A stretch of DNA of 64,000 nucleotides from Thermoplasmata archaeon (GTDB lineage Archaea; Thermoplasmatota; Thermoplasmata; Lutacidiplasmatales; UBA184), in contig JAKIWG010000005.1 in NCBI GenBank assembly GCA_022750155.1, positions 34,465 through 98,464 on the forward strand. The letters are read 5' to 3'. Made by a program: the position numbers and the translations under genes. Position 1 is the stretch's first letter, and each line of letters begins with the position of its first letter. Below, one piece after another: positions 1-64,000 of the stretch. Under the pieces are notes generated by a model. The model was given only the letters and a program-made list of their open reading frames with translations, was not told the origin of the DNA and did not search any database.

Positions 1-38
1 GTGCGTCTCCCCCCTCCGGTCGCCCCGAACGCGAGGGC

Positions 39-1583
39 TCAGTCGATCGCCTCGCCAGCGCCGGGGGCGGAGAAGTTGAGGAAGGAGGCCGGGGGGACGT
101 ACGGCCCGGTGGGCGGCGGAGGGGGCGCCCCCGGCGCCTGCAGCGCCATCGGGTAGGTCCAGTTGGCCGGATTGGTCGAGAAGAAGATCGGCGCCCTCGG
201 GGGTTGATGGAAGTTGAAGTAATCGAAGGGGATCGGGGCGTTGCAGTCCATCGGTGCCAAGCATCCCAGGTGGAATCGCCACTCCATCAGGCGGAGCAAG
301 GACTCGAAGTATCCGAACGTGTGGCTGACGTAGTTCACCTTGGTGTACGGGCTGATCACGAGCACCGGCACGCGGAACCCGGTGAGGTTGAGCGTCTGGG
401 TCCCGGCAATGTGCACGGGGGTGACGTGGTCGTAGAAGCCGCCGAAATCGTCCCAGGTGATGTACAGGACCGTGCTGTTCCAGTCCGGGGAGGACTCGAC
501 GGCGTTGACTACGCTCGCGACGTACGACTCGGCGAGGGTCACGTTCTGGGGGGGGTGGTCCGACTCGGCGAACGTCGGCATGAGCCACGAGAGCGAGGGG
601 AGCGTGCCGTTCGCGGCGTCGCCGTAGAACTGCGTGTTGTTGACAAAATGCGGGTTGAACGAGGCGTTGTAGCTCTCCGCCTTCGCGGCCTGCGCATTGA
701 ACAGTCCGTACGCCTCGCCCAATTTCGTCGGCACGTCCTGGATCGCGGTGGAGTAGTTGACGAGCGAATGGTCGTAGTAGCTCCACGATACGGAGGAGTT
801 GAGTAGGAGGTCCTCGGCGCTTCGGGTATGGTTGGCCTGCCCGAGGTACTTCGAGTCGTTGCCATGCCGGACCGGTAGGATCGTGGAGCCGAAGATGTGG
901 CTGATCGACTCGTTGGGCGCGGTGCCCGCCACCAGATGCCAGTGGTTCGGCAGCGAATAGGCGAGGGTGGAGGAGAAGAACTGATCCCCGAGGCCGTACT
1001 GCTCGGCGAGGTCCCAGTAGAGCGGGATCGTCGACCCGTTGTAGTAGCCGAACGGGTCGAGGCCGGACCCCTCGCCCAGGTACCACCCGTCCATCGAGCC
1101 GTTCGCGTAGGCGGCGTTTCCCGCGGGGAACCCATGGGGAAGGCGCGAGGTCAGGCTCCAGTTCACCGGGGTGAAGGGGAACGGCTTGGCGCATCCGGCC
1201 TTGGTGTTGTTCGGGTCGAGGGGGACGCACAGGTTCGCGGGCTCGCCGTCGGCGACGTTCCTGCAGTACGTTCCCTTTACGGGACAGTACGTTCCGAAGT
1301 AATTGTCGTAGGCGTGGTTTTCCATCATCAGGACGACGATGTGTTTGATGTGGGTCCGGAATTCGTAGGGGAGAGTGAGTCGATCGATGGAAAGCCCGCT
1401 CGAATCGGGGGGAACGACGACCAGGTCCTGCGCGGGTAGTGCGAAGAGGGCCACCACGAGGACGCTGCCGAGAAGCACCAGTCGAGGCCGGGTTCGGCGG
1501 AACAGACGGAGCCTCATCGACGGGCCCCGACGGAACGGGACGGCGAGCACGGACCGGTCGGTCCGACCGTTCCCGCCTCCCAT
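39..1583 (-). CDS. Phosphoesterase-family protein (phospholipase C / AcpA-type acid phosphatase fold), N-terminally anchored or secreted
   Basis: 514-aa ORF. It has the N-terminal 'IKHIVVLMMENHAYDNYFG' motif and the 'ITWDDFGGFYDH' motif typical of PF04185-type phosphoesterases. A hydrophobic 'LVLLGSVLVVALFALPA' follows an Arg-rich n-region, and there are many N-x-S/T sequons. The start is uncertain: ATG 1583, or ATG 1517 ('MRLRLF'). Confidence 0.8.
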   Translation of the reverse strand: MGGGNGRTDRSVLAVPFRRGPSMRLRLFRRTRPRLVLLGSVLVVALFALPAQDLVVVPPDSSGLSIDRLTLPYEFRTHIKHIVVLMMENHAYDNYFGTYCPVKGTYCRNVADGEPANLCVPLDPNNTKAGCAKPFPFTPVNWSLTSRLPHGFPAGNAAYANGSMDGWYLGEGSGLDPFGYYNGSTIPLYWDLAEQYGLGDQFFSSTLAYSLPNHWHLVAGTAPNESISHIFGSTILPVRHGNDSKYLGQANHTRSAEDLLLNSSVSWSYYDHSLVNYSTAIQDVPTKLGEAYGLFNAQAAKAESYNASFNPHFVNNTQFYGDAANGTLPSLSWLMPTFAESDHPPQNVTLAESYVASVVNAVESSPDWNSTVLYITWDDFGGFYDHVTPVHIAGTQTLNLTGFRVPVLVISPYTKVNYVSHTFGYFESLLRLMEWRFHLGCLAPMDCNAPIPFDYFNFHQPPRAPIFFSTNPANWTYPMALQAPGAPPPPPTGPYVPPASFLNFSAPGAGEAID

Positions 1584-1860
1584 GGCATGCTGCCGCCGAC
1601 CCCCCTACGCATTTCTCTCAGTCCCGAACCGGTTTCCGAGGGAGGTAGCCCACATTAAGTCTCCCTACGAATCGCGCTTCTTCTCGCCCGGCGCGAACCT
1701 CCTGTCCGGGGTGGCCCACGACCCCTCTCGGCCTCTGCCCCCCCCAGGTCCGGTCGGGAGACTCCGGGCCCGCGCGAGACCGATAGCGAATCGCTTATCG
1801 GGACTCCCGGGTGACTCCCGAGCGTCGCCCCGAGGCCGGGCCGCGGGATCCGACGACGTC

Positions 1861-3342
1861 ATGAGAGGAACGGAACCGAGCGGGGCCGGGTCCGGCACGT
1901 CCGCGCCCAACCTCGTGGTCGTGGTCCTCGACTGTGCCCGCGCGTCGAATTTCACGACCGAAGGGCGGCCGCGCCGCGCCCGGACGCCGGCCCTCGACCG
2001 CCTGGCAGCCCACGGGACGACGTTCGAGCGGGCGGTCGCCCCGAGCAACTGGACCCTCCCCTCCCACATGTCGCTCATGACCGGTACGTATCCCAGCGTG
2101 CACCGGCTGAGGACCTTCCGAAAGGACCTCGTGCTGCCCGAGACGGTCCAGAGTTGGCTCGGGCGTCGGGGATACGACACCGCGCTGTTCACGGAGACCC
2201 TGCACCTCGTCGGCGGTTGGGGCCTCGAAACCGGGTTCGGCCAGCGGTTCTCCCGCACGACCACCGAGCACGGGGAGGACCGGACGCTCGCGAACGAGAT
2301 CGCCGGGCACACCCGGTTCCTCTACTCGGGAGGGATGCGACGCCTGGTCGACCGTATCCCTGCGACGGTACTCCCGGTGAACTTTCTCAATTACCCGCAG
2401 GAGACCGCGTACAAGGCGAGGGTCTGCGGCGACTATCTTCTCCGCGATTTCTCGGGCTGGCTGGGTGCTCGCTCGACCGAGCGGCCGTTCCACGTCATGT
2501 TCAACTTCGCGGACGCACACGAACCGTACCCCGGGGGGATCCCCGAAGGGCGCCTCACGTGGCTCGAGAAGGGGTTCGCTCGTACGCCGAGGTTCTATCT
2601 GCTCGCTGTCGATTCACTCCAGCGCCTGGTGCCCTGGGAGGCGGTGGCCGAGGGGTACGTCCGGGCCCTCGAGCGGGGAGACGAGAAGCTCGGGGAGATC
2701 GTTCGGATCCTCGAGGAGCGCGGCGTGGAGGAGGAAACGATGGTCGTGGTCACCTCCGACCACGGCCAGGCGTTCGGGGAGGGGGGGATCGTCTACCACG
2801 GGTGCGGCGGGACGGACTCCGTCACCCGAGTCCCCCTCGTCGTCTCGCCGCCCCGGTCGATGAGCTTGCCCCGCACCGTTTCGACCTGGGTCTCCCTGTG
2901 CGACGTGCCCTCCTGGTTCAAGGCCGCCGCGCTCGGCCAACCCGCGTTCGACGCGGACGGCTCGATCACCGTCCCGTTCCCGGTGTCGCCGCCGGGTCAC
3001 CGCATCGTCTACTGTGAGGCGGGCCCCGCGTCCGACCCGAACCACTCGCTCGTCGGGGTGGGGATGGACCGCGCGTGGAACCACCGACAGATCGTCGCCT
3101 ACGCCGGGTCGACCAAGATGCAGCTCGACCTCGCCACCGGGAAGATCTCACGCTGGAGTTTCCCGGGGGACCCCGACCGGACCCCGGGAGAATCGGTCGA
3201 GGGCGAGGAAGCGCTTCGGATGCGCCGGGAGTTCTTCTTCGGGTACAGCGGTTCGGACCCACTGACCCCCGGAGCAGGATTCGAGGAGTATCCGCGCGAA
3301 GAGCTGGGGGATGAACAGATGCGCTCGTGGGGATACGACTGA
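1861..3342 (+). CDS. Sulfatase-fold (alkaline phosphatase superfamily) enzyme, paralog S1, cytoplasmic; Thr in the nucleophile position
   Basis: ATG at 1861 inside ORF 1375..3342. Motifs are 'NLVVVVLDCARASNF' (metal-site Asp), 'APSNWTLPSHMSLMTGTYP' (aligns to the sulfatase C/S-x-P-x-R-x4-TG signature) and 'VVVTSDHGQAFGE'. There is no signal peptide or TM. It ends '...MRSWGYD'. The upstream ~160 codons of the ORF are R/P/G-rich and overlap the antisense end of 39..1583, so I excluded them. Confidence 0.8.
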   Translation: MRGTEPSGAGSGTSAPNLVVVVLDCARASNFTTEGRPRRARTPALDRLAAHGTTFERAVAPSNWTLPSHMSLMTGTYPSVHRLRTFRKDLVLPETVQSWLGRRGYDTALFTETLHLVGGWGLETGFGQRFSRTTTEHGEDRTLANEIAGHTRFLYSGGMRRLVDRIPATVLPVNFLNYPQETAYKARVCGDYLLRDFSGWLGARSTERPFHVMFNFADAHEPYPGGIPEGRLTWLEKGFARTPRFYLLAVDSLQRLVPWEAVAEGYVRALERGDEKLGEIVRILEERGVEEETMVVVTSDHGQAFGEGGIVYHGCGGTDSVTRVPLVVSPPRSMSLPRTVSTWVSLCDVPSWFKAAALGQPAFDADGSITVPFPVSPPGHRIVYCEAGPASDPNHSLVGVGMDRAWNHRQIVAYAGSTKMQLDLATGKISRWSFPGDPDRTPGESVEGEEALRMRREFFFGYSGSDPLTPGAGFEEYPREELGDEQMRSWGYD

Positions 3343-3394
3343 ATCGTCCCCTCTTGGGGACCGCCGACGTTGCTAGCGTGTCCAGAGTGATGGA

Positions 3395-4816
3395 TCAGCT
3401 GCTCGTTCGAGCGACGGGTCGTATTCCGGGCATGACCCGACCCTGGATGTGTCCGGGGATCGGCTCTCCCAACAGTTCGAGCAGGGTGGGGGTCACATCG
3501 ACGATGGGCTGGGCCGCGATCTCGCGCCCGTCCTTCACCTTCGGGTCGTAGACGAGGAAGATCCCCTCGAAACTGTGGACGGCGTCGTCCGGCCCCGTGT
3601 CGTTCTCCCTCAGGTAGAGGGTCGGGTGGCCTAGCGACCCCGCGGAGCGCCATCGCAGGTGCCCGAAGTAGGCCATCAGGTCGGGGGGGTCGCCCCGGAC
3701 CTGCTGATAGACCTGATGGGGGTCGAGGACCTCGACCGATAGCGGCTGTCCATCCCGGCCGGGAATCGCCGCGAGGTCTCGAAGCAGCCGAGCGCGTACC
3801 TCCGGGACCTGGGCCGGTTCGAGGGAGCCCTCCGGCTCGCGTCCACGGATATTGAAGAAGAGCCGCGCGTAATAGCCGCCGGCACCCCAGACCGAGGTCC
3901 GGCTCCAGTCGACGGGTGCCTTTTCGAGCGGGGTCCCCGCGGGGACAGGGTGTCGGATCGAGAGATACCCCTTCTCGACGAGCCACTGGTTGATGCAAAA
4001 GCACCCGGACATCGGCATGCTCCCGTGGTCCGACCCCACGAAGACGATCGTGTCGTCGTCGATCAGGGAAAGCAGCCGGCCGATCGACTGGTCGACGATC
4101 CGATAGTAATCCTCGACCACGTGCTCGAACGGATTCCCGTGCTGGTAATCCTGGTGCGTCGGGTCGAAGTACTTGGTGAAGGCGTGGTGAAGACGGTCCG
4201 TGCCGACCTCGTGGATCGCGAAGACATCCCACCGTTCCCGTGTGTAGAGCTCCTCGGCGATGGCGAAGTGCTGCTGGGTCATCGCCACGATGTCGCGGTA
4301 TAGCTGGTGGCGCTCGGTGGCGCGGAAGGTCACGTCGAACCGGTAGGGCCCATACCGGGCCTCCAGCTCCTTGGCGAGTGCCGGGGGGTAGGTCGTCTCG
4401 GGGGCGCCTCCGGGCGTCAAGAAATCCGAGATGTAGTATCCGTTCACCGGGGGGGGAGGATACCCTGGGGGCATTCCGACGACGCAGACCCTGCGACCCC
4501 GGTCCGAGAGGATCTTCCAGAGCGACGGGACGGGAAGGAGGGTGGAGGAGGGGGCGTAGTTCTGGTTGTACGAGTGGTGGAGCCGGTGTCGAAAGCCGTA
4601 GAATCCGAGAGTGCCGGGGTCGACCCCGGTGAACATCACGGCCCACGCCGGGATCGAGATCGGGGGGTCCGTCGTCCGGAGCACCCCGCGGACCCCTCCC
4701 TCCACCAGCCTTCGCATGTTCGGCATTTCCGGCAGGCAGCGCCCGAACAGGAACTCGGGGGGGGCTGAATCGAGACCGATCGCGAGGAGCCGACGATGAC
4801 CGGACCCGGTGGACAC
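3395..4816 (-). CDS. Type I phosphodiesterase / nucleotide pyrophosphatase-like protein (alkaline phosphatase superfamily), paralog 1
   Basis: 473 aa with a GTG start. The motifs 'LLAIGLDSAPPEFLF', 'DPPISIPAWAVMFTG', 'FVGSDHGS' and 'VDVTPTLLELLG' match a PF01663-like layout. There is no signal peptide. It aligns end to end with 4971..6368. Confidence 0.8.
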   Translation of the reverse strand: MSTGSGHRRLLAIGLDSAPPEFLFGRCLPEMPNMRRLVEGGVRGVLRTTDPPISIPAWAVMFTGVDPGTLGFYGFRHRLHHSYNQNYAPSSTLLPVPSLWKILSDRGRRVCVVGMPPGYPPPPVNGYYISDFLTPGGAPETTYPPALAKELEARYGPYRFDVTFRATERHQLYRDIVAMTQQHFAIAEELYTRERWDVFAIHEVGTDRLHHAFTKYFDPTHQDYQHGNPFEHVVEDYYRIVDQSIGRLLSLIDDDTIVFVGSDHGSMPMSGCFCINQWLVEKGYLSIRHPVPAGTPLEKAPVDWSRTSVWGAGGYYARLFFNIRGREPEGSLEPAQVPEVRARLLRDLAAIPGRDGQPLSVEVLDPHQVYQQVRGDPPDLMAYFGHLRWRSAGSLGHPTLYLRENDTGPDDAVHSFEGIFLVYDPKVKDGREIAAQPIVDVTPTLLELLGEPIPGHIQGRVMPGIRPVARTSS

Positions 4817-4840
4817 GAACGCCCGGTACTCGAGCCGGGC

Positions 4841-4846
4841 TATATC
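4841..4846 (-). promoter_or_regulatory. TATA-like box for 3395..4816 (leaderless-type spacing)
   Basis: 'GATATA' on the minus strand lies in an otherwise GC-rich spacer. It is centred about 27 nt upstream of the GTG at 4816. Confidence 0.4.
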
Positions 4847-4940
4847 GCATGGGGGAGCGGCGCACTCGCCTCGGCCTGGTGCTCCGTCCGTCCACCCCAG
4901 GTCTCGACGGGCTCACGGGCGGTTCCACTCGGGGCAAGAG

Positions 4941-4946
4941 CTTTAG
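4941..4946 (+). promoter_or_regulatory. TATA-like box for 4971..6368 (leaderless-type spacing)
   Basis: 'CTTTAG' is centred about 27 nt upstream of the GTG at 4971. It is followed by a C8 run (4958-4965). Confidence 0.4.
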
Positions 4947-4970
4947 GCCGAGCCCGTCCCCCCCCGCTCC

Positions 4971-6368
4971 GTGCCCGCGAACTCCCGTCGCATCCTCGTC
5001 CTCGGCCTCGACTCCGTCCCGCCCGAACTGTTGTTCGAACGGTTCCTGCCGAAGATGCCGAACCTCCGGGCGCTCCTGGCGAGGTCGGCCCGCGGGACCC
5101 TGCGAAGTTGCGACCCTCCGATCACGGTCCCCGCCTGGGCCGTCATGTTCTCGGGAATGGACCCGGGTTCGCTCGGGATCTACGGGTTCCGTCACCGGCG
5201 GCCGAAGACGTACTGGGACACGTACTCCCCGAACCCCCAGATGGTCCCCTATCCGCTCGTGTGGGACCTGCTCTCGCGCGCGGGGAAGCGCGTGGCCATC
5301 ATCGGCATGCCCCCCGGATACCCCCCGCCCCGGGTGAACGGCGTCTACATCTCCGATTTCCTCACCCCCGACGGCGCGAAGGACTTCGTCCACCCGGCCT
5401 CGCTCGCCGAGGAGATCACCCAGGTCAGCGGCGGGTACGAGTTCGACGTGACGTTCCGCGCGGAGGACCGAGACCGGATCGGGGGCGAGCTCGTCGAGAT
5501 GACGCGCCGCCGCTGGAAGGTCGCGCGCCATCTGTGGAAGAAGGAGAAGTGGGACTTCTTCGCCCTCCACGAGATCGGGCCGGACCGGCTCCACCACACG
5601 TTCTGGAAGTTCTTCGACGAGAAGCATCCCCGCTACGAGAAACACCCGACGTTCACCCAGCTGGTGGAGGACTACTACGTCCTGCTCGACGAGGAGATCG
5701 GGTCGTTCCTTCGCGAGGTCCCCGAGGACGTCACGGTCATGGTGCTCTCCGACCACGGGAGCCAGGGAATGGACGGTTGCTTCTGCATCAACGAGTGGCT
5801 GATCCAGGCCGGCTATCTCAAGCTCAAGGGGCCCGCCCCTGCGCGCGGGACGGCGCTCGAGAAGCTGACCGTCGATTGGTCGAAGACCACGGCGTGGGGC
5901 GCGGGCGGCTACTACGCCCGGATCTTCTTCAACATCAAGGGGCGGGAGCCGCAGGGGATCCTACCACCGGAAAAGCTCGGCAAGACGATCGACCGGATGA
6001 CCGAGGAGCTCAACAAGGTGATGCGGCCGGACGGCAAGCCGCTGGCCCCGCAGGTGCTCTCCCCGTCGAAAATATACAAGGAGGTCCGCGGCGACGCGCC
6101 CGACCTCATGATCTACTTTGGCGACCTGAGGTGGCGTTCGGCCGGGACCCTCGGCTACTCGGGACTGTTCCTCGAGGAGAACGACACCGGTCCGGACGAT
6201 TCGGTGCACTCTTTCAACGGGGTGTTCGCCGTGGCCGACCCCTCCAAGCCCACCGAGCGGACGCTCCCGACGCAGAAGATCACCGACATCGCGCCGACGG
6301 TGCTGAAGATGATGGGTATGGAGATCCCTCCCCGGATGCAGGGTCGCGCCATCGACCTGCTCCTGTAG
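4971..6368 (+). CDS. Type I phosphodiesterase / nucleotide pyrophosphatase-like protein, paralog 2
   Basis: 465 aa with a GTG start. Motifs are 'ILVLGLDSVPPELLF', 'DPPITVPAWAVMFSG' (Thr in the nucleophile position), 'VLSDHGS' and 'TDIAPTVLKMMG'. It is divergent from paralog 1. Confidence 0.8.
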   Translation: MPANSRRILVLGLDSVPPELLFERFLPKMPNLRALLARSARGTLRSCDPPITVPAWAVMFSGMDPGSLGIYGFRHRRPKTYWDTYSPNPQMVPYPLVWDLLSRAGKRVAIIGMPPGYPPPRVNGVYISDFLTPDGAKDFVHPASLAEEITQVSGGYEFDVTFRAEDRDRIGGELVEMTRRRWKVARHLWKKEKWDFFALHEIGPDRLHHTFWKFFDEKHPRYEKHPTFTQLVEDYYVLLDEEIGSFLREVPEDVTVMVLSDHGSQGMDGCFCINEWLIQAGYLKLKGPAPARGTALEKLTVDWSKTTAWGAGGYYARIFFNIKGREPQGILPPEKLGKTIDRMTEELNKVMRPDGKPLAPQVLSPSKIYKEVRGDAPDLMIYFGDLRWRSAGTLGYSGLFLEENDTGPDDSVHSFNGVFAVADPSKPTERTLPTQKITDIAPTVLKMMGMEIPPRMQGRAIDLLL

Positions 6369-6419
6369 CGCCGGCTGGGCGCGGAGCCTGCCGGCTCCCG
6401 GTTCGCGCGCGTCCCGGCC

Positions 6420-8657
6420 CTAGAGATCGTCCTCGCCCGGTTCTTCGGGGGCCGTCGGGCCGCGACCGACGGGCTCGCGCGGGGAATTCCCACCGGGCCG
6501 GGGAGAACTCCGGCGCGGCAGGTACACGACCACCGTCGCCGCGATAAGCAGGGCGGCACCGACGATCGTCGCCTCGAAGAATGTCGAGGTGGAGAGCAGA
6601 GGAGGAGCCCCGGGGGTCGAGGCGTGCGCGGGGAGCGCGCCGAACAGGATCACCGCGACCCCGTACCCGCTCACGAGGAACGAGACGGTGCCCGCCGGGG
6701 CGATGTCGACCGTCAGCACGCTCGACCGCAGGAGACTCACCCTGCCGGTGGAGATGTTGGGCTGCTCGAGGTACGAATTTCGGTCGAGGATGCTGAGCTG
6801 GATGGGTACGGTCCCGATCCCGAGATCGTTCACCTGGAAGCGCACGGGGACGTCGGCGCGGTTGACCACGATTGCCGCGTCTCCGGTCCCATTGCGCACG
6901 GCAAGGGCCCGGGCGAGCCCCGGGTCGCTGACGGTGATCGGCAGGGGAGCGACCCCGACCGGCACGTTCTGACCCCACATCTCGAGACCCCACCAGGGTG
7001 CATATCGCGTGACGTTTCCCGTGGGTCCGATGCTGACGAGCCCGAACCCCCATCCGCCGAACGGGCCGGTCACCGACGTGGGGGTCGTCGCGGGCCCCTC
7101 GAATCCGAAATAGTCGAACCTCGAGAGGTTCGCCGCGCTGGCATCGATCAGCATCGAGACGGTCCACGCAGCACCGAACAGGCCCTGCTGGCGAGGGTCG
7201 GTGCCGTTCGAGCTCGTGGAAGGGCCCCCACCGGCGGTGTTCAGGTTGGACTCGGCGTCCAGCACCGGCACCCAGTTTCCCGTGAGGTTGTGCCACGCCC
7301 GTTGGCCGACGCCCAGCGCGATGTTCCGCAGGTGCCCGAACCCGGAGGAGGCGTTCCAGATCTGCGAGTCGGTGAGGTCCTCCCCGCCGACCCCGGGGGG
7401 GCAGACCGTCCCGTTGGCGATGCAGACCTTCTGCGCGGGATAGTAGTGGAACGCGAGGAACCCGACTCCCTTCGCCTGGGAGGCGAACGGGGCGAAGTCG
7501 CTCGGGTCGGTCATCACGTCCGACCCGACGCGCGCCGAAGGCAGCTGGGTGTGGATCGCCTGCGCCGCCGCGTTGAACAGCGCGATGTACGCGCTCAGCA
7601 GCGAGGCGTTCGTGAGGGGGACCTCGTTGCCGATGTTCCAGTAGGATACCGTCTCGTTCGCGTGGGCCACGTGGGCCGCGACGCCGCCCACGAGTGCGCT
7701 GTACGCGGCCGGGGTCGGGAAGGAACCGATCGCCCCGGAAGAGTTCACGAGGAGCGAGGGGTCGAGCGGGATCCCGGTCGGTAGCTGGTTGCCGTTGCCC
7801 CAGGTCCCGGCGGGCACGCTGAGGTAGGATTCGGCGCTCAAGTTTCGCGCGAACCCGAGGAACCAGTCCATCGCGGAAAAGTCGTAGGAGGCGCTCGACG
7901 AGGCATTGCTCCACCCGATGACCGTTCCCAACGAGACCAGACCGGCCCGGATCATCGTCGGACGAAGCCCCGCCGCGAGGGCCGTCGAGGTCGGCGACGC
8001 GATCCCTACCTTGGGAAGGAGCGCCGCCCCGTTCAGGGAGAGACCCGACCCCGTCGTGGCGCCGGCCCCGACGCCCCCGTGGGAGAATGAGACGTTCTCG
8101 GTCGGGTTGGTGGCCCCGTAGATGGTGAAGCTCGCATTCAGCCAGGGGGCGGCGCGGCTCAGCGTCCCGACCGATAGCGACGAGGTCCAGTTGACCGTGT
8201 CGTTGAGCGGCCCGGCCCCCACCCACCAGCCCCAATCTGCGAGCGGTGGGAGCGCGTCCGCCCCGTCCGGAATCGCAGCAGGATTGGCCCATTCGAGCGA
8301 AGGGGTCGTCGTCAGGTCGACGGACTTCGCGGGAAGGGCGACCGAGGCCGTCAGCACGATCCGATATGACCGGACCCCTGCGACGCCGCTGAACGAATCG
8401 ATCGAGTCCGTCAGCACCGACCGCCCGCCCCCGCTAAGTGTGGTCGTCAGGCTCGCATCGTCCGCGAGCGTGGCGCCGGACTGGCCCGGAGCGAGACGAG
8501 GGGATTGGATTTCGTACGCACCTGCTCCGGAGACGGGGAGGCTTGAGTGCGCGGCGGACCGCTCCACCGGTAGGGGTGAGCCGAGCAGAAGGAGAGCGGC
8601 GACGCACACCGCCCACATGCCCGGCACGAGCGAGTGGAACGGGGCCAACGACCGCAT
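6420..8657 (-). CDS. Surface-anchored clan GH-A-like glycoside hydrolase (TIM-barrel), glycoprotein
   Basis: ATG 8657 ('MRSLAPFH...MWAVCVAALLLLGSP', signal-like) inside ORF 6420..8837. 'YWNIGNEVPL' is the Asn-Glu acid/base motif of clan GH-A. 'FLAFHYYP' is present, and 'VLDAESN' is a possible nucleophile strand. There are more than 15 sequons by eye. The C-terminal TM 'IVGAALLIAATVVVYL' is followed by a 'PRRSSPRP' tail. Confidence 0.6.
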   Translation of the reverse strand: MRSLAPFHSLVPGMWAVCVAALLLLGSPLPVERSAAHSSLPVSGAGAYEIQSPRLAPGQSGATLADDASLTTTLSGGGRSVLTDSIDSFSGVAGVRSYRIVLTASVALPAKSVDLTTTPSLEWANPAAIPDGADALPPLADWGWWVGAGPLNDTVNWTSSLSVGTLSRAAPWLNASFTIYGATNPTENVSFSHGGVGAGATTGSGLSLNGAALLPKVGIASPTSTALAAGLRPTMIRAGLVSLGTVIGWSNASSSASYDFSAMDWFLGFARNLSAESYLSVPAGTWGNGNQLPTGIPLDPSLLVNSSGAIGSFPTPAAYSALVGGVAAHVAHANETVSYWNIGNEVPLTNASLLSAYIALFNAAAQAIHTQLPSARVGSDVMTDPSDFAPFASQAKGVGFLAFHYYPAQKVCIANGTVCPPGVGGEDLTDSQIWNASSGFGHLRNIALGVGQRAWHNLTGNWVPVLDAESNLNTAGGGPSTSSNGTDPRQQGLFGAAWTVSMLIDASAANLSRFDYFGFEGPATTPTSVTGPFGGWGFGLVSIGPTGNVTRYAPWWGLEMWGQNVPVGVAPLPITVSDPGLARALAVRNGTGDAAIVVNRADVPVRFQVNDLGIGTVPIQLSILDRNSYLEQPNISTGRVSLLRSSVLTVDIAPAGTVSFLVSGYGVAVILFGALPAHASTPGAPPLLSTSTFFEATIVGAALLIAATVVVYLPRRSSPRPGGNSPREPVGRGPTAPEEPGEDDL

Positions 8658-8967
8658 GAGGTGGAAGAGGAGGGTGCGAGTACCTCCGACCGGGGTATAT
8701 GGGGGTGCTGGGCCATCGGCAGGTCGCTCGCGTCGACCTCCCGTCGACCGAACGACCCGGGCCGTCGGCGCCACTCCCCCTCGGCGTGTCCGACCTGCCG
8801 GCGGAGGGGAATGGTTATGCGGCTCGCCGCTAGCCACGCCGCTGCGCGTGTCCGCCTACGGAGGTCTCCGCTCGCCCGCCCCCGCCCCCCGGAATCGCCA
8901 TTCCCTCGGCCCTACGGTCGGGGGTGCACTCCGGTGACTCTCGAAGCCGTGGTGCCTAACCGTCGCA

Positions 8968-8974
8968 CTTTTAC
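8968..8974 (+). promoter_or_regulatory. TATA-like box for 8993..10528
   Basis: 'CTTTTAC' is centred about 22 nt upstream of ATG 8993 in a GC-rich spacer. Confidence 0.35.
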
Positions 8975-8992
8975 TTCGGCGGGGACAGGAGC

Positions 8993-10528
8993 ATGACCGG
9001 TCGTACCACTCCGAACGTCGTGATCGTCGTGCTCGACTGCGTCCGGGCCTCGGACTTTCCCGACGGGCGGGCACCGGTCGAAGATACGCCCTTCCTCCGA
9101 ACCCTTCAGCGCGAAATGGTGACCTACTCTCGGGCGGTGGCCCCCTCGGCGTGGACGATCCCCTCGCACGCGAGCCTCTTCTCGGGGCTCTACCCGTGGG
9201 AGCACGGAATGCACCTGAAGGGGAACCTCCACTTCGACGCCTCGTTGCCCACGCTCGGGACGATGCTCGAGCGCGAGGGATATGCGAGCTACTCGCTGTC
9301 GGCGAACGGCTTCATCAGTCCCGAATTCGGTCTCACGAACGGATTCCAGCAGGCGGCGTGGGGGGCGTGGTGGGAACGGTTCGCCCGCGTGTTCTCCTCG
9401 TGGGACCATCCCCCGTGCACCTGGTCGGAGGCGGCTCCGAGCGCCACGACCGATTCTCGGCCCAATGACCCGAGCGGCCTCCCCCCGGCCTTCCAGCTGG
9501 TGAGCCGCGTGGTCCACCCGTTCGTGCAGGATCGCGACCCGTTCTGGATGCCGCTCGCCATCAACACCCTGAATCGCACGGTCAGCGGCGTGATCCGTCC
9601 GTCCGAACCGTACAGCCTCCATCTCTCGCCGTGGATCGAGTCGACGTTCTCCGGATGGCTCGCGCGGCAGCCGGGCAGTTCCCCGGTCTTCGGGTTCCTG
9701 AATTTCCTCGACGCCCACGAGCCGTACTTCACCGACCCCCGGCGGGTGACCGGCCCCCTCGAGTGGTGGCGGTACGCCGCATTAAGGATGGACAAGACCC
9801 GGGCTCTCGCCGGCACGTGGCGGCCCAGCGCACGCGAGTACCGGATGATCCATCGATTGTACCGCGACATGATCGCGCAGCTGGACCGGCGGGTCGCCCG
9901 GGTGGTACGCTCCCTCAAGGAGAGCGGTAGGTGGGACGACACCCTGTTCATCTTGACCAGCGATCACGGGCAGGCGTTCGGGGAGCACGACTTCCTATTC
10001 CATGGCTACCGGGTCTGGGAACCGGTCCTTCGCGTGCCGCTCTGGGTCCACTACCCCGCGGGAGCCGATGCGGGGATGCGCGTGAACGAGTGGGCGAGCC
10101 TGGTCGACGTGGCCCCGACCGTCATGGAGGCGATTGGACAGTCCGTCAACGGTTTTCCCTCCTCCTACCCGCTTACGGCGCTCCACCGCGCACCGCGGCC
10201 GGCACCGGTGGTGGGGATCGCCGATGGGGTCCACGTGCGTCAGGTGTTGGAGTCGCTCTGTGGTCCGGAGCGCGTGCGATTCTGGGACGGACCGATGGTG
10301 GCGACCTACCACGGCGACCGCAAGGTCATTCGGGATGTCTGGGCCGACCGTGACTCCCAGTTCGACCTCGCCGAGGACCCGGACGAATTGCACGACCTCG
10401 GGGCCCAGGCGGGAGGCGAGGAACTGCGCGCGGTGGCCCTCGAGGCGGGGCGCCGCCTGGTCGCCCAGCCGGCTCCCACTCAGAGCCCGGATGTCGAGAA
10501 TCGGCTCCGATCCTGGGGTTACTGCTAG
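8993..10528 (+). CDS. Sulfatase-fold enzyme, paralog S2, cytoplasmic; Thr in the nucleophile position
   Basis: 511 aa. Motifs are 'NVVIVVLDCVRASDF', 'APSAWTIPSHASLFSGLYPWEHG' and 'FILTSDHGQAFGEH'. There is no signal peptide. It ends 'ENRLRSWGYC'. Confidence 0.85.
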   Translation: MTGRTTPNVVIVVLDCVRASDFPDGRAPVEDTPFLRTLQREMVTYSRAVAPSAWTIPSHASLFSGLYPWEHGMHLKGNLHFDASLPTLGTMLEREGYASYSLSANGFISPEFGLTNGFQQAAWGAWWERFARVFSSWDHPPCTWSEAAPSATTDSRPNDPSGLPPAFQLVSRVVHPFVQDRDPFWMPLAINTLNRTVSGVIRPSEPYSLHLSPWIESTFSGWLARQPGSSPVFGFLNFLDAHEPYFTDPRRVTGPLEWWRYAALRMDKTRALAGTWRPSAREYRMIHRLYRDMIAQLDRRVARVVRSLKESGRWDDTLFILTSDHGQAFGEHDFLFHGYRVWEPVLRVPLWVHYPAGADAGMRVNEWASLVDVAPTVMEAIGQSVNGFPSSYPLTALHRAPRPAPVVGIADGVHVRQVLESLCGPERVRFWDGPMVATYHGDRKVIRDVWADRDSQFDLAEDPDELHDLGAQAGGEELRAVALEAGRRLVAQPAPTQSPDVENRLRSWGYC

Positions 10529-10569
10529 CGTCACCCGAGAAAGTTTCTCCAGAAACCGCCGTCGATCCG

Positions 10570-11790
10570 CTACGGCGCGGCCGGCCGGAGAAGGGCGATG
10601 AACCGGTCCACCCCCTCGCGGGCCGCGGCCACCTTGTCGAGCACGCGATCCGGCATCGCTCCGGGCCGCCGGAGAAATTCCACCCGTTCGCGCAGCGCCG
10701 CCCGAAGCGCCGGAGCGTCTTCGGCCGGGACGAAGGTGACCTTCTCCCCCAGGTCGCGCGCGAACTCGCGAAGCTGCGGGACGTCGTAGGCGACGAGGTC
10801 GAGGTCGGCCAATGCGCCGACGTTCATCACGCCGGAGATCCCGCCCGTCGCTCGGTAGGGGAGCAGGAGGATGTGGTGTCGCCGGGCGAGGGGGAAGACC
10901 TCCTCCTCGTCGACGCGCCCGAGGAAGTGGAACTGCGCCTTCGGGAGGGAGGACTTCGCCTGTTCCAGCTGCGCGCCGAACTCGGGAAAGCCCGGGTTGG
11001 CCTCTCCGGCGATCGTGACGTCGATCGGGGCGCCATCGTTCACGAGTTCCTCGAGCACCCGCAGAGAACCGGTGAGGTCCTTCTGGGGACCCCAGTACCC
11101 GAACAGCAGGATCCGTACGGGAGGAGGGGGCGCGGGGCGCGGAGCGGATGCGGCGTCCGGTCGCGTGGCCGCGAAGATCGCCTCCAGATACGGAAGGACG
11201 AGGACCTCACACGCCCCGCCGATCTCCCGTGCCACCACGACCCGCATGCTTTCGAGCGGGACAACGACCCGGGTGGAGGCGGTCATGATCCGTTCCAGCG
11301 TGCGCACCCCGAGGCGCGCGACGCCCCCGACCTGGAAGCCCAAGGTCGCCGTGTCCTGAGTTTCGAAGAAATTGTGCATGTAGACGAGGACCGGTTTACG
11401 GGCCGTGACCCGAAGGACCGTGGGAACGAGCATGCCGATCGCGTTGGCGATCGCGCGGCGCCCGAACGCGCTCACGTAGATGCTGAACACGAACACGTCG
11501 ACCCCGGCCCTGGCCGACCACATCCGCCCGAGGCTTCGGAGAAGGGAGGACGGTCGGTCGGCTTCCCAGGTGCCCTCGACCTTCAGCCGCGCAGGGTCGC
11601 CCCCCGGGGGCATGACCGCATCGCTCGGTCCGAAGACCCGGACGAGGGCGACTCGGGGAGAGCGCGCGAGCTCCCAGACGAGCGAGGTGGAGAAGCTGCC
11701 GGCGCGTTCCGAGTGGGGGTAGAAGACCCCGAAGAATCCGATGCGGAGCGGGTCGGCCGGCGTTTCCCGGCGGGGCGGTTCGCCGGCCAT
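10570..11790 (-). CDS. GT-B fold glycosyltransferase (GT4-like)
   Basis: 406 aa with an ATG start. The N-terminal 'IGFFGVFYP' and the C-terminal half 'ILLFGYWGPQKD...FLGRVDEEEVFPLARRHHILLLPYR...GVMNVGALADLDLVAYD' have a two-Rossmann glycosyltransferase layout. It starts 6 nt after the stop of S3. Confidence 0.6.
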   Translation of the reverse strand: MAGEPPRRETPADPLRIGFFGVFYPHSERAGSFSTSLVWELARSPRVALVRVFGPSDAVMPPGGDPARLKVEGTWEADRPSSLLRSLGRMWSARAGVDVFVFSIYVSAFGRRAIANAIGMLVPTVLRVTARKPVLVYMHNFFETQDTATLGFQVGGVARLGVRTLERIMTASTRVVVPLESMRVVVAREIGGACEVLVLPYLEAIFAATRPDAASAPRPAPPPPVRILLFGYWGPQKDLTGSLRVLEELVNDGAPIDVTIAGEANPGFPEFGAQLEQAKSSLPKAQFHFLGRVDEEEVFPLARRHHILLLPYRATGGISGVMNVGALADLDLVAYDVPQLREFARDLGEKVTFVPAEDAPALRAALRERVEFLRRPGAMPDRVLDKVAAAREGVDRFIALLRPAAP

Positions 11791-11796
11791 GGGGCT

Positions 11797-13347
11797 CTAG
11801 ATGTACCCCCAGGACCGCAGTCGTTCCTCGACGTCCGCGGGGGTCTGCGGGGTCCGGGACTCGAGCAGGCGGCGGCCGACGCGCTGGAGCTCGTCCGACA
11901 GGGCGGCGGCTCCGGCGGATTCGGCGGCCCAAAGATCGTGATCCTCGCCGGGGTCGACGCGTAGGTCGAAAAGTTTCTGCGTCGAGCGCGTGGCGTCGAA
12001 GACGAGTTTGCGGTCCCCCTCATACCCCGCGACGAGGACGCGGTCGAGGTCATCGCGCCGATCGGTGGCGAGCCGCTCCCGCTCGTGGTCGGGGATGATC
12101 GTGGTCCAGACGAGTCCGTCGGCCATCGCGTAGACCGCGGTGGGACGCGGCTCGTCGACGAGGCGTTCGAGAGAAACCCCGGAGGTCGCCATCCCGTCCG
12201 GGGTGCCGACGCGGGACAGGAGCGTGGGGACGACGTCGATCAGGCTCGCCCACCCCACGGCCGTGCGCCCTTCGCCCTCGTCGTGCGGCAGGCGGAGCCA
12301 GAGGGGGATCCGGAGGAGCGGGTCGTGGACCTGGAGCATGTGGAACAGCGAGCCATGCTCCCCGAACGCCTGGCCGTGGTCGCTCGTCAGCACGAGGACC
12401 GTGTTCTCCCACCGTCCCGCCTGTTGCAGCGCCTGGACCAGCGACGCGAGCCGCCGGTCGATGGCCCGGAACATCTCTCGGCAGAGGCCGTGGAGGCGCG
12501 CGAACTGCTGGGCGGTGGGGTTCCAGCGACCGGAGAGCCAGCCGACCCCGTCCTGGCGGCCGCCGGACCAGCGTATCCACGACGTGAGGCCGGGAGCGAG
12601 CTCGGGGCCCGGGTAGTACGGCTCGTGGGCCTCGAGCAGATTGACGAATGCGAAGAACGGCTGCTCGCGTGGGATCTCCGAGAGCCATCGGGCGAGCGTG
12701 GGCTCGATCCAGGGAGAGACGGAGAGGTCGGTGGGGGTCCCCGGGAGCTTCAGGCGCTGGACGAACCGTCCTCCGGCATCGAGCAGGAATGGATATCGGT
12801 GCACGGCGTGGGAGCTGCGCTTCATGATCCCCCAGAGCGCCCCGCCGCGGACCTTGGCCAGCCGACGCGAGTCCCCTTCCCCCTCGGCACCGAGAAGGTG
12901 GGGCGGTCGGGTCGGGCGGTCCCCGCGATAGTACGGTTCCCACCAGCCGGCCCAGGCGGCCCGGTCGATCCCGGAGACGAGGCCGAGGTCGGGGGAGATC
13001 AGGTGATTCGCCGAGAGCGAGAGGGTGGTGTAGCCGAGCCGCTTCAACTGCTCGGTGATGCGGGGAACGTCGGGGCTGAGCTTCAGGTTCGATTTCGCGT
13101 GGGCCCCGTGCTCCCACGGATACAACCCGGTGAACAGGCTCGCGTGGGAGGGCACGGTCCATGAGCACGGGGCGACGGCGCGTGGGAACACCGTGGAACG
13201 CGCACGAAGCGACGCCGCGAACGGCATCAGCCCGGCATCGATGGCCGCGGCGAAGTCGTCGGCGCGCACGCAGTCCATCACGACGATGACCAGGTCCGGC
13301 AAGGTCGGGTTCGTCGCGGGAGTCGTCGGCGTGCCCGCCCCGTTCAT
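11797..13347 (-). CDS. Sulfatase-fold enzyme, paralog S3, cytoplasmic; Thr in the nucleophile position
   Basis: ATG 13347 ('MNGAGTPTT...') inside ORF 11797..13656. Motifs are 'DLVIVVMDCVRADDF', 'APCSWTVPSHASLFTGLYPWEHG' and 'LVLTSDHGQAFGEH'. It ends 'EERLRSWGYI'. The upstream ORF extension is P/S/R-rich and overlaps the end of 13367..15898. Confidence 0.85.
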   Translation of the reverse strand: MNGAGTPTTPATNPTLPDLVIVVMDCVRADDFAAAIDAGLMPFAASLRARSTVFPRAVAPCSWTVPSHASLFTGLYPWEHGAHAKSNLKLSPDVPRITEQLKRLGYTTLSLSANHLISPDLGLVSGIDRAAWAGWWEPYYRGDRPTRPPHLLGAEGEGDSRRLAKVRGGALWGIMKRSSHAVHRYPFLLDAGGRFVQRLKLPGTPTDLSVSPWIEPTLARWLSEIPREQPFFAFVNLLEAHEPYYPGPELAPGLTSWIRWSGGRQDGVGWLSGRWNPTAQQFARLHGLCREMFRAIDRRLASLVQALQQAGRWENTVLVLTSDHGQAFGEHGSLFHMLQVHDPLLRIPLWLRLPHDEGEGRTAVGWASLIDVVPTLLSRVGTPDGMATSGVSLERLVDEPRPTAVYAMADGLVWTTIIPDHERERLATDRRDDLDRVLVAGYEGDRKLVFDATRSTQKLFDLRVDPGEDHDLWAAESAGAAALSDELQRVGRRLLESRTPQTPADVEERLRSWGYI

Positions 13348-13366
13348 CCGCCGCCCCCTCTTCGTC

Positions 13367-15898
13367 TCATGTCGGGTAGGTTGGGAGCAGCAGGACGGTC
13401 CATTCGCCCGAGGTATAGACGGCCCGGGCCCCGTACTCCCCCTCGAGGTAGGCCGGGGCGTTCGCCGCGAGGCTGGGCAACAGAGCCGCGGGGACATTGA
13501 GGCTCGAGTAGAGCACGAACCGGGCGGTCCAGTTGGCCCACACCGCGGTCGTCGAGACGAGGTTCGGGAGCTGCCGTATGAGGTTGCTCGCCTGGGGGGT
13601 GGTGAGGTTGAGGGTGAAGGCGACGGAGTTGGCGAGGGAGGAGGAGCGCGAGGCACTGGCGTCGATCGCGATGTGGGGGGGATGGGTCCCGTTGTACGCG
13701 TCGAAGATCCCGCCTAGGGCCGCGCTGGGGTAGAGCGACCCGCGGGTCGTGAGGGCGCCGATGAGCGTCTTGCGGATCCATGTGAAGTTCCCCGGTCCGT
13801 CCCCCCCGTGGAACCGGGCCGTCAGGTTCGGGGGTGCGACCAGCGTCGCGTGGAGATGGAGGATGCGGTATCCCGGCGACGCCGACGCCGAGACGGTATA
13901 CGACGCCTCGGGCGAGTTGGGCTGAATGGTCATGTTGATCGCGACCTGGTAGCCGACCCGGGTGAAGACGAGAGTGAGCCAGGACTGGTTGGCGGAGGTG
14001 ACGCTGATCGTCGGCGAACCGGTCAGATTGACCTCACGGATCGCCCCGAAATGCCCGTAGGTGACCACGATCTGGTTCGCCGGCATCACCACGACCGGAG
14101 TGAACGTCCCGTAGATCGCCGCCTGGTAGACGGGGGAGGAGCCGATGAACGTGGCGTTCGTCCCGGAGGTCGACGCGGCGACCAGGTTGTTGGTCACGGC
14201 ATAGCGCCCCGTGAGGGCGAGGTAGGCGAGCTCCCCGGCCAGGATGTGGGGCGGGTCGAAGGAGAAGCGCCCGGGGATGTACGGGGCGTACGCATCACGC
14301 ACCAGCAGCGCCCTCGTCCACTTTACCGCCCCGGAGACGGTGAGCACCGAGCCGGGGATCCCCGAGTGCCGGATGTAGTTGAGCGCGTCGAGGAACGCCT
14401 GGTCGTGTCCGACCCGGGTGGAGTTGAGCTCGTACTTCTCCGACAGGGGGAGCGAGACCATGTCGGCGAGCACGATCAGGAGGACCACGCCGACGGAGAA
14501 GACGAGCATCGCCCTCGGGACCCGGTATCGCACGGCATGGAGACCGAGCCGAAGCTGGTGGCGGAGGACGTTCCCTCTCGGTCGCGGGGGGCGCGGGAGC
14601 GGCAGGCCGTCGGGTCGCGGCATCAGGTACCGCTGGACCAACAGCGCGACCCCGAGGACGAGCGGGGTGATCAGGAAGTACGCCATGCGAACGTAGTCGG
14701 AAACGATGAACAGCTCCCACCCGCCGATCATCAGCCCGATGGGGGCGCCGATCATCGCCAGCACCATCGCCTCGCTCACGGTGAGGAGCTTCGGCCGGTA
14801 GAAGCGGGCATACAGGACGATGGCGACCAGCGCCCCCTCCGCCACCCCGAGGGCGAGGAGCGCGGTGACCGGTGGAAGGATCGCGTGGTGCAGCCAGATC
14901 CGGCTCAGGAGGAAGATGAAATGGCCCGGGCCGTTCTTCACGTGGGCGAACTGGCCGGTCTGCAGGTAGTGGGGATGGGGGACCCCGACGAGGCGCGTCC
15001 CGAGGTAGAACCCCCCGACCCCGAGCGCGAACAATCCCATGCCGGCCCACGCCCCGCTCGAAGAGTAGACCTCCTTGGGGATCCGGCGATAGATCAGCAT
15101 CACCGCCCAGAACAGGACCAGGGTCACGGCGAGCATGATCGCGACGAGGCTGTGGGTGAGCACCGCGGCCGTCGTGGCGACCCACGCGATGAAGATGTGC
15201 GCCGAGCGGTGGGAACGGCTGAAGCGGACCGTGTAGGCGAGTGCGATGTTGAAGAACACGAACCCGAGGAGATTCGGGTACGCGCCAAAGAAGAACAACA
15301 GCAGGAACGAGGGGTTGAGCAGCACGAACCCCTCGGCGAGGAGGGGCAAGGACCAGGTCCGGGTCAGCGAGCGGCCGAGGACGTAGGTGGACGCCCCCAG
15401 GAACGTGGTGACGACTCCGACGTACAGTCGGGCCCCCATCACCGGGCCGCCGCCCAGGATGACCAGCGACCCCAAGAGCGGGAAGAGGCCCGGCGGGTAT
15501 TGTCCGGGGATGATCCAGCTGGGCGCCGGAAGGTTGACCCAAGGGTACGAGGAGGTCACCCATTCGCCCGGGTCCCCGCCCGGAGGGACCGGATGCGCGA
15601 GCATCACCCACTCGAGCAGAATCGCTACGGCGAGGCCGATCCCGAAGGAGAGGATGAGCGCCGGGGTGTCCGCCTTGGCCTTTCCCAACAGACCGCTCGG
15701 CTCCGGCAGCGCGGGGAGGTCGCGGAAGAAGTAGGCGTGGAGCGCGCGAATTCGTCGGACGACGTAGCCGGCGTTCGTCGGCCTTGGTCCGCCGGGGACC
15801 ACCGCGGGCGAAGGTCTCGGGGGAGCGGCACGGACCGGAGTCGTCGAGCTCGCGGTGGGTGCGCTGTCGCGGGGTCGAGTCGGAGCCGGCGCCGACAT
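13367..15898 (-). CDS. Large polytopic membrane protein, GT-C-like putative glycosyltransferase (paralog A) with an extracytoplasmic sequon-rich C-terminal domain
   Basis: ATG 15898 ('MSAPAPT...') inside ORF 13367..16261; the upstream part overlaps S4. It has more than 10 hydrophobic segments. The first-loop motif is 'PPGGDPGEWVTSSYPW', and 'FGAYPNLLGF', 'LTHSL' and 'VSDYVRMAYF' are present. The C-terminal ~350 aa are soluble, with many N-x-S/T, ending '...GEWTVLLLPTYPT'. Confidence 0.65.
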   Translation of the reverse strand: MSAPAPTRPRDSAPTASSTTPVRAAPPRPSPAVVPGGPRPTNAGYVVRRIRALHAYFFRDLPALPEPSGLLGKAKADTPALILSFGIGLAVAILLEWVMLAHPVPPGGDPGEWVTSSYPWVNLPAPSWIIPGQYPPGLFPLLGSLVILGGGPVMGARLYVGVVTTFLGASTYVLGRSLTRTWSLPLLAEGFVLLNPSFLLLFFFGAYPNLLGFVFFNIALAYTVRFSRSHRSAHIFIAWVATTAAVLTHSLVAIMLAVTLVLFWAVMLIYRRIPKEVYSSSGAWAGMGLFALGVGGFYLGTRLVGVPHPHYLQTGQFAHVKNGPGHFIFLLSRIWLHHAILPPVTALLALGVAEGALVAIVLYARFYRPKLLTVSEAMVLAMIGAPIGLMIGGWELFIVSDYVRMAYFLITPLVLGVALLVQRYLMPRPDGLPLPRPPRPRGNVLRHQLRLGLHAVRYRVPRAMLVFSVGVVLLIVLADMVSLPLSEKYELNSTRVGHDQAFLDALNYIRHSGIPGSVLTVSGAVKWTRALLVRDAYAPYIPGRFSFDPPHILAGELAYLALTGRYAVTNNLVAASTSGTNATFIGSSPVYQAAIYGTFTPVVVMPANQIVVTYGHFGAIREVNLTGSPTISVTSANQSWLTLVFTRVGYQVAINMTIQPNSPEASYTVSASASPGYRILHLHATLVAPPNLTARFHGGDGPGNFTWIRKTLIGALTTRGSLYPSAALGGIFDAYNGTHPPHIAIDASASRSSSLANSVAFTLNLTTPQASNLIRQLPNLVSTTAVWANWTARFVLYSSLNVPAALLPSLAANAPAYLEGEYGARAVYTSGEWTVLLLPTYPT

Positions 15899-15983
15899 CG
15901 TCGCTAGATGCCTCCCCACGACGAGGCGTCCTCCGATCGAGCCGACCCCGAACCAAGCGGCGGGGGCCTGGGCGAGGCGGAGA

Positions 15984-17504
15984 TCATAGGTAGCCCCACG
16001 ACCGCAGTCGATCCTCCACGTCGGCGCTGGGGGCGATGGTCGTCCCCGACGCCATTCGAGCCGCGGCGGTCCGAGTGGCCTTGAGCAACCCGGCCGATCC
16101 CTCCGACTCCGAAGACCAAAGGTCGACGGATTCGGACGGGTCTCGGCCCACGTCGTACACCCGCGCCGTGTCCGTCGCGACGTCGTACACCAGCTTGCGC
16201 TCCCCCTCGTAGGCCGCGACGAGCAGCCGGTCGATCGATTCGCGTCGAAGGAGCGGAGCACGGCGCCGATCCTCGGCGTGCACCAGTCCGTCCGAGAAGG
16301 CGAGCACCGGACCCGTCCGGGGCCGGTCGATGAGATCCTCGAGCGGCACCCCCACGCCCCCGAGGGCGTCCGAGGGGAGGCCCGCGGCGCATAGCGCCGT
16401 GGGTCCGAGGTCGATCAGGCTGGCCCAGCCGCTCCCGCGAACACGTCCAGTACCCCCCCCGGGGGGACGGTAGATGAGCGGGATCCTCAACTCCGCCTCG
16501 TCCACACCCTGGATGTGGAAGAGGGCCCCGTGCTCGCCAAACGCCTGGCCGTGGTCGCTCGTGAGGATCATCAGCGTGTCGTCCCACCTACCGGCGCTCC
16601 GGAACGCGGAGATGATCTGTCCGAGGCGCCGGTCGAGGCCCTGGACGGTGCACCGATAAAGGTGGTGAAGTCGGGCATACTCGGCGGGGCTCGGATTCCA
16701 GTCACCGGAGACCCACCCCATCCGGTCCTGACGGCTCCGGACGTATGCCCAAAAGTCCCGGATCGAGGGGAGACCCTCGGCGTCCCGGAGGTACGGTTCG
16801 TGCGCGTCCAGCAGATTGATGAAACAGAAGACCGGCTCCGAGGGCGGCGTCTCCGAGAGCCATCGGTCGAGTGTGGGCTCGAGCCAGGAGGCCATCGCGG
16901 GACGAAGCGGCTCGTCGCCCGCCCGCATGTGGAGAGCCACCCGGGTCCCGACGTCCCAGACCCCCGGGTATCGCGCCAGGAAGACGCCGGTCCACTGGGC
17001 GGCGCCGTGGAGACCGCGTACCCGGCTCTCGAGGGCGGCCGCCCGGTTCGGACGGCCCTCGAGGCTCTGCGGGGGGCTCCGGGCCCGGCTCACCCGGTCG
17101 AACAGGGTGGTCCCCCACGCGGCCTGCTGGAACCCGTCGACCAAGCCCAGGTTGGGAGAGATCAGGCCGTTGGCCGATACCGAAAGCGTCCGGTAGCCCG
17201 CCGACCGAAGCAGGCCGCCGACCTTCGGCAGGGCGGGGTCGAGATGGAGCTGCCCACGCGCGTGGACCTGGTGCTCCCACGGGTACCGGCCCGTAAACAG
17301 CGTGGCATGCGCCGGAACGGTCCAGTGGGCCACGCTCGCCGCGAGCGGGAATTCGACCGCGTCGCGAAGGAGTTCTTGTACGAAGGGCATCGGTGAGACA
17401 GGGTCGGCGCCCCCGGGGAAGTCGCTGGCCCGAACGCAGTCGAGCACGACGATCAGCACGTTGGGGGGATGGCCCGGTACCATCGGTTGGCCGGAATCTT
17501 CCAT
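15984..17504 (-). CDS. Sulfatase-fold enzyme, paralog S4, cytoplasmic; Thr in the nucleophile position
   Basis: 506 aa with an ATG start. Motifs are 'NVLIVVLDCVRASDF', 'SVAHWTVPAHATLFTGRYPWEH' and 'MILTSDHGQAFGEH'. It ends 'EDRLRSWGYL'. Confidence 0.85.
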   Translation of the reverse strand: MEDSGQPMVPGHPPNVLIVVLDCVRASDFPGGADPVSPMPFVQELLRDAVEFPLAASVAHWTVPAHATLFTGRYPWEHQVHARGQLHLDPALPKVGGLLRSAGYRTLSVSANGLISPNLGLVDGFQQAAWGTTLFDRVSRARSPPQSLEGRPNRAAALESRVRGLHGAAQWTGVFLARYPGVWDVGTRVALHMRAGDEPLRPAMASWLEPTLDRWLSETPPSEPVFCFINLLDAHEPYLRDAEGLPSIRDFWAYVRSRQDRMGWVSGDWNPSPAEYARLHHLYRCTVQGLDRRLGQIISAFRSAGRWDDTLMILTSDHGQAFGEHGALFHIQGVDEAELRIPLIYRPPGGGTGRVRGSGWASLIDLGPTALCAAGLPSDALGGVGVPLEDLIDRPRTGPVLAFSDGLVHAEDRRRAPLLRRESIDRLLVAAYEGERKLVYDVATDTARVYDVGRDPSESVDLWSSESEGSAGLLKATRTAAARMASGTTIAPSADVEDRLRSWGYL

Positions 17505-17610
17505 CCGGGTTCGCTCTTAAAGCTCTAGACCGCGATTCAACCGAAATGGGTGTGTGCTACTGCGCACGGATACGGGTAGGCGCATACGGGACACCTCGAG
17601 CCGGCCCCAC

Positions 17611-20100
17611 CTACCCCTGCAGGATCAGCCACTCGGAGTTGACGAAGAAGGTTCGGAACCCGAATCCCTGGGTGAACAGGTGGGCGGTAGGAAGGTAATC
17701 CGGTTTGTTCGGGAGCAACACGAAGTGGATGTCGTAGGAGGCGAGGAACGAGGACGTGTTCAGCACCCGCGGGAGTTGGACCGCAGGGTTCGAGGTCGGC
17801 CCGGTGCGGAGGGCGAGGGAGACGTGGAACGGCGCCCCCGGGACGGGGTCGGCGAAGCGGAGGGTGGCGGTCGGAACGGCGGCGGCGAGGTTGAGGGCGC
17901 TCGTGGAAGGAGCGGGCGTCATCGTGGCCACCGTGGAGACCGGGACCGGATCCGGTAGCGGGCCCACACCGGCCGAGAGGTTCCAGAACAGCGAACTCCC
18001 ATCGACCGAACCGCTCGTCACCGGGCTCGGGTTCACCAGCTGGGTGCTGGCCGCGAAACCGGCCAACGAGAAGGAGAGAGCGGTCACCGGGCTCCCGGAG
18101 GCCGGATTTACGGAGAAGTTCAGCCATCCCGCGCCGCCGGCACCGAGCGCGGTGGTTTCGTTCACCGTGGTTCCCGCCGTATTGAACGTAAGCTGGGCGC
18201 CCCCGGCGGCATCGGGGAGTTGCAGGGCACCTCCGCCCGGTAGCGAGGCGGTCCGGGTGACAGTCCCGCTCCCGTTCTGGACGGAAACGTTCAGCGTGGA
18301 GGGCAGGACGCGGAACACCGGGAAGTTGATGCCCTCGTACAGCACCGAATACATCGGCGTCGACGGAACCGCGCCGGGGGCCCCGAGCCCCGAGTAGGAG
18401 AACGCGGCCTCGTTGTTGGTGATCGCCCCTTGCCCGTTGAGGGCGAAATAGGTCTCCTCCACGTTGGTGATCTGCCAGGGAAAGAACAGGAGCCACGTCG
18501 GGCCGATCTCGTAGGCACCGCGATCCGTGAGCGCTTCGGTCCAGCGGACCACGCTCGCCGCGGCGAGGACCGACCCCGTTTGGGGGTTGCCCTTGAGCGC
18601 GTGCATAGCCTGCAGGAAGAACTGGTCGTGGGTGAGTCCAGTGTCGATGCGCTCGAGCCGCGTGGCGGTGGGTAGGGTGACGGTACTGATGAGCAGGACG
18701 ACGACCACGAACAGTCCGACGTCGACCCCCCATCCGGAACGGATCGTCCCCCGGCGGGTCGTTCGCCCCGCCTCCGGAGGGGCCGATGGGGGGGTGGTCG
18801 CGATCGGCGAGCCCGCAGGGACGATGTGGGCATTGCGTTCCAGGATCCAACGGTCTCCTACGACGGCGACCATCAGGGCGAGCGGGACCGGGAGGTAGTA
18901 CAGGAACCGGTTGTATACGGTGTCGACGTGGGCGTACCAGCCGAGCACCGGAACCGCGAGGCAGGTGACGAGCCAGCCGCCCGCCAGGAGCGCTTCGGTG
19001 GAGACAAGGCGCGGCCACTTCCACCTCGCCCCGAGGAGGGGGACCAGGACCAAGACGGAGGAGATCAACAGAACGGCGATCGCGGCATCGACGGAAAGGT
19101 AGAGCGGGGCTCCTGCCGGCCAGAACGCCGGTTCGGACCCGAGCGGGAGGAAGATCTGGCCGATATTGTTCAGGGGGTACGCGGCGGGGTTCGAGTACAG
19201 GTACGAAGCGTGAGAGATCTTCTGGACGGAGGTCACCGCGGTGTAGACGGCGACCGTCCCGGCGAGCAGGGCGATCCCGGCGAGATTCCCCCGATTGAAG
19301 ACCAGCCGACGTGCTCCGCGCTCGAAGAGCGAGACGAGGAGCCATCCGAACACAAGCTCGGCGGCGAGGAGAGCGAACGTCAGGGTGTGGTCGAGATACG
19401 TGAGGGCAACGAACCCCCACATCCCGACCGCGTAGAGCCGTCTCTGCGTCCGAAGGAAGCCGATCAGGCAGACGAACGCCTCGTTGACCAAGAGGAACGC
19501 CATGAAGTTCGGGTACCCCCCCCAGTAGAGCATCGAGAGGGTGGTCCCGTTCAGGAGGGCGGCCGCGACGAATCCAACCTGGGCTGGGCCGGTAGCGAGG
19601 AGTCGTCGGGAGAGGTGGATCGTGGTCAGGCCGAACCCCACGAGCATCAGGCTCGCGAAGATGAACCCCGGGAACAGGGCGCTCTGAGTCAGGCGGGCGA
19701 GGATCCCGAGGAACGGGAAGATCAGAGGGGGATAGACGTACGGGGAGCCCACCGCCATGACCGGAGGGTGCGGGAGTCCTACGAACCCGTAGGATCGTTG
19801 GGTCCAGTCCGCGGAATCGAACCCCGGCGGAACGGGAGCGGCTTGATAGGTCTGGAGCAGCACGGTCACCGCGAACAGGACGAGGAGCAGAGAGGCGACC
19901 AGGTACGGGCGGTTTCCGGCGCGTTGCAGGCGCTTCCAGAGCTGCCAGAAGCCGAGCGGCGCGGGGCGCGGCGCCGCTTCGGGGGGAGAGACCGACACCG
20001 GTGGCTCGCGACGCGAGGCACCTCTAATCATGGTTTCGGTGAAGCGGCCACGGCCGCGGGAGGCCGGGAGCCTCCCGGTTTTGCGACGGATGGTCACCAT
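17611..20100 (-). CDS. Large polytopic membrane protein, GT-C-like (paralog B)
   Basis: Within ORF 17611..20190, whose annotated start is TTG. Plausible starts are ATG 20100 ('MVTIRRK') or ATG 20031 ('MIRGASRR'). Motifs are 'PPGFDSADWTQRSYGF', 'YWGGYPNFMAF', 'LDHTL' and 'HVDTVYNRFLYY'. The sequon-rich C-terminal domain ends 'NSEWLILQG'. Confidence 0.65.
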   Translation of the reverse strand: MVTIRRKTGRLPASRGRGRFTETMIRGASRREPPVSVSPPEAAPRPAPLGFWQLWKRLQRAGNRPYLVASLLLVLFAVTVLLQTYQAAPVPPGFDSADWTQRSYGFVGLPHPPVMAVGSPYVYPPLIFPFLGILARLTQSALFPGFIFASLMLVGFGLTTIHLSRRLLATGPAQVGFVAAALLNGTTLSMLYWGGYPNFMAFLLVNEAFVCLIGFLRTQRRLYAVGMWGFVALTYLDHTLTFALLAAELVFGWLLVSLFERGARRLVFNRGNLAGIALLAGTVAVYTAVTSVQKISHASYLYSNPAAYPLNNIGQIFLPLGSEPAFWPAGAPLYLSVDAAIAVLLISSVLVLVPLLGARWKWPRLVSTEALLAGGWLVTCLAVPVLGWYAHVDTVYNRFLYYLPVPLALMVAVVGDRWILERNAHIVPAGSPIATTPPSAPPEAGRTTRRGTIRSGWGVDVGLFVVVVLLISTVTLPTATRLERIDTGLTHDQFFLQAMHALKGNPQTGSVLAAASVVRWTEALTDRGAYEIGPTWLLFFPWQITNVEETYFALNGQGAITNNEAAFSYSGLGAPGAVPSTPMYSVLYEGINFPVFRVLPSTLNVSVQNGSGTVTRTASLPGGGALQLPDAAGGAQLTFNTAGTTVNETTALGAGGAGWLNFSVNPASGSPVTALSFSLAGFAASTQLVNPSPVTSGSVDGSSLFWNLSAGVGPLPDPVPVSTVATMTPAPSTSALNLAAAVPTATLRFADPVPGAPFHVSLALRTGPTSNPAVQLPRVLNTSSFLASYDIHFVLLPNKPDYLPTAHLFTQGFGFRTFFVNSEWLILQG

Positions 20101-20247
20101 CGGCCCGGGCGGGGCGTCAGGGGGGGCCCGGCTCCGTGTCGGTTCGTTCGTGGGTCGCCTGGGCGACTCGTCCCTGCGGTCGCGTTGCAATTCGAGGGTG
20201 GGGCTTTAACCCGAGAATCTCTGACTCGCTCCTCGAAGGAGCTCTCG

Positions 20248-22683
20248 GTGGCGACCAAGGACCCTTCCCCTTCCGGCGCGGAGCCCGGAGCGGGGTTAAC
20301 GACCCTCCCGGAGTGGAGCTGGCCGTACTGGCTCGCGATGCTGGCCATCTTGGCCGCCGCGGTGGGGGTCCTCGAATGGCAGTTCCACATGTGGCCGCTG
20401 CCCCCGGGGAACGATACGGGCCACTGGCTGTGGACCTCCTACGGCTACGCCGGCCTCCCCACCCCGCCCGCGGCCGCAGTCGGGAGTGCCTACTCCGTCC
20501 CCCCCGTCCCGTTCCTGCTCCTGGCGATCTGTGTGCGAATCGTCGGGGACCCGTTCTCCGCGATCGCGCTGTACGCGGGGATTCTCCTGACGGCGTTCGG
20601 ACTGACGGTGATGCACGTCGCACGGACGTACCTTCGGCACCCTCCCTTCGGGGTGCTGATGGTGGGGGTCGTCCTGTTCAACGGGACGATCTTCAGCATG
20701 CTATTCTGGGGGGGGTTCCCGAACTTCACCGGCCTCATTTTCCTCGAGGAATCGATGGCCGGCGCGTTGCTGTTCGCGCGGTCCGGGAAACTTCGGGACT
20801 CGCTCATCCTGTACGGAGCGCTGTCCCTCACGTTCCTCTCGCACGACCTGTCCTTTGTCCTGGCCGTCGGAGGCGTGGCGATCGGTGCGTTCTTCCTGAT
20901 GGCGACCGGTCTCCTGGAGGGCCGCTTCCTGGTCCGCTGGCAGAACCTGGTCGGCCTCACGATCCTCGGCATCGTCGTGGTCGGATACTCGCTGATGACC
21001 CGATGGCTGGCAATTCCGCGCCCCGGGCTGATCAACTCCAATCCGGCCACGTACGTGATCGCAAACATCGGACAAATCTTCAATCCGATCACCCTCAGCG
21101 GCTCGACGACCCCGACGTACGAACTCCCGGTTCCGTTCACCCTCGGGGTCCTCCTCCTCATCCCGGTGGTCCTGTTCTTCATTCTCCTGTGGCTCCGCCG
21201 CGGCTCGCTGCGCCCGAGCTTCAGATGGAGGGCGGCCGCCCCGGGGTCCGAAACCCTTCCGGGACCCCGCGCCTCGGTCGTGGACGCGTCGCTGGTGATG
21301 GCGGTCGGCTGGCTTTCCGGGACGCTCGCGGTTCCCGCGCTCGGATATCTCGCCCACGTCGACACCGACTATCTTCGGTTCGGCTTCTTCCTCCCGGTCG
21401 CCTTCCTCCCCCTCATCGTCGTCGCGCTGGAACGCGCGGCCGAACGGGTGACGGGCTTCTCGGCGGTCGGCACGGCGTGGCCGAGGGCGGACCCCATCGG
21501 TGCGTCCCCGGCGGCCCCGTCGGCGTCTCGCCCTCGGGGCGGGATCCCGCGGCCTTGGGTCGCATTTCACCTCGCGATCGCGGTCGCCGTCTTGGTCGTC
21601 GCCGGTGGGTACGGGATACCGGTGGCGATCTCCAGCGAGCGGTTCAACACGCAGAACGCCCACGACGCGCAGTTCCTGGACGCGGTGTCCTTCCTCAAGC
21701 AGAGCAACGCCCCGGGCGCGGTCCTCACCTACGACGGGGCGACGCGCTGGGTCCAGTCGCTCACCGCCCGGGCGGCGTTCGATTCCGCCCCGACGTGGGA
21801 GCTCTTCTACCCATACCAGATCGTCGACGGTCAGGAGGCGTACTTCGCGTTGAACAGCGCGACCACGGTGACCGACAACCACGTCGCGCTCATGTACACC
21901 GGGACGAGCGTTGCCTCCCTATCGGCGCAGCCCGGCTATTCCGTGCTGGTCGAGGGGATCCCCTTCCCCGTGTTCCGCATCACCCCGGCGGCGACGTTCG
22001 TGAACGTGACGCAGAACGGCGTGGAACAGCGCTACTCCCCGACGGAGTGGGGCTCTCCCTCCTTCGTCGTGACCGGCGGCGCGACCCCGTCGGTCACCAC
22101 GTCATTTTCAGGGCCGGTGTTCTACTACAATGAAACCGACCAGATCGTGGGCGGGGGAGCGGCGTACCTCAATGTGTCCGTCACCCCCACTCCGGGATCC
22201 GGCGCCACGATCGATTCGTTCAGCTACGGATTGGCCCCACCGTCGGGCTCCGACCCGATCCTCCACGCCGCCAAGCCCGCGGGGATCAGCACCTCCGGGT
22301 CGAGCTTCCTCTGGCAGATGGCCGGTCGGCTCGGTCAGATCCCTGGTGCCTACGTCCTATCGACCTCCGGCACATTCGCGAGCCCTCCGGCCAACATGTC
22401 GCTCCCGTCCAAGGGGGCTCCGAACCTGCTGATCTTCTCCTTCGGGGGGAACGGGACGCCGGTGACGGGATCCTCGCTCGAGGTGTCGACCACCGGCACG
22501 GGGAACCCCGCCGTACAGCTCCCGCCGGTGCTCGCCACCTCCCAGTTCCTGACGAGCCACGGGATCCATTTCGTGCTCCTTCCGAACAACCCGGTCTACC
22601 TGCCGACCATCCAGGTGTTCCAGACGCAGCTCGGGTTTCAGTCGGCGTTCCAGAACTCCGAATGGACGGTGCTCGAAGGATGA
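20248..22683 (+). CDS. Large polytopic membrane protein, GT-C-like (paralog C)
   Basis: In frame with ORF 18826..22683, but the first ~470 codons are antisense to paralog B. GTG 20248 ('VATKDPSPS...') is the first plausible start after a 'GCTTTAAC' box at ~20203-20210. Motifs are 'PPGNDTGHWLWTSYGY', 'FWGGFPNFTGL', 'LSHDL' and 'HVDTDYLRFGFF'. The C-terminal domain ends 'NSEWTVLEG'. Confidence 0.65.
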   Translation: MATKDPSPSGAEPGAGLTTLPEWSWPYWLAMLAILAAAVGVLEWQFHMWPLPPGNDTGHWLWTSYGYAGLPTPPAAAVGSAYSVPPVPFLLLAICVRIVGDPFSAIALYAGILLTAFGLTVMHVARTYLRHPPFGVLMVGVVLFNGTIFSMLFWGGFPNFTGLIFLEESMAGALLFARSGKLRDSLILYGALSLTFLSHDLSFVLAVGGVAIGAFFLMATGLLEGRFLVRWQNLVGLTILGIVVVGYSLMTRWLAIPRPGLINSNPATYVIANIGQIFNPITLSGSTTPTYELPVPFTLGVLLLIPVVLFFILLWLRRGSLRPSFRWRAAAPGSETLPGPRASVVDASLVMAVGWLSGTLAVPALGYLAHVDTDYLRFGFFLPVAFLPLIVVALERAAERVTGFSAVGTAWPRADPIGASPAAPSASRPRGGIPRPWVAFHLAIAVAVLVVAGGYGIPVAISSERFNTQNAHDAQFLDAVSFLKQSNAPGAVLTYDGATRWVQSLTARAAFDSAPTWELFYPYQIVDGQEAYFALNSATTVTDNHVALMYTGTSVASLSAQPGYSVLVEGIPFPVFRITPAATFVNVTQNGVEQRYSPTEWGSPSFVVTGGATPSVTTSFSGPVFYYNETDQIVGGGAAYLNVSVTPTPGSGATIDSFSYGLAPPSGSDPILHAAKPAGISTSGSSFLWQMAGRLGQIPGAYVLSTSGTFASPPANMSLPSKGAPNLLIFSFGGNGTPVTGSSLEVSTTGTGNPAVQLPPVLATSQFLTSHGIHFVLLPNNPVYLPTIQVFQTQLGFQSAFQNSEWTVLEG

Positions 22684-24098
22684 GTCGCGGTTTCCTTCGC
22701 CCTCGCGATTTCCACCTCCTGAAGTCACGCGCCGCGCTCCTCGAGCGCCCCAGGACGGACTTCGACGGGGTCCGTAGGTCCAGCGCACGCCCCGGACGTC
22801 GGAGTCTGGTCGCCGCGTTGATCGTCCTATCGGTCCTCACCCCAGCCATGATCGCCGGGTCGATCGGAGCGCGTCCGGCCCTGACGCGCACGGGGTCGGC
22901 CCTCGTAGGCTTCGACCATCCGGCGACTCGCGCGCCCGTCGCCGAGAATCTATCCCTCACACTGCCCAACCCTTCCACGGCCGGGCCGAACGGTACGCGT
23001 GTGAACGTGACCGGGTCGGTCGGGGACGTGCTGACCGTGACCACCTACGTATCGCTGGACTCGTACACCGCCGCGTGGGGTCTCGTGACGGTCCACATCC
23101 CTGGGCTGTCGGTACGTTTCCCGACCACCGGTGGGAGCGACCCCCAGTTCCCCCTGACCGTGCCGCCCAAGAACCTGACGTTCGCCTCCAACGCATCCCT
23201 CAATTACCAGTCGTCGCTCACGCTCAACGTTACGGCGCCGTTTCACCTCGGATTAAACGCCACGATGACGAGCAGCGGCTACGCCCCGTTCTTCACGCTC
23301 CCCTGGGGAACGGTCGCCCTCAACTTCTCCTGGAGTTACATTCTCAACTCCTCGGCCCACGCGGTGCGGGCGTCGATGGGCCCGAGCGTTCTCCAGTCGA
23401 TCTTCCCCGCGGAGACGTTCACCGTGACCTATGCCGGGCCGAGCAGCGTCGCCCTAGGGACCCAGTTCACCGTGTGCCTCAGCGGCCCCGTCACGAATCG
23501 GACATTCGGTCTGCGGGGGGTCGATTCGACCGGGGGGGTATTTGCCAACATCACGCAGCCCTTTGGACCCGACTCGACCGGCTGCATGTCGATGCCGGTC
23601 CCCTCGAACGCATCCGTCGGAAAGGTGACGGTCCAATTGTGGGAGTACAGTTTCGAGCCGATCCGGCTGCGGCCCCTTCCCGCGACGACGGTGTCCGTCG
23701 CCGTGGGCCGATTGGCCGGAACCATTCAACCCTCGAACATCTCGGTGCTCCTGGTCGTCGACGGGCTCGCCGTCGGCTCCACACTGAATGGATCCTACTC
23801 GGTGGGACTTACCGCGGCGCCGAACGCCGTCCATCGTTGGTTCTTCAACGCCACGGGCTACTGGCCTCAGGCCTCCACGGTCACGGTGGTCGCCGGTTCG
23901 ACGATCTGGCTCAACCTGACGTTACTCCCTCGGAACCAGCAGCCGACAGGGTTCGGGAGCGCTCCGTTGATCAATCTCACGCCGATACAGGCCGCCGCAT
24001 TGGGCGGGGCCATTCTCCTGGTGGCCGGACTCGGTCTCTATGCGGTCGTCCAGCGACGCCGTCCGCCCACCCGCCCCCCAACCGGAACCCCCCCGTAA
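22680..24098 (+). CDS. Sequon-rich surface glycoprotein with a C-terminal TM anchor
   Basis: ATG 22680 overlaps the TGA of paralog C (ATGA). The N-terminal signal/anchor is 'LVAALIVLSVLTPAMIAG'. I count 17 N-x-S/T (x not P) sequons by eye in ~472 aa. The C-terminal TM 'LGGAILLVAGLGLYAVV' is followed by 'QRRRPPTRPPTGTPP'. Confidence 0.75.
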   Translation: MSRGFLRPRDFHLLKSRAALLERPRTDFDGVRRSSARPGRRSLVAALIVLSVLTPAMIAGSIGARPALTRTGSALVGFDHPATRAPVAENLSLTLPNPSTAGPNGTRVNVTGSVGDVLTVTTYVSLDSYTAAWGLVTVHIPGLSVRFPTTGGSDPQFPLTVPPKNLTFASNASLNYQSSLTLNVTAPFHLGLNATMTSSGYAPFFTLPWGTVALNFSWSYILNSSAHAVRASMGPSVLQSIFPAETFTVTYAGPSSVALGTQFTVCLSGPVTNRTFGLRGVDSTGGVFANITQPFGPDSTGCMSMPVPSNASVGKVTVQLWEYSFEPIRLRPLPATTVSVAVGRLAGTIQPSNISVLLVVDGLAVGSTLNGSYSVGLTAAPNAVHRWFFNATGYWPQASTVTVVAGSTIWLNLTLLPRNQQPTGFGSAPLINLTPIQAAALGGAILLVAGLGLYAVVQRRRPPTRPPTGTPP

Positions 24099-24320
24099 TG
24101 CGCGGGCAACCGGCCCCCCCCCCGGAGCGAGCAATCCGTGAACGGGATCGACGGAGGCGCTACCGAATCGATCTCCGCGCCCAGCGGGCCCCGTGCGGCC
24201 AGGGGATCACGATGCGCTCGCCGTTTCCGCTGCTTCCATGCCGATACAGGCGCCGGTCATGCATCGTCGCCCCGGATCCATGCGCGGTACCCGGCCGAGG
24301 TGCCCCGGATATGCTTATCC

Positions 24321-27300
24321 ATGAGAGTCGGTTCGTTGGCGCCCCGGGTGGCTCCTGTGGCCTCCAGACACGCCCCCAGAGTACGTGGCCCGTCCGACCG
24401 CCAGCGGTCTGTACTCTCCTCAGTAGGGATTGTCCTCCTGCTCCTGGTCTCTTCTGTAGCGCTCGCGTCTCCCGTTCGTGACGTGAGCGTCCCGTCGAGC
24501 GCCGCCGCGTCGTGGCCGGGGCATCAACCCGCCCCGGTCCCCGCCACGGGACCGATGGCCCCATCGGTCGGGGCGAGCCGCCCCTCTTCCCACCCTATGG
24601 TGGCCGCGGTGGACGGTCCGCGCTTTGCCTTCTGGGGTTCCGCGCATTCCCCGCCGGGCGCCCCGGCTCTCTTCGGGCCCCCGGGGCCTTCGGGCGGTGG
24701 GACCCGGGCCAACTGCGGAGTCGCCAGCACCCTGCTTCTCCCCGCGACGTACTCCCCGGCCTCGTGCTTCGGATCCGACGAGGCGGGGCTCCAGTTCTAC
24801 TCACCCCTGCGGGGCAGCGGCGGGAACGTGACGTGGAACCTCACCCTCCCCGTCGATGCCTCGGCGACGCAGAACCAATCGGACCTGTACGCCGCCGCGT
24901 GGGTGGCGATGACCCTCGCGTCCCCGGATGCGTGGATGCATGAGTGCCTTCTCGAGGTCCAGTTCTACCCCGACCACAGCTGGGTCCGTCCCTTGACCAC
25001 CACCCCCGGCAGCTGGGCGGCGGCCGCGGTCGGCTGGAAGATCGACCCGGCGACCGGCGTCGAGGACACCTGCTTCTACTCCCCGCTTTACCAGAGCGGG
25101 GTCTCCGGACAGTACCTCAGCCTGACCCAGGGAGACAACCTCAACGTCACCTTCCAGGGGTGGCCCGGCTCGGCCGGCGGGGAGCGGGTCTCGGTCGAGG
25201 ACCTGACCAGCGGGAACAGTTCCGGGCTCCAGATCTACAACGCGACGGGGGGCTACCCGCTCGACCCCGCGTATGCCAGCAGCATCGTCCCCAACTCGCT
25301 CAGCTGGAGCAGCGACGGCCAGCTCCCCGTCTCATTCGGACTGGCGATCGGGCGCGGGGCGAACCCGACGATCCCCTCGAACGGTTCGGCGGGGGGCTGC
25401 AGTCCGGGGCTTCCTCCCTCCGCACCGGCGGACCCCGCGGTTCCCTGCCCTTCCTACGACCCGTCGAGCTGGAGCAACGACACCCTCGTCCCCTGGAACG
25501 TCGCGTCGCCGACCTTCTTCAACGCGAGCGCCCGGGACTCACCGGTGCAGGTCGCGTTCACCTCCTCCGTGGGCGGGAGCGGCTCCCTCATCGACCGGAG
25601 CAACTCCACGTGCACGGGTCGGGTCGGCAGCAGTTACTGCACCTACCCGTGGTTCAGTTACACCTGCGCGTTCAATACCTTCGAGTTCGGGGCTACCGAC
25701 TACCCGGCCGTGAGCGTGGACTTCGGCCAGTCGCTTCAGTATGCCACGAATCCGGTCGAGAGCGCCGGGCTCATGCCGTACTTCCCTCCGACGAACTTCT
25801 CGACGCCGGGGTGCGGGACGGGAGTGGGAGTCACGGTCACGTTCAACGCCTCCTCCGGCTCGGTCGAATTCCTTTCGCACCTCTACGGTTCGACCCCCGT
25901 GGGGCTCCAGCACGTGCCTCCCGGCTCCTACTCGCTCTCCTATCATCCTGCCTCGGGCAGCACCTTCTCCGGCTGGCAGACGAGCGGCTCGGTCTCGGTC
26001 ACCGATCGCACGAGCCCATCGACCACCCTCGTGGTGGTCGGTACTGGCGCGGTCTACCCGATCCTCCGCGCGGGGGCCGTCTTCCGGTCCTTCCAGTACG
26101 TCGGAGGTACCCCGGGCGGCGCGGTCGAGATCGCTCCCAGCCTCCCGACGAACTCGACGGCCCCGGTGTACCTCACCAGTGGAAACTCGACGCTCCTCAC
26201 GCCCGACTCCTACACGGTCCAGGCCCTGCCCCCGCTCGGGACATGCTTCGCGTCGTGGAAGACCTCCGGACCGTCCGACGCTCTTGCCTCCCCGACCTTG
26301 CCCGAGACCCAGCTCACCTTCCCGGCCGGGGCCCCTACGTTCGTCCTCACCGCCTCCTACGTCGCGTGTGCCGGACTGGTGAACGTGGAGCTCGGGACCC
26401 ACGGGAACGGGACCGTGACGCTCAACGGGAGCTCGACCACGTACAACGCCACGACCCGCAACGGGACGGCCGATATCTCGGTCGTCGCGGGAGCGTACGC
26501 GCTGACCGCCACGCCCGCCCGCACCTGGCAGTTCGCCCAGTGGACGTACGGGCCGTCGGCGATGCTCACGAACTTCACCAACACGACGTGGGTGACCTTG
26601 GAGCCGGGCGCCGCCACGCTGACCGCGACGTTCGCCGCGACGATCGTGCTCGTCGACAACCCCGCCAACGGGGGCGGGATCTCGCTCAACGAATCGTCGG
26701 TCTACGACAACGGCACGGTCGTGCTCCTGCCGCCGGGGGTCTACTCGTTCGACGCGGTGCCGTCCGGAGGGTACTCCTTCCTACGGTGGCGCTCGAACGA
26801 TGCCCTGCATCTATGGGTCCTCCGTCCGAGGTCGCTCGTGACGCTCGTCCAGGTCAACGCCTCCGCCACGCTGACGGCGACGTTCGTGACGAAGGTGAAC
26901 AACACCGTCCAGTTCAACGTCGTTCCGGCCGGCGCCGGGGAGATCCGGTTCAATGTCCAGGACCTCTACACGACGCTCACGATCAACTCGAGCGTGGCCA
27001 ACGGCAGCTACCTGTTGTCGGTGTTCGAGACCTACGGCTACCGGTTCGTCGGTTTCGCCGCCTCCGGTCCCGTCAGCGTCGGAGGGGGGTTCCTTTCGGT
27101 CACGGGTACCGGGGGCACGCTCACCGCGAAGTTCGTCCTGCGCCTGTTCCCGGTGACGTTCATCGCGCTCCCCCCGAGCGCGCTCGGGGCCAAGATCAAC
27201 GGCACCTCCCTCCTCAGCGGTGGCACGGCCCACCTGGCGCTCGGAACGTATTCACTGAACGCCACGCTCTCGGCCGGCTCCACGTGGGTCGGTTGGGTGA

Positions 27301-28559
27301 CCGGGTTCACACTGGGAGGAGCCGGCGCGGGCGCCCTCAATACGACCGTCCAGATCGTCGGCTCCGGGTCGATCGAGGGACTGGCGGTGAACTTCCAGGC
27401 GCCGTCCGTCGCCGCCTCGCCGGCGGCGGTCGACGTGGGCTACCTCATGCATGTGATCGCCTTCGCGAACGGGACGGGACCGCTCCACTACAAGTACTCG
27501 GGCCTGCCGACGGGCTGCTCCACCCGAAGCGTCCCGTCGCTCCCGTGCACCCCGAGCGCCGCGGGCAACTTCTCGGTGACCGTGCTCGTGACCGATGCCA
27601 CCGGCAACTCGCTGCGCTCGACGCCGGTGAAGATTGCGGTCGTGCCGGCCCCGGCGATCCGCTCGTTCGTCGCTTCGTCGCCGGACTTCACCCTCGGAAG
27701 CTCGACCTCGCTGACGATCGTGGGCGGGGGCGGGGTCGGGACCCTCTCCTATGCGTTCCTGAACCTGCCGGTGGGTTGTACGACTTCCGACGCCCCGTCC
27801 CTCGTCTGTGCCCCGACCCAGACCGGGACGTTCACGGTCGAGGGGGAGCTCAGCGACGGTCTCGGGGTGTCGAGTTTCGCGAACCTCTCGTTCACCGCTG
27901 AACCTGCGCCCACGATCACCTCGTTCACGGCGACCCCATCGACCGTGACCGTGGGGATCAACGCCACCTTCGTCACCCTCGTGGGGGTGCCGAGCGGAGT
28001 GTGGAGCTATGCGTACGCCGGGCTACCGGCCGGGTGCGGGACCCCCTCCACCGCCGCGTTCGCCTGCGCGCCCAGCCAAGCCGGCGCGTTCCAGGTGAAC
28101 GTCACGGCGACCGACCACCTGAACGCCAAAGCGACGGCCTCGGTCGTGCTCCAGGTGAACGCGCTCCCGGCGATCTCCTCGTTCTCGGCCTCTCCCGCGA
28201 GCGTGGTGCTCGGTGCGAGCGTCCAGTTCAGCGCGACGGCCGTGGGGGGTACCGGCCCCCTGACGTTCGACTACTCCGGCCTGCCGGCCGGGTGCTCCTC
28301 GGTCAACGGGACCTCGCTCAACTGCACCCCAACCGCGGTCGGCTCGTTCACGGTCACCCTCCACGCGCACGACCAGTTCGGCCGCGCCACGGCGAGCAGC
28401 CTCACGCTGACGGTCACGATGCAATCCACGTCGCCGACCTCGCCCTCCGGCTCGTCCAACAACGACACCCTCTACCTCATCATCGCGCTGCTCATCGCCC
28501 TCGCCATTGTCGCCGAGGTCGTCATCCTGCTCCGCCGCCAGGCGCGGAAAAAGACATGA
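24321..28559 (+). CDS. Giant surface (S-layer-like/adhesin-like) glycoprotein, C-terminally TM-anchored
   Basis: ORF 24138..28559. ATG 24321 gives 'MRVGSLAP...SVGIVLLLLVSSVALASP', which is signal-like; the start is uncertain by a few tens of nt. The order of parts is: an N-terminal beta-rich domain, then about six ~85-aa B-repeat-like modules ('TFSGWQTSG', 'FASWKTSG', 'FAQWTYG', 'FLRWRSN', ...), then four Cys-pair Ig-like modules, then a Ser/Thr linker. The TM 'LYLIIALLIALAIVAEVVILL' is followed by 'RRQARKKT'. Confidence 0.8.
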   Translation: MRVGSLAPRVAPVASRHAPRVRGPSDRQRSVLSSVGIVLLLLVSSVALASPVRDVSVPSSAAASWPGHQPAPVPATGPMAPSVGASRPSSHPMVAAVDGPRFAFWGSAHSPPGAPALFGPPGPSGGGTRANCGVASTLLLPATYSPASCFGSDEAGLQFYSPLRGSGGNVTWNLTLPVDASATQNQSDLYAAAWVAMTLASPDAWMHECLLEVQFYPDHSWVRPLTTTPGSWAAAAVGWKIDPATGVEDTCFYSPLYQSGVSGQYLSLTQGDNLNVTFQGWPGSAGGERVSVEDLTSGNSSGLQIYNATGGYPLDPAYASSIVPNSLSWSSDGQLPVSFGLAIGRGANPTIPSNGSAGGCSPGLPPSAPADPAVPCPSYDPSSWSNDTLVPWNVASPTFFNASARDSPVQVAFTSSVGGSGSLIDRSNSTCTGRVGSSYCTYPWFSYTCAFNTFEFGATDYPAVSVDFGQSLQYATNPVESAGLMPYFPPTNFSTPGCGTGVGVTVTFNASSGSVEFLSHLYGSTPVGLQHVPPGSYSLSYHPASGSTFSGWQTSGSVSVTDRTSPSTTLVVVGTGAVYPILRAGAVFRSFQYVGGTPGGAVEIAPSLPTNSTAPVYLTSGNSTLLTPDSYTVQALPPLGTCFASWKTSGPSDALASPTLPETQLTFPAGAPTFVLTASYVACAGLVNVELGTHGNGTVTLNGSSTTYNATTRNGTADISVVAGAYALTATPARTWQFAQWTYGPSAMLTNFTNTTWVTLEPGAATLTATFAATIVLVDNPANGGGISLNESSVYDNGTVVLLPPGVYSFDAVPSGGYSFLRWRSNDALHLWVLRPRSLVTLVQVNASATLTATFVTKVNNTVQFNVVPAGAGEIRFNVQDLYTTLTINSSVANGSYLLSVFETYGYRFVGFAASGPVSVGGGFLSVTGTGGTLTAKFVLRLFPVTFIALPPSALGAKINGTSLLSGGTAHLALGTYSLNATLSAGSTWVGWVTGFTLGGAGAGALNTTVQIVGSGSIEGLAVNFQAPSVAASPAAVDVGYLMHVIAFANGTGPLHYKYSGLPTGCSTRSVPSLPCTPSAAGNFSVTVLVTDATGNSLRSTPVKIAVVPAPAIRSFVASSPDFTLGSSTSLTIVGGGGVGTLSYAFLNLPVGCTTSDAPSLVCAPTQTGTFTVEGELSDGLGVSSFANLSFTAEPAPTITSFTATPSTVTVGINATFVTLVGVPSGVWSYAYAGLPAGCGTPSTAAFACAPSQAGAFQVNVTATDHLNAKATASVVLQVNALPAISSFSASPASVVLGASVQFSATAVGGTGPLTFDYSGLPAGCSSVNGTSLNCTPTAVGSFTVTLHAHDQFGRATASSLTLTVTMQSTSPTSPSGSSNNDTLYLIIALLIALAIVAEVVILLRRQARKKT
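27399..28418 (+). repeat. Four tandem ~85-aa Cys-pair Ig-like (He_PIG/PKD-like) domain repeats inside 24321..28559
   Basis: The repeated protein pattern is 'Y.Y.GLP.GC......L.C.P...G.F.V.V...D..G'. The four copies carry 'YKYSGLPTGCSTRSVPSLPCTPSAAGNFSVTVLVTDATG', 'YAFLNLPVGCTTSDAPSLVCAPTQTGTFTVEGELSDGLG', 'YAYAGLPAGCGTPSTAAFACAPSQAGAFQVNVTATDHLN' and 'FDYSGLPAGCSSVNGTSLNCTPTAVGSFTVTLHAHDQFG'. Confidence 0.8.
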
Positions 28560-28784
28560 GGGGCCCCCGCAGCCGGTCCTCCCGTGGACCCTCCGGCCCG
28601 CTTCTCTCGGAACTGCTTGGCTCCCGACATCGCGAGGGCGGTCCGACCGCACCCCTCGGTGCGTAGGGATGCCGACCCCCGGGTCGACGGCGGCCCGCAC
28701 GCGCCGGGGCCCGTTGGTTCGCGCGCCGGACCGGAGCGGAGGAGAGAGTTCTCCCTCCGCCCGGCCTGAGGCAGAAGGTATCCT

Positions 28785-31175
28785 GTGAGCCCAGCGGACG
28801 AGGCCTCGGCCGACCCCCCTCGCGGCGCCTCCTCGGCGGCGGGAGCGCTTGCCCGCCGGTTCCTCGGCTGGCTAAGGACCCCAGAGGTCATGCTCCGTTT
28901 CCTCACCTCGCTGGTCCTCGCGGCAGGATTCGTCTCCCTCATCGACGTGTACGTCCACGGTCGGCTCCTCTACGGGGTGGACTACGTCGGGATCTACACG
29001 CCGGGCGGGTTTTTCCTCAATCCCTCGGTGAACTACGTCGTCCCCTCCCTCGCTTCCGGGCTCAGCTTCGGGGACATCTATACCGCGCAGTACCTCGGAT
29101 TCTTCGTCGACACGTTCCTCACGGTCTTCGCCTGCCAGAGCTTCACCCGAGAGCTGTTCCGCCCCAATTTCTCCCCCCGGGTCCTCATCCTCGTCGCCGG
29201 GCTTTCGGCCGGCCTCTACCTAGTCAACCCGTACAACATCACGTGGGGGCTGATCTCGCTCACCACGGCCGTCTACGTGAGCGACGCGGCGTTCTTCGTC
29301 GTCATGATGATGATCGTCCGCTTCGTCCGCACGGTGCTCCACGGAGGCACCTTCCGTCTCGTCGACGCGGCGATCCTCGGGCTGGCGGTCGGGTGTTCGG
29401 CGCCGGTGTCGTTCCCGAACGTGGTCCGGGTATTGGCCCTCGAGATGGCCGCCTTCCTGGTCGCCCTCGGGGCCGTCTGGTACTTCGGCACGCGGGACGA
29501 ACAGCGGGCCGCCGCGCGCCGCGGTCTGGTGACGGCGCTCCTCGGCGCCGCCCCGATCGCCGCGCTGCTCCTCGCCTACCCCGTCTACACCTTCGCCAGC
29601 GTGTGGGTGGCGCACCCCGGTGCCCTCACGTCGGTGGAGGGCAGTTTCAGCTCCACCCTGACCAACACGACGTACAACACGTTCGGCAACGTGGTTCGAC
29701 TGCTCTCCCGGCGCCAGTTCTACCGGTTCTCGTACTATCCCATGTATTCGGGGAACTCGGTGGTCGCGCTCGCGTCGTACCTGTGGCCAGTCCTCGCCGT
29801 GCTGGCTCCGCTCCTCCTCGCCGCCTTCCAGAAATCCCTCCCCGGACGACGGATGATCCTGACCGTCGAGGGGGTCGTCCTGGTCTGCGTCGTCTGGGGC
29901 AATCAGACGTTGCCCCCGTTCGGACCGATCAACCAGGTCATCCTCGGCCCGTTCCCCCTGATGTCCACGATCGTCCCGTCGTTCTTCCTGGAGGCCATCG
30001 TGGAGACGAAGCTCTACGCCGTGCTCGCCGCGTTCACCGTGGGGGTCGTCGCCACCCGAATGTGGTACTCTCCCTCGGCGGTTCCGGGGCCGGACACGCC
30101 TCCCGCGGGGGCCACCGATGCGGGAAGAGGGGCCGTTCCCGCCCCCACGCGGGCGCCCCCCTCGCCCCTGCGCCGCTGGGGCGGGGTCACGCTGGCCCTC
30201 GCCCTGGTCGGACTCCTGTTGCTCGCGGGCCTGCCGATCTTCGACGGCTCGGCCGAGGTCGACTCGATCGGAGAGTTCGTTCCGGGGTTCGTCGTCCCCC
30301 AGCCGTACTTCGATGTGCGCAACATCCTGCACTCCTCCGGAGGCAATGCGCTCCTCCTTCCGGCGGTCTCGCCGTACATCCAGACGGACTGGGGGTTCGA
30401 GGGGGCGACGCTGTTCTACCTGAGCTTCAACTACCCGAACAAGGTCGTGGTACCGGGGTTCTACGGCGCCTACCAGATCTACCTCCCGAGCACGTCGCAG
30501 GCGTATTCGAACGCCACGCGGCCCATCGGTCCGTCGAACACCACCGGGGTCGACCCCGGCACTCTCAGCCTAGTGGCGACGAACCTCCTGAACGGGTTTC
30601 CCAACTACAACTACCGCGTGGGACCGTCGATCAACGCCACCGGCCACCAGTGGGTGCAGCTCCGGCTGCACTACACCACACAGAACGCCTCCCAGGTCGC
30701 CTCGGTGCTCGGAGGGGGTTCGCTGTGGATCGGGTTGCGGAGCACGGCCAAGCAGCTCTCGAGCAGCGTCGGATGGTACGTGGTGGGTCAGACCTACGAC
30801 ACCGTCGTCCGACCGGTGGATTCGACGGACACCGTGGTCTCTCTGCTGATCGGAGAGCCGGCGAGCGGGGCGGGGTACGATCCCACGAACATCTCGGGCG
30901 TTTCGTTCTGGTTCCACGTGCCGGGCACCGTGGGGGCGCCGCTCGCGTTCACCCCGATCTCCCTGGCCAACGGAGGCAATTCGGTCGTATCGAGCACCTG
31001 GGTCGGCCAGATGGCCGCCTACGGGGTGCACTACGTGCTCATCGACCAGTCGATCGTTCGGGGGTCGACGGAACCCCGAGAGTATTCGAACGCGACGGTG
31101 GCGGCCCTGGAGGCGCAGGCGCTCGTGACCCCGGCGTACATTTCGCCCGAGCTGCAGCTCTACCGGATCGTCTGA
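28785..31175 (+). CDS. Large polytopic membrane protein, GT-C-like (divergent paralog D) with an extracytoplasmic C-terminal domain
   Basis: 796-aa ORF starting at GTG 28785; an alternative start is ATG 28890 ('MLRFLTSLVLAAGF'). It has more than 10 hydrophobic segments, a first loop 'LYGVDYVGIYTPGGFFLNPS', and a sequon-rich C-terminal ~330 aa. The layout is the same as paralogs A-C, but the sequence is much more distant. Confidence 0.55.
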   Translation: MSPADEASADPPRGASSAAGALARRFLGWLRTPEVMLRFLTSLVLAAGFVSLIDVYVHGRLLYGVDYVGIYTPGGFFLNPSVNYVVPSLASGLSFGDIYTAQYLGFFVDTFLTVFACQSFTRELFRPNFSPRVLILVAGLSAGLYLVNPYNITWGLISLTTAVYVSDAAFFVVMMMIVRFVRTVLHGGTFRLVDAAILGLAVGCSAPVSFPNVVRVLALEMAAFLVALGAVWYFGTRDEQRAAARRGLVTALLGAAPIAALLLAYPVYTFASVWVAHPGALTSVEGSFSSTLTNTTYNTFGNVVRLLSRRQFYRFSYYPMYSGNSVVALASYLWPVLAVLAPLLLAAFQKSLPGRRMILTVEGVVLVCVVWGNQTLPPFGPINQVILGPFPLMSTIVPSFFLEAIVETKLYAVLAAFTVGVVATRMWYSPSAVPGPDTPPAGATDAGRGAVPAPTRAPPSPLRRWGGVTLALALVGLLLLAGLPIFDGSAEVDSIGEFVPGFVVPQPYFDVRNILHSSGGNALLLPAVSPYIQTDWGFEGATLFYLSFNYPNKVVVPGFYGAYQIYLPSTSQAYSNATRPIGPSNTTGVDPGTLSLVATNLLNGFPNYNYRVGPSINATGHQWVQLRLHYTTQNASQVASVLGGGSLWIGLRSTAKQLSSSVGWYVVGQTYDTVVRPVDSTDTVVSLLIGEPASGAGYDPTNISGVSFWFHVPGTVGAPLAFTPISLANGGNSVVSSTWVGQMAAYGVHYVLIDQSIVRGSTEPREYSNATVAALEAQALVTPAYISPELQLYRIV

Positions 31176-31209
31176 GCCGCTCGCCCGCGCCGAGCCGACG
31201 CGGGGGCGA

Positions 31210-32811
31210 TCAGAGCCCATTTGAGGGACGGAGCCCCGCCGCTGGGGCTGGGTCGGGGGTCACGAACCGCTCGAGGAACCGGCGGAGCGCCGGAAGGGGC
31301 CGTCCGATGACGCGCTCCATCAGGCCCGCGATGACGAGGTCGCCGGGGTCGACGCTTCGCGTGAAGATGACCGCTCCGACGAAGATCCCCATTCCGACGA
31401 GGAACATCGGGAAGACCAGCCAGACCGGGTGGGTGAACCATCCGACGAGCAGGAACAGCGGGATCCCCGCGCCGCAGGCGAGCGTGAGGGGCAGTACGAG
31501 GGCGCGCCGGAACGGGGTGATGCCGTGGGCGACGTAGAGGGTGAGCAGCCCGACGGTGGGGTACAGGGCCCTCGCCACGGTCCAGGCCACCGCCGCCCCC
31601 AGGAGACCGTAGGTCGGGATGAGGGCGAAGCTCAGCACGATGTTCGCCGTCGCGGAGATGAACGTGGTCATGAGGAGCGAACGGGTCTCCCCGAGGCCGG
31701 CGAGCGTGGCGTTGACCGGACCCACCACCACGGAGACGAACGAGCCGACGCCCAGGATCGTGAGCGCGAGGGCCGCGTCCTCGTACCGAAGACCGAAGAC
31801 CGCACCGAGCGACTGGATGGGCATGAAACAGAACAACAGGAACATCGGGAACGTGAACACGAGCGTCCACCGCGTCGCCGTCGCGAACGTCGAGCGGATG
31901 GTCTCAAAGTCCCGCTCCCTCGCGAGGCGGGCCGTCACCGGCAGGTAGACGAAAGTGAGGGCGCCGTTCGCCACGAGCAGGAGGCGGGCGAGCGTGGTCG
32001 CCGAGGCGTAGAGCCCCACGGCCAGGGACGGCCGGTAGGCGCCGAGGATCAGGGTGTCGATGAACGCCGTGACGAAGGCGAGGGTGGTCACCCCCCACAG
32101 GGAGAGCGATAGCCCCCAGATCGTCGAGGGGATCGGCCCGGTGGCCACCCGCGTGTCGCGGGGCAGGAGTCGAGGGAGCTCCTTCGCGGTGTAGATGGCG
32201 AGGGCGGCGAGCGAGGCACCGCCGGCGACCACGTAGCCGAAAAGCGCCGAGGCGAATCCCAGGTGAAGGTAGAGGAACGCGAAGAAGAAGACGAGGAAGA
32301 GCGCAGGGTTGAGCACCTGGTTGAACCACGCGTTCGGTTTGACGTTCTCGAATCCCTGGAAGATCGACGCCAAGAACGTCGACATCAGCGTGAACCCGAT
32401 GGTGAAGGAGAACAGTTGGAACACCTGGGTCAGGATCACCGGGTGCCCGCTCGCGAACTCATCGGCGATCGGGCGCGCCAACAGGTAGGTCAGGGCCGAG
32501 ATCGCGACCGAGCTCGCCAAGGTGATCCCGAACCCCAGTCGGACGATCTTCCGGCGCATCCCCGGGTCCTTCTCGTAGGAGAGGGTCCGGGCCATCGCCT
32601 GGTGGAACCCGAGGAGCGCCACCAGGGAGAGGAATCCCGAGAGGGCGAGTCCGAGGCTGAAGATCCCCCAGTCGTCGATGGAGAACGCCTTCGCCACCGC
32701 GACGCGGCTGATGAAATTGAACGCGAGCAGGAGGATCGTGCTCACCGACATGACGGTGGTCCCACGGCCCACTGAGTCGAGGGCCTGAGAATACGACGCG
32801 GTCGGCTTCAC
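31210..32811 (-). CDS. Wzx/MOP-superfamily oligosaccharide (lipid-linked glycan) flippase
   Basis: Within ORF 31210..33096. GTG 32811 ('VKPTASYSQALDS...') or ATG 32751 are plausible starts. There are about 12-14 TM segments. The N-terminal 'ISRVAVAKAFSIDDWGIFSLGLALSGFLSLVALLGFHQAMARTLS' is typical of polysaccharide-biosynthesis (Wzx-type) transporters. A 'TTTATT' box on the minus strand lies at 32851-32856. Confidence 0.7.
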   Translation of the reverse strand: MKPTASYSQALDSVGRGTTVMSVSTILLLAFNFISRVAVAKAFSIDDWGIFSLGLALSGFLSLVALLGFHQAMARTLSYEKDPGMRRKIVRLGFGITLASSVAISALTYLLARPIADEFASGHPVILTQVFQLFSFTIGFTLMSTFLASIFQGFENVKPNAWFNQVLNPALFLVFFFAFLYLHLGFASALFGYVVAGGASLAALAIYTAKELPRLLPRDTRVATGPIPSTIWGLSLSLWGVTTLAFVTAFIDTLILGAYRPSLAVGLYASATTLARLLLVANGALTFVYLPVTARLARERDFETIRSTFATATRWTLVFTFPMFLLFCFMPIQSLGAVFGLRYEDAALALTILGVGSFVSVVVGPVNATLAGLGETRSLLMTTFISATANIVLSFALIPTYGLLGAAVAWTVARALYPTVGLLTLYVAHGITPFRRALVLPLTLACGAGIPLFLLVGWFTHPVWLVFPMFLVGMGIFVGAVIFTRSVDPGDLVIAGLMERVIGRPLPALRRFLERFVTPDPAPAAGLRPSNGL

Positions 32812-32995
32812 CCGTCGTCCCCCGTCGCACGGCGGCTCCGGTCCGGCGGTAATAAAGACACCGTCCTCGGGGGCGGTCTCGACCGGCCCGGTGGAGTGTG
32901 AACCATCGCCGTTCGCGTCGGGCTCCCCCCGCCGCGCTCCCGGTCGGGTTGGGCGGGGCCGGGCCCCACCCACGCGACGTCCGCGTCGCCGAGCC

Positions 32996-33002
32996 CAAAT
33001 AG
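32996..33002 (+). promoter_or_regulatory. TATA-like box for 33024..34070
   Basis: 'CAAATAG' is centred about 25 nt upstream of GTG 33024. Confidence 0.35.
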
Positions 33003-33023
33003 GGGCACCGGTAAGGGAGGCGC

Positions 33024-34070
33024 GTGACCGACTGGGACCGGGTCGACAAGCTGCGGGCCGAGGACCAGTCGTGGTCGGAGATCGCCGCCGACCCAAAGGT
33101 CGGCTTCTCCGCCGGCGCGGGCGCCGACCCTGGGCGAGCGCTCAAGACCATGTACCTGAGCCGACGGGCGCGCGGCAAAGGCGGCCGGTCGAAGAAGGAA
33201 CGGGCGGCGGCCGCGGCCGAGAAGGGATCGAAGCGGTCGTACCGTGGCATCGTCATCGCCCTGGTGGCCATGGGTCTCCTCGTCGGGTCGGTCTCCGGGT
33301 ATCTCATCCTCGTCCACCCCAATCCTCCGAGTTCGAATCTCATCACGTACTGCGGCGGGGAGGGCCAGGTCGAGCACTACCATATCCTCCTCATCATCAT
33401 CGACTCCGGGTCCCAGCAGCCCCTGCCCTACGTGCCGGGCCAGTTCGCGGACGTAGGGTACCTCGATCAGGCCGGGTTCACGAATCCGAACTACTACTGT
33501 CCGAACGCGGGTATCCATGCGCTCCACACCCACGATGGCTCCGGCATCGTCCACGCGGAGCTGCCGGGGTCGATCGTCGCGACCGGCGTGACGCCGACCC
33601 TCGCCGATTTCTTCACCATCTGGGGGGAGCCGCTCGACACCGGGCACGTGTGGTCGTTCAGCGGAAAGGTGACGGCGACGATGCTGGACCTCGACACCAA
33701 GGCGAAGACCGACTGGTCGTCGAACCCCGGCAAGATCCCCTTCTACGTCCCCGCCGGCGGGGGATTGGCCAATGCCTACACGATCCCGCAGACGTGGATC
33801 TTCAGCGGCCAGTACGGGAGCGGATCCTCCGCCAACCAGTTCGGAGGCGAGATGATCTGGTTGAACATCACCCCGTCGGCATCCCCGATCGCCACGTCGG
33901 TGGCCGCTCCGCACGGGGTCGGCCCAGCCGCTGCGCACCTTGGGCAGCCATTTTCGGGGCGATCTACCCCGGCGACACTGAGCCCGGGCGCTGCCTGGGG
34001 CGAGTTCGGGCTGCTTGGCTCCGCGGTCGCGCTTTCGGAGCCCGCGGCCACGCTTCGCCCGGTCGGGTAG
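33024..34070 (+). CDS. Single-pass membrane protein with a His/Cys-motif ectodomain (function unknown)
   Basis: 348 aa with a GTG start. The cytoplasmic N-terminus 'TDWDRVDKLRAEDQSWSEIAAD' is HTH-like. The TM is 'IVIALVAMGLLVGSVSGYLIL'. The ectodomain carries 'CGGEGQVEHYHILLIII', 'YYCPNAGIHALHTHDGSGIVHAE' and 'LADFFTIWGEPL'. I recall this HxH...C...HTHDxxGxxHxE pattern from uncharacterised secreted proteins. Confidence 0.6.
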   Translation: MTDWDRVDKLRAEDQSWSEIAADPKVGFSAGAGADPGRALKTMYLSRRARGKGGRSKKERAAAAAEKGSKRSYRGIVIALVAMGLLVGSVSGYLILVHPNPPSSNLITYCGGEGQVEHYHILLIIIDSGSQQPLPYVPGQFADVGYLDQAGFTNPNYYCPNAGIHALHTHDGSGIVHAELPGSIVATGVTPTLADFFTIWGEPLDTGHVWSFSGKVTATMLDLDTKAKTDWSSNPGKIPFYVPAGGGLANAYTIPQTWIFSGQYGSGSSANQFGGEMIWLNITPSASPIATSVAAPHGVGPAAAHLGQPFSGRSTPATLSPGAAWGEFGLLGSAVALSEPAATLRPVG

Positions 34071-34085
34071 TTCGCACCGACCCGG

Positions 34086-35480
34086 TCAGGTCGCGGATCT
34101 CGCGGCGGGTCGATGCCGACCGACGACCGGTGCGGAGGGGTGGCCCCCCATTGCCTTCGCGGTTCCGCTTGCTGCGTTCGCGACCGGGAACGGACCCGGG
34201 ACCGCCGGCGGGAGGGAGATGGCCGCGGGGGGTGCGGCCCCCTCGGTCGGAGCGGGTGACGGGACGCCCCGGGCCTCGACGCTCCACAGCAGCATCGACC
34301 CGACGCGGATCGGGGACACGGCGAACGCGATGGCAAAGGAGGCTAGCAGAAGGTGCTGCATCGACCAATGGAAGTAGAGCGCGGCCCCCAGCGGAGAATC
34401 GGGAGGGATCGCCCCCACCGAGGCGGGGTAGCCAAGATATCCGAGCAGCTCATTGAGGAATCCGCCGAGCCCGAGGTCGGTCAGGTAGGGCGGTACCCAG
34501 ATGCCCCAGGTAATCCCCGCGAGCAGCGCCAGCCCCCGCAGGGTGCGAATGGTAATGGTTCGGCTCCGGGCGATGACCACGTCGACGAACTCCCTCGGAA
34601 GCATCGCCGCTCCGATGGCCAGGCCGGCGAGCAGTTGGTGTTCGAACGTCCAATGATACCAGATTGCGGGCGGGGCTTCCGATGGCGGGAGCGTGATCCA
34701 CTCGACGAGCATGGCGAGCGACCAGGTGACCCCGGCGATCAAGAGCCCCAGTCGGATGAGTGAGCTGGCGTAGTAGCGACGGTCCCGGGGGGGGGGCACC
34801 GGGCAGGCGGTCCGGGCGAGTCGGATCGCCCGCTCCTGGATGATCAGTGCCGCTCCCACCACGACCAGCTGGAACACGGAGAGGTACCAGCTGTTCTCCA
34901 GGAGCTGTGTGAGGCTCGAGCCGCTGGTCGCCGCCACGACCGAGATCCCGGCGACGCTGGCGCAGCTGGTGCAGCAGCACGCGCCCAGGGTCGCGATCCC
35001 GGTGATCGCGGGGGCCGCCCCTGCCGCGGCCGCCGGGCCCACCCCCATCGACATCGTGCCCCGCCGTCGCGCGAACAGCCATTGGAACGCCCGGGAGTTC
35101 CCGAACACGAGCACGAGGGTTGCGGCGGTGGCGATCCCGACGGCCGTCGAGACGATCGCCATGGTGATCGTCGGGAGGAACGGCAGGTCGAGAACCCCCC
35201 ACTGCCCGACGACCACCAGGGCCGGATAATTCCACCAGCTGAGGGCCCCAGGGCCCGGAGTGAGGACCTCCCAGAAAAACGGGAGGTTCGTAGGGGCGAG
35301 CGTCAGCATTCCACCAATGAGCATCGAGATGAACAGATACGCGCCGGCCAGGGGAACGATGAGTACCCACGCTCGGGTGCTGCGCAGGATCGCGCGGGTC
35401 TCACGAAGGGTGCCGAGGGACAGGACCGAGCGCACGACCCCTGGCATGGGACCCCGGTTGACCAGCCCCGCCGGACTCAA
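34086..35480 (-). CDS. Polytopic membrane protein with an intramembrane CCC-x2-C cluster and CtaG/CopD-like 'HW.x.(Q/E)H.LL' motifs (putative copper handling)
   Basis: 464 aa with about 10-12 TM segments. 'ATLGACCCTSCASVAG' lies within a TM segment. 'WYHWTFEHQLLAGLAIGAAMLP' and 'LYFHWSMQHLLLASFAIAFAV' are repeated. From memory, they resemble the H(M/W)xQHLLL motif of caa3-type cytochrome oxidase assembly factor CtaG / CopD-like proteins. Confidence 0.45.
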   Translation of the reverse strand: MSPAGLVNRGPMPGVVRSVLSLGTLRETRAILRSTRAWVLIVPLAGAYLFISMLIGGMLTLAPTNLPFFWEVLTPGPGALSWWNYPALVVVGQWGVLDLPFLPTITMAIVSTAVGIATAATLVLVFGNSRAFQWLFARRRGTMSMGVGPAAAAGAAPAITGIATLGACCCTSCASVAGISVVAATSGSSLTQLLENSWYLSVFQLVVVGAALIIQERAIRLARTACPVPPPRDRRYYASSLIRLGLLIAGVTWSLAMLVEWITLPPSEAPPAIWYHWTFEHQLLAGLAIGAAMLPREFVDVVIARSRTITIRTLRGLALLAGITWGIWVPPYLTDLGLGGFLNELLGYLGYPASVGAIPPDSPLGAALYFHWSMQHLLLASFAIAFAVSPIRVGSMLLWSVEARGVPSPAPTEGAAPPAAISLPPAVPGPFPVANAASGTAKAMGGHPSAPVVGRHRPAARSAT

Positions 35481-35555
35481 ATCCTTTTCACACTAACGAG
35501 CCAATGGCCTCGAACCCCGCGGAGGCCCGATCCGGGAGCTTCGGGGGGTCTGGGG

Positions 35556-36296
35556 TCACTCCATCACGCCGAAGCGATCGAGGAACTCGACCATCCGTAC
35601 GATGGATTCCTCCGCGGGCCAGTCGACCCCATACCGACGGAAGTACCCTCCGAGCGACCGGAGCCCACGCTCGAGATGGGCCTTCGCTTCGCTGAGCCTC
35701 ACCCAGGGGGAGGACCCCAACCGGTCCACACGCAGCGCCGCGGCGAGGTCGATGAAGTAGGAGCGCTGCTCCCACACGAGGATGTTGTAGGCGCTCAGGT
35801 CGGTGTGGACGACGCCGGACATCGCCATCTCCTCTACCGCCCGAATCAAGGCACGCGCGTGCTCTTCCGGCCGGGTCAGCTTCACCCGAAGGAGCTGCGG
35901 GGCCGGCCCCTCGGGGCCGCCTAGGAACTGCATGGAGAACATGTTCTCCACCCGCCGACCCGGGCGCGGGACGGGAAGGTCGCCGCGGTACGCGAAGGAG
36001 AGCATGTCGAACTCGTCGCAGGCGTGGTGGCCCATCACGTCGACCTTGACCGGTCGGCCCCCGCGATGGGAGGTCCGATACATCCGGTACACCTTGACCG
36101 CCACCGGGCGACTTCCGTCCTGACAATAGTAGACGTCCGCCTCCTTGCCCGAGCCGACCTTGCGAAGGACCTCGGTCGCGAGGCCGTTCGTGAGGATCTC
36201 CTCGACCACCTCGGCGTATCGAGGTTCTTCGAACCCGACGGCTCCCGAGCGGATCTTCCAGCGTACGCTGGCGTCGAGGTACGGCTGATTGGGCAT
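35556..36296 (-). CDS. RIO-type serine/threonine protein kinase
   Basis: 246 aa. Motifs are 'VGSGKEADVYYC' (RIO nucleotide-binding loop), 'VAVKVYR', 'VVHTDLSAYNILV' (catalytic loop) and 'YFIDLAAAL' (metal-binding loop). Confidence 0.85.
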   Translation of the reverse strand: MPNQPYLDASVRWKIRSGAVGFEEPRYAEVVEEILTNGLATEVLRKVGSGKEADVYYCQDGSRPVAVKVYRMYRTSHRGGRPVKVDVMGHHACDEFDMLSFAYRGDLPVPRPGRRVENMFSMQFLGGPEGPAPQLLRVKLTRPEEHARALIRAVEEMAMSGVVHTDLSAYNILVWEQRSYFIDLAAALRVDRLGSSPWVRLSEAKAHLERGLRSLGGYFRRYGVDWPAEESIVRMVEFLDRFGVME

Positions 36297-36677
36297 CGAT
36301 GAGCTTCGGTGGGTGTGTTCCGTTTGCGGTCAGCGGAGGGGGGCACCGCCCCGGGAATGGGGTGGATCAGGCGGTTCCCGGGAAGACCCATGTCGAAAAT
36401 CTCCTGCTCATCCCGGGAACCTCCTGGCCGAAGCCATAGAGAGGCACGCCGGTCCATTATCTAACGGTTCCGGCGTGGACCGGCGATGGCGGAGCACGGC
36501 GAGGATGCCCTGTCTGCCTTCACGAGGCGCGCCTGGGAGTGCACGCACCACACCGGCCCACGCGTCCCCGGGGGCGAATCGGCGGAGTGGTCGGCCCAAT
36601 CCCGACCGGTCCGCGGCTCGATGCTCGCCTAACCCAGCCGACGGGCCAGGGGACGCCGAAGGGCAGAGCGCAGACGG

Positions 36678-37220
36678 TTACGACACCTCGAGGTCGAGCG
36701 TCGATTCTCTCTTGAGGATCGTCCGGGTCTCCTCGGGGCTCTCCACGACCTCGGCGTGCGCCGCCCCCAGCATGCGCTGGTCGATCTCACGGATCCGGTC
36801 GCTCAGCCACTCGAACTCGTGGAAGACCAACGGGTCCTGGAGCGAAGTGCGAGCCCGACCGATCAGGTCCACGGGACGGCGCATCGCCGTGTAGTAATTG
36901 ACGATCCATGTTCCGAACGCCTCCCAGATCAGGTCCTCGTCGAGGACGCGCCGATGCGTGAGCGCCCCCACGAGTTCGAAAAAGGTCGCGACCTCCACAC
37001 TCGTGATGTCCTCGTGCTGGTTGTTGATGAGGCGAGAGCTCAGGTGGTGGCGCGCCCGTCGCATCCTGGGACTGTCGAACTGCTGTCGCAGCTCGAGCAC
37101 CGCATTCGCCGAGTTGAGCCGCTGGGCTTGACGGGTCTGCCAGTAGAGGATGAGGAGCGTTCCGATCGCGAGGGCCCACGAAGCTCCCGCGGTGAGGGTG
37201 GTGATGTCGAAGCTGGCCAT
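36678..37220 (-). CDS. Hypothetical protein with an N-terminal TM helix (DUF4760-like layout)
   Basis: 180 aa with G/C-ending codon usage. The N-terminal TM is 'GASWALAIGTLLILYW', followed by a helical domain 'ATFFELVGALTHRRVLDEDLIWEAFGTWIVNYYTAMRRPV...FHEFEWLSDRI'. The family assignment is from memory only. Confidence 0.5.
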   Translation of the reverse strand: MASFDITTLTAGASWALAIGTLLILYWQTRQAQRLNSANAVLELRQQFDSPRMRRARHHLSSRLINNQHEDITSVEVATFFELVGALTHRRVLDEDLIWEAFGTWIVNYYTAMRRPVDLIGRARTSLQDPLVFHEFEWLSDRIREIDQRMLGAAHAEVVESPEETRTILKRESTLDLEVS

Positions 37221-37389
37221 CGGATCGGGCCCCCCACGGGGCGGGACGACCCACCGCCGGGATGGCTAATAGCGCTCCGGGCCGCGGAGCATCCGACGCC
37301 CCGCCCCCGTACCATCCGGCCCGACCGGCACGGGTGGGACCGAGGCGGGGGGTCCTAGACTTGGAACGTAGCAGGGCGCCCGGAGGGCC

Positions 37390-38172
37390 CTACGGTCCCG
37401 AGCTCGCCCAGGTCACCGAGAAGCTCGTTCCGTCCGAGCTGACAGAGGAAGGGCTCGCTTTGGTCGCGCCCTTCCGGCTCACCATCGTGAGCGGGGTCAA
37501 CTGCGAGAACCCGGAGAGCTTGTGGACCGTCCCGGAGACCGTCGCCCCACAGGTGGCCGAGACGTTGGTCGAATCGAACCCGAACTTCGCGGTGCCGAAG
37601 TTCGCGAGGGGCAGGATCCCGGAGAACGACGAAGGCGCCTCGGCGATCCACTCGGCGGAGGCCCGTGCGGCCTTGATGGTGGAGGATGCCGAGTACGACT
37701 TTCCCGTGGTCACGTCGGTGATCGAGGTCGTGAAGGTTCCCCCGGAGTACGACACGTCGGCGCTCATGGTGTCTCCCACGGCGATGCTCAGCGAGGTCCC
37801 GCGAGAGGGGTTCGGATAGAACTCGAACCAGGCGTAGTACTGTGGGGTTCCGTGATTGCAGTCGGAGTCCGTCCCCGTCTGCTCCACGCTCGAGGACCCG
37901 TATCCGTCGATCCCCACCCAGAACGACGAGTAGAGATGGCCCTTGGAAGGGCACGACACCTTCGGGACGATCCACGAGCCCTGCACGTCGGTGACGGTGC
38001 CTTTGGTGGTCTTCACGGCGTACCCGGCCCAGTTCGCTGAACTGGCGTGGAAGAGGCCGAGGTGGGTCGAACTGACCGCGGCGCCGGCGCTCCCAAGCGG
38101 GAGGCTCAGCGACGAGACGACCAGCAGCATCAGAACCCCACTCGCGCCCATCGACCGGATTCCCCGCATCAT
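37390..38172 (-). CDS. Secreted glutamic peptidase, family G1 (eqolisin / scytalidoglutamic peptidase-like)
   Basis: 260 aa with the signal 'GASGVLMLLVVSSLSLPLGSAGA'. Motifs are 'SSANWAGYAV', 'SSFWVGIDGYGSSSVEQTG' (catalytic Gln region), 'YYAWFEFYP' and 'SAEWIAEAP' (catalytic Glu region). Confidence 0.85.
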   Translation of the reverse strand: MMRGIRSMGASGVLMLLVVSSLSLPLGSAGAAVSSTHLGLFHASSANWAGYAVKTTKGTVTDVQGSWIVPKVSCPSKGHLYSSFWVGIDGYGSSSVEQTGTDSDCNHGTPQYYAWFEFYPNPSRGTSLSIAVGDTMSADVSYSGGTFTTSITDVTTGKSYSASSTIKAARASAEWIAEAPSSFSGILPLANFGTAKFGFDSTNVSATCGATVSGTVHKLSGFSQLTPLTMVSRKGATKASPSSVSSDGTSFSVTWASSGP

Positions 38173-38199
38173 GTCACCGAGGCTCGGAACGATGTATGG

Positions 38200-38206
38200 T
38201 ATTTAT
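38200..38206. promoter_or_regulatory. AT-rich TATA-like box in the divergent spacer between 37390..38172 and 38248..39384
   Basis: 'TATTTAT' is the only AT-rich stretch in the 75-nt spacer. It lies about 28-34 nt upstream of ATG 38172 on the minus strand and about 45 nt upstream of GTG 38248 on the plus strand. Confidence 0.4.
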
Positions 38207-38247
38207 CCACCTAACCCCGTTCCTCGCTTCCCACACTATCGACTCGC

Positions 38248-39384
38248 GTGATACACGTGGGGGGGGATCGGGTCGGACCCGTGGGACGCCGGGTGGAAAG
38301 CGAACGGATCATCCCGGAGCCACAGGGGTGGCTCGCGGTCCGCCGAATCCTCACCTTCTCCCTCCTTCCCGTCGCTCCCCTCGTCGCCTTGGTGTTCGGC
38401 GGGTTATCGCTCGGATACGGGGTCCAGTGTTCGTCGGCCGAATGCGCGGATTGGCCGGCGTTGGCTCTAGGCGCGGCGATCATCGTGGGGATCGCCGTCC
38501 TCGCGCTCCTCGGCGGGGACTCGTTGCCGCAGTCGATCTGGGTGGGAGCGGACGGGGTTTCTTTCGGATGGCGCTCGCCCGGACCCACCTGGGAATGGTC
38601 GGAGATGCTGGGGCCGCAGGAAGCCCCTCGGTGGGGGATCGTCCCGATCCTCCGGCGTCGCGCGGGGCGCCGTCCGAAGGTCGCGGGCGTGGTCACCACC
38701 GCCCAGGCGAGAAGCCTCGTCCTCGACCCCCGATTCCCCTCCCACGTCCTCTCTCCGTGGTGCTGGGAGTCGCTCGGCCTCGTTCCCCCCTCCGCGCCGG
38801 GCATCGGTCGACCCATCGGCCCGCGGCTCGGCCCGGCCGGGACCCTCGGTTTGTCCGTTCGGCTCTCCCCCGTGCGATTCGAGCTCCGGGAGGCGAGGGT
38901 CCGGGCGCGACGTCATCGCGTGATGGTCTGGTTCACCGCACCGGGGATCACGGGGATCGTCGGAGTCGTCGGCTGGGCATCCACGGGCGAGCTCGGGGTG
39001 GGTCTCGCGCTCCTGGGTGCGTCGATGCTCGTATGGAACTTCGCGCTGCGAATCCTTGGCCGGCGGGGATGGCCACCGGAAGCCTTGTGGGTGACCGGGC
39101 GCGGATTGAGGTTCGAGTCCCAGTGGCGTGGGACTTCCACGGTCGGAGGTCTTGTGCCATGGTCATGCGTTACGATCTACCCCTCCCGCGTGGGCGAGCG
39201 GGAACGCTACTTCGTCCGGTACCGGCCCCGAGTCTTCGGTGAGGCCTCGGCATTCGTGCGTCTCCCCGAGGGCGCGGTGTCGCTCCTGCTCGGCGCGAAC
39301 GCGCCGGTGCTCCCTCCCTCGTTGGTGGCGGCCGAGCCGGGACTGTCGATCCCGGTGTCCTACCCCGTTTCCTCCACCGCCTGA
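38248..39384 (+). CDS. Hypothetical membrane protein with an internal duplication (2 TM + soluble module, twice)
   Basis: 378 aa with a GTG start. The first half has two TM segments ('ILTFSLLPVAPLVALVFGGLSL', 'ALALGAAIIVGIAVLALLG'), then 'QSIWVGADGVSFGW'. The second half repeats this ('GITGIVGVVGWA', 'LGVGLALLGASMLVWNFAL'), then 'EALWVTGRGLRFES'. Confidence 0.5.
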   Translation: MIHVGGDRVGPVGRRVESERIIPEPQGWLAVRRILTFSLLPVAPLVALVFGGLSLGYGVQCSSAECADWPALALGAAIIVGIAVLALLGGDSLPQSIWVGADGVSFGWRSPGPTWEWSEMLGPQEAPRWGIVPILRRRAGRRPKVAGVVTTAQARSLVLDPRFPSHVLSPWCWESLGLVPPSAPGIGRPIGPRLGPAGTLGLSVRLSPVRFELREARVRARRHRVMVWFTAPGITGIVGVVGWASTGELGVGLALLGASMLVWNFALRILGRRGWPPEALWVTGRGLRFESQWRGTSTVGGLVPWSCVTIYPSRVGERERYFVRYRPRVFGEASAFVRLPEGAVSLLLGANAPVLPPSLVAAEPGLSIPVSYPVSSTA

Positions 39385-39468
39385 ACGCGGGAAACCACGT
39401 TTGGGGCCTGCGGCCCGGATCGCCAGAGCAATCGTCGCCGCGAGGCCGGGCGGCCGCGACCGGTAGGA

Positions 39469-40140
39469 CTAGGGACTGGCCGCCGGGGGGCTCGGCGGTG
39501 CCATGCGGCGCATCCGCAGCACCGCGATCAGTACCACGACGATGACCACGACTCCGGCGACCGCACCGTACTCCAGGTAGACGGTGGTGGAGGTCCCGGG
39601 GGCGGAGGTTGTCGAGGTCGTCGAAATGAGCTCACCGTGCATACCCGCCTGGAAGTGCGTCGCCTCGATGCACACGAATTCGTAGCTCCCGACTGCGGGC
39701 GCGGTGAAGTTCGCGAACGCCTTCGCACCGACGGTTCCGGCGACCGTGAGATTGACGATCGGGGCGTGGGCACGGAAGAAGAGCGTCAGGTTCGCCGCGG
39801 TGGCGGCGTTGTCGAAGGTGAAGTTGGCGAGCGGGGAGAGCACAAAGGTGTGCTCGAAGTTCGCCATCTGGGTCACCACGAGCTGTACCTGGTCTCCCGG
39901 ATGTACCGTGATGGTGCTCGGGTCGTACCCCAGGTTGCTGAGGGTGTTGACGTTGATCTGATCGACCCCCCCTGCGGCCGGGTGGGAGGTCCCAGGGTGA
40001 GGGAATGTGGCGAGCGCGGGGGTTACGCTCACGGGAAGTGCGAGGGCGACGGACGCCATGAGCAACCACAACGGGATGCGCTGCCGGAAACGGTTGCGAG
40101 CCACGCGTCCAGGCGCTCGAGGGGGTCGCGGGGCGGTCAC
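39469..40140 (-). CDS. Membrane-anchored cupredoxin (plastocyanin/halocyanin-like blue copper protein)
   Basis: GTG 40140 inside ORF 39469..40350. The signal is 'RNRFRQRIPLWLLMASVALALPVSVTPALA'. Cu-ligand-like residues are 'NFEHTF' (His) and 'YEFVCIEATHFQAGMHG' (Cys...His...Met). The C-terminal TM 'GAVAGVVVIVVVLIAVL' is followed by 'RMRRMAPPSPP'. Confidence 0.65.
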   Translation of the reverse strand: MTAPRPPRAPGRVARNRFRQRIPLWLLMASVALALPVSVTPALATFPHPGTSHPAAGGVDQINVNTLSNLGYDPSTITVHPGDQVQLVVTQMANFEHTFVLSPLANFTFDNAATAANLTLFFRAHAPIVNLTVAGTVGAKAFANFTAPAVGSYEFVCIEATHFQAGMHGELISTTSTTSAPGTSTTVYLEYGAVAGVVVIVVVLIAVLRMRRMAPPSPPAASP

Positions 40141-40405
40141 ATCGTCCTCCCGTCGGCTCGAAAGTGAACCATGGACGGGGATCCCGGGTCGGGGAAGGAG
40201 ACCGGTGGCAAGCTCCCGAACTCCTCCGAGGGAGCCGAAGCGGCCCCGACTCCCTGCGAGGAGCGGGCGCACTGCTGCTGGTGGCCGAGGATCGGGCCGG
40301 AGAGACCGATCACGGGAACCCCTCTCGGCACCCGAACCCCGTGGCCGCACGGCAACGCCAGAAGATGCTCATCCCCGTCGGACTGGACCGGCTCCGCTCC
40401 GCTCG

Positions 40406-41326
40406 TCATCGTTCCTCCCCCTCGACGAACTCCAGGGTCGAGGGGCGCTTGCGGACCTGACGGAGCCCTGCGGCGGCCACGACCGCCACCAGGCCTGCCA
40501 GCCCGCCCGCGAGACCGTACTCGTACAGCGGGATCCCCAAGACCCGGGCGGGGAGGACCACGCCGACCTGGGAGTCGAAGGAGAGCGAAGAGGCCCCGCC
40601 GCTCCCCGAGCCCGACGTCCACGTCACCGTGGCGTACGCCGGGGCGAGGGCGAGCTGGGCGGAGACCGGGACGGAGGCCGACCCGCCACCGGGGAAGCCG
40701 GCGAGCGCGGAGGAGCTCCATCCGAAGTACTCCTCCGGGTTTCCGGTGGAAAGCGATACGCTCTGGACCTCGGAGTGGTTCGAGCTCGCGGCGACGAGCT
40801 GCTCGGTGGAGCTGAATGCGGGCCACAGCGGGATGAGCACCGCCAGTCGGTCCGAGTTGCTGACCCAGGGCCACCCACTGACGACGAGGTGGATCGCGAC
40901 CTGGGAGACGTTCGCCGCCGCATCGTCGTCATAGCCCGTGGAGAGGTGGGCGGACACGGCCACCGACCCGATCGGGGCGGAGGTGGGCGAGGACCGTACC
41001 GGTAGCGTGGCGCCGTAGCCCAAGGTGAGGGTGCGCGGGCTACTCAGGTTCGTGATGTTCCAGCTCGACCCGATCGTCGAGGAGCTCGCGACGACCGTGC
41101 CGGACGAGGAGACCTCCTCCACCTGCGAGACCCCGGCGTACAGTCCGGTCTCCTGCGCGCCGAGAGCCGAAACCGTCACCGCGGGGTGGTCGGAGGTGAA
41201 GTTGCACAGGATCGCCCCGTTGGACCATGCGAGGGGGGAGGGGGGGGCTCCCGCCGAGGCCGACGAGAGGGGGGAGCCCAGTCCCGCGAGCGTCGCCACC
41301 GCGACGAGCACCGCGAGGCGGCTCAT
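40406..41326 (-). CDS. Secreted, C-terminally TM-anchored hypothetical surface protein
   Basis: ATG 41326 ('MSRLAVLVAVATLAGLGSPLSSASA') inside ORF 40406..41518. It has a Ser/Thr-rich beta-type ectodomain with sequons. The C-terminal TM 'GLAGGLAGLVAVVAAAGL' is followed by 'RQVRKRPS'. Confidence 0.6.
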   Translation of the reverse strand: MSRLAVLVAVATLAGLGSPLSSASAGAPPSPLAWSNGAILCNFTSDHPAVTVSALGAQETGLYAGVSQVEEVSSSGTVVASSSTIGSSWNITNLSSPRTLTLGYGATLPVRSSPTSAPIGSVAVSAHLSTGYDDDAAANVSQVAIHLVVSGWPWVSNSDRLAVLIPLWPAFSSTEQLVAASSNHSEVQSVSLSTGNPEEYFGWSSSALAGFPGGGSASVPVSAQLALAPAYATVTWTSGSGSGGASSLSFDSQVGVVLPARVLGIPLYEYGLAGGLAGLVAVVAAAGLRQVRKRPSTLEFVEGEER

Positions 41327-41469
41327 GGGGAACGATGTCCCCTCCCTGCGGCGGGCGGGTGAATGCACCGGTCGCGGGGAGGGGGTCATCGCCATCTCCC
41401 TATGGACCGTCCGGAGGGACCCCCTTTTTGGTCCGAACCCGCAATCCGATGGTCCAAACACTAAATCCG

Positions 41470-41997
41470 TCATGCGGGGAACAGCTCCGCCCAGGTTTCG
41501 AGCAGCCCTTCTACCCAACGGTCCGCATATCCTTCTCGGTACGTGACCAGCAGCCTCAGGACCCTCGCCCGGTCCGTGACGGCGAAGGTGCGGAGTCGCC
41601 CCTCGCGCCCGGACTCCACGAGCCCGGTCTCCAGAAGGCGACGCATGTGTACCGAGATGCGCGCTTGGCTCAACCCCGTTTTTTCGCGGAGTTCTGGGAC
41701 GGTGAGCATCGGCTCCTTGAGCATGGTCACCAGGAGGCGGCGGGCCGACGGGGAGCGCGCGAGGCGCAGCAGGGTCCGTTCCCCGAGGGGCACGGAGGAG
41801 GTGAAGTAGTGGTCCTGGTGACCGCTCGGCTCCCGATGGACGAGCCCGGCAACGGTGAGGCGCTCGAGGTGATAGACCGTTTCTCCCCGGGCCATGTCGG
41901 CCACGCGCTCCACCTCGCGACCGGAGATCCCCGGGCGGATCCGAATCGCTTCGTAGATCCTCCGGCGGCTCTCCAGGGCAAGCGGGTCGTCCTCCAT
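41470..41997 (-). CDS. ArsR-like transcriptional regulator with two winged-helix modules
   Basis: ATG 41997 ('MEDDPLALESRRRIYEAIRIRPGISGREVERVADM...') inside ORF 41470..42120. The second wHTH is 'LTVPELREKTGLSQARISVHMRRLLETGLV'. The start overlaps the upstream stop by 1 nt (TGATG). Confidence 0.7.
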   Translation of the reverse strand: MEDDPLALESRRRIYEAIRIRPGISGREVERVADMARGETVYHLERLTVAGLVHREPSGHQDHYFTSSVPLGERTLLRLARSPSARRLLVTMLKEPMLTVPELREKTGLSQARISVHMRRLLETGLVESGREGRLRTFAVTDRARVLRLLVTYREGYADRWVEGLLETWAELFPA

Positions 41998-42320
41998 CAG
42001 CGGGCGCGGCGGGGCAAAAGGACCGTCCCGAACAGGAAGAGCACGACGAGCGCGGCGAGCCCGAGGACCGGCAGCGAGACCGCCGAGTAGGATGGAGGCC
42101 CGACGGGGAGCTCGCCCCAAGCCCAGAGCCCCCCCAGTGCGAGGAGGCCGAGGTTGGCGCCCACGAGGAGGACGAACCGCGGGTCGCGGGTCCTGGAAAA
42201 TGCGACGGCGGGCACCGCGGCGTTCACTGCCGAGAGCCCTACGATGAGTACCGCGACGAACAGCTCGAGGAGACCCATCGCGGTCCGGGCCACCCGTCCG
42301 CGGTCCTTAATCATTCCCAC
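41997..42320 (-). CDS. Small membrane protein (3 TM) co-transcribed with the ArsR-like regulator
   Basis: 107 aa with three hydrophobic segments ('LLELFVAVLIVGLSAV', 'FVLLVGANLGLLALGGLWAW', 'LPVLGLAALVVLFLFGTVLL'). Its stop overlaps the regulator's start. Confidence 0.55.
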   Translation of the reverse strand: MGMIKDRGRVARTAMGLLELFVAVLIVGLSAVNAAVPAVAFSRTRDPRFVLLVGANLGLLALGGLWAWGELPVGPPSYSAVSLPVLGLAALVVLFLFGTVLLPRRAR

Positions 42321-42363
42321 GCCGGCCCAGCTCCCGGCCGCGGGGGGGTCGGAGGAAGTGGGT

Positions 42364-43236
42364 TCAGGACCGTTCCCGCACGCCCCTGCGCGGCCCGGAA
42401 CGTTCGATCGCGGAACGCATTCCTCCCTCCTTGCGCACGCTCCAGATCGCCTCGAGAGGCCATCGCTTCCCCCACCGATAGGTTTCCCCGGACAGGTAGC
42501 GGCTCGAACCAGCCCGCCCCATCCGGGGCTCGACCAGCCGTTCGACCTGGAGCCCGTTCTCCCGGAATAGGGCGATCCACGCGCCGTACGGGAGCTGGAA
42601 GTTCACCTCTTTCGGAAAATCGATTCGGTGCAGGCCGAAGTAGTCCCGACGCAACTTCGGAGAGATCCGGTCGCTACGAAGGTTCCAGGCCAACGTCGCG
42701 ATCGGGCTCGCCGTGGCGAAGACGAGGCGGCCCCCCGGTCGCAGGAGCCGCGCACACTCGGGGACCGTCCGTTGTGGATCGCAGAACGTCATCGCCCCCC
42801 AGTCGCAGAAGATCAGGTCGAAGGTGCCGTCCCGTATCGGAACGGCCTCCGCCGAGGCCCGGATCAGCCGGACGCGCGCCCCGGATTTGGCCACCACCCC
42901 TTGGGCCCGGTCGAGTTGGGCGGAGGAGAAATCCAGTCCCACGGCCCTCGCTCCTCTTCTTGCCAGGGCGACCGACCAGCGTGCCGCCCCGCATCCGAGT
43001 TCCAGTACGTCCCGGCCGCGGACCGCACCGAGGAGATCCAGTTCCGATTCGGGGACTCGGTCAAACCCCCAGGCCTCCGCACGGGGGCCGGAGAGCACGG
43101 ACGTGAACCGGCGGTCGTACTCGGCGCTCTGCGACTGCCAGAGACGGAGATTCTTGCGGACGTGGGGGACGGGAACCGGCTCCGACGTGGGATGCCGTCG
43201 GACGGTTCGCCGCTGGGGGTGCCGGCCGTTCGCCAT
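42364..43236 (-). CDS. Class I SAM-dependent methyltransferase
   Basis: 290 aa with an ATG start. Motif I is 'VLELGCGAARWSVALARRGARAVGLDFS'. 'FDLIFCDWGAMTF' and 'LLRPGGRLVF' are also present. Confidence 0.8.
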   Translation of the reverse strand: MANGRHPQRRTVRRHPTSEPVPVPHVRKNLRLWQSQSAEYDRRFTSVLSGPRAEAWGFDRVPESELDLLGAVRGRDVLELGCGAARWSVALARRGARAVGLDFSSAQLDRAQGVVAKSGARVRLIRASAEAVPIRDGTFDLIFCDWGAMTFCDPQRTVPECARLLRPGGRLVFATASPIATLAWNLRSDRISPKLRRDYFGLHRIDFPKEVNFQLPYGAWIALFRENGLQVERLVEPRMGRAGSSRYLSGETYRWGKRWPLEAIWSVRKEGGMRSAIERSGPRRGVRERS

Positions 43237-43358
43237 GGCGTTCGCCCAACGGGGCAGAGGGAAGAGGTCGTCGCAGTCCGGGGTGGTCGAGCGGGTCGCG
43301 GGATGGTCGGAGCAGGTCCCGGGCTACGGACGTGGGGCCCGCCGAGCCGGCGGTCCGT

Positions 43359-43664
43359 TCAGAGAAACTGCGTGGGGAGATCGGACGGGTCGTCGACCCG
43401 CTCCCAACCCTGGCGGAACATCCGCATCCCCCAGGAGACCCACATGGCTACGACCAGTCCAACCCCGGCGATGAGAACGGCAAGGAACACCGCGACATTC
43501 TGATACCACGCGAAGTGCGTCGCGAGGAAACCGGCGTACAGGACGAGCGAGATTGCGCCTGCAAAGATCACACCGAGGGTCGCCAGGACGCGTGCACGGA
43601 GGCCCCGGAGCACCGTGGAACCCCTCGGACGGAACGCCCAGGGACCGCTGACCGGTTCAGACAT
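43359..43664 (-). CDS. Small membrane protein (2 TM), hypothetical
   Basis: 101 aa with 'LATLGVIFAGAISLVLYAGFL' and 'VAVFLAVLIAGVGLVVAMWV'. It lies 18 nt downstream of the preceding gene on the same strand. Confidence 0.45.
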   Translation of the reverse strand: MSEPVSGPWAFRPRGSTVLRGLRARVLATLGVIFAGAISLVLYAGFLATHFAWYQNVAVFLAVLIAGVGLVVAMWVSWGMRMFRQGWERVDDPSDLPTQFL

Positions 43665-43682
43665 GGCGGTACCCCCGCAATC

Positions 43683-46600
43683 TCAGGGCCCAGAGTCATA
43701 TGAATCCGTCGGGGGCGGGTAGGTCGGAGTTTCGAGCTCGCTCGAACCGCCCCGCGGAGGGATCTGCGTGGGCGGCTCGAAGGCTGGATATCCCCCGTCG
43801 GACGGGGGCTCGACCTCCTGCGTTTCGGCCCCTCCCGGCATGCCCCCTCGGCCCCTCCGACGGACCAGCACCACCCCCGCGATCGCGGCGGCCCCGGCCA
43901 CCGCGACGCCCAGCAGGCCGAGGGTCTCGAGCGCGACCGTGCTCGACCCTATCTGAACGTTGGCGGGGGAGGACGGGTGACTCGACCCCACGGCGTTCCA
44001 CGCCACCACCACAATGGTGTACGCAGCTCCGCTCCCCGGCGAGCCGAGGCTCACGGAAAGCGCCCCGGTCGTGTTCACGTCGCCGACCAGGGTGCCGCCC
44101 ATCCGGAGCTGCACCTCGTAGCCCGTCACGGGCGATCCGTCGTCGCTCGCGGGCGCTGCCCAGGTGACCTCGATGGTCCCGTTCGGTTCCAGAACGGCAT
44201 GGTTGGACTGCGGTGGGTACGGCACGCCGACGGGCACCCCCTGGAGAGGCGGAACCCGGGGGCTCTGGTTCGTCGGATCCGACGCCTGGACGGTCGCGAA
44301 GTACGGAACGCCGTCCGTGAGCCCGCCGACCGTCCCCTGGGTCATGTTGCCGAATGCCGTGGCGGAGAAGGGGCCTTGCGGTGAGGAGGCGACGCCGACG
44401 GAATAATTGAGCGGCCCGGACCCGGCAAACAGCGGGGTCGACCAATTCAGATCGAGCGAGTCATTCCTCGGGGTGAGCCCGAAGTTCAGTGGCGGGGAGA
44501 CCACCCCTCGAAGATGGGCCCAGTAGCCGGAGATCGGGCCGTCGCCGCACCCGAACAGCGTGGAGGTGCCCGGGTCCCACTCGAGCTGGCCACATACCGA
44601 TGTAACGTTGAGCGGACCGAGCGAGGGGGATCCGGCCCCAGTTCCGATCATTCGCACCGATGGGTTCCCCGGGGGCCCCGTCGCGGCGACGAACAGGACC
44701 CCGTCGACGAGGTCCACCGACATGCCGCCCAGGACCAACCCGGGGGGAGTGACGATCATGGTCGGAGGGGACGCATTCCCCAGGTGGAGGACCGTGATGT
44801 TCCTCCCCAGCAGGTTTCCGACGTACAGGTCGCCTTGGCCATCCCACGCCAGGCTGGCGGGGCGGCCCGACACGGGGAAGACGGCCGACCGCTGGAGCGT
44901 CGAACCGTCCACCTCGGTCACGTTCCCGGGGGTGGCGCAATTCGACACGAAGGCTCGGAGCCCCTGCGGATCGACCGCAATGGCGCATCCCCTCATCCCG
45001 GGGAGCGGGACCGATCCGACCAGGAGTCCCGAACTGAAGTTGTACAGGAGAACTCTCGAAGGATTGACCGAGATTAGGTAGAGCCACTGGTGCTCGGGGT
45101 CGATCGCAAGGAGGGCGACGACGGTAGCCGGCCCCAGATCGATCGTCTGCTCGACCGCTCCCGTGAGCTCGGAGAGCCCCACGATCGTCCCCGAGACCGC
45201 CCCCTCTTCGAACAGTTCGTGGCGTGCCGGTGCGGCGACGACCCCAGCCAACGGGTTTCCCCCCGCGCCGTTCTCCCAGAGGACGTGATTGTCCGATATC
45301 CCGATTCCCGCGGTCACGTTCGGGAACAACCCCGCCACGAAGTAGAGCCCCGCCGCGGGATCGATGGCCACGGCGTTCTCTCCGAGGGGCGCGCTCGAGT
45401 AGAATCGGGGGGAGGCGAGCGTGGGGAGCCCGAAGGTCGCGACGCCTTGTGGCGGCCCGCCCACCGCCACGACCGCATGGACCGGGGGGTCGACCACGAG
45501 GCCGGTGAACGCGTACGCGCCCGGCACCCCGGGCAGGCTCGCGTCCATGAAATGGCCGACCACCCGGCTGCCGTTGACGGGGTAGCTCGTCAGGTTTCCA
45601 GCGGTGGCCCCGTCGGCGAAGAGCAGCGCCCGGTGGGCCGGATCGTAGGCGAGGGCACTGGCATTCCCTGTCGTACGCGTTGGCAGGACGATGGGGAGGT
45701 CGCGTAGCTGGAAGGTCGTCAGGTTGAGGTCGATGAAGGTGTTGCCCGACTCGTTGACGAGGAACACGTTCGACCCCCCGTCGTACGTCGGCAGTACGGC
45801 GGTCGACCGGGGGAGTCCGGGAAGGACGCTGAGGAGGGTGTCGTTACGAGTGGTGAATACCGGGACGGACCGACTCCCGGCGGAGACCACCAATATGCCT
45901 TCCGCGCAGGCGAGGCCGAAGCGGCCGCAGGAGGCGAACGGACTGCAGAAGGATGGGGCTATGAACAGATAGGCGACGACGCTGTAGGTCCGGGCGTCGA
46001 TCGCCGCAATGGCGAAGCTAAGGTTCGCCGACCGGGAGATGTTCTCCGTAAAGACCTGGTCGGTGGTCGGGTCCCACGCCAGTTGGGTCGGCACAAATCC
46101 GTCGCCCGTGACCCCAGGGAAGACCACCGCGGCGACTCGGCTCAGGTCGGATTCCCGGAGCACTAGGACCCCTCCCTGTTGGGGAGACGTCGTAAAGTTC
46201 GTCCAGCCGATGAACAGTTCGTGATCGGTGGGGTCCAGCGCTTCAAACAGGGGAACGCCCCACGGAAAGGCGGTGACCGTGGAGATCGTCCGGAGGATTA
46301 CGCCGGAGGTAAGGTTCACCTCCTGAACGGTCCCGACCGCGGTGTTGGTCAGGAACGCGTCTTGGGTCAATGGGTCGACGGCGAGACCTAGGCCGTCGGC
46401 CTCGGTGCCCAGGGGTGGTGCGTCGCTGACCTCGAAGGACGAGGGGCTCAATCCCACGGCGGGGCGGGGCCGCCCGTCCGGCGGAGGCCAGCTTCCCGTC
46501 CACCCGACCGAACTGGGTCGGTGGAGCGCCTTCGAGGATGTCGGAGGGTGCCCTCGCGCGGGGGCGTCCCGAGCGGAAGCCCCTCCCGCGACCGTAGGTC

Positions 46601-46694
46601 CGGGGTCGACCACCAAGAGGACGAGAAGGACGACGACCGAGGCGGGAACCCACCCCTTCGACCGAAGTGCGCGCCTCGGACCGCGCGCGTACAT
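43683..46694 (-). CDS. Surface protein: YVTN-type beta-propeller repeats + two fibronectin-III-like domains + C-terminal TM anchor
   Basis: ATG 46694 ('MYARGPRR...ASVVVLLVLLVV'). Repeated blades include 'LAVDPLTQDAFLTN', 'LAYDPAHRALLFAD', 'VAIDPAAGLYFVAG', 'LAIDPEHQWLYLIS' and 'IAVDPQGLRAFVSN'. FN3-like signatures are 'LDLNWSTP...YSVGV...PYFATVQA' and 'VTWAAPASDDGSPVTGYEVQL'. The TM 'LGLLGVAVAGAAAIAGVVLV' is followed by 'RRRGRGG' and a ~60-aa tail. Confidence 0.75.
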   Translation of the reverse strand: MYARGPRRALRSKGWVPASVVVLLVLLVVDPGPTVAGGASARDAPARGHPPTSSKALHRPSSVGWTGSWPPPDGRPRPAVGLSPSSFEVSDAPPLGTEADGLGLAVDPLTQDAFLTNTAVGTVQEVNLTSGVILRTISTVTAFPWGVPLFEALDPTDHELFIGWTNFTTSPQQGGVLVLRESDLSRVAAVVFPGVTGDGFVPTQLAWDPTTDQVFTENISRSANLSFAIAAIDARTYSVVAYLFIAPSFCSPFASCGRFGLACAEGILVVSAGSRSVPVFTTRNDTLLSVLPGLPRSTAVLPTYDGGSNVFLVNESGNTFIDLNLTTFQLRDLPIVLPTRTTGNASALAYDPAHRALLFADGATAGNLTSYPVNGSRVVGHFMDASLPGVPGAYAFTGLVVDPPVHAVVAVGGPPQGVATFGLPTLASPRFYSSAPLGENAVAIDPAAGLYFVAGLFPNVTAGIGISDNHVLWENGAGGNPLAGVVAAPARHELFEEGAVSGTIVGLSELTGAVEQTIDLGPATVVALLAIDPEHQWLYLISVNPSRVLLYNFSSGLLVGSVPLPGMRGCAIAVDPQGLRAFVSNCATPGNVTEVDGSTLQRSAVFPVSGRPASLAWDGQGDLYVGNLLGRNITVLHLGNASPPTMIVTPPGLVLGGMSVDLVDGVLFVAATGPPGNPSVRMIGTGAGSPSLGPLNVTSVCGQLEWDPGTSTLFGCGDGPISGYWAHLRGVVSPPLNFGLTPRNDSLDLNWSTPLFAGSGPLNYSVGVASSPQGPFSATAFGNMTQGTVGGLTDGVPYFATVQASDPTNQSPRVPPLQGVPVGVPYPPQSNHAVLEPNGTIEVTWAAPASDDGSPVTGYEVQLRMGGTLVGDVNTTGALSVSLGSPGSGAAYTIVVVAWNAVGSSHPSSPANVQIGSSTVALETLGLLGVAVAGAAAIAGVVLVRRRGRGGMPGGAETQEVEPPSDGGYPAFEPPTQIPPRGGSSELETPTYPPPTDSYDSGP

Positions 46695-46779
46695 GGGCGG
46701 ATGCAAACCGTCTCGGGATACATAAGTCGGGCCTCAGGTCCCTCGGATTCGACCGGCCGAATCGACCGGACCCGCCGAC

Positions 46780-47781
46780 CTATGTCGCGAACCGGAGCGG
46801 CGACATCCAGGAACTCTTCGTCTCGACCGTGCCCGTGGCGGCATCCACCCGGGCGAGGACTCCCGCGGCGCGTCCCAAGAGGGAAAACTCGAGGGAGTAC
46901 CAGAAGACGTCGTACTGGCCCGGGCTCTCCCGGACCTTGGCGAAGTGATAGGTCAGACCGAGCATTCTCCCCTGTTGGATGGCCGGCCCGTAGCTCCGCT
47001 CCATCGCGTCCTGGGCGCTCCGGACGGGGCCCGCTTCGGGGGGAATCTTCGCGACTTCGAGGGACTGGGCGACGCCGAGCGACCCGTGAAACAGGTGGTA
47101 CGACTCCATCCGAACCCGCACCCTCGGCCCGGTGAGGTCCTCCTCGACCAGCAGGAAGACGAACGGATTTCCCTGGGGGACGACTGCGCTGAACCCACCC
47201 GTTCGGCGAGCGACCTCCGCCCGCCATCGGGCCGCAAGGCGGACGACGAGGTAGCCGAGGTAGACGGCGAGCAGGGCCCACGCGGTCGCCTCCCAGAACC
47301 AGACCGGGACCCGTCCGCGCTCGTAGATCATCAGCCAGAACGAGAAGCCCGTGAACGCCATCGTACCGACGTTGATCGCCCGGTCCGCATCGAGATGGAA
47401 CTCGTACTTGGAGAAGGGGGCGAACGGAGGAACGGAGAAGTGGGTGAATCCGTCGAGGAAGACATGGCAGAGGCCTCCCGCTTCCATGGCAAGGAAGTAG
47501 AGGAGCGTCGACCCCGCCGCAAATCCGGCGCCCACGACGGCGGTAAAGAGGATCGGGACGACGAAGGCCCCCACGGCGGCCACCAGGGTGACCCCGAAGA
47601 TCGAGTGGGTGATGCCGTGGTGGCGTAGCAGCGGGAAACGCCCGGCGAGGGGGAAGAACAGGGCGTCCGCGTCCGGCAAACCCCCGGCGAGCGCGCCGGC
47701 GGCGATGTACTGCAGTCCGTTCGGTCCCCAGAGCCCGAAGGAGACCAGGTAGGCGAACAGGACGTGGGTGAACAGGTCCAT
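46780..47781 (-). CDS. Membrane-bound metal-dependent hydrolase (YdjM/DUF457-like) with a C-terminal soluble extension
   Basis: 333 aa. 'MDLFTHVLFAYLV', 'LPDADALF' and 'HHGITHSIFG' form the His/Asp pattern of the LexA-regulated YdjM-type family. There are about 5 TM segments, then a ~150-aa soluble domain. Confidence 0.6.
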   Translation of the reverse strand: MDLFTHVLFAYLVSFGLWGPNGLQYIAAGALAGGLPDADALFFPLAGRFPLLRHHGITHSIFGVTLVAAVGAFVVPILFTAVVGAGFAAGSTLLYFLAMEAGGLCHVFLDGFTHFSVPPFAPFSKYEFHLDADRAINVGTMAFTGFSFWLMIYERGRVPVWFWEATAWALLAVYLGYLVVRLAARWRAEVARRTGGFSAVVPQGNPFVFLLVEEDLTGPRVRVRMESYHLFHGSLGVAQSLEVAKIPPEAGPVRSAQDAMERSYGPAIQQGRMLGLTYHFAKVRESPGQYDVFWYSLEFSLLGRAAGVLARVDAATGTVETKSSWMSPLRFAT

Positions 47782-47996
47782 CTAAATCGCAGGGCCAGTT
47801 CGGGCGGGCGGAAAAGGCTCGCGCATCCTGGGAAGTGCCGAGTCAACGGTTCCCCGGTGGGCCCGGCGGCAAGCAGATTGGACCGCCGTTGGGCCGTGGC
47901 CCCGGCCGTTCGCCCGAGGGATCCGAGGGACCCGGGTCCGCGGGAGACCCCCGCCCGGTCGGGATCGACTCGGACTCGGCGCGCCCGTCCCAACGA

Positions 47997-50753
47997 TCAG
48001 GTCCGCCCTGGGGGGCGAGCGGGTGGAGGCGTCCGACGGCTCAGCAGGATCCCTGCGATGGCCCCGACGGCGAGGCCCCCGACCGCCACCAGACCGAGCT
48101 CCGGATAGAGCGCGTTCGGAAGGCCAGTCGGTGGGATCGGAGGGGAGACGGGGCGGAGCGGGGTGATGTTCAGCTGGACCGACCCCGACACGGTGCGCCC
48201 GGCCGCGTCATCGGCTCGCACCCCGAGCAGGAACGTCCCGAGCTCGGTGGGAGTGCAGTTCAGCTGGCTCACGTTCGAGGAACTGCACCCCGCCGGGAGG
48301 CCGGAGTACGCATACGAGACTGGCGGGACCTCACCGGAAACGATGGCAAGCACCCGCACCGAGCTTCCCACAGGGACGCTCGATGGGGTCACCCACAGTC
48401 CGACCAGGGTGAACGCCGGAAGCGTCGCCGGGTGGACCACTAGACGGGCTGTGGAGCCCACAGCGGCCCCAGCCGAGTCCGTGACCCGCACCGAGATCGA
48501 CCAGTTCCCCGGCGCCGCCGGCGTGCAGTTGAACTCGGACGCATTCGGACCGACGCACCCCGTGGGCAGCCCGGAAAAGGCGAACTGGTAGGGACCCACG
48601 CCCCCGGTCGCCACCGTCCAGATCGTGACCGGCTGCCCCACCTGCGTCTGGTTGGGGGCGATCTCGAACACGAGGAGCGCGAGCGGGGAGACATCGGTCG
48701 ACACCGGCAGCGTGAGGTTGGCCGAGGCGACGTCACCAAAGCCATCGGAGACGCCGACGCCCACGAGGAACGAACCGACCGAGCGCGGGACGCAGAGGAG
48801 GACCGATGCGTTCGCCGTCGTGCACCCCGGCGGGAGTCCGGTGTACGAGTACGACAGGGGACCGTCTCCACCCGACGTATCGACGATGAGGGTCGTATTC
48901 GAGTCCTGCACGACGGAGCTCGGCGAGCTGAAGAAGGCCGTCACGTGGATCGGCGAGGACGGAACGTAGACGCTGAGTAGGCGGGTCCCTATCTCGCTGC
49001 CGTTGTCCGTCACGGTGAGCACCGGGTGGAACATCCCCGACCGCAGGTATCGATGGGTGGCCGCGGCACCTGAGGTGATGGCGGATCCATCACCCCAATC
49101 CCATCGGAGCTGATACGGCGGCATCCCGCCGCCGACGGTGGCCGTGAAGTTGACGGGGGCACCCGCCGCCGGGGCGGCGACGGAGGGAGGCGAGACAGAC
49201 AGGTTCAGGGGAAGGCCGAGGGCGTACAGGCGGCCACCGCCCTTGCCGCTCCAGTTCGCGGTCCCAAAATAGATCCGACCGTCGGCGACCGACGGTCCGG
49301 CGTTGATTGTCCCATTGACGCGGTACTGGTACAGCGTTTGGCCGGTGGCGGCGCTCAGAACCTCCAGTGTGGCCGTACGGTTGTCGTTCGCGTCGGCCGC
49401 GTCGACCACCAACCCGTCGGCGTAACTGATGCCGGCCCGCACTATCCCCGGGCTCGGGTGCGTCCATCGGTAGCTTCCGTTCGAAGGGTCGACGGCCCGC
49501 ACCGTCCCGGCCACCTTCGTCCCGTTCGGGAGGCGGGCGTAGCCGCCCCCGAGGAAGAGCGTCGACCCGTTGAATGCGCCGGGTGCGAGCGCGCAGCCGC
49601 AGGCCTGCTCGCCCGTGGAGAAGTTGGCGTACCAGGACACATTGTCCCGCCATATCGGCCCCCACGTGCCGTTCGTGGAAACGTTCGTCCGGTTGAGTGC
49701 GTAGAAGATCCCATTCTTGTTCGTCGCCCCGACATAGAGGTGGCCGACGACGTCGTGGAAGAAGGTAGGGCCGGCGCCGAAATCGTAATCGACGCCCGTG
49801 TGCCCCTCTTTCCAGTACCCCACGAGCGCAAGGCTGGAGGCGTTGAGGGCCAGGATCGCCCGGAAGTATCCGCTGCTCGCGCTGATCTCGTCGCCCGTCG
49901 TGACCCATACGAGGTTCGTGCTCGGGTCGTAGGCCGGAGTGGACCAGACCGAACCGCCCGCCTGGCCGGTGGGGACGATGGCGAAGGCGTGCGTGACGCG
50001 GTGCGTGGTCCCGTTCAGGTTGATGGAGAGGAGCTCGCCCTGAGAGGAGGGGTTGCCGCATGCCGTGGATAGGCCGATGTACCCCTCGGTACCCGCGATC
50101 AGGGGGCTTCCCCAGTTGTAATCTCCCGCGCTCGGATTGTTGACCTTCTCGGAGACCGACCAGTTCACCGAGCCGTTCGACTCATTGAGGGCATAGAACC
50201 GGGCATCGCCTCCCCCGACATACACCGTTCCGTTCCAGACGGTGGCGGTGGAGGTCGTTCCCCGCGCGCCGGCGTAGCCGCACCCGGAGAACGTGGTCGA
50301 GCCGACCGAGGTCTTCCATTTGAGGCTCCCGTTGGATGCATTGAACGCATACTCGTACCCATCCCAACTGCTCACAAAGACCACGCCGTCGTGCACGACT
50401 GCGGTGTCCTGGACGGCACCCCCCGTCCCCTTCGACCAGATCAGCCCCAGACGGGAAGCGTTGGACGGCGCGATGGTCCGCTCCAGAAGGTTCGCGCCCG
50501 AGCGCGTGCCATCGTACACGTACGTGGGCCATTCCCCGAAGCCCGGCGGAGAAGTCGCAGGGTGGGAGCCCGGGGCGGAGGCGTCTCCCGTGGACAGGTC
50601 GGGATGGGGATGGGCGCGAGGGCCCAGCGAAGCGGAAGACTCGACCGGCCGGCCCCCTGGGGCGACAGACGGTGCGAGCAACAAGAGGAGAATCGCGGTC
50701 GACCCGACGATGAGGGTCGACCGACCATGGAACCTCGCCTTGTTCGACGGCAC
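47997..50753 (-). CDS. Surface protein: PQQ-like beta-propeller + PKD domain + three Cys-pair Ig-like modules + C-terminal TM anchor
   Basis: 918 aa with a GTG start. The signal is 'STLIVGSTAILLLLLAPSVAPG'. 'VVHDGVVFVSSWDGYEYAFNASNGSLKWK' and 'GRLYAL' are PQQ/BamB-like blades. The PKD signature is 'LRWDWGDGS...THRY...GMFHPVLTVTDNGS'. The TM 'LGLVAVGGLAVGAIAGILL' is followed by 'SRRTPPPARPPGRT'. Confidence 0.8.
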   Translation of the reverse strand: MPSNKARFHGRSTLIVGSTAILLLLLAPSVAPGGRPVESSASLGPRAHPHPDLSTGDASAPGSHPATSPPGFGEWPTYVYDGTRSGANLLERTIAPSNASRLGLIWSKGTGGAVQDTAVVHDGVVFVSSWDGYEYAFNASNGSLKWKTSVGSTTFSGCGYAGARGTTSTATVWNGTVYVGGGDARFYALNESNGSVNWSVSEKVNNPSAGDYNWGSPLIAGTEGYIGLSTACGNPSSQGELLSINLNGTTHRVTHAFAIVPTGQAGGSVWSTPAYDPSTNLVWVTTGDEISASSGYFRAILALNASSLALVGYWKEGHTGVDYDFGAGPTFFHDVVGHLYVGATNKNGIFYALNRTNVSTNGTWGPIWRDNVSWYANFSTGEQACGCALAPGAFNGSTLFLGGGYARLPNGTKVAGTVRAVDPSNGSYRWTHPSPGIVRAGISYADGLVVDAADANDNRTATLEVLSAATGQTLYQYRVNGTINAGPSVADGRIYFGTANWSGKGGGRLYALGLPLNLSVSPPSVAAPAAGAPVNFTATVGGGMPPYQLRWDWGDGSAITSGAAATHRYLRSGMFHPVLTVTDNGSEIGTRLLSVYVPSSPIHVTAFFSSPSSVVQDSNTTLIVDTSGGDGPLSYSYTGLPPGCTTANASVLLCVPRSVGSFLVGVGVSDGFGDVASANLTLPVSTDVSPLALLVFEIAPNQTQVGQPVTIWTVATGGVGPYQFAFSGLPTGCVGPNASEFNCTPAAPGNWSISVRVTDSAGAAVGSTARLVVHPATLPAFTLVGLWVTPSSVPVGSSVRVLAIVSGEVPPVSYAYSGLPAGCSSSNVSQLNCTPTELGTFLLGVRADDAAGRTVSGSVQLNITPLRPVSPPIPPTGLPNALYPELGLVAVGGLAVGAIAGILLSRRTPPPARPPGRT
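48162..48953 (-). repeat. Three tandem Cys-pair Ig-like domain repeats inside 47997..50753 (same module type as 27399..28418)
   Basis: The three copies carry 'YSYTGLPPGCTTANASVLLCVPRSVGSFLVGVGVSDGFG', 'FAFSGLPTGCVGPNASEFNCTPAAPGNWSISVRVTDSAG' and 'YAYSGLPAGCSSSNVSQLNCTPTELGTFLLGVRADDAAG'. Confidence 0.8.
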
Positions 50754-50775
50754 TGGGCTGAGAATCCCCCGGGCT

Positions 50776-50783
50776 ACATATCC
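50776..50783 (-). promoter_or_regulatory. TATA-like box for 47997..50753
   Basis: 'GGATATGT' on the minus strand is centred about 26 nt upstream of GTG 50753. Confidence 0.35.
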
Positions 50784-51061
50784 TAGAAAGCGGCGCCAGA
50801 CGATCCCGAACTATCGACTACGCGTGACTCCGGGCTCCGGCCCCGCCGCGGCGCCGGCCGGGAGGAGAAGGCGAGAGATGGCAGCCCGAACGGATCCTTG
50901 AACGAATTGGGGGCGGGCGAAGCTCTCGGCGTGGGCCACCCGCCCAGGTTCTCGCCGCCGTCGCCCCGCGGCGTCCCGGGCGTCGGCCGATCCTGGCACC
51001 GACGGAAGGCCGTCGGTCCGTCCCCGGGGTCGGAAGGGAGCCCGCACCGAATCTGCGATTC

Positions 51062-52255
51062 TCAGCGAAGTTTCAGTTCGCGTCCGGCCTTCTCGAAGGC
51101 GGAGATCGCGAACGTGAGGTCCTCGTCGGTCAGGGCTGAGTTCATGATCGTACGGATCCGCGCCTGGTTCTTGGCCACCATCGGGAAGACGATGGGAAGG
51201 GCGAATACCCCTGCCTGGAACAGCCGCTGGCTCAGTTGCTTGGCGGCCGAGCTCTCGCCGACCATCACGGGAATGATGGGGGTCTGGCTGCGGCCCGTAT
51301 CGAACCCGAGTCCCTGCATCTCGCGCTTGAAGCGTTCGGTAAGCGCCCAGAGCCTTCGCACGTGCTGGGGCTCGCTTTCGAGCACATCGACCGCCGCGAG
51401 GCACGCCGCCACCACCGCCGGGGGATGCGAGCCGCTCAACAACCAGGTTCGGGACTTGTTGTAGGCAAACTCCGTCAGGGCTTTCGACCCGGAAATGTGA
51501 CCCCCGACGACCCCGAACGCCTTGGAGAACGTTCCCATCTCAACGTGGACCTCGTCACGCTTCAGATGGAAGTGGGAAACGATCCCCCGGCCGCCGTCTC
51601 CGAGGACGCCTTCCCCGTGCGCGTCGTCGACGTAGAGCATGGCTCCGTGATCGGCGGCCGCTCGCGCGATCTGGTCGAGGGGAGCGATGTCCCCATCCAT
51701 GGAGAAGACCCCGTCGGTGATGATGAGGATCCGGCGGTACGAGGGGAGGTGCTCCTCGCTCTGGGCGAGCACGCGCCGAAGGTCCTCCACGTCGGAGTGC
51801 TTGTAGACCGCACGCTCCCCGCGCGACAGACGGACCCCATCGATGATGCTTCCGTGGTTCAGCTCATCGCTCACCACGAGGTCGCCCTCTCCGACGAGCT
51901 GGGGGATGAGCCCGGCGTTCGTCGCGAACCCGGATTGGTAGACCAGCGACGCCTCCGCCCCCTTGAACTTCGCCAATCGGGCCTCGAGTTCGACGTGGAG
52001 GTCCATGGTCCCCGCGATCGGACGGACCGATCCGGAACCTACCCCGTGGGTCTGGATCGCCCGGATGGCGGCCTCGCGGAGCCGGGGGTGATTGCTGAGC
52101 CCGAGGTAGTTGTTCGAGCAGAGCATCAGCACCTCCTTGCCGTCCACCATGCAACGCGGGGTGCTCGGGCCCCGCAGGATCCTCAGCTTCCAGTCGAGGT
52201 CGCTGCGGACGAGCTGATCGTACTCTTGTTGGAGGAACCCGGCCGGATCCCGCAC
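51062..52255 (-). CDS. kbl: Glycine C-acetyltransferase (2-amino-3-ketobutyrate CoA ligase), PLP-dependent
   Basis: 397 aa with a GTG start. 'LCSNNYLGLSNHPRLREAAIRAIQTHGVGSGSVRPIAGT' matches E. coli Kbl, which as I recall reads 'NNYLGLANHP...SVRFICGT'. 'VDDAHG' is present, and the PLP-Lys region is 'GTFSKAFGVVGG'. It lies immediately downstream of tdh. Confidence 0.9.
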   Translation of the reverse strand: MRDPAGFLQQEYDQLVRSDLDWKLRILRGPSTPRCMVDGKEVLMLCSNNYLGLSNHPRLREAAIRAIQTHGVGSGSVRPIAGTMDLHVELEARLAKFKGAEASLVYQSGFATNAGLIPQLVGEGDLVVSDELNHGSIIDGVRLSRGERAVYKHSDVEDLRRVLAQSEEHLPSYRRILIITDGVFSMDGDIAPLDQIARAAADHGAMLYVDDAHGEGVLGDGGRGIVSHFHLKRDEVHVEMGTFSKAFGVVGGHISGSKALTEFAYNKSRTWLLSGSHPPAVVAACLAAVDVLESEPQHVRRLWALTERFKREMQGLGFDTGRSQTPIIPVMVGESSAAKQLSQRLFQAGVFALPIVFPMVAKNQARIRTIMNSALTDEDLTFAISAFEKAGRELKLR

Positions 52256-52256
52256 C

Positions 52257-53318
52257 TCACCACCCCGGTTGGAGCGAGATCTTGGCGGCGGTTCCGGACT
52301 TCATCAGTTCCATCGCCTTCGGGATCTCCCGCATCGGGAGCCGGTGGGTCACGATCTGGGCCATCTTCTCTCGGAAGGCGCCCTGGGTGAGGAGCCCCTT
52401 GACCTGGTACCAGGTCTCGAACATCCGACGCCCGTAGATTCCGTGGACCCGTGCAGCCTTGAAGATGATCGCATCGTCGAAGTTGAGCGAGCTCTCCCCC
52501 TCGAAGATCCCGAGGAGGGAGACTCGTCCGCCGGGCGCAAGGGCGTCGAACGCCAGCTTCAGCCCCCCCGGGTGGCCGGACATCTCTACGGCGACGTCCA
52601 CGCCCCGACCGCCGGTCGCGTCGAGGATCTGTCGGGCGGGGGTGGATCCGGGTTGGCTCGGGTCCACGACCAGGTCGGCGCCCATTTTCTTGGCGAGCCC
52701 GATCCGGAACGGGTTCACCTCGCTCGCGAACACCTCCTTCGCACCCAGGGTCCGCGCGACCGCAATCGCCAGAAGACCGATCGGCCCACACCCGGTGACG
52801 AGTACGCTCTTTCCGGCCAGGTCCTCCATGTTGTCTTCTGGGAGGAGCGAGTGGACGGCGTTCCCCAACGGTTCCTGCATCGACGCCAGGGCAGGGTCGA
52901 GGTCAGGATCGTTCTTCCAGGCGTTCATCTCCGGCAGGACGACGTACTCGGCGAAGACCCCGTCCCGGTCGACCCCGAGGACCTCGACGTGCTCGCAGAT
53001 ATGCATCCGACCGGTACGGCATGGGTAGCAGGTGCCGTCGACGATGTGGGTCTCGGCCGAGACGTGGTCTCCGACCTGCAGGCTCTTGACGCGGGAGCCG
53101 ACGCCCACGACCTCGCCGCTCAGTTCGTGGCCGAAGATCATTGGGACCCTTTTCACTCGGGAGCGTGCCCACTCATTCCATTCCCAGATATGGACGTCGG
53201 TGCCGCAGATCGACGAGGCCCGGACGGCCACGAGTACTTCGTCCTCGGCGGGCTGAGGCTCCGGGACCGACCGAATCTGGCCAGCGGGGGCGCGGTCGGT
53301 TTTTACGAACGCCTGCAC
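52257..53318 (-). CDS. tdh: L-threonine 3-dehydrogenase (Zn-dependent MDR family)
   Basis: GTG 53318 ('VQAFVKTDR...') inside ORF 52257..53480. Motifs are 'SSICGTDVHIWEWNEWARSRVKRVPMIFGHELSGEVVGVG', 'CYPCRTGRMHIC' (structural Zn Cys cluster) and 'VLVTGCGPIGL' (NAD-binding). Confidence 0.9.
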   Translation of the reverse strand: MQAFVKTDRAPAGQIRSVPEPQPAEDEVLVAVRASSICGTDVHIWEWNEWARSRVKRVPMIFGHELSGEVVGVGSRVKSLQVGDHVSAETHIVDGTCYPCRTGRMHICEHVEVLGVDRDGVFAEYVVLPEMNAWKNDPDLDPALASMQEPLGNAVHSLLPEDNMEDLAGKSVLVTGCGPIGLLAIAVARTLGAKEVFASEVNPFRIGLAKKMGADLVVDPSQPGSTPARQILDATGGRGVDVAVEMSGHPGGLKLAFDALAPGGRVSLLGIFEGESSLNFDDAIIFKAARVHGIYGRRMFETWYQVKGLLTQGAFREKMAQIVTHRLPMREIPKAMELMKSGTAAKISLQPGW

Positions 53319-53482
53319 GGGTTTCGGGCCAGTCGGTCCCAGACCTAAAGGCTTCCACCCGCCGCGTGCGGGCAGGGGCGTACTGCTGGCCTCCGGGGGT
53401 CCGGGGGGGCGCAGAATCGACCCGACGAGGGGGCCGAAAGGCCGAAGGGGTGGGCGCGCTACCCTCCCTCGGGGACCCATCG

Positions 53483-54172
53483 GTGGGCTCGATCAAGGTC
53501 GTCGCAACCCACGACGTCGTCCAGGCGCTCCATCCCCGTCCGGCTTCCCCCGACGATGAGCTCGGCAAGGCGGTCGGAACCGCGATCGATAGCGCGCTCT
53601 CCCGATACAGCCACCAGTTCAGCCGGCAGCTTCGCCCGACCCACCCCGCGATCCTCGCCTACGCGGTGGAGATCCTCGACGACCGTCTCCTCGAGACCGA
53701 TGTCGAGCTCACGGCCGCCGACCGGGAAACGGTCCTCGCGCAGATCGACGGCGTGATCCGGGCGTTCCGAAAGAGCCCGGTGTTCGGACTTCCGAGGCCC
53801 CGGTCCCGACTGATCCTTATCGGGGAGGAGGTCGGGGTCTACGCCCAGCCGGATTACTGGGACGGGAGCCTTCGGTTCTTCGAAATGAAGAGCTACCACG
53901 CGATGCCGATGCCCCCGGACGTCGCCCTGCAAGTGCGGTGCTTCCAACTGGCGTTCCCGCAGTGTGAGGGGTACCTCGCGTGCTTCGACCGTCACTCGAC
54001 GCCCGTGCGGGTGTCGATCGACCGGGTACCGCCACCCACCGAGGACGAGGTCCGGTCCACCTTGGAGTCGGCCCGGACCATCGCCCGGGAGGTTGGTGTG
54101 GAGAAGGTGCTCGAGTACATCGACGCCCCGGTGATTCGATACGCGTTAGGGTCCCCGCGCCCCCCTGCGTGA
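53483..54172 (+). CDS. Hypothetical protein with a PD-(D/E)xK nuclease-like motif
   Basis: GTG 53483 ('VGSIKVVATHD...') in frame inside ORF 53141..54172; the upstream part is antisense to tdh. The core is 'VGVYAQPDYWDGSLRFFEMKSY' (D...E-x-K spacing). Downstream Cys residues are 'CFQLAFPQCEGYLAC'. Confidence 0.4.
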   Translation: MGSIKVVATHDVVQALHPRPASPDDELGKAVGTAIDSALSRYSHQFSRQLRPTHPAILAYAVEILDDRLLETDVELTAADRETVLAQIDGVIRAFRKSPVFGLPRPRSRLILIGEEVGVYAQPDYWDGSLRFFEMKSYHAMPMPPDVALQVRCFQLAFPQCEGYLACFDRHSTPVRVSIDRVPPPTEDEVRSTLESARTIAREVGVEKVLEYIDAPVIRYALGSPRPPA

Positions 54173-54215
54173 CGGGCCGTTCGGCCCTGGATCGGAAGCC
54201 CCCGTGCGTTCCCGA

Positions 54216-55310
54216 TCAAGCGGAGGGGGTGCGCGGAACGGCGATGCGTTCCGGAGAGGACGGGGGCGCGGGGGAGCCGTGCAGGCCACCGGGCGCGGGC
54301 ACGATCCCGCCCACCGACCCGTTCCCATTGTTGGCGAAGCAGAACATGTTCTTCATCGGCGGGTGGGTCACCCAATCGTCGCCCGGCACCCCCAGACGCC
54401 CGAGGCGCAAGAGCCACTCGGTGGTGGTCATCAGGTTGTAGTGATTGTAGTTGACCGTGGAATTGTAGCTCTTGCACACGAACGGACTGATGACGGACGT
54501 GTAGACGTGGCCGCCACCCTTTCCGCCGTTCACGCCAGTGGTGTCGTTGAGCGGGCCCTCGTCGTAGGTCACGATGAACACCGAGCTGTTGAACAGCGTG
54601 GAGTTGAGGAGAGGGTTCAGGAACCCGCGCAGCCAGGGGTCGCAGTACGCCCCCACCTTCAGGCACTCGTCCGTGACGTTGGGAGAGATGAACCCGTAGA
54701 CGGGCAGCTTCCCAGCGGTGTACTGGGTCTGGAAGTTGGTCAGGTTCACGTCGTTCGCATTGCATTCCGTCTGGTTGGAGTAGATATCGTTGTACCAGAC
54801 GAACGGATTGTGCGAGGGGCGGTAGGCGGTATTGACCGTCCGGTTGCACGTCCCGACCATACCCCCGTAGTAGGCGTTCCACGTGAAGGCGGGGCCGGCC
54901 TTGTGCAGGAGGTCGACGACATTCGTTCGGTTCAGCGGCACGATCGGGTTGTGCGCGTACCCGGACGTCGTGGCCGAGTAGGCCGGGAACGAGTTGTGCT
55001 TGATCGAGTAGAACTGGGAGGCGTAGGAGTAGTATGTCGCGAGATAGGCTTCGAAGTTGAACCGCTTCATCACCAGGCCTGCCTCCTGGTTCTCCAGGAA
55101 GATGATGAACACATGGCAGACCGGGGTCGGCAACTGGAGGGCCGGGCAGCTCGACTTGACGGTGGCCTTGGCGACGCGGGGCGCCGACGGCGCGACGGAG
55201 AAACCGCTCAGCAGAAGGACGAGAACCAGGGCGGGGGCCAACCACGCCGCCGCCGAGATCGCCCGTCGAGGGGTGGAATTGCTCAGACGTGCGGAGGCTC
55301 CGATTCGCAT
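54216..55310 (-). CDS. Phosphoesterase-family protein (PLC/AcpA-type), secreted or anchored, second copy in the window
   Basis: ATG 55310 ('MRIGASARL...AAWLAPALVLVLLLSGFSVAPS'). Motifs are 'CHVFIIFLENQEAG', 'IKHNSFPAYSA', 'HNPFVWYNDIY', 'YGFISPNVTDE' and 'VFIVTYDEG'. It is sequon-rich. Confidence 0.7.
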   Translation of the reverse strand: MRIGASARLSNSTPRRAISAAAWLAPALVLVLLLSGFSVAPSAPRVAKATVKSSCPALQLPTPVCHVFIIFLENQEAGLVMKRFNFEAYLATYYSYASQFYSIKHNSFPAYSATTSGYAHNPIVPLNRTNVVDLLHKAGPAFTWNAYYGGMVGTCNRTVNTAYRPSHNPFVWYNDIYSNQTECNANDVNLTNFQTQYTAGKLPVYGFISPNVTDECLKVGAYCDPWLRGFLNPLLNSTLFNSSVFIVTYDEGPLNDTTGVNGGKGGGHVYTSVISPFVCKSYNSTVNYNHYNLMTTTEWLLRLGRLGVPGDDWVTHPPMKNMFCFANNGNGSVGGIVPAPGGLHGSPAPPSSPERIAVPRTPSA

Positions 55311-55527
55311 GGGTTCGACCGGGGGGACGACCAAATCCTGGCGGATAAGTCAATCGCCGTTGCCGGGGTTCGGCCCACTCGTTGCGCCTTCCCCCCTCCG
55401 AGAGACGGCTCCAGGAGTTCGACGGTCCGCTGCGGGTCGATCTCGGGGGAGTCTTGCGTGGGTGATCGGTGAAGAGGTTGGCACCGGCGGGCTCCCCGCC
55501 GGTGCGCCGTCGGGTGCGTCGGCTGGT

Positions 55528-56385
55528 CTAGGTGTACTTGACCCAGTTCAGCTTGGCTCCGTTGCCGAGCGTAGCGAAGTTGACGGTGGCGGCCGCGTGG
55601 CCACCGACGAGTTTGGTGTTCGACGCGTCCAGCTCTGCCAAGGCGCCGCCGTACAGGTCGACCTCCAGCTCGTAGGTGTGCGTCGAGTTGAGGCCGGTCG
55701 CGTTCACGAAGAGGTCCATCCCCTGGGTCGCGCTGAACCCGCCGCTCGGCGAGCCGAGGATCGCCGTGCTGCACGTGCCGCCGCTGCAGAACGTGTCGTT
55801 CTCGGTCACGTTCTGGAAGCCCGGCCAGAAGTTGGTGCCGAAGAACAGGCTCCCGTTCGTCGTGTCGATCAGGTACGACTGGCTGAACAGGTACGCCTGG
55901 GCGAATTCGTAGCAGGCATAGGTCGCTGCCGTGCTCGTGGGGCAGGGGGTCGACGTGAGAGATACCGACCCGCTCGCCGAGATCGACCAGTTCGACTCGA
56001 TCGTGATGGCCGGGTGCTTGACGAGGATCGGGACGACGATGGAGACCTGGGCGGTCGTCTGCCCGCGGTTCGCGATCCCGTTCGGGAGCTTCGCGCACGC
56101 CGGGGCGGTTCCCGCGAGGCTGAACCCGCCGAGGCCTGAGTGGGCCACGAAGTGCGGTGCGGTGACGATCTTGTCGAATCCGCACCCGACCTGGCCCGTC
56201 GAACTGAACGACGCGGTCACCAGGGTCTTGAACGGAGCTTTGAGCGTGGTCGTGTGGGACGGCGCCGCGCCGAGACCCGCGGGGGCGAGCACCAGGACCG
56301 CGACTAGGGTCAACAGGCCGCCTCCGGCGAATGCCGCTCCCCATGTTCCTCCTCGATATTCCGACTTCGTCTTCCCCAACCGCAT
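55528..56385 (-). CDS. Secreted hypothetical protein (Cys-containing beta-rich domain)
   Basis: ATG 56385 ('MRLGKTKSEY...GGGLLTLVAVLVLAPAGLGA'). It has G/C-ending codons, several Cys pairs and sequons. There is no C-terminal TM. Confidence 0.55.
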   Translation of the reverse strand: MRLGKTKSEYRGGTWGAAFAGGGLLTLVAVLVLAPAGLGAAPSHTTTLKAPFKTLVTASFSSTGQVGCGFDKIVTAPHFVAHSGLGGFSLAGTAPACAKLPNGIANRGQTTAQVSIVVPILVKHPAITIESNWSISASGSVSLTSTPCPTSTAATYACYEFAQAYLFSQSYLIDTTNGSLFFGTNFWPGFQNVTENDTFCSGGTCSTAILGSPSGGFSATQGMDLFVNATGLNSTHTYELEVDLYGGALAELDASNTKLVGGHAAATVNFATLGNGAKLNWVKYT

Positions 56386-56542
56386 GTTCCGTATCCTTCC
56401 CACCCCGTTCCGTTCCGTCGACGGTCCAGAGCCGAAGGTGGGATGCCTCGACCGAAGTGGCCGTATTTAGAGTCATACGGCGTGGCCGGTTGGGGGCGTC
56501 CGGTGAGCAGACGCCCTCGCGGGGGGGCGAGCCGACCGGCGT

Positions 56543-56836
56543 CTAGAACTTGCGGACCGGCGGGCCGGTGTGCGAGCGGGTCCAACCGTCCAGGACCAGT
56601 TCGAGGTCGATCTGCTGGAACAGTTCCGTGTGGTTCTCGCACAGCTCGAAGTGCTTGACGACGGCGCCCTGCCGAGTCTTCCCTACTCCGACCCCCAGGA
56701 GTCCGCAATCATACGTCGCGTCCTCATGGCACGGGATCGTGAGCGTGATTCGGCGGTCGTGGACCGGCATCGGCGCAGACGGCAACGCATGGCGAGCTGC
56801 GGGCTGATTCTGGCACGTCGGCATCGAGAGCGCCAA
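56543..56836 (-). CDS. Small hypothetical Cys/His-containing protein
   Basis: 97-aa ORF. Third codon positions are strongly G/C-biased in this frame (for example ctg ttc cag cag atc gac ctc ... cgc aag ttc tag). It contains 'IPCHEDATYDCG...FELCENH'. The start is uncertain; several in-frame ATGs exist. Confidence 0.4.
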   Translation of the reverse strand: MALSMPTCQNQPAARHALPSAPMPVHDRRITLTIPCHEDATYDCGLLGVGVGKTRQGAVVKHFELCENHTELFQQIDLELVLDGWTRSHTGPPVRKF

Positions 56837-57267
56837 GTCGTCCTAGTACAAAGTGACACACCCCGTCTGCCCTCGCTCCTCTCCCCCGCAAACCGGGGGG
56901 CGGGGGGGAGTCCTGTGGTGCGAGGATTCCAGGGAGGAATACCGGCACCGTCGAGCCGTGGCGTTCACCTCCCTTTCTATCGGGGCACCTTCTCGCCGGA
57001 CCCAGGTCGTCCGCGCCCAGAAACTCAAGCTCGCCGGTTCGCCCGGGGCGCCGCGCACAGTTGTAGACCGCGCCATCGCGTGGGGGGTCCCGCCGGCTGG
57101 GGTACCCTCGGCCGATCGGCTCGGGTGCCAACACTCGGGTCCGCAGCGCGGACCGGTCGACCGAGAGGAGGGTGCGAACGGGAAAGTCGATGGGGCTGGC
57201 TGCGGGTGAAAATAGTCGCAAACCGGCCGCTCGTGGCGCGTCGCGGGGAAAGTCGGGAGTAAAGAGG

Positions 57268-57275
57268 TATTTTAC
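57268..57275 (+). promoter_or_regulatory. TATA-like box for 57301..61620 (leaderless-type spacing)
   Basis: 'TATTTTAC', preceded by 'AAAGAGG' (BRE-like, purine-rich), is centred about 29 nt upstream of ATG 57301. It is the only AT-rich element in the spacer. Confidence 0.5.
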
Positions 57276-57300
57276 GCTCTAGCGCACTCCGCGGCCCGAC

Positions 57301-60300
57301 ATGGGAAGTCGTTTCGGTGCGGTAGCTGTCGCCAGTGCCCGCCCCCGGGGCGGCGTACTGCTTCTGGTCATTGGACTCGGCTTGATCATGGCCAGCCCAG
57401 GCCCCTTGGTCCTGGCTACTGCCGGTGCGCACTCCCTCTCGCACCCCGTGTCCGTTTCGGGCACTCCGCCCGGCAGTCCGACTTCGTCGGCCTCCGATGC
57501 CCCATCGCGGTCCGCCTTGCCGTCGGGGGGACCGCCATCCCTCAGCTTCTACGGATCCAACTCCACATTTTCGGATCTTCCGGCCCAGTTCCAGGTCTGC
57601 CAACATTCCAATTCGGGTTCGAGCCACCTTTCGACTTGCTACGACCAAGCCCAGAACCCCACCATCCTCCGGTTCTCGAATGGCGATATCGGAGTGGGGT
57701 ACTCGGTCTACACCAATCAGAGCCCCACGTCGTGTACCGGGTCGGTCACGAACACGTTGAGCCGGGTCGCGTTCGCGACCTCCGTTGACTCCGGCCGCCA
57801 TTTCACCGGGTTCTCGTACGTCGGAAACGACACCTGCGCCTACCTGCAAGCCACCGAGCCCTCCTTCGCACTCAGCACCACCGGCGAGCTCGTCACCGCG
57901 TTCGTCGAGGAGAACAAGAGCACCATCAAGACCCCGGTGTTCCCGCCCGGCTACGTCAGCCGAACGGTCGACGCCTTGGGATTCGCCTCGTCGTACAACC
58001 GAGGCGCGTCCTGGAGTCCTGTCGTGACGCTCAATTCTTCCGGGAACATCACGCGTCCGGTCGTGGCGGAGTTCGGTTCGACCGTCTACGTAGTGTACGA
58101 GAACACGAGCAACACGAGCACGACCTATCCCGGCGGATTCAGCTCGGGGAACTTCCATGCGATCGGCCTACATTTCCTGAGGTCGACGGACGGGGGGGTC
58201 CACTGGGCCGGGCCGTTCACGCTGCCCGGCGAGAACATGTCCATGGGGTTCTGGGCGGTGGCCCCTTCGATCACCGTCAACGCCACCGGGACCCTCGCCA
58301 TCGCCTACGCCACGAACCGTTCCTGCGTCTTCGGTTGCGCTTCCCCTGGAGCGGCCCGATATGGGGACGATGTGGTCGTCATCACCTCCCGAACGAACGG
58401 CTCCACCTGGAGTCCCCTCCACCGGATCCAGGCTAGCGTGGGGGAGTCGCACTGCTGGAGCGGCTACAACGGACCGATCGCGTGTTTCCCCGCCCCCTTC
58501 GAGTGGACCCCCCAGACCTCCATCGCCTTCTCGCCGAATGGTTCCAACCTGTACGTCGCCTGGGCCGGTGCCTTCGCCGTCCCCGGCCCGCTCGCGAACT
58601 CGGCGACCGACCTGCGATCCGGAGTCTTCGTGGGCTCATCCACCAGTAGCGCGGTCCGTTGGAAGACGGCGACGATCCAGGCGAATACCAACGGGTACAC
58701 GGCCAACGAATTCTACCTTCCCGCGGTCGGGGTGGCGCCAAATGGTACCGTCTTCGTCACGTACACCGAGGAGAACAACTCCGCCTGCAACGGCTGTTCC
58801 GGATTCAATGGGGCCTACTCGCAATGGGTGGTGCACTCCGCGGACGGGGTGGTGTGGAGTGAGCCCTCCTTCGTGAACATCGACGCGAAGTCCACCGGTT
58901 CCACGGCGGCCGCTTCCTGGAGCGGATGGTCCTCGAGCGTGGGATTCACGTCGACCGGCACGCCGTTGCTGAGTTACGCCCTGCCGTTCCCGCTGCAGCT
59001 GACGACGCAGACGGCCGGGTCGATCACGTACTACAACTACAGCTACCCCACCCAGCTCAGCATCTCGTACCCGTACCTCGGGCCGACGATCACGTTGAAC
59101 GTCACTCAGGGGGGTCTGGCCCAGGGGGCACCGTGGACATTCTTCATCGACGGAGCGGCGTTCAATCAGACGGTCCGTAGCGTCAAGGTTCCCGGAATTC
59201 CCGCGAACACGACGATCCTGATCGACACCCTCCGACTTATTCCCGGATTCTGGACCCAGATCGCGTTCTCGCAGAGCGTGCCGAGCGCCGTCTCGTTCAG
59301 CCGATCCTCCACGGTCTTTTTCAATTTCACGGAGCTGTTCGGGCTACAGTTCATTTACGCCACGAATACCGCGCCCCAGATCTACATCTCGTTCACCTAC
59401 AACACGACCTACTACTACGACAACGAGTACCGGTACTGCTACACCGGCGGCTGCAACGGCTACCACAACATCGCCCCCGCCTTCCCGTGGTACTTCCCGG
59501 CCGGGACGATGCTCCACATCGTTCCGAATGCCGTACCGGTCATCGGATACTGGAATGGGACGGGCAACGGGAGCTACACCGGCACTGGGTCCCAAGCGAA
59601 TCTGACGATGGATTCGCCGATCAACGAGACCCTGTGGGCGATCGCGGCCGGGGTCTACAACGAGAGCTTCACTCCAACGGGGCTCCCGGCGACCTCGGTG
59701 TTCAGTTTCCGCCTGGGAGAGACCAATTACTCGGCTCCGGCGACGGGGCCCACGACCGTGACCGGGCTCGTTACCGGGGCGTACGGTCTTTCCGATATCC
59801 AGGCGAACTCTTCCGCGTCGGGCTGGGAGTACTTCGGAGTCTCCTCGGTGGGGGCTACGGTGATCGTTCCGGCGGAACCGACGGTCAACCTGTCGTTCGC
59901 GTACGTGGACGTGGCGATGGCGACCGGTCCGGTGAGTTTCCACGCGCTGGGGTTCACGAACGGGACCGTGTGGGACCTCACGTTCAATGGGACGACGTAT
60001 TCCTCGTTCACCCCGTGGATCAATCTGTCCGCCCGTCCCGGCACCTACCCGTGGGGGGTGGGGGCGGGCGTGCTCTCCTCCAACGACTCGGTAGGCTACA
60101 CTCCGCTCGCCATCTCCCCGCGCGTTACCGTGTCCTCCGGAGCGACGGTGAACGTCAGCTTCGCGCCGGCGTACCGGGTCGAGGTGTTCGCCGGCGTCGG
60201 GGGCGCGGTCACACAACCCGGAGTGCACTGGTTGGCCAGCGGGAGCGTCGCGGTGTTCAACGCTACGCCGATCGGGGCGTACTCCTTCGTCGGCTGGACG

Positions 60301-61620
60301 GGGGTAGGGTCGGGCAACTACACGGGGACCTCCCCCTCGGCGAGCGTCCACGTCAGCGGGCCCCTCGTGGAGACGGCGAGCTTCGCGCCGCTTCCCACGG
60401 ACCGGTTCAACGTGACGTTCACCGCGCTCGGGTTGGCCCCGAACGTCTGGTGGTCGGTGTTCCTGAACGGCGTGGGCTATGCGACGAATCAGATGAATCT
60501 CACCGTCAACGGGCTCTACTCCTGCTCGGCAGGGACCGCGGGCACATACTCGCTGATCATCCCCTATGCCTACGCGAACGACTCCAGCCTGAGTCGCTTC
60601 GTGCCGGGCCATTACGCCGCCAAGTTCTGCGTCAACGGCGTTCCCCCACCGGACGTGGTCCAGTTCACCCCGCAGTACACGGTCGGGGTGCAGGCGACCC
60701 TGGGAGGCACCGTGTCGGTCACCGTGGGTTCGAACCAGTCGAGCTCGAGCCTCTGGGCGTTCCCTTCGGATTTCGTCCAGATTCAGGCGTTCCCTTCTCC
60801 GGGTTATCTGTTCGTCAACTGGACGGGCCTCGGGTCCGGTGCGTACACGGGTCCTACCTCCGCCACGACGATCTCGCCGAGCGGCGCGGTCACCGAGTTG
60901 GCCATGTTCACTCCGGTCCCGGTGAAGGTGCTCCCGCTGTACACCGTGCACTTCCTCCTCACTACTCCTCTGGCCCTCGGGACCGTATGGGCCGTCACTC
61001 TCGCCGGCGTCGGCTACTCGTCGAACACCGCGTACCTCAACCTCTCCGGATTCGCCCCGACCAGCTACCCCCTGTCGGTCGGGTCGACGTACTCCCCGGA
61101 CAATCTGACGCGCTACCTGCCCATCGCCCCACCGAACCAGGTGAACGTCCGGGCGAACACGTCGGTACCCCTCAGCTTCGGTCGGTCGTACTGGGTGGAG
61201 GTCTCCGGCTCGGCCGGAGGGACGGTCTCCGGCGGCGATCTCTGGGCGGGCCCCTCCGCGTCGGTCAGCCTCAACGCCACCCCGAGCGCGGGGTTCGAAT
61301 TCGTCGGATGGACCGGTTCGGGTCCGGGCAATTACACGGGAACGACCCAGGGCGTCCAGATCTCCGTCTCGGGCCCGATCACTGAGCGGGCGGTCTTCGT
61401 CCCGATCGCCCCCGTCTCGAGCCAGAGCTCGAGCATCTGGGCGGGCACCGGGGTCTGGGCGGGGCTCCTCGTCGCCGGTCTGGCCGCGGGGGTCGTCGCC
61501 GGGTACGCGGTGAGCCGCCGGTCCGCCGGGCGGACCCCGAGCCCCCCGACCGCCTCAGGAGGGGTGGAGTCGGCCCCAGAGCCCGACGGCGAGGCCTCTC
61601 CCCCTATGGAGGATCCATGA
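57301..61620 (+). CDS. Giant surface glycoprotein: BNR/Asp-box (sialidase-like beta-propeller) head + alternating 'GLxxGxxW' and B-repeat-like modules + C-terminal TM anchor
   Basis: 1439 aa with the signal 'GVLLLVIGLGLIMASPGPLVLA'. Asp-box-like repeats are 'SVDSGRHF', 'SYNRGASWS', 'STDGGVHW', 'SRTNGSTWS' and 'SADGVVWS'. Four B-repeat-like modules include 'FVGWTGVGSGNYTGTSPSASVHVSGPLVETASF', 'FVNWTGLGSGAYTGPTSATTISPSGAVTELAMF' and 'FVGWTGSGPGNYTGTTQGVQISVSGPITERAVF'. The TM 'GVWAGLLVAGLAAGVVAGYAV' is followed by 'SRRSAGRTPSPP'. Confidence 0.8.
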   Translation: MGSRFGAVAVASARPRGGVLLLVIGLGLIMASPGPLVLATAGAHSLSHPVSVSGTPPGSPTSSASDAPSRSALPSGGPPSLSFYGSNSTFSDLPAQFQVCQHSNSGSSHLSTCYDQAQNPTILRFSNGDIGVGYSVYTNQSPTSCTGSVTNTLSRVAFATSVDSGRHFTGFSYVGNDTCAYLQATEPSFALSTTGELVTAFVEENKSTIKTPVFPPGYVSRTVDALGFASSYNRGASWSPVVTLNSSGNITRPVVAEFGSTVYVVYENTSNTSTTYPGGFSSGNFHAIGLHFLRSTDGGVHWAGPFTLPGENMSMGFWAVAPSITVNATGTLAIAYATNRSCVFGCASPGAARYGDDVVVITSRTNGSTWSPLHRIQASVGESHCWSGYNGPIACFPAPFEWTPQTSIAFSPNGSNLYVAWAGAFAVPGPLANSATDLRSGVFVGSSTSSAVRWKTATIQANTNGYTANEFYLPAVGVAPNGTVFVTYTEENNSACNGCSGFNGAYSQWVVHSADGVVWSEPSFVNIDAKSTGSTAAASWSGWSSSVGFTSTGTPLLSYALPFPLQLTTQTAGSITYYNYSYPTQLSISYPYLGPTITLNVTQGGLAQGAPWTFFIDGAAFNQTVRSVKVPGIPANTTILIDTLRLIPGFWTQIAFSQSVPSAVSFSRSSTVFFNFTELFGLQFIYATNTAPQIYISFTYNTTYYYDNEYRYCYTGGCNGYHNIAPAFPWYFPAGTMLHIVPNAVPVIGYWNGTGNGSYTGTGSQANLTMDSPINETLWAIAAGVYNESFTPTGLPATSVFSFRLGETNYSAPATGPTTVTGLVTGAYGLSDIQANSSASGWEYFGVSSVGATVIVPAEPTVNLSFAYVDVAMATGPVSFHALGFTNGTVWDLTFNGTTYSSFTPWINLSARPGTYPWGVGAGVLSSNDSVGYTPLAISPRVTVSSGATVNVSFAPAYRVEVFAGVGGAVTQPGVHWLASGSVAVFNATPIGAYSFVGWTGVGSGNYTGTSPSASVHVSGPLVETASFAPLPTDRFNVTFTALGLAPNVWWSVFLNGVGYATNQMNLTVNGLYSCSAGTAGTYSLIIPYAYANDSSLSRFVPGHYAAKFCVNGVPPPDVVQFTPQYTVGVQATLGGTVSVTVGSNQSSSSLWAFPSDFVQIQAFPSPGYLFVNWTGLGSGAYTGPTSATTISPSGAVTELAMFTPVPVKVLPLYTVHFLLTTPLALGTVWAVTLAGVGYSSNTAYLNLSGFAPTSYPLSVGSTYSPDNLTRYLPIAPPNQVNVRANTSVPLSFGRSYWVEVSGSAGGTVSGGDLWAGPSASVSLNATPSAGFEFVGWTGSGPGNYTGTTQGVQISVSGPITERAVFVPIAPVSSQSSSIWAGTGVWAGLLVAGLAAGVVAGYAVSRRSAGRTPSPPTASGGVESAPEPDGEASPPMEDP
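59090..61400 (+). repeat. Array of alternating ~90-aa protein modules inside 57301..61620
   Basis: Modules of the type 'GLAQGAPWTFFIDG', 'GLPATSVFSFRLG', 'GFTNGTVWDLTFNG', 'GLAPNVWWSVFLNG' and 'ALGTVWAVTLAG' alternate with 'F.(G/N)WTG.G.G.YTG......(I/V)..SGP(I/L/V).E.A.F' modules. Confidence 0.7.
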
Positions 61621-64000
61621 GCTCGGGGCCGAGCGCCCGCACTCCGAGCCCCGGGGACCCGAGGCCGGTACTTTCGTCTCGACCGCGTCTTCTCTCCTCG
61701 GCCGGCGTGTTCGCCTTCGTGGTGATCGGCCTATTCCTCGTTCAGGGACTGGCCGCCCAGGGGTCCCCCCGACCGACCGTGGTCCCCATATCGCCCGCAG
61801 GGCCATCGGCCCATCCCGCGCCCGCGGTGCGCTCCCTGTCGAGCGTCTCCCTCGACGTCAAGTCGGTACCGAGCTGGCCCAACTACGGTACCCCCACTCC
61901 CACGAACTGGAACATCAGCCCCACTCTGGGCGTGCATTCGGTCGCCGTCAGCCAGTCCGTGACCCTATGGGCCAACTTCACCCCGCCCTCGTGCAGCTCG
62001 TCGTCGTACTGCTATTACGAGAACCTCACCTTCCTCTCTTGGACGGGCAGCGGTCTGGGCAGCGTCAACTCGAACCAGACGACGATCACGGTGAAGATGG
62101 CCGCGAACATCACCGAGACCGCGAATTTCCTCGCGGACGGCCAATGCTCCGGCTACGCACCGATCATCTGCGTGAACCTCACTGGCTACGGGCTGACCTT
62201 CGCGCAGAAGGGGCTCCCTTCGGGGGTCACGTGGGAGGTCACCCTCGACGGGCGGGTCACCGGGACGAGTTCCGGATCCACGATGGGGTTCAGCGTGAGC
62301 GACGCTCCGGTGACGTACACGGTCTGGTCGGTGCCTTCGAAGGGAGGCAAGCTCTGGGTGCCGACCGAGGACGCGAGCTCCCCCGTCCAAGTCCCCGCCA
62401 CGAGCCAGGTGGATGTCTCGTTCACGCTCGAGAGTCCGGCACTCGCCACGTTCGACCTGAACGTATCGGAGGCCGGCCTGCCGAACGGCAGCCGGTGGTC
62501 GGTAAACGTCGGAGGGGTCGGATACTCCGTCGGTCCGACCGGGGCGGACATCCCGGTGGCCGGGGGCGGCAACCTCCCCCTGAACGGATCGTTCGTATAC
62601 ACGAACTCCGGGAGCGGCTACTATGCGACGAACGTTTCGTACCTCCGTTACGTGGTCAACAGCACGGGGATCAAGACTCAGGTCGTCCCCGCGAGCGTCC
62701 CCGTCAACGGTTCGCTCGCCCTCACCGTCCACTACCTCCCGATGTATCGGCTGACCACGTCGGGGAACGCCGGTGGGTCCGTGAGCCCGTCGAGCCATTG
62801 GGTGATGGCCGGCGGCCTGGTCAACCTCACGGCGGTGCCGGCGCCGGGCCACTACTTCCTCACGTGGTCCGGCTCCGGCACGGGGGCGACCGCGGGACCG
62901 CAGGATCTGCTCGCGTCGACCTCGATCCGGTTGGGGGGCCCGGTCACGGAGGTGGCGGAGTTCCTCGCGATCCCGGCGCGCACGTGGAACGTGACGGTCG
63001 TGGCAGGGAACCTTCCGAACGGGACCGCCTTCGGCGTGACGTTCGGGGGGAACAGCTACGACGGGTTCGATTCCATCGTGATCCCCCGCGTGAGCAGCGG
63101 GAGCTACTCGGTCAGCTGCCCTGACCTTTACCTGAACGCATCGGAGAGCACCCGGTTCACTGTCTCGCACGTCAGCTCCAGCTTCCCGAGCGGCGTGGGG
63201 GGATTCTCGGTCCTATCGAACGGGACGATCTGGGTGAACTACTCGACGGAGTACACGCTCACGGTCAGCGCGACCCCGAATGGGGTCACCAGCCCGTCGG
63301 CCGGCGTCACGTGGGAGCCGGCGGGGTCGGTCGTCCCCCTGACCGCCTCGGCGTCGTTCCATTACCGATTCGTTGCCTGGAACGGTTCGGGAGCGGGGGC
63401 GTTCGTCGGAACGGTTCCCACCGGCTCGGCGACGATGAACGGGCCGGTGACGGAGTCGGCCCAGTTCGTCTGGCGGGTCTTCCCCGTGCCGGCCGCCTTC
63501 TGGCTCCAGGTCTCCGAGTTGGGTCTGCCTACCGGAACGCCCTGGGAGGTCACGGCCGGTACGACGGGGGCTTCGGCCTCCGGTTCGGTCCTCACGCTCA
63601 ACGGGCTCAACGGTTCCTACGTCCTCACCGTGCCCCCCTCGTACATCGCCGCGGGGACGCGATACCTCCCCACCGGCGGAGGCACGATTTCCGTGAACGT
63701 CAGCGCGAACGCTTCGATCTCGATCAACTTCACCCAGGAGTTCCTCCTGACGGTCCTCGTCGCCCAGGGCGGAACGACCTCGGCGGTGACGAGTTGGGAA
63801 CCGGCCGGGACCCAGCTCCAACTGGTCGCCACGCCGCAGAGCGGCTGGCACTTCGAATCGTGGAACGGATCCGGGACCGGAAGTTACACCGGGACCCAAT
63901 CGACCACCTCGATCACCGTGACCGGCCCGATGACCGAATCCGTGTCGTTCGCGCCGGTGTACGCCGCGCCGCAGTCGAGCGCGTCGAACTCGGGGGCCCC
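61617..64000 (+). CDS. Second giant surface glycoprotein of the same module type (partial; runs off the window end)
   Basis: ATG 61617 overlaps the TGA of the previous gene (ATGA). I translated this frame by eye to position 64000 without meeting a stop. The N-terminal anchor is 'AGVFAFVVIGLFLVQGLAA'. Modules include 'KGLPSGVTWEVTLDG', 'AGLPNGSRWSVNVGG', 'GNLPNGTAFGVTFGG' and 'LGLPTGTPWEVTAG'. They alternate with 'FLSWTGSGLGS...ITETANF', 'FLTWSGSGTGA...VTEVAEF', 'FVAWNGSGAGA...VTESAQF' and 'FESWNGSGTGSYTG...MTESVSF'. Confidence 0.75.
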   Translation, partial: MSSGPSARTPSPGDPRPVLSSRPRLLSSAGVFAFVVIGLFLVQGLAAQGSPRPTVVPISPAGPSAHPAPAVRSLSSVSLDVKSVPSWPNYGTPTPTNWNISPTLGVHSVAVSQSVTLWANFTPPSCSSSSYCYYENLTFLSWTGSGLGSVNSNQTTITVKMAANITETANFLADGQCSGYAPIICVNLTGYGLTFAQKGLPSGVTWEVTLDGRVTGTSSGSTMGFSVSDAPVTYTVWSVPSKGGKLWVPTEDASSPVQVPATSQVDVSFTLESPALATFDLNVSEAGLPNGSRWSVNVGGVGYSVGPTGADIPVAGGGNLPLNGSFVYTNSGSGYYATNVSYLRYVVNSTGIKTQVVPASVPVNGSLALTVHYLPMYRLTTSGNAGGSVSPSSHWVMAGGLVNLTAVPAPGHYFLTWSGSGTGATAGPQDLLASTSIRLGGPVTEVAEFLAIPARTWNVTVVAGNLPNGTAFGVTFGGNSYDGFDSIVIPRVSSGSYSVSCPDLYLNASESTRFTVSHVSSSFPSGVGGFSVLSNGTIWVNYSTEYTLTVSATPNGVTSPSAGVTWEPAGSVVPLTASASFHYRFVAWNGSGAGAFVGTVPTGSATMNGPVTESAQFVWRVFPVPAAFWLQVSELGLPTGTPWEVTAGTTGASASGSVLTLNGLNGSYVLTVPPSYIAAGTRYLPTGGGTISVNVSANASISINFTQEFLLTVLVAQGGTTSAVTSWEPAGTQLQLVATPQSGWHFESWNGSGTGSYTGTQSTTSITVTGPMTESVSFAPVYAAPQSSASNSGA

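Follow-up and report, generated by a model that had tools for sequence, protein, structure and literature searches.

Conserved pairing of sulfatase-fold genes with genes of GT-C-like membrane proteins in a candidate surface-glycan island of a Thermoplasmata archaeon

Introduction

In Halobacterium (Hbt.) salinarum, the sulfatase-fold proteins Agl30 and Agl31 are encoded in the aglB cluster and sulfate the DolP-linked tetrasaccharide of the N-glycan, Agl31 being cytosolic (PMC11980604). Sulfation of a DolP-hexose may be required before flipping in Hfx. volcanii (PMC3892788), and an N-glycan of Thermococcus carries phospho-inositol (PMC11407970).

We used a computational approach to study a window of 64,000 nucleotides, the whole stretch of DNA analysed here, from an uncultured acid-soil archaeon of the class Thermoplasmata whose lineage has no cultured member. 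An earlier note on this DNA had described sulfatase-fold genes alternating with genes of large membrane proteins and had suggested that sulfatase-like genes occur in haloarchaeal agl clusters, which Agl30 and Agl31 bear out. It had also called the system undescribed. This holds in part: modification of archaeal N-glycans by proteins of the sulfatase fold was reported in 2025, but no account of sulfatase-fold genes operonically paired with non-STT3 GT-C enzymes was found in the literature. Our best explanation, in which we have middling confidence when it is taken as a whole, is that the window represents an island for making and modifying surface glycans in a Lutacidiplasmatales-type Thermoplasmata archaeon.

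Results

The gene order, strands, gaps and coordinates given before matched the ORFs found (Table 1), and the coding potential of these ORFs was backed by codon-position GC (GC3 of 0.84-0.92). The intergenic gaps along B, S4, A, S3 and the GT-B gene are 106, 85, 19 and 6 nt, values that depend on the choice of start codons; for B, the database product of 795 aa would begin at 19998. B and C are transcribed divergently, S2 converges on the GT4 gene with a gap of 41 nt, and the Wzx-type gene lies beside D, as had been claimed, the two being convergent. The ORF 22662-24098 encodes a secreted, sequon-rich protein and is not a flippase. In total, eight alkaline-phosphatase-superfamily/PLC-type genes are present in the window: S1-S4, two PF01663 and two PF04185 genes.

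Table 1. Genes of the window discussed in the text.
Gene	Coordinates	Strand	Product
PLC/AcpA-type phosphoesterase (PF04185)	39-1583	minus	membrane-anchored; E 2.6e-64
S1	1861-3342	plus	493-aa divergent sulfatase-fold paralog; PF00884 E 1.1e-25
NPP-type (PF01663) gene	3395-4816	minus	cytoplasmic; E 1.7e-35 or 1.1e-40 for the pair
NPP-type (PF01663) gene	4971-6368	plus	cytoplasmic; E 1.7e-35 or 1.1e-40 for the pair
S2	8993-10528	plus	511-aa soluble sulfatase-fold paralog; PF00884 E 1.2e-28
GT-B (GT4-like) gene	11790->10570	minus	predicted cytoplasmic glycosyltransferase, downstream of S3
S3	13347->11797	minus	516-aa soluble sulfatase-fold enzyme; PF00884 E 3e-23
A	15898->13367	minus	843-aa GT-C-like paralog of B and C
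S4	17504->15984	minus	506-aa soluble sulfatase-fold enzyme; PF00884 E 3.6e-22
B	20100->17611	minus	795-829 aa polytopic GT-C-like protein
C	20248-22683	plus	811-aa GT-C-like paralog of B
D	28785-31175	plus	796-aa polytopic protein, A-C architecture, different sequence family
Wzx-type oligosaccharide flippase	31210-33096	minus	PF01943 E 4e-16

The sulfatase fold proposed for S1-S4 was recovered, as all four match PF00884 Sulfatase in Pfam; each also matches PF01663 (E 1e-14 to 1e-17). By BLASTP, S2, S3 and S4 share 40-44% identity with one another and about 28% with S1. The position of the formylglycine (FGly) Cys is occupied by an invariant Thr in the motif W-T-x-P-S/A-H, and T64 of S3 is aligned with the FGly Cys of PMH (4upk). 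D25, T64, H68, H241, D323, H324 and H336 are invariant in the S alignment; G-K-x-x-H, the second signature of sulfatases, has been lost as well. S3 carries the C-terminal motif RLRSWGYI, while S1 has the same Thr motif and a C-terminus with RSWGY. When the AF2 model of S3 (pLDDT 82, pTM 0.86) was searched with Foldseek, the best matches were choline sulfatase, which is cytoplasmic, and PMH (TM 0.62, E 3e-22). Their motifs, in which the usual catalytic residue is replaced, set the S proteins apart from classical sulfatases.

Neither a TM segment nor a signal peptide was found in the S proteins, and hydrophobic segments are absent (maximum KD19 <=1.34). Their density of N-x-S/T sequons is 0-0.6 per 100 aa, with none in S4, versus 2.3-3.6 in the secreted proteins of the window. 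Because signal peptides and TM segments are lacking and the sequon density is near zero, the S proteins are probably cytoplasmic, which agrees with the earlier proposal.

A, B and C are paralogs with 25-35% identity by BLASTP (25-29% for A with B and C, 35% for C with B); A belongs to the M-family HMM cluster and C scores 995 with the M-HMM. The N-terminal tail of B is cytoplasmic and rich in Arg. It leads into TM1, a long loop on the outer side and about 10 more TM helices; after these come a cytoplasmic loop, the last TM helix and a C-terminal beta-sandwich domain of about 340 aa that is rich in sequons. The outer loop after TM1 carries an invariant P-x-G-x-D-x-x-x-W motif, whose Asp is D95. 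The topology of A-C agrees with the positive-inside rule. Sequon-rich extracytoplasmic domains had been predicted for the membrane proteins, and the C-terminal domains of A-D indeed hold 1.5-2.6 sequons per 100 aa, with 9 of the 10 sequons of A falling in this domain. Foldseek searches with the AF2 model of B returned STT3, PglB, EmbA/B and ALG12 (E 2e-4 to 3e-3), with low TM-scores (0.25-0.39) and a mean pLDDT of the model of only 67. By hhalign, the M family matched the DUF2079 family (97% probability, E 6e-11) and the PMT_2 proteins (94% for the ~1100 aa type, 87% for the ~930 aa type), while Wzx, taken as negative control, gave 0.1%. In remote matches of the M-family HMM, PMT_2 and PTPS_related reach or exceed the gathering score. 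The Foldseek matches, the hhalign relation to DUF2079 and PMT_2 and the invariant Asp after TM1 thus support the assignment of A, B and C to a small, divergent family of GT-C glycosyltransferases, and not to transporters.

The GT-C-like status claimed for all four membrane proteins therefore stands for A-C, whereas it is only suggested for D. Indeed, D had no match in Pfam and none with A, B or C by BLASTP, and hhalign of D with the M family and PMT_2 gave only 32-49% probability. These values, the same architecture and a conserved Asp following TM1 suggest that D is a GT-C protein, its homology to A-C being unproven. Members of the D family are found directly upstream of S genes in three related loci (L011, L034 and L086), and Wzx homologs adjoin S genes in five (L034, L039, L048, L052 and L054). 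The GT gene next to S3 matches PF00534 weakly (E 0.003), as it does the NCBIfam EpsE GT4 model; the presence of PF13692 and PF00534 in its homologs makes an assignment to GT-B/GT4 reasonable. The order S then GT4 is also present in L086.

To look at the pairing of S genes with membrane proteins, 60 S genes with flanks of at least 3 kb were surveyed in other Thermoplasmata genomes, a partner being a protein of at least 640 aa with at least 7 TM segments encoded within 600 bp of the S gene. A partner was found at 27 of the 60 S genes, belonging to the M family (12), DUF2079 (6), PMT_2 types (6), the D family (2) or another family (1), that is, to at least five sequence families. The two genes lie on the same strand in 21 of the 27 pairs, often with gaps below 60 bp or overlapping, and four further S genes adjoin Wzx. 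Within loci of +-10 kb, 15 of 36 such large proteins are encoded less than 600 bp from an S gene versus 2.9 expected (P = 4e-8), so the S genes are not paralogs scattered without enrichment near these proteins. In the tree, S clades follow the partner family.

S4 is the upstream partner of A and S3 lies downstream of it. The pair of S4-type then A-type genes is kept in at least eight genomes (loci L002/L029, L003, L004, L009, L025, L028 and L065), and the core module is an S4-type gene then an A-type gene, with an S3-type gene after A. Divergent C-type orthologs are found in L003 and L004, and an S2 ortholog occupies the same position in L004, the S2-type clade being an orphan in the tree. The one-to-one pairing described in the earlier note is thus conserved across Thermoplasmata and far above chance as an adjacency, but it is not strict: no partner gene adjoins S1 or S2, and about half of the surveyed S genes have no adjacent GT-C.

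ATP sulfurylase is encoded inside the S/GT clusters of five related loci (L010, L011, L024, L046 and L086); within the window, no ATP sulfurylase, APS kinase or GT2 Dol-P-sugar synthase was found. The two PF01663 paralogs of Table 1 are divergently transcribed and 53% identical, with homologs in 13 S loci, and their link to the S/GT-C system is uncertain. The PF04185 enzyme listed there has 17 sequons and is probably extracellular. Its homologs occur in 12 S loci, and whether this recurrent neighbour is linked to the system is likewise uncertain.

Discussion

The closest precedent for the S proteins is Agl30/Agl31, a likeness by analogy: the fold is that of sulfatases in both, and Agl31 is cytosolic. 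Haloarchaeal relatives of the S proteins share the motifs W-T-x-P-x-H and RLRxLGY and are encoded in glycan clusters that contain GT genes and, in one case, a flippase.

From the folds and motifs, the probable cytoplasmic location of the S proteins and the clade-specific, conserved gene pairing, we infer the substrate, group, donor and step order of a mechanism that we find about as easy to believe as to doubt: lipid-linked sugars would receive a sulfo- or phospho-group in the cytoplasm, would then be flipped, and would be transferred by GT-C enzymes on the outer side of the cell. S1-S4, in which an invariant Thr stands in place of formylglycine, would be cytoplasmic, metal-dependent enzymes that act as group transferases rather than hydrolases. 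On the cytoplasmic side of the membrane, they would attach an anionic group to a sugar or oligosaccharide linked to dolichol phosphate. Judging from the analogous Agl30/Agl31, the group would most likely be sulfate and less probably phosphoryl or phospho-alcohol; the ATP sulfurylase of related loci suggests APS or PAPS as donor. Wzx or a different flippase would bring the modified unit to the outside, where the cognate GT-C, whose gene adjoins the S gene, would transfer it. A, B, C and probably D would use dolichol-phosphate-linked sugars at the outer membrane face to build or decorate N-glycans or a lipoglycan. The Thr nucleophile, the lost G-K-x-x-H and the lack of sulfate-activation and GT2 Dol-P-sugar synthase genes in the window were counted against this mechanism, as were the S genes that have no GT-C beside them, S1 and S2 included, and the low TM-scores and mean pLDDT obtained for B.

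It is rather unlikely that the S proteins are instead phospho-transferases or phosphodiesterases, whose Thr would move a phospho-alcohol or sugar-1-phosphate onto dolichol-linked glycans, or cleave donors. The donors would be CDP-alcohol, NDP-sugar or phospholipid, and the GT-C partner would transfer the unit outside, giving phosphodiester-decorated surface glycans. A Thr nucleophile is typical of the phosphoryl-transfer members of the alkaline phosphatase superfamily (NPP, EptA, LtaS), not of sulfuryl transfer, and in combination with the D...DH metal site it is the hallmark of phosphoryl transfer as in NPP, EptA, LtaS and phosphopentomutase-type enzymes. This reading also agrees with the loss of both FGly-sulfatase signatures, the PF01663 match of every S protein, the abundance of other phosphoesterases in S loci and the phospho-inositol on a Thermococcus N-glycan (PMC11407970). 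However, the nearest folds are those of sulfatases and PMH rather than those of LtaS, EptA or NPP, the only archaeal glycan modifiers with a sulfatase fold that have been characterised by experiment are sulfotransferases, and five related clusters include ATP sulfurylase.

We consider it improbable that the window is a phosphate-scavenging or membrane-remodelling island, in which S, NPP-like and PLC-like hydrolases would cleave organic esters or phospholipids to free phosphate in an acid soil poor in phosphorus, GT4 and GT-C would make phosphorus-free glycolipids or lipoglycan, and adjacency would reflect co-regulation and not a common substrate. The S proteins are cytoplasmic in our prediction, the window showed neither a phosphate transporter nor a Pho regulator, and the haloarchaeal homologs lie in classical glycan clusters. 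Moreover, tight same-strand S/GT-C pairs, whose clade-specific partners come from at least five GT-C families, point to a common pathway and not to loose co-regulation. These points stand against the eight alkaline-phosphatase-superfamily/PLC-type genes, the acid-soil source of related genomes (PMC9287336) and the extracellular, membrane-anchored PF04185 enzyme, which is compatible with scavenging.

Finally, tandem duplication of a two-gene segment in a gene-dense glycosylation island, with S proteins as ordinary, functionally uncoupled sulfatase-family hydrolases, would fit the resemblance of B-S4-A-S3 to a duplicated M-S unit (A/B and S3/S4 being paralog pairs) and the lack of an adjacent large membrane protein at roughly half of the S genes elsewhere, but is already disfavoured and highly improbable: the adjacency recurs in different lineages with DUF2079, two PMT_2 types and the D family, partner families that are related, where detectable, at profile level only, the enrichment holds even when conditioned on the same 20-kb locus, and all S proteins lack the FGly motif for sulfatase hydrolysis while the remaining active site is invariant.

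The S/GT-C pairing across many related genomes probably marks a little-studied decoration of cell-surface sugars before their export.

Genomic setting of the cluster

The stretch has a GC content of 68%, encodes a RIO kinase of archaeal type, and its proteins found matches only among MAGs labelled Thermoplasmata archaeon. Related genomes included Candidatus Lutacidiplasma silvani and many MAGs from acid soils; the Lutacidiplasma order has a GC content of about 69% and is known from genomes only (PMC9287336). We looked at the gene order by ORF calling combined with codon-position GC, and both bore out the gene coordinates of the earlier note as well as the gaps of 106, 85, 19 and 6 nt that it had reported for the run formed by B, S4, A, S3 and the GT gene. 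The four soluble sulfatase-fold proteins, S1 to S4, matched PF00884 with E-values between 1e-22 and 1e-28 and were paralogs of one another by BLASTP. Likewise, the large polytopic proteins A, B and C were paralogs sharing 25-35% identity, and D gave no BLAST match to any of the three. Judging from the Pfam domains of its homologs, the gene directly downstream of S3 is GT-B/GT4-like.

Coordinates of the genes and elements discussed
Feature	Position	Strand	Remark
B	20100-17611	minus	ORF, codon-position GC
S4	17504-15984	minus	ORF, codon-position GC
A	15898-13367	minus	ORF, codon-position GC
S3	13347-11797	minus	ORF, codon-position GC
GT gene	11790-10570	minus	ORF; GT-B/GT4-like by homologs
C	20248-22683	plus	divergent from B
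S2	8993-10528	plus	convergent on GT gene
S1	1861-3342		sulfatase-fold paralog
D	28785-31175	plus	convergent with Wzx-type gene
Wzx-type gene	31210-33096	minus	PF01943
B-S4 gap	17505-17610	minus	106 nt
C-terminal motif, S3 example	11797-11830
Anchored protein 1	6420-8657	minus	secreted, no Pfam match
Anchored protein 2	22662-24098	plus	secreted, no Pfam match
Large surface protein	24321-28559	plus	secreted
Large surface protein	43683-46706	minus	secreted
Large surface protein	47997-50753	minus	secreted
Large surface protein	57301-61620	plus	secreted
Large surface protein	61386-63998	plus	secreted
348-aa and 464-aa proteins	33024-35480		beside Wzx
Acid peptidase	37390-38172		A4 family
PF01663 gene	3395-4816	minus	type I phosphodiesterase/NPP family
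PF01663 gene	4971-6368	plus	type I phosphodiesterase/NPP family
PF04185 gene	39-1583	minus	phospholipase C / acid phosphatase AcpA type
PF04185 gene	54216-55334	minus	phospholipase C / acid phosphatase AcpA type
ATP sulfurylase	L086:2587-3753	plus	PF14306 + PF01747
ATP sulfurylase	L010:2279-3466		PF14306 + PF01747
ATP sulfurylase	L011:2526-3692		PF14306 + PF01747
ATP sulfurylase	L024:2833-3999		PF14306 + PF01747
ATP sulfurylase	L046:2751-3917		PF14306 + PF01747
Halomarina sp. BCD28 plasmid cluster	L083:5045-12534		GT2 - sulfatase - oligosaccharide flippase - DUF2206 membrane protein (751 aa) - GT

The gap between B and S4 had the lowest GC of the four gaps from B to the GT4 gene (61% vs about 70-80%) and, some 12-17 nt before the annotated S4 ATG, contained a TTTAAG element. 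It may mark a promoter of archaeal type inside the gene run; alternatively, S4 may truly start further downstream.

Taken as a whole, the window resembles a cell-surface island. It encodes very large secreted surface proteins with many sequons, in which PKD, fn3, PQQ beta-propeller and InlB-type B-repeat domains were detected, and an A4-family acid peptidase that fits an acidophilic lifestyle. The block of S and GT-C genes is bordered by two genes for secreted, C-terminally anchored and very sequon-rich proteins. Homologs of anchored protein 1 were present in 11 S loci and those of anchored protein 2 in 9. On visual reading, anchored protein 1 carries a W-N-I-G-N-E-V motif that recalls glycosidases of clan GH-A. 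Anchored protein 2 was considered as a Wzx flippase and ruled out, as it has no Pfam match, contains 17 sequons and reads as secreted with a C-terminal anchor. The 348-aa and 464-aa proteins beside Wzx were tried as members of the module and rejected; they had no PDB or Pfam match, and since no homolog was present in any fetched locus, they lie outside the conserved module.

S proteins have a sulfatase fold with a predicted Thr nucleophile

The S family is large, with at least 1,487 matches at E<=1e-10 in a protein search. In GTDB species representatives, 414 S loci were found, and the best 80 of these 414 are almost all labelled Thermoplasmata. In an 18-member alignment, residues D25, T64, H68, H241, D323, H324 and H336 (S3 numbering) are invariant, and the metal-binding Asp and the Asp-His pair of the sulfatase fold are kept among them (D25, D323, H324). 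T64 aligns exactly with the formylglycine-forming Cys of PMH (4upk), and the Arg of that motif is replaced by His. The resulting W-T-x-P-S/A/V-H, instead of C-x-P-x-R, was present in all 18 members as well as in three haloarchaeal relatives. The second sulfatase signature, G-Y-x-S/T-x-x-x-G-K-x-x-H, which holds the sulfate-binding Lys and His, is lost, and S proteins have G-Y-x-T-x-S-x-S-A-N-x-L in its place, in a register set by reading the alignment.

An AF2 model of S3 was obtained with a pLDDT of 82 and a pTM of 0.86. Its nearest structures by Foldseek were choline-O-sulfatase and PMH (E 3e-22, TM about 0.62), followed by S1 sulfatases. The same BetC/PMH group (6g5z, 7pth, 2vqr, 2w8s, 4uph) also gave the best PDB sequence matches of S, whereas LtaS, EptA and YejM were only marginal matches in sequence searches, and the 50 best structural matches of the S3 model included none of LtaS, EptA/MCR, OpgB, GacH or NPP. 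In NCBIfam, the choline sulfatase, arylsulfatase, PehA, STM4013, YejM, EptA/MCR and LtaS models all scored far below their curated cutoffs, and therefore no named family applies. Alignment and model thus predict that S is a protein of sulfatase/PMH fold with an intact metal site and a Thr nucleophile. Since this Thr stands in place of the formylglycine residue, S proteins cannot be formylglycine sulfatases.

Two groups of known proteins that come near this description differ from S. BetC and PMH use formylglycine in C-x-P-x-R, whereas S proteins have T-x-P-S/A-H and lack G-K-x-x-H; moreover, BetC and PMH are catabolic hydrolases unlinked to GT-C genes. LtaS, EptA/MCR, OpgB and GacH, like S, have a Thr nucleophile in a fold resembling that of sulfatases; they are transferases that decorate envelope glycans or lipids. 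However, proteins of the LtaS/EptA type have their catalytic domain outside the cytoplasm, joined to an N-terminal multi-TM domain of the same protein, in contrast to S proteins, which are about 500 aa long with neither a hydrophobic segment nor a signal peptide. The sequon density of S was 0-0.6 per 100 aa vs 2.3-3.6 in the secreted proteins of the window. With no hydrophobic segment and a near-zero sequon density, S proteins are probably cytoplasmic, the location that the earlier note had predicted from the missing TM segments and signal peptide. A defence role of the PglZ type, with its alkaline-phosphatase fold, was discarded, as PADLOC gave no match for S2, S3, S4, A, B, C or the GT4 gene.

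BetC and PMH are cytoplasmic and oligomeric proteins of sulfatase fold with a C-terminal extension; choline sulfatase and PMH form tetramers in which the C-terminal part reaches the neighbouring active site. We observed that R-x-W-G-Y-(I/L/V) is strictly conserved at the C-terminus of the 18-member S alignment and that, when the three haloarchaeal plasmid homologs are included, every member ends in E-x-R-L-R-x-(W/L)-G-Y-(I/L/V). By analogy, this motif could be an oligomer contact reaching the neighbouring active site.

A, B and C as a small and divergent GT-C family

A, B, C and D gave nothing in Pfam, NCBIfam or PDB sequence searches, so the GT-C assignment comes from structure, profile-profile comparison and transitive matches. 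We used as a hallmark of GT-C 8-13 TM helices with TM1 preceding a long extracytoplasmic loop, an organization found in A, B and C. The secondary structure of the B model and the hydropathy of A-D place an Arg-rich N-tail (hydropathy only) before TM1 and the long loop after it, within a polytopic N-terminal domain. With 12 aligned sequences as input, AF2 gave a model of B with a mean pLDDT of 67 and values of 80-94 over most of the TM core. Searched with Foldseek against the PDB, its TM domain matched GT-C enzymes with E-values of 2e-4 to 6e-3 and a probability of 1.0, the TM-scores being modest (0.25-0.39); the matches were STT3 of human and yeast OST (6s7o, 8pn9, 7oci), PglB (5ogl, 6gxc), EmbA/EmbB (7bvc) and ALG12 (9s6t). 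The loop after TM1 of the M family, to which A, B and C belong, carries a P-x-G-x-D-x-x-x-W motif. Its Asp, D95 of B, is invariant in the 12 sequences and at least 90% conserved in 32 family members, in keeping with the rule that GT-Cs have their catalytic acidic residue in the first outer loop.

Profile comparisons pointed in the same direction. By hhalign, the M family matched DUF2079 proteins at 97% (E 6e-11) and two groups of PMT_2 proteins at 94% and 87%, and the Wzx negative control scored 0.1%. An M-family HMM search of 1.84 billion representatives retrieved 305 relatives only; the remote ones carry PMT_2 (31.9, 44.4 and 26.4 bits; cutoff 26.1) and PTPS_related domains at or above the gathering score, and a paralog in locus L002 showed weak PTPS_related and PMT_2 matches. 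From these results we assign A, B and C to a GT-C family that is small and divergent, with a predicted catalytic function. D has the same architecture and a conserved Asp after TM1, with low hhalign probabilities (32% to the M family, 49% to PMT_2) and no Pfam match. The description of all four membrane proteins as GT-C-like thus holds for A, B and C and is only suggested for D.

With GT-Cs of the PMT_2, PTPS_related and DUF2079 types (ArnT-like, PMT-like), A-C have in common the polytopic N-terminal domain, TM1, the long outer loop and the conserved Asp; in contrast to these types, A-D have no Pfam or NCBIfam match of their own, and the M family is small. AglS of Hfx. volcanii and the ALG/STT3 enzymes are possible functional analogues. 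The C-terminal domains of A-D are sequon-rich and so probably lie outside the cell. In B, the C-terminal beta domain matched by Foldseek the N-terminal sandwich of GH65/GH94 phosphorylases, a resemblance that sets A-C apart from the soluble domains of STT3 and PMT.

S genes are paired with GT-C and Wzx genes across genomes

To look at the pairing in related genomes, we used 77 loci around S homologs from GTDB genomes, together with contexts of B and S homologs, and scanned them for ORFs of at least 450 aa with at least seven hydrophobic segments. These clustered into the M family, DUF2079 (PF09852, E about 1e-40), PMT_2 proteins of ~1100 aa and of ~930 aa, the D family, Wzx and singletons. Adjacency, defined as a distance of at most 600 bp, was counted over the 60 S genes flanked by at least 3 kb in either direction. 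In 27/60 cases, S adjoined a large polytopic protein other than Wzx (12 M, 6 DUF2079, 4 and 2 for the two PMT_2 groups, 2 D and 1 other), on the same strand in 21 of the 27, and Wzx adjoined S in four further cases. Within 3 kb, such a protein was present for 35/60. In a conservative test, with placement conditioned on the same +-10 kb locus, 15/36 genes for such proteins lay within 600 bp of S vs 2.9 expected (P = 4e-8).

In a neighbour-joining tree of 87 S proteins, the clades track the type of partner: the M family is the partner of S4-type and S3-type clades, and separate clades correspond to each PMT_2 group, to DUF2079 and to Wzx. Two clades, the S2 type and a deep one, are partnerless. 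The most conserved unit is an A-type GT-C directly after an S4-type gene, with a gap of 85 nt in the window; in L002/L029, L003, L004, L009, L025, L028 and L065, the two genes overlap or lie up to about 130 nt apart. An S3-type gene follows A in the window, L003, L004 and L009, and the position of B is variable among the compared loci. Altogether, the adjacency count, the locus test and the match of clades with partners confirm that the repeated pairing first noticed in the window is conserved in related genomes. Our literature search found no paper on DUF2079 and no link between GT-C and sulfatase in archaea.

Haloarchaeal relatives and the Agl precedent

A tblastn search of S3 against plasmids returned almost only haloarchaeal 'sulfatase' genes of 25-30% identity, which share W-T-x-P-x-H, DHGE and a C-terminal ERLRxLGY-L and are found in glycan clusters. 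On Haloarcula marismortui pNG700, three sulfatase-like genes lie among GT2 and GT4 genes, and in Natrinema and Halostagnicola the order is MprF-like TM protein, sulfatase, hypothetical protein, GT4 and GT. The layout of the Halomarina plasmid locus resembles that of the Thermoplasmata S clusters; when its DUF2206 protein was compared by hhalign with the M, DUF2079, PMT_2 and D families, none of the matches was significant.

The closest known counterparts are Agl30 (VNG1056C, UniProt Q9HQQ3) and Agl31 (VNG1057C, UniProt Q9HQQ2) of Halobacterium salinarum, and Agl7 of Haloferax volcanii (HVO_2046), presumably of sulfatase fold too, is a possible further relative. Agl30 is membrane-associated and Agl31 soluble and cytosolic by fractionation; both are alkaline-phosphatase-superfamily proteins annotated as sulfatases and encoded in an aglB-anchored cluster (Zaretsky et al. 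2025, mBio, PMC11980604). Their deletion abolishes sulfation of the third and fourth sugars of a DolP-assembled tetrasaccharide, and upon their expression in Haloferax the pentasaccharide is sulfated; neither the donor nor the catalytic residues are discussed in that work (PMC11980604). Agl7 is needed for sulfation of DolP-hexose in Haloferax, possibly as a prerequisite for translocation (PMC3892788).

Likened by fold class and context, Agl30/Agl31 and S are sulfatase-fold proteins of archaeal glycosylation clusters containing a GT-C, which is AglB for Agl30/31. Agl31 is soluble and cytosolic by experiment and S by prediction. Agl30/Agl31 act on a dolichol-phosphate-linked glycan before its transfer, and the same is proposed for S, so that by analogy they are a direct functional precedent for S. 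However, Halobacterium has AglB, without one-to-one operonic pairing to a dedicated GT-C, whereas in S loci the GT-C partner belongs to the M, DUF2079 or PMT_2 families, not to STT3, and a genome holds several paralogous pairs.

A model for S and GT-C function

The common denominator of the S partners, GT-C families and Wzx as well as the flippase or MprF-like proteins beside some haloarchaeal homologs, is the handling of polyprenyl-phosphate-linked sugars. As probably cytoplasmic proteins with a complete catalytic core, S proteins would be active enzymes acting before flipping. We propose that S would put an anionic group on a Dol-P-linked sugar or oligosaccharide at the inner face of the membrane. 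The modified unit would then be flipped across, and the neighbouring GT-C would pass it to an N-glycan, a lipoglycan or a protein outside the cell. The GT4 encoded downstream of S3, as also downstream of S in L086, would add a cytoplasmic sugar. The analysis itself yielded the folds and motifs, the probable location and the coupling of the genes; substrate, group, donor and order of steps are what we infer, and we give the four-step model about an even chance of being right. The Arn pathway (ArnC/ArnD, then ArnE/F, then ArnT) and the three-component Gtr systems follow, as an analogy only, the same logic of a cytoplasmic enzyme making or modifying a polyprenyl-phosphate sugar, a flippase and a dedicated GT-C on the outer face. 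The cytoplasmic modifier would be of sulfatase fold here, in contrast to the deformylase ArnD and the GT2 enzymes ArnC/GtrB.

Sulfate is the most likely group, given the Agl30/31 precedent and the link to ATP sulfurylase. In five Thermoplasmata genomes, the S/GT cluster includes an ATP sulfurylase gene. L086, L010 and L011 share a run of HAD hydrolase, ATP sulfurylase, GT2, GT2, D-family protein and S, which continues in L086 with GT4, S and PMT_2; in L024 and L046, ATP sulfurylase and GT2 are followed at a distance by Wzx and then S. These gene orders suggest that APS or PAPS supply is linked to S/GT clusters. We saw no APS kinase gene in the +-9 kb covered in L086, and no GT2 Dol-P-sugar synthase, ATP sulfurylase or APS kinase was found in the window.

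The main alternative for the group added by S is a phosphoryl or phospho-alcohol group. A Thr nucleophile is the hallmark of the phosphoryl-transfer members of the alkaline-phosphatase superfamily, and S loci are rich in other phosphoesterases, with PF01663 homologs in 13 and PF04185 homologs in 12 of them and two of each in the window. We consider this phospho-transfer variant unlikely. The two PF01663 genes of the window are divergent paralogs, 53% identical, and their products, sequon-poor and devoid of a signal peptide, are probably cytoplasmic. The PF04185 product of 39-1583 is anchored in the membrane at its N-terminus and has 17 sequons, so that it probably acts as a phosphoesterase outside the cell. 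That the region is a phosphate-scavenging or lipid-remodelling island seems very unlikely to us, and that the pairing is a duplication artefact hardly credible.

The model can be taken one step further. The S-GT-C pair would be a hitherto unrecognised two-component route for decorated surface glycans, in which a covalent sulfo- or phospho-Thr-enzyme would form, possibly from APS without a PAPS-type sulfotransferase. The group, or a sugar-1-phosphate, would be loaded on a dolichol carrier to give a donor usable outside only by the cognate, co-evolved GT-C. This route is quite unlikely in our view, and if true, it would add a mechanistic class to the known sulfotransferases or phosphotransferases, along with a new GT-C family specific for anionic donors.

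Significance

The observation of the earlier note was confirmed and its interpretation supported in part, in that its structural and genomic claims stood. Its description of the system as undescribed has to be restricted, since sulfatase-fold modifiers of archaeal N-glycosylation are known since 2025 and the system is therefore not categorically new; the pairing with GT-C and Wzx goes beyond them. Previously, sulfatase-fold glycan sulfotransferases had been shown genetically only in 2025, in one haloarchaeon. New here are a large Thr-type subfamily common to Thermoplasmata and Halobacteria, its conserved and clade-specific operonic pairing with dedicated non-STT3 GT-Cs and Wzx, the recognition that such partners include the A/B/C family and the DUF2079 proteins encoded beside S, and the link to ATP sulfurylase, which is thereby flagged as a candidate donor-supply gene.

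The invariant Thr of the S family, its probable cytoplasmic location and its gene-by-gene wiring to GT-C and Wzx bear on the questions of donor, nucleophile and mechanism of Agl30/31. S loci offer a concrete model for the addition of anionic groups to archaeal lipid-linked sugars before export, and a likely role for the uncharacterised A/B/C family and the S-adjacent DUF2079 proteins. As such Thermoplasmata are abundant in acid soils and known from genomes alone, surface glycans are their main unexplored interface with the environment and with viruses.
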